Assembly: GCA_045863855.1 (NCBI GenBank)
Contig: BTVV01000055.1
Coordinates: 1-37,794, forward strand
From: Planctomycetota bacterium
GTDB taxonomy: Bacteria; Planctomycetota; SZUA-567; H5-PLA8
DNA: 37,794 nt
Direction: 5' to 3'
Made by a program: the position numbers and the translations under genes. Below the pieces are notes generated by a model. That model saw only the letters and a program-made list of their open reading frames with translations, was not told the DNA's origin and ran no database searches. Of the stretch, positions 1-37,794 are shown piece by piece (position 1 is the stretch's first letter; every line of letters starts with the position of its first letter).

Positions 1-132
1 CGTAATCGCGGGCCGGCGGCGGCGTGCGCCGTGGTAACCGGTACGCGGCGGCATCTGGCCACGGCGCGTAATCGCGGGCCGGCGGCGGCGTGCGCCGTGG
101 TAACCGGTACGCGGCGGCATCCGGCCACGGCG
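1..132. repeat. 66-bp tandem direct repeat (2 copies visible, may continue left of the window), each with a hairpin
   Basis: 1-66 and 67-132 are identical except T56/C122; each unit has cgccgtgg...ccacggcg inverted arms. Confidence 0.9.
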
Positions 133-283
133 TGGTTTCAGCTCTGCTCCTCACAAAACCAAGCTAGACCAATTCATTTCCGGGCAAGAGGTTGCGGGGA
201 TTGCGGGGGCTTTGCGTTGGTGCGAAGGATTGGGCGGGGCGGGCGCCTCTAAGGTTTGGGGCTTAAGGCCAAAGGCAAAGGGC

Positions 284-318
284 ACCCCCCCTACCCCCCC
301 TTGTACTTAAGGGGGGGA
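284..318. repeat. REP-like C-rich/G-rich hairpin element (family A)
   Basis: cacccccccctacccccccttgtacttaaggggggg-type element; resembles 30661-30693 (cacctcccctacccctccttggcaaagagggaa). Confidence 0.6.
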
Positions 319-393
319 GAGCGGCAACGGCAAAGGAAACGGCTAGGGCTACGGAAATTGCAAGGGGTGCGGCGGCGGGGTTGGGGGGTGCGC

Positions 394-2829
394 ATGCGCG
401 GAATGTGGCAGGCGGCGGCGCTGGTCCTGATGCTGGGCGCCGGTCCGGTCCGGGCGGCGCAGGCGGTGCCGCAGACGCATCCGCGGCTGTTCGGTTCGCT
501 GGCGCGGCTCCAGCAGATCCGGCAGGAGCGCGCGGAGGCGTATAAAAATCTGGTGGCCAATGCGCGCGACGAGAAGCTGAACGATTATTGCTGGATGCCG
601 GCGGCGGCGCTGGTGAGCGCGCTGGAAGGCGACGCGAAGCTGGCGCGGGCGGCGATCGCGCGTGCGCAACCCTACATCCAAGGGCCGATCCGGACGGGTC
701 ACGTCACGTTCGGGCACGACCTGGCGCTGTGCGCGATCGTCTACGACTGCACGCACGCGCATTGGACGGAAGCCGAGCGCGCGGCGTTCATCGCGTACGC
801 CAACCGCACGATCGAAGCGAATGCGAACTCCGAGACGGGCGTCTTTCACAACGGCTATTACGGCTACAAGAATTGGGGCATCGGGCTGGCGTGCTATGCG
901 ACGCTGCACGAGAACCCTCGCGCGCGGGGCTTTCTGGACGCGCTCTTGAACGATTACCGCACGCGCGCGTGCCCGGCGCTGGAACTGGCCGGGGAAGGCG
1001 GCGGCTGGGCCGAGGGGCATTACGTACACTATTGGATCTTCGAATGGCTGGTTTTCTGCGAAGCGGCGCGTGCGTGCGAGGGGCTGGACTTGTACGCGTG
1101 CGCGCCGAAGTTTTTCGGATCGCGTGCGATCGCGAGCTTGTTCGAAGTCTGGCCGGGGCATGCGCCGCACGAACTGAACCGGCCGGTTCCGATGGGCGAC
1201 GGCGGGTACGGGACGTACGGCGGCTCCAGCGAAAAGATTCTGGCGGCTCGGCGGATCCTGTGCGCGCATTACCGCGACGATCCGGCGCACGCGGCGGCCG
1301 CGGCGTACAACCGCAAGATCGAACGGACCTGTATCCCCGAGGCGTATAGCTGGCTCGATTTTCTGTGGAACGATCCGCGGGTGCCGTGCGGCGATCTGAA
1401 CGGGTTCAAGCGTTCGCACTACAGCCCCGGCGCGGGCTGGGCCGCCGCGCGTGGGGACTGGAGCGGGGATGCGACGTATCTGTTCTTCCGCTGCGCCGAC
1501 CGCTTTACGGCTCACCAGCACCTCGACGCCGCGCACTTCCTGATCTACAAACACGCGCCGTTGGCGGGGGATGGCGGCGTTTACGACTCGTTCGAGAGCA
1601 AACACGCGAGCAACTATTACCTGCGCAGCATCGCGCACAATACGATATTGGTGCACGATCCCGGCGAGAAATTTCCCGACGGCATCCGCGCGGCCGGCGC
1701 CTCCTTTAACGACGGGGGGCAGGCGTACCCGTGGTGCGGATCGCCGATGGGGCACAACGGGAACGCGGCCGACGCGGCGGACTGGAAGGCGCAGGGCGCG
1801 CTAAGCGATATCGCGGACTTCGCGGCGTTCGAGGACCGCGGCGCGTACGTCTATATGGCGGCCGACGCTACGCGCGCGTACAGCGCGAAGAAGCTGGAAC
1901 TGTTCACGCGGCAGATCGTTTTCTTGCGCCCGGATACGATCGTGATCTGCGACCGCGTCCGCGCGCGGAGCCCGGCGTTCAAGAAAACGTGGCTCTTGCA
2001 GGCTATGGAGACGCCGAAGGAGCAGGAGGGGCGGCTGGTCGTCGCGAACGGCGCCGGGCGGCTGACGGTGCAGACGCTGCTGCCGGCGCAAACGAGCGTC
2101 AAACGTTGCTCGGGCGCGGACCTTTATACGGTAGACGGGCAGAACTGCGCGCCGTCGAAGCCGGTGGCCGAGGTACCGGCCTGCCGCGTCGAGATCAGCC
2201 CGGTACAGGCTCAGGCGTTCGACGTTTTCGTGCACGTGCTGACGACCGGAGCTTCCGGCGCCGCGCTTCCGGCCCCCGCCACGGTGAAGGATGAAGCGGA
2301 CGGCGTCGAGGTGAGCGTCGCGGGCGCGACGATCCGCTTCGAGAAGTCGAGGCTGGGCGGCGCGGTCTGCCCCGCGGGCGGCGCGCGTACGGCGCTGGCC
2401 ACGCAGGCGGTTCTGGACGGGACGGCGGCGCCTGCGGGGCGCGTGACGGCGGGGCCGCCGGTGGTGGCGCCTGCACCGGTTGCGGCGGCGCAGGAGCCCA
2501 GCGCCGAGGCACGCGCACTCGCGGGGACTCGCCGCGCCGAACTGAAGGCGGCGGTGCTGGCGGCGGTTCAGGCGGGGCGGCACGAAGCCGTATTCGTGGA
2601 GGTACTCGGCAAACTGAGCAAGGTAAAGCTGGTGGCCGCCAACGAGCAAGAGCTTCAGGTCAGCTTGCAGGGGAATCGCTTTCCCATCGCGTGGGAAGGC
2701 TTGCCGCCGAAGCAGATGTACGGGATTGCGAGCGTGTACCCGGTGGACCGGCGGGCGCTGTACGAATATTGCGTGGGCATGGGGCTGAAGGAGGAGGCGG
2801 AGCGGGAGTTGATGAAGACGGGGCTTTGA
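394..2829 (+). CDS. Secreted heparinase II/III-like polysaccharide lyase with a Pro/Ala linker and an extra C-terminal domain
   Basis: Signal peptide from ATG394; THPRL, GGWAEGHY, HQHLDAAHFLIYK and SIAHNTILV motifs of the Hepar_II_III toroid + beta-sandwich fold; start moved from 256. Confidence 0.8.
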   Translation: MRGMWQAAALVLMLGAGPVRAAQAVPQTHPRLFGSLARLQQIRQERAEAYKNLVANARDEKLNDYCWMPAAALVSALEGDAKLARAAIARAQPYIQGPIRTGHVTFGHDLALCAIVYDCTHAHWTEAERAAFIAYANRTIEANANSETGVFHNGYYGYKNWGIGLACYATLHENPRARGFLDALLNDYRTRACPALELAGEGGGWAEGHYVHYWIFEWLVFCEAARACEGLDLYACAPKFFGSRAIASLFEVWPGHAPHELNRPVPMGDGGYGTYGGSSEKILAARRILCAHYRDDPAHAAAAAYNRKIERTCIPEAYSWLDFLWNDPRVPCGDLNGFKRSHYSPGAGWAAARGDWSGDATYLFFRCADRFTAHQHLDAAHFLIYKHAPLAGDGGVYDSFESKHASNYYLRSIAHNTILVHDPGEKFPDGIRAAGASFNDGGQAYPWCGSPMGHNGNAADAADWKAQGALSDIADFAAFEDRGAYVYMAADATRAYSAKKLELFTRQIVFLRPDTIVICDRVRARSPAFKKTWLLQAMETPKEQEGRLVVANGAGRLTVQTLLPAQTSVKRCSGADLYTVDGQNCAPSKPVAEVPACRVEISPVQAQAFDVFVHVLTTGASGAALPAPATVKDEADGVEVSVAGATIRFEKSRLGGAVCPAGGARTALATQAVLDGTAAPAGRVTAGPPVVAPAPVAAAQEPSAEARALAGTRRAELKAAVLAAVQAGRHEAVFVEVLGKLSKVKLVAANEQELQVSLQGNRFPIAWEGLPPKQMYGIASVYPVDRRALYEYCVGMGLKEEAERELMKTGL

Positions 2830-2917
2830 AATTCGACGTTCGAAAGGTTCAATTCAAACGCTGTACGGCGGCCTGCGGTTGCGCCCGCGCGCGGCGCATG
2901 GAAGTCCTCGGCATGAC

Positions 2918-2943
2918 CTGCGGGCGAGACGCCCGCGATACCC
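2918..2943. repeat. REP-like hairpin (family B)
   Basis: ctgcgggcgagacgcccgcgataccc; 24/26 identical to 19700-19725. Confidence 0.7.
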
Positions 2944-2994
2944 GGGCCGCTTCGCGGTGCGGGCAAAGTCGGGGGCGGGGTTTATACTCCGGGC

Positions 2995-3555
2995 ATGAAC
3001 GCGGCGGCGTGCTTCTTGGGCGGTTGGGCGGCGGGCGTGCTGCTGGAGTATCTGCTGCATTGGATCATGCACCGCTGGGCGCTGGGCTTTCATCTGCATC
3101 ACCATCGGGAATTCTTTCACCTGGCGCCGAAGCGGGTGGCGTTGAACACGCTCGATCCGCGCCTCGATCTGTTTTTTTTCGCGGGGGTGCTCGCCGCGCT
3201 GGCTCCGCTGACGTTCGTCTGGCCGTGGTGGCTGGTGGTCCTGTTCTGGGCGGGGATGCTCTGGCATGTGGTGTTCGTCTACGAGGCGTGCCACGCGCTG
3301 ATGCATCACGATGCGTGGCTGCCGGCGTTCTGGCGCGAGGCGCGCGCGTACCGCTGGTGGAAGGGCTGCCACTTCGAGCACCATTTCCACGCGCCGGCGG
3401 GGAACTATTCGGTCACGTGCCCGTGGCTGGACTGGATCCTGCGGACGTACGTTCCGCCGCGCGCGGCGTATCCTCCCCTCCCCCACCCCAAGCTGAAGCC
3501 CGCGGGCGATGCGATTACGGTTCCGGACGAACCGGCCGCGGCGAACGGAGCGTGA
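2995..3555 (+). CDS. Sterol desaturase / fatty acid hydroxylase family membrane protein
   Basis: His boxes HWIMH, HLHHH, HALMHH, HFEHHFH; GNYSV motif; hydrophobic segments. Confidence 0.85.
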   Translation: MNAAACFLGGWAAGVLLEYLLHWIMHRWALGFHLHHHREFFHLAPKRVALNTLDPRLDLFFFAGVLAALAPLTFVWPWWLVVLFWAGMLWHVVFVYEACHALMHHDAWLPAFWREARAYRWWKGCHFEHHFHAPAGNYSVTCPWLDWILRTYVPPRAAYPPLPHPKLKPAGDAITVPDEPAAANGA

Positions 3556-3558
3556 ACG

Positions 3559-4266
3559 ATGGCCGGTGCGGTGCTGTACGACTGGCGGCGCGACGGGCAC
3601 CTCGAGGATTGGAAACTCGAGGGCAACGGCGAGCTGCTCAAGGCCGACGACGGCGCGCTGCTCGTGCGGACTTTTCATTGCGGTCCGGGTCGGCGCGCGG
3701 TGAACGTGTGGTTGAAGGCGCTGGAATTGCCGGAGGCGTACCGGGTGGCGTGGCGTTTTCGCAGCGACGCGGCGGCCGGTAACGCGATGCTGATGTTCAA
3801 TGCGCGGCCGCTGGGACTGAGCCATTTATTCGAAGATCCGCGCCCCGACGCGCGCTATTGCGATCTGGCCGGCTACGGGAAGATGGTATTGCACACGCTG
3901 GGCTTTCATCGCGCGGTGTACGGGCAGCCGAGCAACCTGCGCAAGCTGGGCGGGCACGTGCCTGCGGCGTGGGGCCAGGCCGAGTATCCGGGCGCGGCGT
4001 GGCAGGAGATGAACCGCGATACCACGATGAGCAGCACGGCGGAGCCGTTGACCGCGGCGGATCTGGGGCGCGAGCAGTCGTACGCATTGGAGCATACGCC
4101 GGGGCGCGTGCGCGCGTGGCTGAACGGTGCGCTGCTGCACGACTGGACCGACGGCGGCGCGTACGCTCATTTTAAGGAGCCGTTGCGCGGCGGAAAGATA
4201 GGGCTGCGTAATTTCGGCGGGTACGCCGAGGATTTTTATTCGGGGTTCACCGTCTCGGCGCTTTGA
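3559..4266 (+). CDS. DUF1961/YesU-like (concanavalin-like fold) protein
   Basis: Starts 3 nt after the previous stop; C-terminal GGKIGLRNF motif and W-rich beta pattern. Confidence 0.6.
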   Translation: MAGAVLYDWRRDGHLEDWKLEGNGELLKADDGALLVRTFHCGPGRRAVNVWLKALELPEAYRVAWRFRSDAAAGNAMLMFNARPLGLSHLFEDPRPDARYCDLAGYGKMVLHTLGFHRAVYGQPSNLRKLGGHVPAAWGQAEYPGAAWQEMNRDTTMSSTAEPLTAADLGREQSYALEHTPGRVRAWLNGALLHDWTDGGAYAHFKEPLRGGKIGLRNFGGYAEDFYSGFTVSAL

Positions 4267-5315
4267 GCGGGTCCTTGCGCCGCGATTTCGCCGCCGGGCT
4301 GTCCGCGTCCGGCCAGGATGTAGAACGGTCCGGCGACGAAGAGGCGCATGGCCAGCGCGATGAGGTGGAAGGCGAAGGCCAGCGCGGCGCCGGTGCCTTG
4401 GGGCTGGTTCAGCAAGAGCTGGAAGAGCTTATCGAAGGCGAACTCCCCCACCCCGAAGCCGCCGGCGAAGCCGAAGACGTTGGCGAAGAGCGCGATGGGG
4501 ATGACGACCATCCCGGCCCAGGGGTCGAAGTTCTGGCCGAGGCCGTAGGCCAGCGCCAGGATGCCGGCGCACCAGACGGCGTGATTGAGGACCGATAAGC
4601 CCAGCGCGGCGAAGATGGTCCCCGGGCGCTGCATCAGGTTCGAGAAGCCTTGATAGATTTTTTCGAACTTCTCGGGGAACGGCAGGAGGTTCATGAGCTT
4701 CTGGCGCAGTCGGCTTTTCTGGATCCACGGCGAGGCGAGGAGGAGAAGCGCGAGGAGCGAGGTGAGGCAGATGGCAAGGAGGACGTTTCGGACGTGGACG
4801 AGCTGTTCGTTTCCGGAGACGGCCGCGCCGCCGGCGAGGCAGGCGCAGAGGCCGAAGCAGAGCAAGCCCCATAGCCCCATGATGCGGTCGAGCAGTACGC
4901 ACATGGCCGCGACGCCGCGGCGTCCGGGTCCGTAGGTCTGTACGACGTAGACGGCTTTCATCAGATCGCCGCCGGTGCCGGGCATGGCGACGTTCCAGAA
5001 TTCCCCGATCATGGTCCAGACCAGCGCTCGCCAGTAGGTGCACTCGAGGCCCAGCCCGTTCAGCAGGAGCTTAAAGCGCAAGGTGGCGATGAGGAAGCTG
5101 GGCAGGACGATCGCGCAGGCGAGGCCGACTAGGGTCCACGAGGCGGGCTTGAGCGCGTCGAAGTCGAGCATTTGGGTGTGCCACATCCAATACAGGATGG
5201 CGATGGCGACGGCGGCTTTAACGGGGGTGCTGTTGAGCATGCCCAGGACGCGGCGCGCGCGGCTGGGCGGCGGTGCGGGTTGAGCGGGGGAAGCTTCGGC
5301 TGGCGTATCGTTCAT
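4236..5315 (-). CDS. Lysylphosphatidylglycerol synthase TM / flippase-like (UPF0104) membrane protein
   Basis: Multi-pass; IGEFWNVAMPGTGGDLMK, LLDRIMGL and GGFGVGE motifs. Confidence 0.85.
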   Translation of the reverse strand: MNDTPAEASPAQPAPPPSRARRVLGMLNSTPVKAAVAIAILYWMWHTQMLDFDALKPASWTLVGLACAIVLPSFLIATLRFKLLLNGLGLECTYWRALVWTMIGEFWNVAMPGTGGDLMKAVYVVQTYGPGRRGVAAMCVLLDRIMGLWGLLCFGLCACLAGGAAVSGNEQLVHVRNVLLAICLTSLLALLLLASPWIQKSRLRQKLMNLLPFPEKFEKIYQGFSNLMQRPGTIFAALGLSVLNHAVWCAGILALAYGLGQNFDPWAGMVVIPIALFANVFGFAGGFGVGEFAFDKLFQLLLNQPQGTGAALAFAFHLIALAMRLFVAGPFYILAGRGQPGGEIAAQGPAQSAETVNPE

Positions 5316-5413
5316 TCGGGGCGCGGCCTGAGCAGCATCGTCGTCATCCTACAGGTTTCGGCAAGTGACGCTCGTGCGCACGGTCCAACTTCCCAGTAAA
5401 TCCGCGCCTCCCC

Positions 5414-5670
5414 CGCCCCGCGGCATCGCGGGATGCTGCGTCACGTGACGTTGTGTTCCGTGGCGCAGCGTTCCGGACTTCCGCGACGCATCTTGCCGCG
5501 CCGCGGGACGCCGTAGCCGTGTGCTCCGCACGGTTTAAGCCCGCGGCGCAGGATCGTGTAAAAGATCGCTCCGCGCCGGTGCGGGCCGCATCGCGGGATG
5601 CCGAAACCTCGGTAGAAGCGCCGCGTGAAGCTGCGCCGCGGCGTTGCGTGAAACTGCGCGGCGTGACGCA
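5414..5670. repeat. Degenerate pentanucleotide array (YR step every 5 bp); candidate centromere-like site
   Basis: 20 of 21 consecutive 5-bp positions from 5414 to 5515 carry CG/CA/TG/TA; gcatcgcgggatgc occurs twice (~5423, ~5588); lies upstream of parA. Confidence 0.6.
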
Positions 5671-5814
5671 AGCATGCGGATCGCATGGCGCTGGTGAGCG
5701 GGGTGGGGGCATGCGGAATCGCGCTTGGCGTAAAAAATTTTCGCGGAAGGCCTCAAGGCGGGGTCCCGCGCGTCCGATCTCAGTTATGTCGTAGAACGCA
5801 ATTCAGCTCAAGCA

Positions 5815-5866
5815 GGGCAGGGGCCGCGGCGACTGACTCCCCCCCACAGTCGTCCGGCCCCAGCCC
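5815..5866 (+). promoter_or_regulatory. Long GC hairpin with C-rich loop in the parA leader (cis-element or sRNA)
   Basis: ggggccg-c-ggcgactg [actccccccca] cagtcgtc-cggcccc. Confidence 0.45.
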
Positions 5867-5958
5867 AGGCCTCTCCCGGGACGAACGCTCCGCGCAGCAC
5901 GGCCGCACGCCCGCGGCGCGGCGCGGCGGCGGCATGTCCCCGGAACGGAGTTCGAGCC

Positions 5959-6765
5959 ATGCAGACGGTCGCGGTGATCAATCAAAAAGGCGGCACGGGC
6001 AAGACGACGACGGCGGTGAACCTCGCGGCGGCTTTCGCTCAGCGCGGCTTCTGGACGCTGCTGGTGGACCTGGATCCGCAAAGTTCGGCGGCGTACTGCC
6101 TGGGCCTGGATCCGGCGCGCGAAGAGAAGACGCTGGCGAAGGCGATTCTGGAAGACCGCCCGCTGGTGGAGGCGATCCGGCCGAGCGGTATCGCGGGGAT
6201 CGAAGTGGTGCTGGGCGGGCCGGAACTGGCGACGCTGGAACTGCGGATCAAGAATCCGCTGACGGCGGTGCGGGTGCTCGCGCGGCTGCTGGATCCGGTC
6301 AAGCCTGCGTACGATCTGTGCGTGCTGGACGCGCCTCCGTCGCTCTCGCTGATGTTCACGAACGCGCTGACGGCGTCGGACGGTCTGCTGGTGCCGGTGA
6401 CGCCGTCGTTTCTTTCGGCGAAGGGCCTGGAAGCGCTGATGACGACGATCGACGAAGCGCGTGCGGATTTGCAGGTGAATCCGGCGCTGCTGGGGATCGT
6501 GCTGACGATGGTCGACCGGCGGCTGGGCTTGGACAAGGAAGTCGAAGCGAATCTGCGCCAGGTATTCGGCGAGCAGGTGCTGCGGCAGTCGATTCGGCTG
6601 ACGGTGCGCTTGAAGGAAGCGCCGGGTCATTTCCGCTCGATCTTCGCGCACGCTCCGGGTTCGTCGGGTGCGGAAGATTACGACGCGCTGGCGGTGGAGG
6701 TGCTGGGCCGGATGAAGCTGCCCGAACGCGCTCCGGCGCTGGCCGAGCCGGCGGCGGCGGATTGA
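5959..6765 (+). CDS. parA: ParA/Soj family ATPase (no adjacent CTPase ParB)
   Basis: Deviant Walker A KGGTGKTT, DLDPQ, LDAPPSL; RBS ggag. Confidence 0.92.
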   Translation: MQTVAVINQKGGTGKTTTAVNLAAAFAQRGFWTLLVDLDPQSSAAYCLGLDPAREEKTLAKAILEDRPLVEAIRPSGIAGIEVVLGGPELATLELRIKNPLTAVRVLARLLDPVKPAYDLCVLDAPPSLSLMFTNALTASDGLLVPVTPSFLSAKGLEALMTTIDEARADLQVNPALLGIVLTMVDRRLGLDKEVEANLRQVFGEQVLRQSIRLTVRLKEAPGHFRSIFAHAPGSSGAEDYDALAVEVLGRMKLPERAPALAEPAAAD

Positions 6766-6767
6766 GC

Positions 6768-6968
6768 ATGCGCGCACGCTCCACGCTTCGCGCGGCGCTG
6801 CTGTTGGGCGTGCTGCTGCTTTCCGGCTGCGCATACAGCGAGCCGGTTCTGCTGGATTCGATCGGACAACCCGATCCGATGGTGCGGCGCGCGGCGCCGC
6901 CCGTTCAGCGCTCGATGCCCGTACCGCCGCCGGCGGAGCGCGAAGCGTCCGCCGCGTCCACTATTTAA
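6768..6968 (+). CDS. Small lipoprotein (66 aa)
   Basis: MRARSTLRAALLLGVLLLSGC lipobox; ATG 2 nt after the parA stop. Confidence 0.65.
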   Translation: MRARSTLRAALLLGVLLLSGCAYSEPVLLDSIGQPDPMVRRAAPPVQRSMPVPPPAEREASAASTI

Positions 6969-6983
6969 GTAAGGGAGCGATGC

Positions 6984-7655
6984 ATGGTCGACACGAAGGC
7001 TTCAGGTTCGAACGGCGGTACGGTTCCTGCGCCTGCCGGGGACGGTTCGCGCGGTCCGGCTCGGGGCGGCTCGGGGTTGTTCCACTTGTACCGCACGCTG
7101 GGGACGGGCGAAGCGCCTGCGGCCGCGGCGGTTCCGGCGGTTGCGCCATCGCGCGCCGCGCGGCTTTTGCAGGCCGCGCCGGCCGAAGCGCCGACAGGCG
7201 CCGCCGCGCTCGCGGCGCCGAGCGAGGTTCCGGCCGTGGCGGAGACCGACGCCGAAGGCGCCGAAAGTCCGGCTCGTGCGGCTCGCGCGGTACGCCGTGC
7301 CGCGGCGAAGCGCGCGCCGCGCAGCGAAGACGGCGCGGACGTATCGAGCCGCTTGAGCGCCGCGCGCGAGCGGCGGCAGTTCAAGCGCCGGGTGCGGGGC
7401 GAGGATTACGAGCAGGTGACGGTGATCCTGGACCGCGCGCTGTATCTGGAGCTCGACCGGCAGCTTGCGGATCTGTTCGAGTCGGGCGACGGCGTGAAGC
7501 TTTCGCGGAGCATGTTCGTGCGCGCGCTGTTGAAGAGTTTCCTGGCGCAAGAGTCGAAGATCACGCTGGACGGTCTTTTCACGCCGGACCCGCGCAATCC
7601 GGAAGAGCTGGCGGTGATCGAAGCGGCGCTGGTCGAACGTCTGGCCCGCGCTTAA
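6984..7655 (+). CDS. Protein with disordered N-terminus and ribbon-helix-helix-like C-terminus (candidate ParG-type ParA partner)
   Basis: RBS aagggag; QVTVILDRALYLELDRQL...LSRSMFVRALLKSFL has a beta-alpha-alpha RHH pattern. Confidence 0.65.
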   Translation: MVDTKASGSNGGTVPAPAGDGSRGPARGGSGLFHLYRTLGTGEAPAAAAVPAVAPSRAARLLQAAPAEAPTGAAALAAPSEVPAVAETDAEGAESPARAARAVRRAAAKRAPRSEDGADVSSRLSAARERRQFKRRVRGEDYEQVTVILDRALYLELDRQLADLFESGDGVKLSRSMFVRALLKSFLAQESKITLDGLFTPDPRNPEELAVIEAALVERLARA

Positions 7656-7682
7656 GCCCACGGGGGAGGGGAGGGGCCGCGC

Positions 7683-9014
7683 GTGCGCGCCGCCTCCGCA
7701 GCGACCTTGAGCACCCGCCGCGATCCAACCTTTTCGAAACTCGGACTTTGCGCCGCGCTTATGCTTTGCGCCGCGGGCCTTGGCGCGCAGGAGGCGGCGC
7801 CGCCGCTGCTGCGGGAAGCGCAGCGCCAGGGGCTCGAACGCGCGCTGCACGGCGACTGGCTGGCGGATGTCGGGCGCGAACTGCTGATCCTTTCGCTGCG
7901 CAACGACGGTTCGTACGAACTGGGCGCGCGGCGCGGGACGTACGCGCTCAAAGACGGCAAGCTCGAGCTGACGACGGACACCGGTCCGGCCGTGTACGCG
8001 CTGGAACTGAAGGGCAACCAACTGACCTTGAGCGGCGCGGACCTCGACAAGCCGCTGGTCTTCATCTACCGCCCGGCGCTGGCGCGTCTGTGGGGCGGAC
8101 TCTTCGAGTTCAGTTGGGACGCATTCCGAACGAAGTTCAACCGCATCCTGATCGTGGCGGGGATCACGCTGGCGGCGTGGGTGGTGATCGTGCTGCTGCG
8201 GCTGCTGAGCCACTGGCTGATCTTCAGCGAGTGGGGTCCGCTGCGCTTCATCTACCGGGTGAACAAGAGCCGGACGGAGACGATTCACCGGCTGGTGCTG
8301 AACAGCGCGAAGTATGTGATCTGCTTCGTGGCGCTGGGCTATATCCTGAGCGAATTAGGCATCAATTACACGACGTATCTTGCCTCGCTTTCGGTTTTTG
8401 GGCTCGCGATCGGGTTCGGCTCGCAAGGCTTCGTGCAAGATATGGTGACGGGGTTCTTCATCATTTTCGAGGCGCACTTCGACGTGGGCGACATGGTCGA
8501 GATCTCGGGCCAGACGGGTCTGGTGCAGGACCTGGGCCTGCGCATGACGCGGCTGGTGCATTACAACGGCCAATCGGTGACGATCCCGAACCGGAATATC
8601 GCGGTGGTGGCGAATTATCCGGCGGGCGGCCAGGATGCCTATGTGGATGTGGCGGTGAAGGATCACGAGGGGGCCGAACGCGCGCGCGGTCCGATCGAGA
8701 CGCTGGCGGCGGAAGTGGCGCGCCAGTTTCCGGGCGTGGTGCTCACCCCGCCGGTGGTGCTGGATGAGCTGGCGCTGGCGAGCGGCGAATGCTTCGTGCG
8801 GCTGCATCTGCGCATCTGGCCGGGTCAGACGTGGGTGATCGATCAGCAGTTGATGCCTCGGCTGCGCGAGACGCTGAAAGCGGCGTCGCTGGAGAATCCG
8901 GGGGACCGGATCGTGGCGTTCTACCGGCACGCGGACGCGAGCGGGCGGCCGGGCGGTTCGATTCGGTCGTGGCTGGGGAATTTGTGGAAGCGCGGCGGGG
9001 AGAATGTGCACTAG
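7683..9014 (+). CDS. MscS family mechanosensitive channel with an N-terminal extracytoplasmic domain (start uncertain, possibly ATG7760)
   Basis: GLAIGFGSQGFVQDMVTGFFIIFE, VGDMVEI, LRMTRL, IPNRNI. Confidence 0.88.
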   Translation: MRAASAATLSTRRDPTFSKLGLCAALMLCAAGLGAQEAAPPLLREAQRQGLERALHGDWLADVGRELLILSLRNDGSYELGARRGTYALKDGKLELTTDTGPAVYALELKGNQLTLSGADLDKPLVFIYRPALARLWGGLFEFSWDAFRTKFNRILIVAGITLAAWVVIVLLRLLSHWLIFSEWGPLRFIYRVNKSRTETIHRLVLNSAKYVICFVALGYILSELGINYTTYLASLSVFGLAIGFGSQGFVQDMVTGFFIIFEAHFDVGDMVEISGQTGLVQDLGLRMTRLVHYNGQSVTIPNRNIAVVANYPAGGQDAYVDVAVKDHEGAERARGPIETLAAEVARQFPGVVLTPPVVLDELALASGECFVRLHLRIWPGQTWVIDQQLMPRLRETLKAASLENPGDRIVAFYRHADASGRPGGSIRSWLGNLWKRGGENVH

Positions 9015-9101
9015 GCACTGTCCCGAACCCCTTCTTCGGCGTCTGCTTGCGGGGAGCTGCGCGGCGCATCCGCCTTCGAGGCGTTTCGGGACCGCGCCTA
9101 G
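9011..9101. mobile_element. Putative MITE with 17-bp terminal inverted repeats including CTAG ends
   Basis: ctaggcactgtcccgaa vs reverse complement of right end ctaggcgcggtcccgaa (15/17); no ORF. Confidence 0.6.
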
Positions 9102-9179
9102 GACGTTATAAAAGTAGAACGGCCACAACGGTTCGGCGTTGCGGAGCGCACAATCAAGCGAAGCGGAAAAGTGCGGTGG

Positions 9180-10283
9180 CTATTGCGCGGCGGCACTTGT
9201 TTGCGCGGGCTGGAACGTGACGGGCTGGACCCTTTTGACGGGCGGCATCGCTTTACAGGCCATGCGCGCCGCGAGCAACCGCAGCGCTTGACGGCCGAGC
9301 ATTTCGTAGTCCGCGCGCACCTGGCTGATCTCCAGCGCGCCTGCCTTCAGGTTTGAACTGTCCGCTGCAGCGAGACTTACCTGGTTCGGCACGGCCACGC
9401 CTAAGCCGCTCAGGACACGTACGATCGGTTCGACAAAGCCGCAGTTCGCGACCACGTACGCGCCCGGGCGCACTCGTCGATGGAATTCCGGCAGCAGGCT
9501 CTGCACCATCGGCACGCTGCGTCGGACATCCAGAATCAGATCGGGTCCGGCGGGGAGTCCGGCTTCGACCAGCGCGCGGATGTATCCGTTCAGGCGTTGC
9601 TGCCACGACGGATCGGTGGATTCGGGCAGCGGTCCTTCGCCGATGTACGCCACGCGCCGATGCCCCAGCGCCAGCAGATGCCGCGCGGCCAGATAGCCGG
9701 CCTGGAAGTGATCGATTTCCACGGCATCGAAAGCGGCGGCTGCCGGGGCGAAATCGACGGCCACCAGCGGGACGCCGCGCGCGAATTCGTTCAATTGACC
9801 GCTGTGCGTGGCTTCGACGGCCACCACGCCCTGGCAGGCGCGGCGCATGTCGGCGACATCGACGGGCGGAAGATCGTCGAGGCCCATTTTTCGTTCGCCG
9901 TGGGTAAAGAAAGTTACCTGCGCGGGCTGATGCAGCGCCAGTTCGATGCCGCGCAAGATACCGATGCCGTATTCGGACGAGGTGAAATAACCTTGGCCAC
10001 GGCTGGTGAGAATGCCGACCGAGCGCAACTTCGGCAGGACCGGAAAATGGGCTTCGGGCAGATGCCCGGCGACGAAGGTTCCGACGTGGCGCTTGCGTAC
10101 GATTACGCCTTCGCGCGCGAGTTCCGAAAGCGCTGCGCGAACGGCTCTTACGGTGGCCCCGGTTTCGCGGCGAAGATCGACTTCATCGAGCGGCGCGCCT
10201 TCAGGTAGTTCGGCCCGCGCGATCAGGGTACGCAGGTGCTCCTTGCAGGCACGGATTTGGTTCCCCTTGGCGGATTCTTGCAT
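9180..10283 (-). CDS. GntR-wHTH + LacI-type sugar-binding transcriptional regulator (AraR-like)
   Basis: TVRAVRAALSELAREGVIVRKRHVGTFV; GYLAARHLLALGHRRVAYI; VPNQVSL. Confidence 0.9.
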   Translation of the reverse strand: MQESAKGNQIRACKEHLRTLIARAELPEGAPLDEVDLRRETGATVRAVRAALSELAREGVIVRKRHVGTFVAGHLPEAHFPVLPKLRSVGILTSRGQGYFTSSEYGIGILRGIELALHQPAQVTFFTHGERKMGLDDLPPVDVADMRRACQGVVAVEATHSGQLNEFARGVPLVAVDFAPAAAAFDAVEIDHFQAGYLAARHLLALGHRRVAYIGEGPLPESTDPSWQQRLNGYIRALVEAGLPAGPDLILDVRRSVPMVQSLLPEFHRRVRPGAYVVANCGFVEPIVRVLSGLGVAVPNQVSLAAADSSNLKAGALEISQVRADYEMLGRQALRLLAARMACKAMPPVKRVQPVTFQPAQTSAAAQ

Positions 10284-10483
10284 CCTTATTATTTAACATA
10301 ACTAACAAACAAAATCAACAATCCAGGTCTGGCTGTTCATGTAAATGTTTACTTTATAAGGATTAGAAATACGTGTCTCATCGCAATGTGTTTTGGAATA
10401 GGAATTAAATGACAAAGTTATCGGTGTTAACTAACAGAGGTGGAGTAGCCGGAACACCTTTAATTGCATTGAGGAGCCTGCAA
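10284..10483. promoter_or_regulatory. AT-rich divergent promoter region with candidate operators
   Basis: TGTTAACTAACA near-palindrome at 10425-10436; TAACTAACA repeated at 10299-10307. Confidence 0.55.
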
Positions 10484-11626
10484 ATGATTAAGCGCGCTGG
10501 AGTTGCAATCTTGGTGCTGTGCCTGGCCCAGGGGTTTGCGCTGCGGGCCGCGACACCCGGGCTTGCCGCGCCGAAACCCGCGCCGAACCCGAAGTTCGCC
10601 CATTTGCCGGACAACACGGTGGTTGATCTGGGACCGTTGAAGCTCGAGGTGCCTGAAGGCGAGGGCCAGGGCTCGGGAGCGGGCGTAACCGATTACAGCG
10701 GGATGACGTATGACCCGCACAACCACCGCGTGCTGATGTTCGGCGGCGGGCACGCAACCACCTTTAGCGACACGATCTATGTCTTCGACTTCAAGACCCT
10801 GGAATGGTCCTCGCTGTACAAGCCGACGCCCGCACGGTTTTATAAGCCGGAGAATATGGAGAAGGCCTTCTGGAAGGCGGGCGGCGAAGGTCCGTATCCG
10901 CGCCCGGTTGCCCGGCATACTTACGATTTGCTGCTGGTGCCCGATCACCGCAAGGAATTCCTGGTGCTGATGAACGGTTGCGGTCCTTCGAGCGTCGCTC
11001 CGGGGATCGGGTATTTTGGCGGCGGCGGCGGCGCGTACGACTTCGCCACCGGCAAGTGGGAACGGTTCGAGAGCGCGTTCGGCGGTTACGGCGCGGTCGC
11101 GGAATACGATCCGGTTTCGAAGAAGGTCATCGGCCAAGCCGGGCAGGGCGTATTCGTACTCGATCTGGAAACCCGCAAGTCGGCCAAAATCCTCGATAAC
11201 ATCATCGACAAGCACAAGGTCACCGCCTACTCGGGCACGCTGGTGTACTACCCGCCCGACCAGTGCATGTACGGCATCGGGGACAAGAAGGAACCCTGGA
11301 AGCTGGAACTCAACCGGCAGGATTTCGCGCAATCGAAGATCACGAAGCTCACCGCAACCGGCGATCGGCCGCAGCCTTCGGAGTGCGCGTTTGCCTACGA
11401 TCCGAAGAGCAAGCTCATTGGCGGCGGGATCATGGACGGGAAGTTCTACACCTTCGATCCGGCGAAAAGCGTTTGGGCCGCGCACGCGATGCAGGGCGAC
11501 CCTTGCACCCACATGACCTTCCACTGCCTGGCGTATAACCCGGTGGATAACGTGCACCTATTCATCGGCACCGATCCGCAGAATCGATATGGAAAGCGCA
11601 CGTTCGCGTACCGCTTCAAGAATTAA
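10484..11626 (+). CDS. Secreted Kelch-like beta-propeller protein
   Basis: RBS gaggag then ATG10484; signal peptide; repeated YDP..../FGGGH/W blade motifs. Confidence 0.75.
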   Translation: MIKRAGVAILVLCLAQGFALRAATPGLAAPKPAPNPKFAHLPDNTVVDLGPLKLEVPEGEGQGSGAGVTDYSGMTYDPHNHRVLMFGGGHATTFSDTIYVFDFKTLEWSSLYKPTPARFYKPENMEKAFWKAGGEGPYPRPVARHTYDLLLVPDHRKEFLVLMNGCGPSSVAPGIGYFGGGGGAYDFATGKWERFESAFGGYGAVAEYDPVSKKVIGQAGQGVFVLDLETRKSAKILDNIIDKHKVTAYSGTLVYYPPDQCMYGIGDKKEPWKLELNRQDFAQSKITKLTATGDRPQPSECAFAYDPKSKLIGGGIMDGKFYTFDPAKSVWAAHAMQGDPCTHMTFHCLAYNPVDNVHLFIGTDPQNRYGKRTFAYRFKN

Positions 11627-11719
11627 GCGTGCCGCCGCGGCAGGTTCGAGGCTTGCATGAGGGATCGCGTCGGTTTCTGAAGCTGCCGGGACGTGCGCGG
11701 GCCTGCCGTCTGGGAAGGC

Positions 11720-12283
11720 TTATTCCGCCAGGTGGCTCCAGCCGGAGTTCTTCAGCGCTTCGTGGGCTTGCTTGATCGGGAGCGGTTCGTCGACGGCGTG
11801 CGCGGCGTGGGCAAAGACGACGCGGCCGGGCGGGACGATCACCACGAGGCCGCCGTACTCGACGCCTTCCTTCACGTCTTCGAAACTGGCGCCGAGTAGC
11901 GCAGCGAGGCTGCGCAGGATGCCGCTGGATTGGCTGGCTTTGCGGTCTTCCTTGAAGAGTCCGGCGGCGCGGTAGGCGTGGCGTTCGGGATCGACGTAGA
12001 GTTCGCAGTTGGGCTTCTGGTCGTCTTCGAAGCGGTCGGCCTGATCGGGGCGGTTGGGGCCGATGAGATAGACTTCCGCGCCGAGCGAGCGGAACGGTTT
12101 GAGGTGTTCGGAGACGAGCGCGAGGCGGATGCGCGCGGCCTTGGAGCGCAGCGGCGGCAGGAAGACGAAGACGGCGCGCTGGTTGGCCCACAGATCGCCC
12201 AGCGGCACGGGGTCCTCTTCGGCGTCCTGCACGCAGGCTTCCGCGAGGGCTGCTAGATTAACGGCCGTCCGTTCGTCGCTCAT
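11720..12283 (-). CDS. AhpC-TSA_2 / peroxiredoxin-like 2 family protein lacking the CxxC motif
   Basis: VPLGDLW, AVFVFL, LYVDPERHAYRAAGL, GGLVVIVPPGRVVFAH. Confidence 0.7.
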   Translation of the reverse strand: MSDERTAVNLAALAEACVQDAEEDPVPLGDLWANQRAVFVFLPPLRSKAARIRLALVSEHLKPFRSLGAEVYLIGPNRPDQADRFEDDQKPNCELYVDPERHAYRAAGLFKEDRKASQSSGILRSLAALLGASFEDVKEGVEYGGLVVIVPPGRVVFAHAAHAVDEPLPIKQAHEALKNSGWSHLAE

Positions 12284-12536
12284 CGTTGGTCTTCGCGCTA
12301 TCCTCTTTCACACGTTAAAAGCCAAACGGTGTCGAAGGTTTCGGTTCCTTACATATCTTCAACGACGCCGGCAGCACCGCGTATGGCTACTTTTGGTCCG
12401 GACGTGCTGCGGGTGTATGCAAGTCACCGCAGCTGAATACGTTAGCTTATCCAGCCGGCTCATCCTAACTCAGACCGAGACCCGATCCAACCGTGAATGC
12501 GACCGCTGGCCAGGTCTTTTTGTGCCCGCTGAGCGC

Positions 12537-13394
12537 TTATTCGACGACGCGGGATTCCAGGTTGAGTTTCACTTTCCCTGCGCCTTCGACCTCCATTTTC
12601 AAACCGCCTTCGGTAACGTGCCCCGCGACCGTGACCGGTCCGGCCAGCGCGGCTTCGACAAGCCACGTATTGGCGATGCCGATGAGGAGTTCGCCTTCGA
12701 AGGCGGTGGTCATCTTCTGCTTGTTGCCGGCGGATTCGTCGAGCTTGCTCATAACGAGCTTGGCCTTGAAGACGGCGCAGTCGAAACCGGCGGCCTTGCG
12801 CGTGCCGGTGAGGGTCAGTTCGAAGGTTTCGACCTGTTCGGGATCGGCGGGCTTGAGGTTCAGGAGCTTGCGGGCGAGCTTGCCGTCTGGGGCGAGTTTT
12901 TCGTTTAGCTTCACGCCGCGCCCGTCGAGGTAGGCGGCGAGCGCGTCGGCTTCGTGAAAGGCGCCGAAGTCTTCCTCGAGCTTCTGCTTTTCGAAAAGGT
13001 GCAGCGCGCGCCCGTCGGATCGGCGGGTCTGGAGCGTTCCGTCGCGGTGTTCGACGACGTAGGCCTGCCCCTCGACGGCGGAAGGCGCGGGCACGTCGCC
13101 GGCCTGTTTGAAATCGACGCGTTCGTAATGGACCTTGAGCCCGGTGAGGCGCTTGCCGTCGAGGGCGAGGACGGTTTCGCGGCGGGTCTGGCGGTGGATG
13201 AATTCGTCACGTCCCTGCTGGACGATTTTCCCGGCGGCTCGGGCGGTGACGTCGAGGCGCAGTTCGAGTGCGGACGTCTGGCGGACGGTTTGTCCCAGCG
13301 GCGGGATCTGGTAGGCGAAGGTGACGGAGTCTTCGGCGGCGGCGAGGGCCGCCGCGGCGCAGGCCCACAGGCAGAGTACGGGGATCGCACGCAT
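12537..13394 (-). CDS. Secreted hypothetical beta-rich protein
   Basis: Signal peptide MRAIPVLCLWACAAAALAA; high-GC3 codon pattern. Confidence 0.75.
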   Translation of the reverse strand: MRAIPVLCLWACAAAALAAAEDSVTFAYQIPPLGQTVRQTSALELRLDVTARAAGKIVQQGRDEFIHRQTRRETVLALDGKRLTGLKVHYERVDFKQAGDVPAPSAVEGQAYVVEHRDGTLQTRRSDGRALHLFEKQKLEEDFGAFHEADALAAYLDGRGVKLNEKLAPDGKLARKLLNLKPADPEQVETFELTLTGTRKAAGFDCAVFKAKLVMSKLDESAGNKQKMTTAFEGELLIGIANTWLVEAALAGPVTVAGHVTEGGLKMEVEGAGKVKLNLESRVVE

Positions 13395-13403
13395 GGGCGT
13401 GTT

Positions 13404-14060
13404 TTACGGCTCCGGGTCCGCGCCGCCAAGTCCGGTCCGGGCGGCGGCTTTGGCCTTGCGGCGGCGGCCGAATTGGACCGAGAGCCAAAGCAGAAAGACG
13501 AAGCCTCCGCCGCTGGCCATGCCGAGGAGCGCGGCGGTGAAGTGGACGGCGAGGTGGGCCTGCGTGGAGCGCAACAGGATGGTCCCGCTCGATTGGGTGC
13601 TGCCGGAGTGCGGTCCGGCAAGGTGCTGATGCGTGTATGCGTAACGAAGCATGCGGCCGGTGCCCGAGCCGAACAGCTCCAGCGTAACCGTGACGCGGCG
13701 GCCTTGGTCGGAGCGGTTCCAGGTCCAGGCGAGCGGGATCGTTCCGGCGGCGTCGGGCGGGCCGGCTTGCTCGAGAAACGTTTCCAGATCGGGATTCAGG
13801 GCCAGTTCGCGCATCCAGGTTTCGAACCGGACATCGAGGTCTTCGTGCAGGTGGTCGTAACTGGCTCGAAATTCCTCCCAAGCGCGGGGCAATCCGATGC
13901 CGGTGGCTTGCCTTGCTCTCGCCTGCGCGTCCTGGATGGCGTTTACGATGCCGACGGCGAACGACGCGCAGCATCCGACCGCGAGCAAGAGCGCAAGCAT
14001 CCAGGCGAGGCTGAATTGAAAGAAGGGCGGGGTTGGGGCTTGCGGTGCGCGCAAGGCCAT
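13404..14060 (-). CDS. Hypothetical two-TM membrane protein
   Basis: ATG14060; FQFSLAWMLALLL N-terminal TM and C-terminal TM followed by a basic tail. Confidence 0.7.
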   Translation of the reverse strand: MALRAPQAPTPPFFQFSLAWMLALLLAVGCCASFAVGIVNAIQDAQARARQATGIGLPRAWEEFRASYDHLHEDLDVRFETWMRELALNPDLETFLEQAGPPDAAGTIPLAWTWNRSDQGRRVTVTLELFGSGTGRMLRYAYTHQHLAGPHSGSTQSSGTILLRSTQAHLAVHFTAALLGMASGGGFVFLLWLSVQFGRRRKAKAAARTGLGGADPEP

Positions 14061-14086
14061 CTTGGGCGACCTCGTGCGGGCCGGGG

Positions 14087-15577
14087 TTATTCTCTCAGGC
14101 GGCGCGCTTCTTCGAAGAGGCGGCGGGCCATGTGGGGGCGCTTGCCGGCTTCGGCCATGCTGATGGCGGCTTGAGTGACGTTGAGTTTTTTGGCGAGCTG
14201 GCCCTGGCTGAGGCCGAGTTTGTTGCGGACTTCGCGGAGCAATTCGCCTTCGTGGGGCGGCGGTCCGCCGAATTCGAAGCCCGGAAGGCTGGGCTGGCTG
14301 CCGTCGGGGCGCGGGGCGGGTGAGGGCGGTTCGGCGTCGGGCGAATCGAGCGGCACGGCCGCGGGCAGGCCCTGTTCGGCTCGTCGGGCGAGCGTGTTGG
14401 CGAGGAGTTCCTTGAGGAAGTGGGGCGCTTCGACGATCCAGTTTTCGTCGAGCGGTTCGCCGATGTGGGACGGATCCTTGGGCTTGACGATGAGGCGGCC
14501 CTTGGGCGGCACGCCGTCTTCGGCGGGGCCGGCGGCGGAGTAACGGAATCGTTCGGTCTCGAAGGCCGAGACGTAGCCTTTGTCGACCATGTACTTGATC
14601 GTCTTCTCGAGGCGTTCGAGCTGTTCGTAGGCGGTGTATTCGTCTTCGGCGATGCCGGCCATGCGCAGGAAGGCGCGCGCGCTGTACTTCAACGGCAAAC
14701 ATCCGCTCATGCGGAACTTGATCGGCAGATGGACGCCGAGGGTGAGCGTGAGGGCGTGCGTGTGCGCATTTTCGCGTGCGAGCTGCTTGAGCTGGTAGGT
14801 GTAAAAGTTCTGCTGCGCGCGGGTGCCTTCGGCGGCGATGCTGAAGAGGTGCGGATTGATGCGCAGGTAAATGCGTTCGTTGGTCTCGATGCGGTCGCGC
14901 AGGCGTTCGCCGTCGACGACGACATCTTCCCAATCGGTGGCGCTGGCTTCGTCGAGCAGCAGGCGGACCTTGATGGTCTGGCCGCGGCGGGTGCCGAGGC
15001 GGATTTCCTGAACGATGGTAAGTCCGCACAGGATGCCGACGATCTGGCGCGCTTCGCTGAGGTGTTTGGTGGTGTGGTAGGCCTTGCCGTTGACACGGTT
15101 GGAACGCTTGTAGCCGAGAATGTCGAGATGGCGGTTGATGTCGAAGACGAAGCCCCCGGGCAATCCGCCGGGCGCGGCGTGGGCGCCCAAATCTTCGGCG
15201 GCGATGAAGACGCCGAGGAGATGCTTTAGGCCGGTGGGCCCGAACTGGCGCTTGATGAGCGCCGAGAGTTCGCCTTCCTGCCATTGCGGATCGTCTTCGA
15301 AGAGCGAGACGGTGGTGCGCGCCTGGCTCTCGCGTCCGTTGTACACGATGTACGTACGGTTCTGGGTGCTGCGCACGCGTCCGGCTCGGTCTCGGCGCGG
15401 GCGGCCTTCGTCCATCAGCGCGGCGGTGAGATCGCCGCGGCGGGCCTGCCCGCTGAAGACGGGAATAAGGCCCAGAAAAAGCGCGGTGGAGGGGAGCCGG
15501 AAACTCTCGCCGCCGCTTCGGCTGGCGTGGATCAGCGAGAGCGCGTGATCGGGGCTGAGGGGGTCGCCGGTGCTCAT
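14087..15577 (-). CDS. Rep-like (putative tandem winged-helix) protein with C-terminal XRE helix-turn-helix
   Basis: C-terminal GELLREVRNKLGLSQGQLAKKLNVTQAAISMAEAG is a clear HTH_3; FVFDINRHLDILGYKR and YSARAFLRMAGI...LERLEKTIKYMVDKGYV resemble plasmid initiator WH domains (inference). Confidence 0.7.
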   Translation of the reverse strand: MSTGDPLSPDHALSLIHASRSGGESFRLPSTALFLGLIPVFSGQARRGDLTAALMDEGRPRRDRAGRVRSTQNRTYIVYNGRESQARTTVSLFEDDPQWQEGELSALIKRQFGPTGLKHLLGVFIAAEDLGAHAAPGGLPGGFVFDINRHLDILGYKRSNRVNGKAYHTTKHLSEARQIVGILCGLTIVQEIRLGTRRGQTIKVRLLLDEASATDWEDVVVDGERLRDRIETNERIYLRINPHLFSIAAEGTRAQQNFYTYQLKQLARENAHTHALTLTLGVHLPIKFRMSGCLPLKYSARAFLRMAGIAEDEYTAYEQLERLEKTIKYMVDKGYVSAFETERFRYSAAGPAEDGVPPKGRLIVKPKDPSHIGEPLDENWIVEAPHFLKELLANTLARRAEQGLPAAVPLDSPDAEPPSPAPRPDGSQPSLPGFEFGGPPPHEGELLREVRNKLGLSQGQLAKKLNVTQAAISMAEAGKRPHMARRLFEEARRLRE

Positions 15578-15591
15578 AACAGGAGTGTTAT
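15576..15591. promoter_or_regulatory. Inverted repeat over the start and -10 of the Rep-like gene
   Basis: ATAACA-ggag-TGTTAT; minus strand reads TATAAC-N9-ATG. Confidence 0.4.
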
Positions 15592-15688
15592 AAGGGGAGG
15601 CGAGGGCCAGAGCAACGGGCGCTTTGCTGGTGGCGGACGGTCGAGCGGATACGCTGGCGTAGATCGCTTCTGCATCGAAAGGGCGAGC

Positions 15689-16180
15689 ATGGTCGAGAGC
15701 CGTCCGATTCAACCGGGGATCTTCGCGCGGCACGGTTGGCTGCTGCCGGTGGGTTGCGGGGTGGCGCTGCTGCTGGGGTTGGGCGGCTGCGTTGGGATCG
15801 TGGGCGCGGTATTCTATTCGATGCGCTCGTCGGGCGCGTACCAGATGGCGTTGAAGCAGGTGAAGGCCGATCCGCTGGTGCGGGCGAAGCTGGGGGCTCC
15901 GCTGACGGACGGCTTCATCGTGGGCGGAAACATCCAACTGACGAACGATGCGGGCACGGCGGCGCTGAATTTCAAGGTCACGGGCACGCAAGGTTCGGCG
16001 CAGGTCTCGCTGCGCGCGACGAAAGCCGCGGGGGTGTGGACGCTGGACGAGCTGCGCGTCGATCCGGAGGACGGTTCGGGCACGTTATGGCTGGTGGGCG
16101 GTCCGCCGCCGACCACCGGGCCGGGATTGGGCGCACCGGTGGAAGCGCCGGAGACGAAGCCCTCGGGGGGAACTCGGTGA
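15689..16180 (+). CDS. Coa1 (cytochrome oxidase assembly factor 1)-family membrane protein
   Basis: TM then YQMALKQVKADPLVRAKLGAP...FKVTGTQGSA...WTLDELRV. Confidence 0.75.
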   Translation: MVESRPIQPGIFARHGWLLPVGCGVALLLGLGGCVGIVGAVFYSMRSSGAYQMALKQVKADPLVRAKLGAPLTDGFIVGGNIQLTNDAGTAALNFKVTGTQGSAQVSLRATKAAGVWTLDELRVDPEDGSGTLWLVGGPPPTTGPGLGAPVEAPETKPSGGTR

Positions 16181-16917
16181 AACGCTACAGCACGATATTC
16201 TTCGACTTCGGGGACACGCTGGCGCCGGTCAGCCCGGTGCCGCTGGCTCGCCGCTTGCGGCAGACGTACGAAGAGCGCTTCGCGGACGCGTTCGACCTGA
16301 AGCTGCCGAAGGACGACGCGGAGCTGTTGAAGCTGCACGAAGCGAGCAATCAGCAAGCAGGATGGCCGGTGGAGGAAGATTCGGTCGAGGCGTACGAGCG
16401 CGTCTATACGGCGTGGGCGCGCGGGCTGCTTACGGCGCTGCGGGCGCGGGAGAAGGATATCAAGCGGCACGCGGCGGAGTTCGGCGAGGCGTTCCGGGAT
16501 ATCTCGGACCGATCGCGCGTCGCGTATCCCGATTGCGTCCCGACGCTGGAGACTTTGAAAGCGCGCGGGTATCGGCTGGCGGTGATTTCGAACAACGACG
16601 GACGGCTGCTGCGGCGGATGACGTACATGGGGTTGACGAGTTATTTCGAGTTGATCGCGGACAGTTCGGTGGTGCAAAGTTCGAAGCCGGACGCGGGGAT
16701 ATTCAAGCACGGCCTGAACGGGCTGGGCGTGCAGCCGGCGGAGGTGCTTCACGTGGGCGATCTGTACCACGCCGACGTGGAAGGCGCGGGACCGCTGGGA
16801 ATCGACGCGGTCTGGATCAAGCGCACGAACAAGCCGGCGCCGGAATCGGCGCATCGGCCGCGGTTCACGATCGCGGAACTCGCGGAGCTTCCGCCGCTGC
16901 TGGGCGAAGCGAAGTAG
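16177..16917 (+). CDS. HAD-IA family hydrolase
   Basis: GTGA overlap with previous stop; FFDFGDTL, VISNND, KPDAGIF, HVGDLYHADVEGA. Confidence 0.9.
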   Translation: MKRYSTIFFDFGDTLAPVSPVPLARRLRQTYEERFADAFDLKLPKDDAELLKLHEASNQQAGWPVEEDSVEAYERVYTAWARGLLTALRAREKDIKRHAAEFGEAFRDISDRSRVAYPDCVPTLETLKARGYRLAVISNNDGRLLRRMTYMGLTSYFELIADSSVVQSSKPDAGIFKHGLNGLGVQPAEVLHVGDLYHADVEGAGPLGIDAVWIKRTNKPAPESAHRPRFTIAELAELPPLLGEAK

Positions 16918-17020
16918 CAATCGAAGCTCAAGAAGAGCCCGCCGTCGCGGCGTAAAGTGAAACCGGCTCTCCATTCGGTGCGAAATCGTCCGCAAAATAC
17001 GCGTATAGTGCCTGCCGTGC

Positions 17021-17049
17021 TTGACACTCTCGAGCGCTGCACGAATACT
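17021..17049 (+). promoter_or_regulatory. Sigma70-like promoter of the ferritin-like gene
   Basis: TTGACA-N17-AATACT. Confidence 0.45.
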
Positions 17050-17128
17050 CTTGGCCGTGCGATGGCGGCGCCGGCGGCCGCGATCGATTCGAAGCCGTGC
17101 CCCATTTAACCCAAACGAGGAGCGAAAC

Positions 17129-17617
17129 ATGGGCGACAAAGTCCGGACCAAGGAAAAAGTGGACAAGAAGACGCGGAAGATCATCGAAGAGCTGATCGTG
17201 GCTTACTGGATGGAGATGGAGACGGTACAGAACTACATCGCGAACTCGATCAACCTGGACGGGATCCGCGCGGAGGAGATCAAGAAGGCGCTGCAGGCGG
17301 ATATCGCGGCGGAGATCGGGCACGCGACGACGCTGGCGCGGCGCGTAAACGTGCTGGGCGGGATCGTACCGGGCAGCTACGACTTCAAGGCTTCGCAGAA
17401 GTACCTGCAGACGCCGAAGGACACGACCGACGTGGTGGCGGTGATCGAAGGCGTGATCGAGGCCGAGAACAGCGCGATCGCGCAGTACAACAAGCTGATC
17501 CAGCTTTGCGACGGCTTCGACTACGCGACGCAGGACATGGTCATTACGCTGCTGGAGAACGAAGAGGCGCACCGCCGCGAGTTCAAGGGCTTCCTGAAGG
17601 AATACAAGAAGTCCTGA
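17129..17617 (+). CDS. Ferritin-like (bacterioferritin/DpsL-like) di-iron protein
   Basis: RBS gaggag; four-helix pattern E..., EIGH, EAE..AIAQY, EEAH. Confidence 0.88.
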   Translation: MGDKVRTKEKVDKKTRKIIEELIVAYWMEMETVQNYIANSINLDGIRAEEIKKALQADIAAEIGHATTLARRVNVLGGIVPGSYDFKASQKYLQTPKDTTDVVAVIEGVIEAENSAIAQYNKLIQLCDGFDYATQDMVITLLENEEAHRREFKGFLKEYKKS

Positions 17618-17645
17618 GCGCTGGAACTTTGAACAAGCAGCCCTT

Positions 17646-17679
17646 AAGCGCGCCTCGCAAGAGGCGCGCTTTTCTTTTT
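17646..17679 (+). terminator. Rho-independent terminator (possibly bidirectional)
   Basis: aagcgcgcctc-GCAA-gaggcgcgctt followed by a T-rich tail, between convergent genes. Confidence 0.85.
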
Positions 17680-18928
17680 AGCGGCCGTTGATGCGCGCGA
17701 TCTCGGTTTTGCAGAACTCGTAGAGCGTGCGCTCGAGGTCGTTCGCGGGCTTGTATTCCTCTAGGAATGCGGCGAGGTGGCGGCGGCCGGTCATGCGCGC
17801 GTTGAGGTCGCCGCGGACGCTGTAGCAGAGGCCCACGTGGGCGGCGGCCTCGAAATCCTTCTTGTCTTTGCTGGCGTTGAGCACGCGCTTGTAGGACTCG
17901 GCGGCGCGGTCGTAGTACTGCAGCGCTTTGGCGCTGTTTTGATTGAGCGTCTGGATTTCCTTGCCGACGCGGAGCACTTCGGGGTTGTTGGCGTCGAAGC
18001 GGCGGATGGGCACGCCGCGCGACGTGCGCGTGATCCGCGTGGCGTTCTTGACGGCGTTTTTCCATTCGGCGCCGAGTTTATCGTATTGCGGCATCAGTTC
18101 GTCTTTGAGCTGCTGCGCGCGCGTGAAGTACGCTTGGCCCAGCTTGCGCAGCAGTTCGGGGTCGGTGCTGCCGACGCCGGCGGCGGCCAGAATCTTGATC
18201 GCGTCCTCGTGCTTACCCTGAGCCAGCAGCGTCGAACCCTGCTCGAGAGGCGAACCCGGCGGGGGCGGGGCGGGGGCCTTGGCGCCGGTGCCGATGGGAT
18301 CCCCGTCGATCGGATCGCCGGCCTTGGCCTTCTGCTTCTGGGCGTAACGAAGCTGCGCTTCGCGGGCGAAGGCGAGCGCCTTAAGCGAATAATCCGTCCC
18401 GCCGGCCTGTTCGGCGACCTGGAACCAGCGCAAGGCGATGGCGTAATCGTCGTTGGTGTTGCTCTGCGCGTAACGCTGGGCGGCCTCGAATTTGGTTTTG
18501 GCGTCGGCCAGCTTTTCGGCATCGGGTCCGCCACCGGGCATCGCCGGCGCGGCCTCTTCGGGCGGATCGGGCTTTTTGGGCGGCGTGGCGGGGGTCGCGG
18601 AAGCGACGCCTGCCGGCTTGGCCCCCCGCTCCTTGCGAATCTGGTCGATGATCTCGATGGTGGCGAACTTACGCGCCCAGTACAGCGCCGAGTTGCATTC
18701 CTGGGCCAGTTCGCTTTCGGACTGCCCGGACGAATCGAGGGCGTCGAGCGCGCGCTCGAGCTTGACCACGCATTCGGCGTATTCCTTGGGGTCGAGCGAA
18801 AGCGCGCTGCCCTTCTTGAGTACCGAAAGCGCTTCGTTTTTGAGCGTCTCGGCCTCACTGGCCGCCCACGCGCTGACCCCGGCCAAGGCGAACGCCGCGA
18901 TTCCCAACCACCCCATGTGCTTCCGCAT
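17678..18928 (-). CDS. Secreted alpha-helical / TPR-like protein
   Basis: Signal peptide; TPR-like helices (LLRKLGQAYF, ALQYYDRAAESY, AAHVGLCYS); RBS ggaagg. Confidence 0.75.
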   Translation of the reverse strand: MRKHMGWLGIAAFALAGVSAWAASEAETLKNEALSVLKKGSALSLDPKEYAECVVKLERALDALDSSGQSESELAQECNSALYWARKFATIEIIDQIRKERGAKPAGVASATPATPPKKPDPPEEAAPAMPGGGPDAEKLADAKTKFEAAQRYAQSNTNDDYAIALRWFQVAEQAGGTDYSLKALAFAREAQLRYAQKQKAKAGDPIDGDPIGTGAKAPAPPPPGSPLEQGSTLLAQGKHEDAIKILAAAGVGSTDPELLRKLGQAYFTRAQQLKDELMPQYDKLGAEWKNAVKNATRITRTSRGVPIRRFDANNPEVLRVGKEIQTLNQNSAKALQYYDRAAESYKRVLNASKDKKDFEAAAHVGLCYSVRGDLNARMTGRRHLAAFLEEYKPANDLERTLYEFCKTEIARINGR

Positions 18929-19154
18929 GATCGCTCGGCTTCCTTCCTTTCAGGCCCGCACCCTGACGGCACACCGGTACAGGTTATGACGCAAGAACCG
19001 GCCACCGACCTGCACTTTCGGCGCAAACTGTTTATTTTCAAATAGTTACAACTTTACGACGGGACGCCTCCGCGCATTCTGTGGATTAGACGGCTCAACG
19101 ATCTTAAGGATGCGCCGCTCTTGTGCATTTTTTACAATCGAGCCGCCGCGCAGG

Positions 19155-19589
19155 TCAATCGGCAGGGCGTCCGCGCCACTGTTTGACTTGGCTACGGTGC
19201 TTTTTGGATTCGAGGCGGCGTTCTTTGCTGCCACGGCTGGGCTTGGTGGCGCGGCGAACTTTGGGGCGCTTAATCGCCCCGCGCAAAAGCGCTTCCATGC
19301 GCGCGAGCGCCGCGGCGACGTTGCGCGCCTGCTCGCGGTGTTCGCTGCTGACGACCTGCAACTGCCCCTCGGCGTCGATGCGCGGGGCTAGCTGCTCGCG
19401 AATTCGCTCGAGTTCTTCCGCCGAGAAGTGCGCGGCGGCCGCAGCCAAGTCAAGGCGCAGGTCGGCTTTGCTCGATACTTTATTGACGTTCTGCCCGCCG
19501 GGTCCGCCGGAGCGGGCGAAGCGGATGGAGAGCCATCGAGCGGGCAGCACGCGGCTGCCGGAAAGTTGGAGGTCGCGCAGGTCGGCCAT
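19155..19589 (-). CDS. arfB: Alternative ribosome rescue peptidyl-tRNA hydrolase ArfB (YaeJ)
   Basis: ARSGGPGGQNVNKV, REQARN, basic tail RRATKPSRGSKERRLESKK. Confidence 0.95.
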   Translation of the reverse strand: MADLRDLQLSGSRVLPARWLSIRFARSGGPGGQNVNKVSSKADLRLDLAAAAAHFSAEELERIREQLAPRIDAEGQLQVVSSEHREQARNVAAALARMEALLRGAIKRPKVRRATKPSRGSKERRLESKKHRSQVKQWRGRPAD

Positions 19590-19621
19590 GGGGGGACAGT
19601 ACCTGACGGGGGCGGAAAAGG

Positions 19622-19725
19622 GCAAACTGCAAACGGTAAGAACCAAACAATCTGCAAACGGCAAAGAGCAAACCGGGCTACGGCAGGACAGGGCTACGGC
19701 TGCGGGCGGGACGTCCGCGATACCC
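19622..19725. repeat. Degenerate GCAAACN heptamer run followed by a family-B REP hairpin
   Basis: gcaaact gcaaacg ... gcaaacg gcaaaga gcaaacc; then tgcgggcgggacgtccgcgataccc. Confidence 0.6.
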
Positions 19726-19740
19726 ACGGCGAACGGGGGA

Positions 19741-21528
19741 TCAGGTGCCGAGTTCTTCCTGAATCTCGAGCCAGCGGGCTTCGGAGGTGTCGAGGATGCC
19801 CGAGGCTTTTTCGAGTTCGGCTTGGAGGGTAAGCATTTCCTTGGAGTCGGTAATTTCCTGAAGCTGGGCTTCGATCTCTTTCTTGCGCGCGCCGTACTTC
19901 TCGATTTTTCGCTCCAAGGAGCGGGATTCGTTGCGCAGTTCGAACTCGCGGCGGTTGCGGGCGGTCCGTTCTTCTTTGGTTTCCTGGGCGCGCGCGGGTC
20001 CGGGCTTGCCTTTGCCGCCCTGGTTGCGCTCGCGCTCGCCGGCTTCGACTTCCTGCTCGATGCGATACAGGTACGAATCGTACGCGCCGGGGTAGTTGAT
20101 GACGCGGCTGTCGCGGACTTCGATCACCGAAGTGGCGACGCGCTCGACGAAGTGGCGGTCGTGGCTGGTGAAGATGAGCGTGCCTTTGTAGGTCAAGAGC
20201 GCCTGTGCGAAGGCCTCGACGGTCTCGACGTCCAGGTGGTTGCCGGGTTCGTCGAGGACCAGGACGTTGAAGCGTCCCAGCAGCAGCCCGGCGAGGCAGG
20301 CGCGGGCGCGTTCGCCGCCGCTGAGGACACGCACGGGCTTCTTGATGTCGGTGCCGCGGAAAAGGAAGCCGCCGGCCACGTTGAGGACTTCTTGAAGCGT
20401 GCATTCGCCGGCGGTGCAGGCGAGGAGGTACTCTTCGACGGTCTGGTCTTCGGGCAGCGAGGTGTAGACGTGCTGGGCGTAGACGCCGACGTCGCAGCCG
20501 TGGCCCCATTTGACGTTGCCCGAGAGCGGCGGGAGCGAGCCGACGACGGTGCGCAGGAAGGTGGTCTTGCCCTGCCCGTTGTCGCCGACAATGACGGCGC
20601 GCTGTCCGTGTTCGATGTCGAGCGTGATTTCCTGGGCGATGATGCGGCCGGGATAGCCCATGGCGAGGTTGTGGCAGCGCAGAGCATTGCCGTAGCGCGG
20701 TTCGACGCGCGGGACGCGGATGCGCGCGGTGGCTTCGTCGGCGTCGATCTCGATCAGTTCGAGTCGTTCGAGCTGTTTGGCTTTGCTGCGGGCCTGGCTG
20801 GCGGTGTTGGCGCCGGCGCGGTTCTTGGCGATGAAGCGTTCGAGCTGGCGGCGTTTGGACTGGGTCGCGGCGTTGGTCCGTTCGTCCTGGGCGCGTCGTT
20901 CGGCCTCGTAGGCGAGAAAGGCATCGACCTTGCCGGGGTAAAGGGTCAGTTCGCCGCGCGAAAGGGAGAGCGTATCGTCGCAGGTATCGTTCAAGAAGGT
21001 ACGGTCGTGGCTGACGATCAGCGCACCGCCTTTGAAGCTCTTGAGAAAGTGCTCCAGGAGGATCTGCGTGCGCAGGTCGAGGAAGTTGGTCGGTTCGTCG
21101 AGAACGAGCAAGTTGGGATCGTGGAGCAGCAGGGCGGCGAGCTTGACGCGGGTCTGCCAGCCCCCGGAAAGCGCGCGGACGGGCCCGTTGAGGTACTCGT
21201 TTTTGATCTCGAAACGGCCGGCGACTTCGCCGCACTTCCATTCGGGTTGCTCGCTGTCGCGGACCAGGAACTGGAGGACGGTTTCGCCTTCCAGAAACGG
21301 ATCGTGCTGGCGCAAGTAGCCCAAGCGTAATTGCGGGCTGCGGACGACGATGCCGGAGTCGATCTCTTCCTCGCCGAGCAGGACGCGGCAGAGCGTGGAC
21401 TTGCCCGCGCCGTTGCGGCCGATGAGGCCCACTTTACGGTCGTCGGTGAGCGCACAGGACGCGTGATCGATGAGCACGCGTTCGCCGTAGCACTTCAAAC
21501 CTTCCTGAAGCTGGAGCAAAATGGCCAT
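19741..21528 (-). CDS. ABC-F family ribosome-associated ATPase
   Basis: Two NBDs (GRNGAGKST/LSGGW/LDEPTN; GDNGQGKTT/LSGGE/LDEPGN), PtIM-like linker, C-terminal coiled coil, no TMs. Confidence 0.95.
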   Translation of the reverse strand: MAILLQLQEGLKCYGERVLIDHASCALTDDRKVGLIGRNGAGKSTLCRVLLGEEEIDSGIVVRSPQLRLGYLRQHDPFLEGETVLQFLVRDSEQPEWKCGEVAGRFEIKNEYLNGPVRALSGGWQTRVKLAALLLHDPNLLVLDEPTNFLDLRTQILLEHFLKSFKGGALIVSHDRTFLNDTCDDTLSLSRGELTLYPGKVDAFLAYEAERRAQDERTNAATQSKRRQLERFIAKNRAGANTASQARSKAKQLERLELIEIDADEATARIRVPRVEPRYGNALRCHNLAMGYPGRIIAQEITLDIEHGQRAVIVGDNGQGKTTFLRTVVGSLPPLSGNVKWGHGCDVGVYAQHVYTSLPEDQTVEEYLLACTAGECTLQEVLNVAGGFLFRGTDIKKPVRVLSGGERARACLAGLLLGRFNVLVLDEPGNHLDVETVEAFAQALLTYKGTLIFTSHDRHFVERVATSVIEVRDSRVINYPGAYDSYLYRIEQEVEAGERERNQGGKGKPGPARAQETKEERTARNRREFELRNESRSLERKIEKYGARKKEIEAQLQEITDSKEMLTLQAELEKASGILDTSEARWLEIQEELGT

Positions 21529-21561
21529 GATGGATGAATCGTCGCTGGGTGGGGTGGGGGT

Positions 21562-21648
21562 TCAGGCCCGCGCGCGCGCGGCGGCGGACTCGCGCCGGCT
21601 GCGCTCGAAGGCGTCGCTTGGGTTCTGCGGCTGGCACTTCTTCTTCAT
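21562..21648 (-). CDS. Putative 28-aa leader peptide upstream of the ABC-F gene
   Basis: MKKKCQPQNPSDAFERSRRESAAARARA*; SD gggag; -10 TATAGT at 21681-21686. Confidence 0.45.
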   Translation of the reverse strand: MKKKCQPQNPSDAFERSRRESAAARARA

Positions 21649-21688
21649 CGGTCCGGCTCCCGCGTGACGTACGTTGGGACACTATACC

Positions 21689-21719
21689 GGAAGGGGGCCC
21701 GAAAAGCAGGCCCCCTTTC
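21689..21719 (-). terminator. GC hairpin after the Gfo/Idh/MocA gene
   Basis: ggaagggggcc...ggccccctttc inverted repeat; no U tail. Confidence 0.5.
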
Positions 21720-21731
21720 GGCAGGTTACGA

Positions 21732-22727
21732 TTACTGCTTCACCTTCACGGGCTTCTTCTTCTTCGCCGAGACGTAAGCGGCTTCGGTGAGGCGCGAGAC
21801 TTCGAGCGCGTACATGGGCGGCTCGTACCCGGCCTTGCCCTGAATCCAGCCGATAAAGGAGCTGTCGGGCGTCTGCGGCTTGTAGCTTGCGGGCAGCTTG
21901 AGCGGCTCTTCGTTGATCAAGACGGGCTTGAGCGCCCACTGATGCTGGTGAATGACGATCGAACCGGCGCTGGTGTGAATGGCCAGACGTTCGTCGTGGC
22001 GCACGGCGTTGCCGATGGTGTTTAAGGAGATGAGCGCGCCGTTGTGGCAGCGCACGGCGGCGACGGTATTGATGTCGACGAAGCGGCCGTGGAAATCGAC
22101 CAGCGCGCTGACTTCCTTCGCCTTAAGCCCGGTGAGGAAGAGCGTCGCGGCGACGAGGTGGCTGCCGGTGTCCATGAACATCCCGCCGCCGGACTGTACC
22201 GGATCGAGGCGCCAGACCCGCCGCGGGTTGCCCTTGCCGATGCCGCCCCAGCCTTGCGTGACGTAGGCGACGACGGCGCGGACTTCGCCGAACTTGCCCG
22301 ACGCGAGCAGGTCGCGGATGTAGCGGAATTCGGGGACGTGGTGGCGCTGGTAGCTGACGTGCAGAATAAGCTTCTTGCGCTTGGCGAGCGCGAGCAGGCT
22401 TTTGGCGTGCGCGCTGGTGATGGTGAGCGGCTTTTCGACGAGGACGTGCAGACCGGCGTCGAGCGCGGCTTTGATCTGCGCATAATGCTGGTTGTGCGGC
22501 GTGCTGATCAGGACGGCATCGAGTTCGGCCTTGCGGATCATGGCGCGAAAATCTTCGTAGATCGGGAGCGGCTGGCCCCACTTTTCGATGGCTTGCTCGG
22601 CGTTGGGCCGGAAGGCGTCGCAGAGCGCCGCCAGCTCCCCGCCGGGCGTATTCTTAATGCGTGGAATGTGCGCTCCGCGCATGTTGCCGCCGCAACCGAT
22701 CAGTCCGATTCGTACACGCTTCGCCAT
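21732..22727 (-). CDS. Gfo/Idh/MocA family oxidoreductase
   Basis: IGLIGCGG, ISTPHNQH, HVLVEKPL, GGGMFMDTGSH. Confidence 0.92.
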   Translation of the reverse strand: MAKRVRIGLIGCGGNMRGAHIPRIKNTPGGELAALCDAFRPNAEQAIEKWGQPLPIYEDFRAMIRKAELDAVLISTPHNQHYAQIKAALDAGLHVLVEKPLTITSAHAKSLLALAKRKKLILHVSYQRHHVPEFRYIRDLLASGKFGEVRAVVAYVTQGWGGIGKGNPRRVWRLDPVQSGGGMFMDTGSHLVAATLFLTGLKAKEVSALVDFHGRFVDINTVAAVRCHNGALISLNTIGNAVRHDERLAIHTSAGSIVIHQHQWALKPVLINEEPLKLPASYKPQTPDSSFIGWIQGKAGYEPPMYALEVSRLTEAAYVSAKKKKPVKVKQ

Positions 22728-22850
22728 GAGGTATGCCGCTCCTGAGCCCCGAAAAAGCAAATCACGCTGAGTGCACCGATTAATTTAGCGTGGCCGAATG
22801 ACGGGCATAGCTCCTTTTCGCCTGCTGGGCGGCGCGTACAATCGGCGGCG

Positions 22851-23498
22851 ATGAGCGATCCCGCGGCCTCGGCCGTTCCGGACTTTGCCCGCGCTTCGTG
22901 GGGCGAACGCGCGTGCGCGGCGCTGCTGCTGGGCGCCGCCCTGGGCGGCTGGTACGCGCTGGTGCGGATCTACGTCCCGTCGGTTCGGCCGCTCTTCGAG
23001 TCCCTGAAGGTGGATCTGCCCGCGCCGACGAAACTGACGCTGGCCCTCGCCACAACGGAATTGTGGGTGGCTGGGGCGCTGGCCGGCCTGGTGCTCGCAG
23101 CGATCTGCTGGCGCACGCGCCGCGCGTGGCCGCTCTGGCTGCTGGGCGGAGGTTTGCTGCTGGCCGGCGCGCTGGCCTACGCGTCGCTCGAAGTGACGCG
23201 GGGCAAGATTCTAGAAGCGCTGAAGCGGCAGGAGGAGCGCGGAGCGGCCGGGCCGAGGCTCGAGAGCGAGCGCGAAGGCGTTCAGCTCAGGCGCGCGGCT
23301 GCAAACGCGCCGAGCGCTTCGCGGCCTTTTTCGGTGAGCGTAAAGTTCCCGCGCAGCGGATCGGCGAAGCAGGCGGCTCCGAACGAACCGATGACGTTGG
23401 ATTCCATGCGCACGGTTTCGTCGGCGCCCAGCGAACCGGAGAGGATGTTTTCGCGGAAGCGCGCGCCGTCGTTCCCGGCGAGAAAGCGCACGGCGTAG
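22851..23498 (+). CDS. Small membrane protein with a GspF/PilC-like loop; 3' end overlaps the opposite gene
   Basis: 3 TMs; PLFESLKVDLPAPTKLTL resembles the T2SS-F periplasmic loop; TACAAT-N8-ATG. Confidence 0.55.
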   Translation: MSDPAASAVPDFARASWGERACAALLLGAALGGWYALVRIYVPSVRPLFESLKVDLPAPTKLTLALATTELWVAGALAGLVLAAICWRTRRAWPLWLLGGGLLLAGALAYASLEVTRGKILEALKRQEERGAAGPRLESEREGVQLRRAAANAPSASRPFSVSVKFPRSGSAKQAAPNEPMTLDSMRTVSSAPSEPERMFSRKRAPSFPARKRTA

Positions 23499-24448
23499 TA
23501 CCGGTTCGCGCCGGTATCGACGATCGTGTTGCCGCGCACGTCGATATCCCGGGTGGTGCAGCACTCGATGGCGGTGTTGGACCCCAAGGCGAAGCGGTTG
23601 CCGCGGATCGCACCGCCTGCGACGCTGACGGTTTTCTGCGAGAAATTTCCGTATGAAATACCGCGGTCGCAGCCCACAAACAGGTTGCGTTCGCAGAGCA
23701 CGCCGGTCGAGCCCTGCCAGACGAAGATGCCCGCGCGACCGCCGCCGTTTGCGCCGCGGATGCCGATGAAGGCGTTGTCCGAGAAGACCCAATCTTTAAG
23801 GCCCATGCAATCAATGCCGGAGATGTAATCGCCGTCGAAGCCGTCCTGGCGGTCGTCTTTCACGCGGTCGCAGAGAAAAAGACAATGGCGCACGCGCCCG
23901 TTGCGCGGGCGGATTTCTTCCACTTTTTCGGGCGTATAATTCTTCTCGCCGAGTTCGCGGTCGTCGGGGCGCATGGGATGCGTGCCCTTCAGGCCGCGGA
24001 CCCAGATGTTGTGAAACTTCACGTCATGCAGCGTGAGCCCGTGCACGCCGCTGTCGCCGTAAAACAGCACGGCGTACTTGGGGCTGTTCTTGAAGGTCAC
24101 GCCGGCAATCGTGACGCCGCAGGCGCGCTTGAGGCGCAGGATCGCCGGCGCGTGGTTCCAGTCGCCTTCGCCGCGGGTCAGGTTGCCGCCTTCGCCGTCG
24201 ATCACCACGGCGTCGCGTTTGCCGCTGGCCGAACGAATCTGGACATCGCTGGCCGTAAGCTGCACCGCATGGGGCATGCGGTAATGGCCGTCCTCGAGCA
24301 AGAGCGTGCTGTGCGGCTCGGCGCGTTCGACGGCGGCGCAGAAGGCCTCGGCGTCCCGGATGCGCACGACTTTTCCGGCGGGCGCGGGCAGCGCCGGCGC
24401 GGCGGGCATCATGGCCAGGATTGCGGCTACGTCGAAATCGGCGCTCAT
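23282..24448 (-). CDS. Right-handed parallel beta-helix (pectin-lyase fold) protein
   Basis: AVERAEPHSTLLLEDGHY, VVIDG, repeated Asn ladders (DNAF, RNLF, GNRF, GNTI, ENIL). Confidence 0.8.
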   Translation of the reverse strand: MSADFDVAAILAMMPAAPALPAPAGKVVRIRDAEAFCAAVERAEPHSTLLLEDGHYRMPHAVQLTASDVQIRSASGKRDAVVIDGEGGNLTRGEGDWNHAPAILRLKRACGVTIAGVTFKNSPKYAVLFYGDSGVHGLTLHDVKFHNIWVRGLKGTHPMRPDDRELGEKNYTPEKVEEIRPRNGRVRHCLFLCDRVKDDRQDGFDGDYISGIDCMGLKDWVFSDNAFIGIRGANGGGRAGIFVWQGSTGVLCERNLFVGCDRGISYGNFSQKTVSVAGGAIRGNRFALGSNTAIECCTTRDIDVRGNTIVDTGANRYYAVRFLAGNDGARFRENILSGSLGADETVRMESNVIGSFGAACFADPLRGNFTLTEKGREALGAFAAARLS

Positions 24449-24479
24449 GCGGGCCCCTTTAATAGGCGAGCGTTCGATG

Positions 24480-25367
24480 CTACCGCGCGGGCGGCGCCTG
24501 AAAAGCGGAGCCGCGCGAAGCGCCGGGCGGCCGTCCGAAGCGCTGGCGGTAGCAGCGCACGAAGTAGTTGGCGCCGCTGAAGCCGCAACGCGCGGCGATC
24601 TGGGCGACGGTGAGGCGCGGATCGGCCAGCCACTCTTGGGCGCGGCCCAGCCGCACGCCGCGGACATACGCATTGAACGAACAGCCTCCGAAACGATGCG
24701 CGAGGCGGGAAACGTGGTTGGGATGGATGTCGAGCGCGCGGGCGAGCGTTTCGCGGTCGAGAGGGGATTCGAGGTGTTCGTCGATGTACTGGCAGGCTGC
24801 GCGCCAGGTGAACAGCGCTTTGCCGCGGCGGCTGGGCTCGGCTTGCGCCAGCTTCTCGCGCGCGTGCAGCAACAGGGCTTCGAGGAGATCGCGGGCGTAA
24901 ACGGCCGCCGGTTCGGGATGCGGATGGCGTTCGAGCAGCAGCCCGAGCGCGCGGCCCTGGGCGTCCCAAGCGGCGGCGGCGTGGTGCTGCGCGGCGATGG
25001 ACGGTTCCGCCGCCTTTTTTCGAACGGCCGCGGCGGTGCGCCGGACCAGGATGAAGCGCGTGAAGTCGGGATAAAAGACGACGCCCACCGACTCGTACGG
25101 GCGTTCGTAATGCCGGCTGAGCCAGACCTTGGGAGGAATGTAAAATCCTTCGCCGGGCCGAACGCGCTGGACGAAGGTGCGCCCGCCGGCATGCGTGGTA
25201 AACGCGCGCTGCCCGCGCAACACGAAGATCAGGCGCGGAACGTCCATGCGCGAAACCGGATCGGCGCGCTCGAGGGGCTGCGTCTGGCGGACGACGTACG
25301 CGGCTTCGACCAGCGCACCGGAAGCGGGCGGCGTCAGGGCGGCGCGAATCGCGTCTCGAGCGTGCAT
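24480..25367 (-). CDS. AraC family transcriptional regulator
   Basis: LARALDIHPNHVSR...IAARCGFSGANYFVRCYRQRFGRPPG. Confidence 0.92.
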   Translation of the reverse strand: MHARDAIRAALTPPASGALVEAAYVVRQTQPLERADPVSRMDVPRLIFVLRGQRAFTTHAGGRTFVQRVRPGEGFYIPPKVWLSRHYERPYESVGVVFYPDFTRFILVRRTAAAVRKKAAEPSIAAQHHAAAAWDAQGRALGLLLERHPHPEPAAVYARDLLEALLLHAREKLAQAEPSRRGKALFTWRAACQYIDEHLESPLDRETLARALDIHPNHVSRLAHRFGGCSFNAYVRGVRLGRAQEWLADPRLTVAQIAARCGFSGANYFVRCYRQRFGRPPGASRGSAFQAPPAR

Positions 25368-25489
25368 GCGTGGAGGTTACGTTTGTACCGCGGGCTTGGC
25401 AAGAAGGTGTAATCGGCGGCGGCGCGAAATCGATCTCGACGGGAACGGCGGCGCGCGTAAGTTCGGAGCTTCGAAACCGGAGATCGGAC

Positions 25490-26170
25490 ATGCGGGCGTT
25501 GCATGAAACGCTGAAGCAGAAGGCCGCCGGGGGACTCTTCGCGAGCTTCGGCAGCAGCAACACGGAAAAGTTCTGGCACAACCAGGGGCGCTTTTCGTGG
25601 TGCTGCTGGGTCGAGTGCGCGCTGCGCGGGGCGTTCGGGCGGACGCTGCGAACGATCAACCTGGGCATTTCGGGCGACACGAGCACCGATCTCGCCGCGC
25701 GTTACGCGCGCGACGCCGAACCGCTGCGGCCCGCGGCGATGCTGGTGACCGTCGGCGGGAACGATTTCATGCGCGGCAATCTGGAGACCCTCGAGCGCAA
25801 CCTCGACGAGATCGCCTCACGCAACCGCGCGCTGGGCTGCATGACGATCTTCAACGCCTACTACGCTCCGATGCTCGACGAGATCCAGCAGCGCCGTTTC
25901 GCGGAGTTCATGGCCGCCAACGAGCGCGCGGCGGCGCGTAACGGAACGCTGTTGGTGAACCGCTACCCGCGCTTCCGCGCGTGGTGGGAGGCCGAGCCCA
26001 AGGCGTACGCCAAGCTGATGCTCGACGGCTTCCACCTCAATCCGTTCGGGCACGCGGTCTTCGGCGCGGAGGTGATCCGCGGCTTGGAGCTGCCGCCGCC
26101 GCAGCTTCCCGACGATCTGCACGAGCCGGTGGCCGCCGCGCTGGCGCGGCTGGAGGCTTGCGGAAAGTAG
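25490..26170 (+). CDS. SGNH/GDSL hydrolase
   Basis: FGSSNT, NLGISGD, GGND, DGFHLN. Confidence 0.88.
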   Translation: MRALHETLKQKAAGGLFASFGSSNTEKFWHNQGRFSWCCWVECALRGAFGRTLRTINLGISGDTSTDLAARYARDAEPLRPAAMLVTVGGNDFMRGNLETLERNLDEIASRNRALGCMTIFNAYYAPMLDEIQQRRFAEFMAANERAAARNGTLLVNRYPRFRAWWEAEPKAYAKLMLDGFHLNPFGHAVFGAEVIRGLELPPPQLPDDLHEPVAAALARLEACGK

Positions 26171-26234
26171 GGAATAGCGGTCTGCCTTTTCGCGCGCGAA
26201 GCTACTTGCTTCAGGCGGGCATGGAGGATTGCGA

Positions 26235-27254
26235 GTGCGCTTGATCGTCACCGGAGGCGCGGGATTCATCGGGTCGAGCTTCGTGCGGCTGGCGCTGGCC
26301 GAAGGCCATGCCGTCACGGTGCTCGACGCGCTGACTTACTGCGGCAACCTCGCCAACCTCGATGCGGTCAAGGATCACGCGGCTTACCGCTTCGTAAAGG
26401 GCGAGATCGGCGATAAGGCGCTCTGGCCGAAGCTGCTCGCCGAACCCTGCGACGCGGTGGTGAACTTCGCCGCGGAATCGCACGTCGACCGCAGCATCCT
26501 GGATGCGTCGCCGTTCGTGCTCACGAACGTCGTCGGCACGCAGGTGATCCTCGATGCCTTGCGCGCGGTGCATGCGGCGCAGCCCCAGCGCGCGCTGCGC
26601 TTCCTGCAAGTCAGCACCGACGAAGTTTACGGCAGCGCCGACGACGGAAAGCCGTTCACCGAGCAGACGCCGTTGAAGCCCAACAGCCCGTACGCGGCGA
26701 GCAAGTCCGCCGCCGATCTGCTGGTCCGCGCGTACCACCACACCTTCGGGCTCGATACGGTCATCACGCGCTGCAGCAACAATTACGGGCCGTACCAGTT
26801 CCCCGAAAAGCTGATCCCGCTTTTCACGACCAACCTGTTCGAAGGCAAGCCCGTGCCCGTGTACGGCGACGGGAAACAGATTCGCGACTGGATCCACTGC
26901 GACGATCATAGCCGCGGCGTCCTGGCGGCCTTGGTCCGCGGGAAAAGCGGCGAGGTCTATAACCTCGGCGGCGGAAACGCCTGCGAGAATCTGCGCATCA
27001 CGCGCCTGTTGCTCCACTACACCGGCCGCGACGATACGTTCATCCGCTACGTTCAGGACCGCCCGGGGCACGATCGCGTGTACCTGATCGACCACACCAA
27101 GGCCACTCGGGAACTGGGCTGGAGTCCGCGTGTCGCGTTCGACACCGGCTTGGCCGAAACGGTGGCGTGGTACCGCGCGCACGAATCGTGGTGGCGCGAG
27201 ATCAAGAGCGGCGCATATCTCACGTATTACGAACGCCAGTACGGGGCGCGGTAA
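26235..27254 (+). CDS. rfbB: dTDP-glucose 4,6-dehydratase
   Basis: TGGAGFIGS, AAESHVDRSI, STDEVYG, YAASK, DRPGHD; ggagg then GTG26235. Confidence 0.95.
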   Translation: MRLIVTGGAGFIGSSFVRLALAEGHAVTVLDALTYCGNLANLDAVKDHAAYRFVKGEIGDKALWPKLLAEPCDAVVNFAAESHVDRSILDASPFVLTNVVGTQVILDALRAVHAAQPQRALRFLQVSTDEVYGSADDGKPFTEQTPLKPNSPYAASKSAADLLVRAYHHTFGLDTVITRCSNNYGPYQFPEKLIPLFTTNLFEGKPVPVYGDGKQIRDWIHCDDHSRGVLAALVRGKSGEVYNLGGGNACENLRITRLLLHYTGRDDTFIRYVQDRPGHDRVYLIDHTKATRELGWSPRVAFDTGLAETVAWYRAHESWWREIKSGAYLTYYERQYGAR

Positions 27255-27267
27255 GCGGCGCCGGCGG

Positions 27268-28014
27268 TCAGGTGCGCTTCACGGCTTCCTTGCGCAGGTG
27301 GCGATGTACGTCGTCCTGCGGCTCGTAACCGAGGACCTCGCGGGCGGTGCGCAGGCTGAGGTAAGGCCGGTAGGTGGTCGAAGTCCCGAAGACGACGGCC
27401 CAGGGCACGCCGGGGGTCTCGACGGCGCGCGAGAACAACTGCACGGCGTCGCGGGGGCTGATCCAGTTGTAGGCGCCTTCCCCGGTGAGGTTAAAGCCGT
27501 GCGCGGGCGCTTCGCAGCATCCGCCCAGGCGCACGCAGATCACTTCCAGGCCGCGGTGGTCGTGGTAATAGCGCCCCAGCACTTCGCCGAAATGCTTCGT
27601 CGCGCCGTATAGCGTGTAGGGCCGCGGCGGATCGTCGACTTCGACGGTTCCGGGTTCGAGCCACGGCTTGCCCATCACCGTCTGTACGCTGCTGGCGTAA
27701 ACGACGCGGCGCACGCCGGCCTCGGCGGCGGCCAGAAACGCGTGATTGCAGCCGACGATATTGGGCGCGACCAGTTCTTCGGGAAGCTTCGCGAAGGGGT
27801 CGGGGTTGGCGGCCAGGTGCACCAGCACGTCGATGCCTTGCAACGCTTTGCGCAGCGCGTCCAGATCGGAGAGATCGCCCTGAATCGAATCGGCCACGCC
27901 CGACACGGGCGCGCGATCGAAGGCGCGAAGCGCGAAGCGCTTTTCGAATTCGGGCGACAGATACCGGCCCACTCGGCCGGCCGCGCCCGTTAGCAGCACT
28001 CGAAGCTTGCTCAT
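27268..28014 (-). CDS. NAD-dependent epimerase/dehydratase (uronate dehydrogenase-like extended SDR)
   Basis: LTGAAGRVG, HLAA, YASS, YGATK, ISPRD. Confidence 0.88.
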   Translation of the reverse strand: MSKLRVLLTGAAGRVGRYLSPEFEKRFALRAFDRAPVSGVADSIQGDLSDLDALRKALQGIDVLVHLAANPDPFAKLPEELVAPNIVGCNHAFLAAAEAGVRRVVYASSVQTVMGKPWLEPGTVEVDDPPRPYTLYGATKHFGEVLGRYYHDHRGLEVICVRLGGCCEAPAHGFNLTGEGAYNWISPRDAVQLFSRAVETPGVPWAVVFGTSTTYRPYLSLRTAREVLGYEPQDDVHRHLRKEAVKRT

Positions 28015-28161
28015 GCACACCTCGGTCGAACGCCTCGCCGCGCGCAGGCGGAAAGGGTGATCTTTACCATCGAATCCGGTCAGGTAAATCGGAATCTTCC
28101 GGCCGGCGCGGCGCGGCCGCTGCATGCTCCGGCGCTCGCGGGAGTTTCCGTTGCTTACGAA

Positions 28162-29223
28162 TTACGGGTTCTTCACGACCTGCGCGCCCTTGCAGGCATC
28201 GCAGCGTTTGGTGGGCGCTTGGCCGCGGCCCATGCAGGAGCGGCAGACTTCGTAGCGGTCGCCGAAATTAAGATACCCGCGCGGCCGGCCGCGGCGGCAG
28301 CCGTCGCAATCCTGCCAGCCTCCGCCGCCGGTGCCTTCGCATGCCGTGCACTCGCGGAAGCCCGGAGGAATCACCGCGCCGCCCGCGGTGCGCGGGCGCT
28401 GCGGATCGACCTTGCCGCTGGCCGCGCAGCGCGCGCACGGCAGCACCGGCATATCGCCTTTGCCCAGGCAGCGCGGACAGGTGGCCCAACGTTCGCCCAG
28501 ATTGATCTGTCCTTTGCGCCCCGAACTGCGGCATTGCTGGCAGTCGAACCAGCGCGCGTAGCCGGTCGCGTTGCAGGCTCCGCACGGCTGCAACTGCGCG
28601 GAGGCCGAAGCTACCGCGCCGGCGGGCTCCAGCGGATTCGGTGGCGAGATCAGATCCATTTCCGGCTTGGCCACCGCTTCCGCGTCGGCCGGAGCCACCC
28701 AGCGTTCGCCAACTTTGACGAGCCCTTCGGCTTTCATCTTCACTTCGAGCGGCACCCACGCGCCAAGGTAGCGCACATGGCCCAAGGCTTCGTGTGCGGC
28801 GCGCAGGTCCGGATCGAGCGCCACCGCACGTTCGTACGCTTGCTGGGCCTGCTTCTCGAGCTTCTGTTCGGTGGCGTACGCGCCCAACTCGTGCCAGGCC
28901 TCGGCTTTCGCCTTGGGGTCGGCGGCTTCGAGCGCCGCCCAGCGTTCGTCGAAGATCGTGCGAGCGGATTTGGTCTTGCGGATCTCCTGCACTTCACGCT
29001 TGGGCACGCGCGTCTGCCCGAACCGGCCTTTCACGACGTAAGAATCGGCGTCTTCGCTGACGACTTCGCCTTCCAGTTCGCGCCCGTCGTGGAAGACGAT
29101 CAGATCCGCGCGCACCGAGCCTGCGCAGAGGCCGGCCACCAGCAGGAGGATCCAGACCCATCGCTTGGCCGAACGTCCCAACCGTGCACCGCCTCTCGAA
29201 GCCGATACCTCAGTGTAACGCAT
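28162..29223 (-). CDS. Exported protein with a TPR-like region and two tandem DnaJ-type zinc-finger domains (start uncertain)
   Basis: Hydrophobic signal; DLIVFHDGRELEG domain; eight CxxCxxxG-like motifs. Confidence 0.8.
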   Translation of the reverse strand: MRYTEVSASRGGARLGRSAKRWVWILLLVAGLCAGSVRADLIVFHDGRELEGEVVSEDADSYVVKGRFGQTRVPKREVQEIRKTKSARTIFDERWAALEAADPKAKAEAWHELGAYATEQKLEKQAQQAYERAVALDPDLRAAHEALGHVRYLGAWVPLEVKMKAEGLVKVGERWVAPADAEAVAKPEMDLISPPNPLEPAGAVASASAQLQPCGACNATGYARWFDCQQCRSSGRKGQINLGERWATCPRCLGKGDMPVLPCARCAASGKVDPQRPRTAGGAVIPPGFRECTACEGTGGGGWQDCDGCRRGRPRGYLNFGDRYEVCRSCMGRGQAPTKRCDACKGAQVVKNP

Positions 29224-29357
29224 CGCCTGCATTCGACTTGCAAGACGCCGCGCTTTACCCAAGGTGCGCGCGTATTAGCCTATAGACTCCTGCAGGAGAC
29301 GCGGCTGCTGCATAGAAAATCGGAGTTAATTCGGCTCGCGCGGCTACGTGCAACAAC

Positions 29358-29385
29358 CTATAACATAAGGGTTATTATCGGACGT
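29358..29385 (-). other. dif-like XerC/XerD recombination site
   Basis: Minus strand ACGTCCGATAA-TAACCC-TTATGTTATAG: 11-6-11 layout, XerD arm 9/11 to E. coli TTATGTTAAAT, intergenic. Confidence 0.8.
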
Positions 29386-29430
29386 TCGGCGAGAGGCGAC
29401 TTTTCACGCACGCCCGTCCTTTAGTGCCGC

Positions 29431-30573
29431 TTAGGCGCTCGGCGCGGGCCAGTCGGGAAAGACAAACCGCCCGTCTTGGCTGATGACCTGGCCGTCCACT
29501 TCGATCGTCCCGCCTTTGCGCAGATCGCAGACCATGTCCCAGTGCAGGCCGGATTCGTTGCTGTTGCCCGTTTCGGGATAACCGGCGCCGACGGCGGCGT
29601 GAAAGGTGCCGCCGATCTTTTCGTCGAAGAGCGTGTTTTTGCTGAAACGCTGGATCTGATAATTCGTGCCGATGGCGATCTCGCCGAGGTTGCGCGCGCC
29701 TTCGTCTTGGTCCAGCATCTCCAGCAGGAAGCGCTCGTTCTTCTCGGCCTTCGCCTGCACCACGCGGCCGCGTTCGAAGACCAGTTCGACGCCTTCGACC
29801 TCGCGCCCGTGATGCACCGCGGGGAAGCTGAAGCGCACGCGCCCGTTGACGCCGCCGTGCGGCGCCTTCAGGTTCGGCCCGGTGAAGACTTCGCCGTCCG
29901 GAAAGTTCTCGTGCCCCGAACAGTTGATCCAGCGCATCCCGTCGACCTCGACGGTCAGGTCGGTCCCGTTCGCCGCGCGGAAACGCACGACTTTCTTCCC
30001 GTTCAGGAAATCGGCGACGCGCTGCTGCCGGACGTGAATCTCTTTCCAGGCCGCGACCGGATCGGGCAGGTGCAGCAAGCCCGCCTTGAAGACAAAGTCT
30101 TCGTATTCGCGCAGGCTCATTTCGGCGTCCTGCGCGCTGGCTTGCGTCGGAAAGAGCGTGCCGCACCACTTCAGTTCGCCGCGCGCCGCGCGTTCCATGA
30201 AGATCTTGAAGACCGGCTTGCGCGCGGAACTGGCCTGGCCCTGGCGTTTGGGGTCGATGTTGCTGAGCGCCTTGGTGTTCGCGTCGGCCCACAGCCCGAT
30301 GGATACGTCGATGGTCTTCACTTCTTCCACGTCGAGGGGCGAGACGAAGGCCAGTTGTTCGGCGCTGGCGTTCTTGAGGAAGATCTCTTCGCAGTCCTCG
30401 GGCGTGCAGCGGACGCGAACATGCGCGCCGGCTTGCACGAGCTTCTCGTAGAGGGCCACCAGGAGCGGTTCGGCCACCGTCGGCCCGCTGAGGCGGACGA
30501 CCTGGCCGGGCTTTACCGCGGTGCTGTATTCGACGAGCACCGCCGCGAGTTTTTCCAAGCGTGGGTCTTGCAT
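29431..30573 (-). CDS. M29 family aminopeptidase (AmpS/AmpT-like)
   Basis: NFPDGEVFT, LGEIAIG, NTLFDEKIGGTFHAAVG, SGLHWDMV. Confidence 0.93.
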   Translation of the reverse strand: MQDPRLEKLAAVLVEYSTAVKPGQVVRLSGPTVAEPLLVALYEKLVQAGAHVRVRCTPEDCEEIFLKNASAEQLAFVSPLDVEEVKTIDVSIGLWADANTKALSNIDPKRQGQASSARKPVFKIFMERAARGELKWCGTLFPTQASAQDAEMSLREYEDFVFKAGLLHLPDPVAAWKEIHVRQQRVADFLNGKKVVRFRAANGTDLTVEVDGMRWINCSGHENFPDGEVFTGPNLKAPHGGVNGRVRFSFPAVHHGREVEGVELVFERGRVVQAKAEKNERFLLEMLDQDEGARNLGEIAIGTNYQIQRFSKNTLFDEKIGGTFHAAVGAGYPETGNSNESGLHWDMVCDLRKGGTIEVDGQVISQDGRFVFPDWPAPSA

Positions 30574-30660
30574 GATGCGTTCCTTGGCTTCGTTCGCCGC
30601 TTCGTGGTCTGGCTTGAATTTCCCGCGTCAGGGTTCGCGCTTCGCGCGGATTCTTCTGTC

Positions 30661-30693
30661 CACCTCCCCTACCCCTCCTTGGCAAAGAGGGAA
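30661..30693. repeat. REP-like element (family A, second copy)
   Basis: cacctcccctacccctccttggcaaagagggaa; similar to 284-318. Confidence 0.55.
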
Positions 30694-30730
30694 GACGCAA
30701 CGTCGCAAGCAAAATCCCAGGTAAGGCCGG

Positions 30731-31777
30731 TTAGTACTTCACACCCAGCTTGATGCTGTTCTGCGGCTCGGTGTCGATCTTGGGGTACTCGGTCAGCAAG
30801 CTGTCGAAGGGCACCACCGGCTGGACGATGGACCGGCCGTCGATCTGGCCTTCGCAGATCAGCCGCCAGCAGGTTTCATACACGCGGGTATTGTCCCAGC
30901 GCGGGTAATCGCGGTCGGGCTGGCTGCACGCGCGGGTGAAGACGATGGTCGGAAGATTGTGGTGCGCTTCGGCGCCCAGGTCGAGCCCCGCGCCGTACGG
31001 CGAAGGCGCGGCGCCGGCGACGACGATGCCGCCCCAGGCCACCGACCGGATGGCCGACTGCAGCGCCTGCCAGCTTCCGCTGTACTCGACGGCCACATCG
31101 ACGCCCTTCCCTTTCGTCTGCTCCTTAATGTAGCGCGCGGCATCCACATCCTTCGCGTTGACGACATAATCGGCTCCGCACAACTTCGCGGCTTCGAGCC
31201 GGCGCGGAATCATATCCACCGCGAAGACCGGATACGCTCCGGCGCGCTTGGCCAGTTGCACGACGATCAGCCCGATGGCGCCCATGCCGAAGACGGCCAC
31301 CGCGTCGCCGATGCGCACATGCCCGTCGCGCAGCGCGTTCAGCGCGAAGTCGGCGGGGTCCATGCAGACGGCCGATTGCCACGGCACGCCGGCGGGGAGC
31401 TTCCAGGCGGTCTCGAATTCGTTGCCCGTGTTCTTCTTCACCACCGTCTGCCGGAAGCTGCTATAGCAGAGCACGCGGTCGCCGGTCTTGAAGCGGTCGA
31501 CCGCCTTCCCCGTTTCGACCACCTGCCCGACGGTCATGTTGCCGACGCTGGCCTTGCCGAACGGCGCGCCGGTGTCTTTGGGGCTTTCGAAAAGCTGCAG
31601 CTCTTTGTTGTATTGCCCGCGCTCGTGAAAGCGCCCTTTGTAGACGTTCAATTCGGTGCCGTGCTTCGCCGCGCCAAATTCCGCGCGCACGCGAAACTCG
31701 TCGGCTTGCAGCGCGGGCTCCTCGTATTCCTCCCAGGCCAGTTCCTTGGGCGCGGGAACGATCACTCGCTTGGGCAT
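30731..31777 (-). CDS. MDR-family sugar/alcohol dehydrogenase (YcjQ-like)
   Basis: AKHGTE, VGNMTVGQVVETG, VFGMGAIG Rossmann motif. Confidence 0.85.
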   Translation of the reverse strand: MPKRVIVPAPKELAWEEYEEPALQADEFRVRAEFGAAKHGTELNVYKGRFHERGQYNKELQLFESPKDTGAPFGKASVGNMTVGQVVETGKAVDRFKTGDRVLCYSSFRQTVVKKNTGNEFETAWKLPAGVPWQSAVCMDPADFALNALRDGHVRIGDAVAVFGMGAIGLIVVQLAKRAGAYPVFAVDMIPRRLEAAKLCGADYVVNAKDVDAARYIKEQTKGKGVDVAVEYSGSWQALQSAIRSVAWGGIVVAGAAPSPYGAGLDLGAEAHHNLPTIVFTRACSQPDRDYPRWDNTRVYETCWRLICEGQIDGRSIVQPVVPFDSLLTEYPKIDTEPQNSIKLGVKY

Positions 31778-31802
31778 GTGCGTCTTCTCCGGTTCAGGCC
31801 GC

Positions 31803-32624
31803 TTACGGTTGTTCGAGATGCTGCGGGAACAGGTACACGGGCCGGTGCCCGACGCGGACGGCGCGGCGCGCGGTCAGGGGCTTGTGCAGTTCCGGGAATT
31901 TGTCCAGGCAAAACGAATCGAGGAACAGAGCGCCGCCGGGCGCGACGCGCGACGCCAGGCGTTCGACAAGGCGCTGCGCCTTTTCAGGCGTGAAGTAACC
32001 GATGAAATTCCGGCACAGCACCACGTCGAAAGGTTTGACGCCTTCCTGCAGCGGAAGCGCGAACGCGTTGCCGACTTCGAAGCGGATTTTCTGGAGCAAC
32101 GCGGGCGCCACCTTGCCCGGCGGGTCGAGGTATTCGAGCGGAAAGCCGAAGCTGAGCCGCCCCGAACGCGCCGATTCGATCAGCGCGGGCTGGATGTCGA
32201 ACGCGAAGATTTCGAAATCGATGCCGCGCTTGAGCAGGAAGGCGGCGGCGGTGAAGGCTTCGTCGCCCAGGCTGCACGGGACAACCAGGAGACGCGCCTT
32301 GCGCCCTTGCAGACGCGGGACGATTTCGCGGTCCAGCGCTTCCAGTTCGCCTTCGGTGAATCGAAAGAGCGTCGTTTCGGGCGTGATCAGGTTGGCCAAT
32401 ACTTTTTCGCGCAGCGACATTTTTGCGAAGACGTCGGCGCCCGCGTGGCGCTGCCCGCGGCAACCCTCGTTCATCAGGCGTTCGAAATCGGGGATATCCT
32501 GCGCGGCATCGACCACGCGCAGCAATTCGGGCACGTACCGCGACTGGCGGTCCAGTTCGGCGGCGGCATGTTCGATGTACTTGCGCACATCCAGGAGCGA
32601 TTTGAAGACCACGGCGTCGGGCAT
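31803..32624 (-). CDS. CheR-like SAM-dependent methyltransferase (orphan)
   Basis: ETTLFR, PCSLGDEAFT, AFDI, FDVVLCRNFIGYF, PGGALFL. Confidence 0.82.
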   Translation of the reverse strand: MPDAVVFKSLLDVRKYIEHAAAELDRQSRYVPELLRVVDAAQDIPDFERLMNEGCRGQRHAGADVFAKMSLREKVLANLITPETTLFRFTEGELEALDREIVPRLQGRKARLLVVPCSLGDEAFTAAAFLLKRGIDFEIFAFDIQPALIESARSGRLSFGFPLEYLDPPGKVAPALLQKIRFEVGNAFALPLQEGVKPFDVVLCRNFIGYFTPEKAQRLVERLASRVAPGGALFLDSFCLDKFPELHKPLTARRAVRVGHRPVYLFPQHLEQP

Positions 32625-32684
32625 CGGTACAGTCTGCCAAGCTCTCGCGGCGGAACAAGATCAGTAATGGAAACCGCGCCGCGG

Positions 32685-34025
32685 TTACGAACCGCGGGCG
32701 GCCTGGCGCCCCACGCCCCAGTATTGGAAGCCCAGTTCCGCCATGTCGGCGGGATCGTACAGGTTGCGCCCGTCGAAGAGCGCGGGCGTTTTGAGCCGCG
32801 CTTTCACGCGTTCCCAGTCCGGCGCGCGGAATTCGTTCCACTCGGTGACGAGCAGCAGCGCCGCGGCGCCGTCGAGCGCATCGTACATGTCCTTCGCGAA
32901 GTAGACGGAAGCGCCGAGCCGGGCCTTCACGTTGGGCATCGCTTCCGGATCGAAGGCGCGCACCTTGACGCCCGCGGCGAGCAGCTTCTCGATCACCGCC
33001 AGCGCCGGCGCTTCGCGGATATCGTCGGTGCGAGGCTTGAAGGCCAAGCCCCACAGCGCGACGGTCTGGCCCTTGGGATCGGCGCCCAGATGGCGGAGCA
33101 CCTTCGGGACCAGGATCGTCTTCTGCGTGTCGTTCACCGCTTCGGCGGCTTCGACGATGGACGCTTGCAAGCCCAGCCCCCGCGCCGTCGCGACCAGCGC
33201 GCGGGTGTCTTTGGGAAAGCACGAACCGCCGTAGCCCAAGCCCGGAAAAAGGAACGCCTTCCCGATGCGCGCGTCGGCGGTGATGCCGCGGCGGACGAGT
33301 TCCACATCGGCGCCGGTGGCTTCGCACAAGCGCGCGACTTCGTTCATGAAGCTGATCTTCGTCGCCAGGAAGCAGTTGGCCGCGTACTTGGTCAGTTCGG
33401 CGCTGGCCGGATCCATGCGCAGGATCGGCGCGCCCGAGCGGCAGAACGGTTCGTGGAGCGACTCCAGCGCCTTGTACGCGGCATCGTCGTCGGTCCCGAT
33501 GACCACGCGGTCGGGCTTCTGGAAGTCCTCCACCGCCGCGCCTTCCTTAAGGAATTCGGGGTTGCTGGCCACCGCGAACGGTTGCGCGTAGGTTTCCGCC
33601 GCGGCCGCGCGCACCTTTAGGTGCGTGCCCACCGGCACGGTGCTCTTGCAGACGAACAGCGGCGGCTTGGCCTTGCCCGCGGCATCCTGGGCCGAGAGTT
33701 CGCGCCCCAATTGGCGCACCGCGGCGAGGACGTATTTCACGTCGGCCGAACCGTCTTCGGCGGGCGGCGTAGGCAGGCAAAGGAAGAAGATCCGCGCGTG
33801 CTGCACGGCTTCGGGATAGGACGCGGTGAACCGCAGCCGCCCTTCGCGCGTGTTGCGCGCGAAGAGATCCGACAGCCCGGGCTCGTAAATCGTGAGTTCG
33901 CCCTTGCGCAGCCGTTCGACTTTAGCCGCGTCGATGTCCAGGCAGACGACCTCATGCCCGGACTCGGCGAAACAGGTGCCCGCCACCAGTCCGACGTAAC
34001 CGGTGCCGACGATGGTCAAACGCAT
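32685..34025 (-). CDS. ugd: UDP-glucose 6-dehydrogenase
   Basis: GTGYVGL, KSTVPVGT, SNPEFLKEG, GYGGSCFPKD, GLAFKPRTDDIRE. Confidence 0.95.
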   Translation of the reverse strand: MRLTIVGTGYVGLVAGTCFAESGHEVVCLDIDAAKVERLRKGELTIYEPGLSDLFARNTREGRLRFTASYPEAVQHARIFFLCLPTPPAEDGSADVKYVLAAVRQLGRELSAQDAAGKAKPPLFVCKSTVPVGTHLKVRAAAAETYAQPFAVASNPEFLKEGAAVEDFQKPDRVVIGTDDDAAYKALESLHEPFCRSGAPILRMDPASAELTKYAANCFLATKISFMNEVARLCEATGADVELVRRGITADARIGKAFLFPGLGYGGSCFPKDTRALVATARGLGLQASIVEAAEAVNDTQKTILVPKVLRHLGADPKGQTVALWGLAFKPRTDDIREAPALAVIEKLLAAGVKVRAFDPEAMPNVKARLGASVYFAKDMYDALDGAAALLLVTEWNEFRAPDWERVKARLKTPALFDGRNLYDPADMAELGFQYWGVGRQAARGS

Positions 34026-34294
34026 GCGCGAAACGCTCCCGTTCGGATTGAAACGCAAGTTTTACACACTAATCCGTGAACGACCTCGTGCAATCGGCTT
34101 CGCTCGCCGGGAACCCGAGCCGCTTCCGTATCTTCCGTTAACCGCGTGCGTCGGTTCGAAGTCTTCGCGCACCTTGCGCGAAACGTGTACGAAAGCGAAG
34201 TTCGCGGAATACCGGTAGCTCTTCGAAAAAGCCGTGCGTCTCAAGCCGTATGAACGCGCCAGCCGCTTAAGCTGGACGATCAGGAGAGACGCCG

Positions 34295-35209
34295 ATGCCT
34301 ACGACCGAATCTTCCCGCATGTTCCGCGCCGCCGAAGGGCGCCGTGTCGAGCCCGTACGCCGCTTGCGCAGCCGTGCGCGCGAGCCGCGAGCGCGCGACG
34401 ACTACCGCGGACGATACGCGCCGGCGCCCGCCGCCAGCCCCTGGCCGCTGGTGCTGGCCGGCGGAGCGTTTTTAGTCGCGCTGGCGGCCGCGGCGTTCAT
34501 CGTGCTGAAATCGACGAACGCGCCCGCCGCTCCGCAGCAGCCGATGGCGCCTGCGGCGCCCGTGGCCGCCGCCCCCGCGCCGCAGGCCGCTCCGGCAGTC
34601 CCCGCCGTAACGCCGGCGGCGCCCGCGCCTCTCGCCACGCCCGCGCCGCAACCGGCCCCGGCTGTGGTTCAACCTGCGCCGGCCGTCACGCGCCGCGAAC
34701 CCTCGCTGCACGCGCGGCTCTTCCCCAGCTTCGGGCTCTCGCACGTCAGCCAGTTCGAGACCGGCGCGCAAGGCCATCTGCTTCAAGCGCAGGACGTATG
34801 GCGCATGCGCGTCCAGGCGCTCGACCAGGGCCCCAAGCAGTACACGCTTACCTTGGCCGTCGATGAAGTGCTCAAAGGCGAAGCGCAGCCCAAGGACCGC
34901 ACGCTGATCCTCGGCTGCGCCGATCCCAAGCGCGAATTCGGGCTCACGCTGGGCCGCACCGAAGGCGACCGCTTCGTGGTCTTCCTCACCGCCGATAACC
35001 GCTTCTTCATGCTCACGGCCGACGATTACGCCAAGGTTTCGGGAAGCGCCGCGCCGGCCGAGGTGGAACCGTCCGCCGAAGCGCCGCCCGCGCCCGTCGC
35101 CGATCCCATCGACGGACCGGCCGCCGAGACGGCCGCACCGGCCGTGCCGGAAGCCGCCGCTGCGCCGGAGGTCAACGAGCCGGCCGCGGCAGGCAACCAG
35201 CAGCGGTGA
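34295..35209 (+). CDS. Hypothetical single-TM protein with Pro/Ala-rich linkers
   Basis: RBS aggag; TM PWPLVLAGGAFLVALAAAAFIVL; small beta domain between low-complexity tracts. Confidence 0.7.
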   Translation: MPTTESSRMFRAAEGRRVEPVRRLRSRAREPRARDDYRGRYAPAPAASPWPLVLAGGAFLVALAAAAFIVLKSTNAPAAPQQPMAPAAPVAAAPAPQAAPAVPAVTPAAPAPLATPAPQPAPAVVQPAPAVTRREPSLHARLFPSFGLSHVSQFETGAQGHLLQAQDVWRMRVQALDQGPKQYTLTLAVDEVLKGEAQPKDRTLILGCADPKREFGLTLGRTEGDRFVVFLTADNRFFMLTADDYAKVSGSAAPAEVEPSAEAPPAPVADPIDGPAAETAAPAVPEAAAAPEVNEPAAAGNQQR

Positions 35210-35267
35210 ACGGACAACGACCCTTCCCTCTTCGTAAGCGCTAAAGGCTTATTAAAATCTCTCCTGC

Positions 35268-37793
35268 TCACACTTCGCCGCGCCCGTCGGTCTTGCCGTC
35301 GCTGATGTAGTTCGCGATCAGATCGTAGGTCAGCGCCACGCGCGCGTGCGTGCGGCCGTGGCGGGCTTTGAGGACTTCGATATCCAGCGCCACCGAGCGC
35401 AGCGCGCTGGGCGCGCTCCAGCGCCCCGCTTGCATCAGTTCGGCCGAATCGACCGCCGTCGCGCCGGGTTCCAGCAGCGCCGCGCCCAGCTTGGCCGCGC
35501 CGTTGCGCCGCGAACGGGCCTTCCCGCCGCTCGCCGTGCCCAGCACCGGCCCGCCCGTCCAGGCCGAACGCCCGCCCAGCGGCGGGACGCTGTAGCCGCC
35601 GAACGAACCCGCGCCGTTGCCGCCTTCGTCGAACGGCAACGCTTCCGCCGCCGCCTGATGATGGTTGTACAGCCCGTAAACGGTCGTCGCGTCCTGCTCG
35701 AGGTCGCCGGCTTCGCGCAACTGCCAGAGCCGCGGGCGATCGGTGCGGTTGGCCGTCTCGCTGACGCGGTTGAGCTGCGCCGCCGCGATCACCGGCACGC
35801 CCGTCTCTTGCGCCAGCGCCTGCAGCGCGCGCGAAACGTAGCCCACCTCGCGCTGGCGCGTATCCATCGCGCGCCCTTTGGAGCGGTCGGGCCGGATCTG
35901 CTGGATGTAATCGACCAGCACCGCGCCCAGCGGGCCGTCGGACGAGATCGCTTTTGCCGCGCGGCACAACTCGCCCGCCGTCAGCGCGCGGTCGACGATA
36001 AAGAGCCGCTTCTCGATCTGCTGCGCGTCCAGCCAGCGCAGCGAAGCCTGGGCCTGCTCGAGCAGTTCCCGCGCTTCGGGATGCGCCGGATCGACCTCGC
36101 CGCGCAGCGCGTCCTCGACCTCGCGCAGCGCGTAGCGCCGCGTCACGCGGCTGACCAACTGGCTCATGAGCTGTTCGCGCGGGCCGTCGTAGCTGAAATA
36201 AACGAAGCGCCGCTCGGGGTAGCGCTTCAGCCAGTGCACGACCAAGTTAAGCAGAAACGTAGTCTTGCCGTGGCTGGGGCGCGCGGCGACGAGCGTGATG
36301 CGGCCGGGGTGAATCGCCGCGGCTTCGTCGAGCTTCCGGAAGGGCGTCTCCAGAAAATCGGGCCGTTCCAGCACCGCCGCGCGGTACGCCGCGAGACTCA
36401 CCGGCGCCAGCACGTCCTTGCCCGCGTCGCTGTCCCGCAGCGCCGCGGCCCGTTCGAGCCCCTCGCGCAACGAAGCTTCGACGCGCGTAAGCGCCTCCGC
36501 ATCCGGCGCGGCGCTGCCGCGCGGGCCCAGTTCGGCTTGAACGTCCAGCGCCGCGCGCTGCAGCAGTTCCGCGCGCCGCCGCTGCGCCGCCTGTTTGCGA
36601 AACGGCTCCAACGCCGCCGCCAGCGCGGCTTCGTCGAGCGCCAGCTCCGCCGCCAGTATCCGCAGCAACTCGCCCAAAAACAGCGCCCGCGCCGGCCGCG
36701 CCGCTTCGCGTTCGACGATCTCGGCCAGTTCCGCCCAGACCGCCGAACCGTTCGAAACGCTTAAGCGCGCGCGCTCCGGCCCCAGCAGCAGCGCCGCGCG
36801 AAACTCCGCCTCGCTCTGCGTCCGCTCCGCCAGCAGCGCTTCCCACACCGCCAGGCCGTGCCGGGTCAGCACCTCGTCCGGGTCTTTGCAGCCCAGCTCC
36901 TCGGGAATCCGCAGCACGCGCGGGAAGAACGTGCCCGCCTCGGCGAGCCGCTCCAGCGTCTCCAGCGTGCCGCGCGCGCCCGCGCCCGGCGCGCCGTCCG
37001 TTCCGCGGTCGGCGTCGAAGCACAGAATCAGTTCCCGCACACCGGCCGCCTGCAGGGCTTCGACCTGCGCGCGGTTGAGCCGATTGGTTCCGGTGGCGAC
37101 CAGTTGGGCCGAAAGCGGATTTTGGATTTTCGGTTTTGAACTTTCGATGGAGGGAGCGCCCTGTCCTTCGCCCAACTCTGCCCACGCTTGCCCCAGCGCG
37201 GCGTCGAGGAACCCTTCCACCACCACCACCGGCTTGCGGCGGTCGACCGAACGCAGGAAGGCCGGCGCGTCGAGGGTCAGGCCCTTCGGGTAGCGGTATT
37301 TCGGCGCGTCGCCGGGCAGTTCGTCCGCCGGAAGCGTCGCGCGCGCGATCAGGCTTTGCAGTTCGGGGTAGGGAATCGCGAGCGTATAGATCCGCGCGCC
37401 GGCGCCGTTGCGCCGGTCGAAGGCCGGATCGAGAAACGCCAGGCTGCGCAAGTCCTCCTCGTCCGCTCCGCCCTGCAGCAGAAACGCGCGCGTCTCGGCC
37501 GCGGGCGGGAGGTAGGCGAGCCCCATCGCGCGCGCGAGAGGCTCGCCGTACCCGCGCGCCGCCAGCAGAGCGACGGTGCGGGCCGCTTCGCTCTGGGGGT
37601 GACACGCTTCCGCCCACAACCGTTCGCCGGCCCACGTCCAAAACCGCTCGCACAGCCCCGCCCGGCGTTCGCGCCGCTTCCAGCTTTCCGCCGCGGTCTG
37701 GGGATCGACGCCGCGCCGCGTCAGCTCCACCCCGGCCCGCTCGGCCAGCGTGCGCAGAATCTCCGGCTCGGGAATCCCCTCCAGCGTGCGCAG
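35268..37793 (-). CDS. DnaG-type primase (TOPRIM) fused to a DnaB-type helicase; 5' end truncated by the window edge
   Basis: Frame open to the edge (LEGIPEPEILRTLAERAGVEL, DnaG ZBD tail-like); PKY, VEGFLD, CFDAD, KDPDE; ARPSHGKT, VDYIQ, AQLNR, LREAGDLEQDA, KARHG. Confidence 0.9.
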   Translation of the reverse strand: MRTLEGIPEPEILRTLAERAGVELTRRGVDPQTAAESWKRRERRAGLCERFWTWAGERLWAEACHPQSEAARTVALLAARGYGEPLARAMGLAYLPPAAETRAFLLQGGADEEDLRSLAFLDPAFDRRNGAGARIYTLAIPYPELQSLIARATLPADELPGDAPKYRYPKGLTLDAPAFLRSVDRRKPVVVVEGFLDAALGQAWAELGEGQGAPSIESSKPKIQNPLSAQLVATGTNRLNRAQVEALQAAGVRELILCFDADRGTDGAPGAGARGTLETLERLAEAGTFFPRVLRIPEELGCKDPDEVLTRHGLAVWEALLAERTQSEAEFRAALLLGPERARLSVSNGSAVWAELAEIVEREAARPARALFLGELLRILAAELALDEAALAAALEPFRKQAAQRRRAELLQRAALDVQAELGPRGSAAPDAEALTRVEASLREGLERAAALRDSDAGKDVLAPVSLAAYRAAVLERPDFLETPFRKLDEAAAIHPGRITLVAARPSHGKTTFLLNLVVHWLKRYPERRFVYFSYDGPREQLMSQLVSRVTRRYALREVEDALRGEVDPAHPEARELLEQAQASLRWLDAQQIEKRLFIVDRALTAGELCRAAKAISSDGPLGAVLVDYIQQIRPDRSKGRAMDTRQREVGYVSRALQALAQETGVPVIAAAQLNRVSETANRTDRPRLWQLREAGDLEQDATTVYGLYNHHQAAAEALPFDEGGNGAGSFGGYSVPPLGGRSAWTGGPVLGTASGGKARSRRNGAAKLGAALLEPGATAVDSAELMQAGRWSAPSALRSVALDIEVLKARHGRTHARVALTYDLIANYISDGKTDGRGEV
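37115..37149. repeat. Five AT-rich heptamers inside the primase-helicase ORF
   Basis: gcggatt ttggatt ttcggtt ttgaact ttcgatg (encodes ...IESSKPKIQNP...). Confidence 0.6.
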
Positions 37794-37794
37794 G

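Follow-up and report, generated by a model that had tools for sequence, protein, structure and literature searches.

Plasmid-type replication and partition genes lie dispersed along the window, by which we mean the whole 37,794-nucleotide stretch of DNA analysed here, together with a dif site and several envelope-sugar genes. The window belongs to the genome of an uncultured Planctomycetota lineage (G000), which was compared with 16 relatives, the 17 genomes together being called the family. The features are listed below by position, strand and content.

4236..5315, minus strand: LPG-synthase-TM (flippase-like) gene, the sole match at E ≤ 1e-15 in G000 and G004-G007
5423..5601, no strand: four 14-bp palindromes GCRTCVCGBGAYGC (0-1 mismatch) found by pattern search, candidate centromere/operator of the ribbon-helix-helix (RHH) partner
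5728..5870 (approximate limits), plus strand: conserved non-coding leader of the par operon, aligned in G000, G004-G007 and before the G008 partner gene
5959..6765, plus strand: ParA ATPase, type Ib-like, without N-terminal extension (AAA_31, E 5e-44)
6768..6968, plus strand: 66-aa lipoprotein-like ORF in the interval between parA and the partner gene, read from the sequence
6984..7655, plus strand: ParA partner with a variable Ala/Pro-rich N-terminus and a conserved C-terminal probable RHH (sequence and weak fold match)
14087..15577, minus strand: 496-aa replication-initiator-like protein (Rep) with an RctB/pi/RepE-type core and a C-terminal XRE HTH (HTH_3), from Pfam, Foldseek, VIA and a Criblamydia homologue
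26238..27254, plus strand: rfbB-like dTDP-glucose 4,6-dehydratase, alone at orthologue level in both G000 and G004 (35% for the next best; five genomes searched)
29040..29041, no strand: point, within one gene of the window, of the end-to-end junction of G004:C6 (circularity evidence)
29358..29385, minus strand: replicon dif, a 28-mer of 11-6-11 layout found by sequence pattern, its XerC-side arm identical to the chromosomal dif on G000:C7
29431..30573, minus strand: M29 aminopeptidase, the sole match at E ≤ 1e-20 in G000 and G004
32685..34025, minus strand: ugd, UDP-glucose dehydrogenase, the sole match at E ≤ 1e-40 in G000 and G004 (five genomes searched)
35268..37794, minus strand: Zn-finger/Toprim/DnaB-type (DnaB_C) primase-helicase fusion (Pfam), running off the right edge with its 5' end on contig C218

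Type Ib partition systems pair a ParA with an RHH centromere-binding protein, and the original prediction placed an orphan ParA, an RHH protein and a repeat array here. The ParA is as predicted: the AAA_31 match starts at residue 1 and there is no N-terminal HTH, a type Ib trait. Orthologues (79-98%) occur in 4 of the 16 relatives, all of genera g1 and g5, and other best matches reach at most 39%. Two of the four 38-39% matches in outgroup genera were read and set aside, one lying beside a ParB-like ORF and neither beside a partner-like gene. The partner gene is likewise present, in 6/17 family genomes and with 15 database homologues altogether, while its RHH fold is weakly matched: neither Pfam nor a Foldseek search with the partner model gave a match, and the predicted strand-helix-helix of the C-terminus aligned weakly (Z ≤ 3.6) to the RHH proteins TraM, NikR, PutA and Arc, many RHH chains being among the best 50 rows for the monomer model (pLDDT 61.5).

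The array proved modest, consisting of four degenerate palindromes. Five matches were counted in the window against 1.9 expected, and 3 of 100 shuffles reach five; four copies cluster at the same position upstream of parA in G005, G006 and G007. These counts are partly circular, since the pattern was derived from these same regions. One exact copy immediately precedes the orphan partner gene of G008, a genome outside the motif derivation. The locus resembles type Ib in its short ParA, in its small partner with a flexible N-terminus and probable C-terminal RHH, and in the candidate repeats upstream of the operon; it differs in that the partner has no Pfam family and few homologues, and in that the palindromic sites are irregularly spaced.

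The predicted Rep-like WH/XRE protein carries the C-terminal HTH_3 domain, and its core was compared as a structure model (mean pLDDT 67). The best Foldseek match, among E-values all above 0.001, was RctB (5ubf; E 2e-3, prob 1.0), and RctB (Z 10.6, rmsd 4.8, 225 aligned) and pi (Z 8.2, rmsd 5.1, 209 aligned) were the sole chains with Z ≥ 8 of 48,161 compared in VIA; as modelled, Rep has an RctB/pi-like initiator fold. A homologue on a Criblamydia plasmid (26.6% identity, E 2e-16) covers 95% of the core. The distant homologues are unnamed in databases, their Pfam matches being limited to the HTH. A search of the surroundings of rep in five genomes gave no iteron array; the origin may be at another place on the circle.

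The DnaG-DnaB fusion was also correctly foreseen, with Toprim and DnaB_C domains from 35268 to the edge. Its G004 orthologue has 932 aa, full-length copies occur in 5/17 family genomes, and pattern-based scans for further fusions returned nothing beyond the four known family loci. It matches the Criblamydia plasmid fusion at 25% over 612 aa (E 8e-46), with the motifs RPSHGKTT and FSY common to both.

That these dispersed genes might be functionally linked had been offered as a hypothesis. Since ParA, partner, primase-helicase and Rep form a contiguous four-gene cassette in 3/3 distant loci read, the Criblamydia plasmid included, we regard the scattered genes of the window as one plasmid replication module (primase-helicase fusion, ParA, RHH, Rep-XRE), which lacks annotation and is missed by Pfam Rep models. 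Within the family the whole set is present in five genomes, G000 and G004-G007.

The replicon itself is seen most clearly in G004, a genome of the same genus. Its contig C6 (50,803 bp) is collinear with the window but circularly permuted, in eight blocks at 86-95% match. A 50,944-bp contig in public data (50,803 + 141) carries both the Rep and partner clusters and would fit an untrimmed circle. The remainder of the circle corresponds to contigs C278 and C218 of G000, with a 16-nt overlap between the ends of C218 and the window; a gap of about 1.1 kb is unassembled in G000, and it is tiled by contigs from four runs at similar depth, none bridging it, two of the four runs being possible sources of the G000 DNA. 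In a second species the same gene set, in shuffled order, lies on an 81 kb scaffold (G005:C4), whose ends do not overlap and where a gene truncated at one end does not resume at the start; circularity is demonstrated in one genome, G004. Although the G004 and G005 assemblies contain Mb-sized contigs, the set stays apart, on contigs of 51 and 81 kb. Genus g5 has the module split over 2-4 contigs, with several of the cargo matches elsewhere, on larger ones. The window very probably covers some 80% of a circular secondary replicon of 47-51 kb whose ancestor was a plasmid with the four-gene module, which agrees with the chromid or secondary-replicon option of the original prediction.

On sequence criteria this replicon would be a mini-chromid. 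Set against the chromid criteria in the accessible part of a 2018 review (PMC6090056), it is separate from the main chromosome, as the G004 permutation indicates; its replication and maintenance appear plasmid-type, judging from the modelled Rep fold, the plasmid homologues and ParA with its partner; its GC, as predicted, is host-like (66.1% in the window, 63.3-66.3% in the ten largest G000 contigs); and the sole ugd, rfbB, rfbA and flippase-like copies detected are on it, with homologues on the terminus contig of G008. Canonical dnaA, dnaB, dnaG, parB and xerC/xerD are on contigs other than the circle, and no integrase, transposase or relaxase was found among 33 hand-picked of the 172 ORFs in the window, again as predicted.

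An ordinary dispensable resident plasmid with acquired host genes, none of them needed for growth, would not deserve the name chromid, and this reading is unlikely. It draws on the small size, on the tRNA content (none on G004:C6, one doubtful call on G005:C4), on cargo that differs between species and on the precedent of the curable 65-kb rhamnose 'biofilm plasmid' of Phaeobacter inhibens, as described in the available text of PMC5030684. Against it, the copy-number-in-genome test, run on five cargo genes one by one, found the only copies of ugd, rfbA, rfbB and the flippase-like gene on the circle, and these genes are conserved in other genera (LPG-synthase-TM matches occur in 17/17 family genomes), where their chromosomal location is inferred from draft contigs; the M29 aminopeptidase was not found in 2 of 5 genomes searched. 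Moreover, two species, at about 65-80% DNA identity, have both kept the set through a complete reshuffling, and its GC equals that of the host.

A different state is found in the sister genus. In G008 the partner alone of the module genes is present, merged with terminus genes, and the cargo lies with homologues of the G000 chromosomal-dif neighbours on a single contig with one dif. The par leader there abuts the partner gene directly, parA being missing. Since the assembly is 93% complete, we grade rep, parA and the fusion as not found in it; the other cargo is kept. It appears that in G008 the replicon joined the chromosome terminus, losing these three genes afterwards. The predicted plasmid merged at dif and then shuffled does not hold for G000 but fits G008.

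Rep is conserved in 14/16 relatives, and 10 family genomes retain it at 50-65% identity where the fusion, a ParA orthologue and the partner were not found, so it may have another job there. A role as DnaA replacement was rejected, dnaA being present in 16/17 family genomes. It could be argued that, on a real circle, the Rep-fold protein has become cargo with a regulatory DNA-binding role, and that replication is started, perhaps one-directionally, by another factor or by the primase-helicase. This wide retention, the chromosome-type genes (atpB, rarA, trmB, trpE, trmD) around Rep in 5/5 outgroup loci examined, the XRE HTH and the failure to find iterons all speak for such a regulator. We nevertheless judge it quite improbable, as distant homologues sit in rep-par-primase/helicase cassettes, one of them on a finished plasmid, as rep, parA and the fusion are precisely those missing in G008 while other cargo remains, and as partial scans of the circle ORFs revealed no other Rep family.

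The dif-like site of the original prediction was confirmed as a 28-mer. The dif pattern occurs in 16/17 family genomes against 2 control matches, and xerC/xerD-like genes in 5/5 genomes searched; with its 11-6-11 layout conserved among kin, it is probably a XerCD dif. A separate dif with the family-typical spacer lies on G000:C7, G004:C2 and G005:C3 (Mb contigs in G004 and G005), differing from the replicon dif in the spacer and XerD-side end. G004-G007 have two exact sites each, one chromosomal and the other with module or cargo. A second dif in G002 was rejected as a module site, adjoining pyrF/truD with no module genes among eight ORFs scanned.

The predicted chromosome terminus was not borne out: the window is not the main terminus of G000, since that genome has its own chromosomal dif on C7 and the window sequence closes as a circle in G004. 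Cumulative GC skew does peak at 27-28 kb, 1.5-2.5 kb from dif, so the expected sign change is there, but skew was discarded as a diagnostic, its sign being identical either side of dif on G005:C4 and flipping also between the halves of G000 contigs C9, C19, C20 and C71. A terminus with a domesticated or once-integrated plasmid toolkit, the G004 circle being an assembly artefact or rare excision product, would account for the skew change, for the opposite skews of rep and primase-helicase (both minus-strand) and for cargo that can sit at a terminus, as in G008, yet is very unlikely given the separate chromosomal dif sites, a G004 junction that falls inside a gene and the lack of any long near-identical repeat between G004:C6 and other G000 contigs. 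About 33 kb of the G004 circle shows positive skew and about 17 kb a flat or negative one; the minimum falls where C278 meets C218, in an intergenic stretch that is richer in AT and in which no repeats were found. A DnaA-box search of the circle with a consensus pattern gave a single match upstream of ugd and no cluster.

For the secondary replicon we propose the following mechanism. Rep, with its RctB/pi-like fold, would bind and open an origin on the replicon and load the replicon's own primase-helicase, so that initiation would proceed without the need of DnaA-directed loading of host DnaB/DnaG. RHH dimers may bind the palindromes upstream of parA as centromere and autorepressor, ParA would segregate the copies, and dimers would be resolved at the replicon dif by host XerCD. 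Over a long residence the four genes could have become scattered and the GC content have converged on that of the host, while the circle took up conserved genes for envelope sugars (ugd, rfbA, rfbB, flippase-like); with these aboard, loss of the replicon would be costly.

Taken together, one family may record a replicon shifting between plasmid, mini-chromosome and chromosome: an ancestral plasmid of a so far undescribed four-gene class, now a 50-80 kb essential mini-chromosome exchanging genes with the terminus through dif and, in six other genera, an RctB-like initiator alone, domesticated on the DnaA chromosome as second origin or regulator. We hold this history as tentative and rather doubtful. 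Since free, merged and Rep-only states occur in one family, the plasmid-versus-schism origin of chromids becomes testable by phylogeny and closed genomes. Should the chromosomal state have come first, a second chromosome would here have arisen in a bacterium by splitting from the main one, an origin for which the 2018 review finds no bacterial evidence (PMC6090056). The chromid-like replicon is about 0.7% of host genome size, and the accessible parts of two sources describe compositional convergence and dif-type resolution mainly for large replicons (PMC13342612; bioRxiv 2024.04.05.588136). Leaving the 50 kb circle out of a bin of this lineage removes envelope genes from it. The module, which also occurs in unrelated metagenome bins and on a chlamydial plasmid, can serve as a marker for such replicons. 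The literature searched, with few subscription papers and no supplements, described neither a Planctomycetota chromid nor this module.

Among known systems, the Roseobacter 65-kb RepA-I rhamnose 'biofilm plasmids' are similar in size and carry rml/rfb polysaccharide cargo, as far as the available text of PMC5030684 goes. They use another initiator family, are curable and keep their rhamnose genes together in one operon; on the circle rfbA, rfbB and ugd lie apart, each as a single copy. Vibrio chromosome 2 has a ParB-type partner instead of the probable RHH-type partner of the circle. Domains 2-3 of its RctB are the best structural match of Rep, at a sequence identity of only about 9-11%, and like the circle it has its own dif in addition to a chromosomal dif, but the circle is far smaller, encodes its own primase-helicase and yielded no iteron array. 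Fusion of Vibrio chromosome 2 with the main chromosome is known from the accessible part of PMC6090056.

Another likeness, in gene content, is chlamydial. On the Criblamydia sequanensis plasmid NZ_LK031773 a single run of genes comprises parA, a 166-aa gene, a Zn-ribbon/Toprim/DnaB_C fusion and the Rep homologue; homology between our partner and the 166-aa gene was not significant. The chlamydial plasmid core, Pgp5(ParA)-Pgp6-Pgp1(DnaB)-Pgp2(Rep), is contiguous, whereas the four module genes are scattered round the circle here. The structural neighbours of Pgp2 given in the consulted part of PMC11895440 are pi, RepE and RctB, the same three as for Rep; the two proteins are candidate orthologues at most, the Rep core having matched 1 of 72,556 records at E ≤ 0.01 and none of the Chlamydiaceae plasmids. 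Chlamydial plasmids show long-term vertical inheritance and frequent chromosomal integration, according to the part of PMC7846284 consulted. Their core comes with the Pgp7/8 integrases, in contrast to the circle, which has a host-type dif and no integrase among the ORFs scanned and, unlike chlamydial plasmids, carries host envelope genes as cargo.

The window belongs to a small circular replicon, not to the chromosome terminus. In the source genome, G000 (6.93 Mb in 287 contigs, 93.9% complete), it makes up the entire contig C55. The family comprises 17 genomes from 10 genera, and public records place the relatives in the Planctomycetota. The features singled out in the original prediction, a ParA with its partner, a Rep-like protein, a dif-like site and a DnaG-DnaB fusion, are all present where it had placed them. 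A domain scan gave a clear AAA_31 match for ParA and both Toprim and DnaB_C domains in the ORF at the window edge, while the dif-like site is as follows:

29358-29385, minus strand: dif-like 28-mer

G000 has separate canonical dnaA (C24), dnaB and parB (both C2) and dnaG (C49) genes, and xerC/xerD-like genes on C65 and C158, so the set in the window is an extra one.

In the two most contiguous relatives, G004 and G005, every gene of this set (the primase-helicase fusion, parA, its partner and rep, hereafter the module) is found on one small contig, of 50,803 bp in G004 (C6; remaining contigs 3.26, 2.01, 1.00, 0.72 and 0.18 Mb, 16 and 2.5 kb) and 80,784 bp in G005 (C4; remaining contigs 2.76, 2.60 and 2.01 Mb, 9.6 and 1.6 kb). 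The window and G004:C6 are collinear, with 86-95% identity, and circularly permuted, and both ends of C6 meet in frame within one gene at window position 29040/29041, demonstrating the circle in this one genome. A further 9 kb of the circle lies beyond the window and corresponds to G000 contigs C278 and C218. This stretch encodes a CN hydrolase, a deiminase, a thioredoxin-like protein, a DUF748 protein, a kinase-receiver and an amidohydrolase, as well as rfbA and the fusion's 5' end; ~1.1 kb, unassembled in G000, is tiled by contigs from four public runs, no single piece spanning it. Nearly every window gene has a homologue on G005:C4 (~65-80% DNA identity), in rearranged order, and an attempt to join the ends of this contig failed. 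Since the G004 counterpart closes as a small circle, and a second dif of the chromosomal spacer type lies elsewhere, the predicted terminus is not supported for this genome.

A 66-nt tandem pair (98%) at window positions 1-132, missing at the corresponding place in G004, probably explains why the assembly breaks there. ARAGORN called a tRNA-Val on G005:C4 (L057:6807-6891) with anticodon AAC, which is unusual in bacteria, and this may be a false call.

The dif pattern was matched in 16 of the 17 family genomes (reversed-pattern controls gave 2). In each of G004-G007 there are two exact sites: one has the chromosomal type of spacer, and the other accompanies the module or its cargo. G000 has four (C7, C55, C164 and C250). 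For GC skew, one of the checks named in the original prediction, a peak near the window dif was recovered, but the skew is lopsided around the G004 circle and keeps the same sign on both sides of dif in G005, and we rejected these patterns as establishing a terminus. The exact sites at C164:6817-6837 (L132) and C250:177-197 (L133) lie on low-GC contigs (60% and 56%); their neighbours are an SNF2-type helicase and an XRE gene, with a HipA-like gene nearby. They probably belong to defence islands mobilised by Xer, or to small elements of another kind. The outgroup genome G002 also has two exact sites (C6:1453 and C117:56399), the second adjoining pyrF and truD, which could reflect contamination (4%) or a second replicon.

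Although dispersed in the window, the four genes appear to form one module, because all three distant loci read are contiguous cassettes. The Rep core had one match among 72,556 plasmids, an 89.5 kb plasmid of Criblamydia sequanensis, where parA, a 166-aa gene and a Zn-ribbon/Toprim/DnaB fusion are followed by Rep; this fusion aligns with that of the window over 612 aa, and both share an unusual Walker A context. Searching 1.84 billion proteins with a profile yielded 100 Rep relatives, and 13 of these, used as queries in a scan, led to four loci, two of which were read (L159 and L160). Both carry the fusion, parA and Rep in a single run; in L159 a 160-aa gene with an RHH-like pattern at its end lies between parA and Rep, and in L160 this interval is a ~270 bp gap with no ORF above the cut-off used. 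The AT-rich cassettes (L159 and L160 as read, with L158 and L161 as the other two loci) come from bins that carry the labels Hyphomicrobiales, Roseivirgaceae and Latescibacterota, which may be binning errors; they represent a widespread, unannotated plasmid class that deserves a separate survey.

In 5/5 aligned members the fusion keeps its zinc-finger cysteines as well as the acidic motifs of Toprim and the helicase motifs. All five have aspartate at the position expected to hold the catalytic glutamate; in the distant cassettes this residue is glutamate. In a structural model, the conserved C-terminus of the partner folds as a strand followed by two helices and weakly matches RHH proteins, and four 14-bp palindromes lie upstream of parA in G000, G005, G006 and G007 (two exact copies in G004). 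A 66-aa ORF with a lipoprotein-like signal lies between parA and the partner gene (6768-6968, plus strand). Among 30 Rep relatives scanned, 24 had a C-terminal XRE-type HTH match and none a Rep family domain. In G007, REP-like direct and inverted repeats of 100-140 nt cluster downstream of rep (L069:2527-4150, C170).

Three fates were seen within the family. The whole module and a second dif occur in 5/17 genomes, from two genera (g1 and g5); the G005 fusion came out as three separate pieces, perhaps through an assembly error. A search of G008 (genus g6, 93% complete) recovered neither Rep nor a ParA orthologue nor the fusion. On contig C100 of this genome (68/113 ORFs scanned, a count that includes G000:C7) there is a single dif, with ugd ending ~60 bp away, then rfbA, an amidohydrolase and rfbB, and, 50 kb off, the flippase-like gene and the gene for the ParA partner; the contig also holds homologues of the neighbours of the G000 chromosomal dif (DegT, 68%; glutamate dehydrogenase, an epimerase and a glycosyltransferase). 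Here the par leader, with a single perfect palindrome, leads straight into the partner gene, suggesting a clean loss of parA and, we infer, a derived, merged state. Finally, Rep alone (50-65% identity) occurs in ten genomes of six genera, near ATP synthase a, RarA, TrmB, TrpE, TrmD and flagellar genes (five neighbourhoods, 74/146 ORFs), with no synteny shared among the five past a few genes. Rep was found in 0/45 genomes of the class outside the family, and dnaA in 16/17 within it.

Five cargo genes were tested for other copies. The sole strong match was on the circle for ugd, rfbB and the M29 peptidase in G000 and G004, for rfbA in G000, G004 and G005, and for the flippase-like gene across the five genomes that carry the module. 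All three other genera searched have orthologues of ugd and rfbB (64-77%); matches to rfbA occur in 12/16 relatives and to the flippase-like gene in 16/16. No relaxase or integrase was found in the ORFs scanned (33/172 in the window, 46/142 in G005:C4), although G005:C4 does carry a single Mutator transposase and also an R-M gene. The replicon would qualify as a chromid on those criteria given in PMC6090056 that sequence can test. The replicon also carries translation-rescue-type genes (19155-21528, minus strand: an ArfB-like peptidyl-tRNA hydrolase domain gene and an ABC-F gene). A 37-nt inverted similarity (73%, 17572-17786) linking the 3' ends of converging ferritin-like and TPR genes is probably a coding coincidence.

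In the mechanism we propose, Rep would initiate replication with the replicon's own primase-helicase, the RHH partner and ParA would partition copies at the palindromes, XerCD would resolve dimers at the replicon dif, and the envelope genes would cause the replicon to be retained. Because the cassette occurs widely, plasmid ancestry of the machinery is favoured over a pure chromosome split; as Rep is chromosomal in the outgroup genera, events could have run in either order, although in these genomes, all drafts, Rep may instead sit on a large second replicon.

Chromids, RctB-like initiators and type Ib partition have all been described before; what is new is the size and lineage of the replicon, a four-gene module that lacks annotation, and the coexistence of three states. 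Our literature search found no description, though the supplementary gene-family tables of PMC7846284 may already assign the Criblamydia genes to groups with Pgp1/Pgp2. In structure, our predicted Rep model (AlphaFold2, 60 sequences, pLDDT 67) best matches RctB domains 2-3, RepE and pi; PMC11895440 reports these three as neighbours of the chlamydial replication initiator Pgp2 too. Two helices of the model are also separated by a short beta-hairpin (residues about 147-185, window 15050-15140), which may resemble the Pgp2 hairpin reported there as required.
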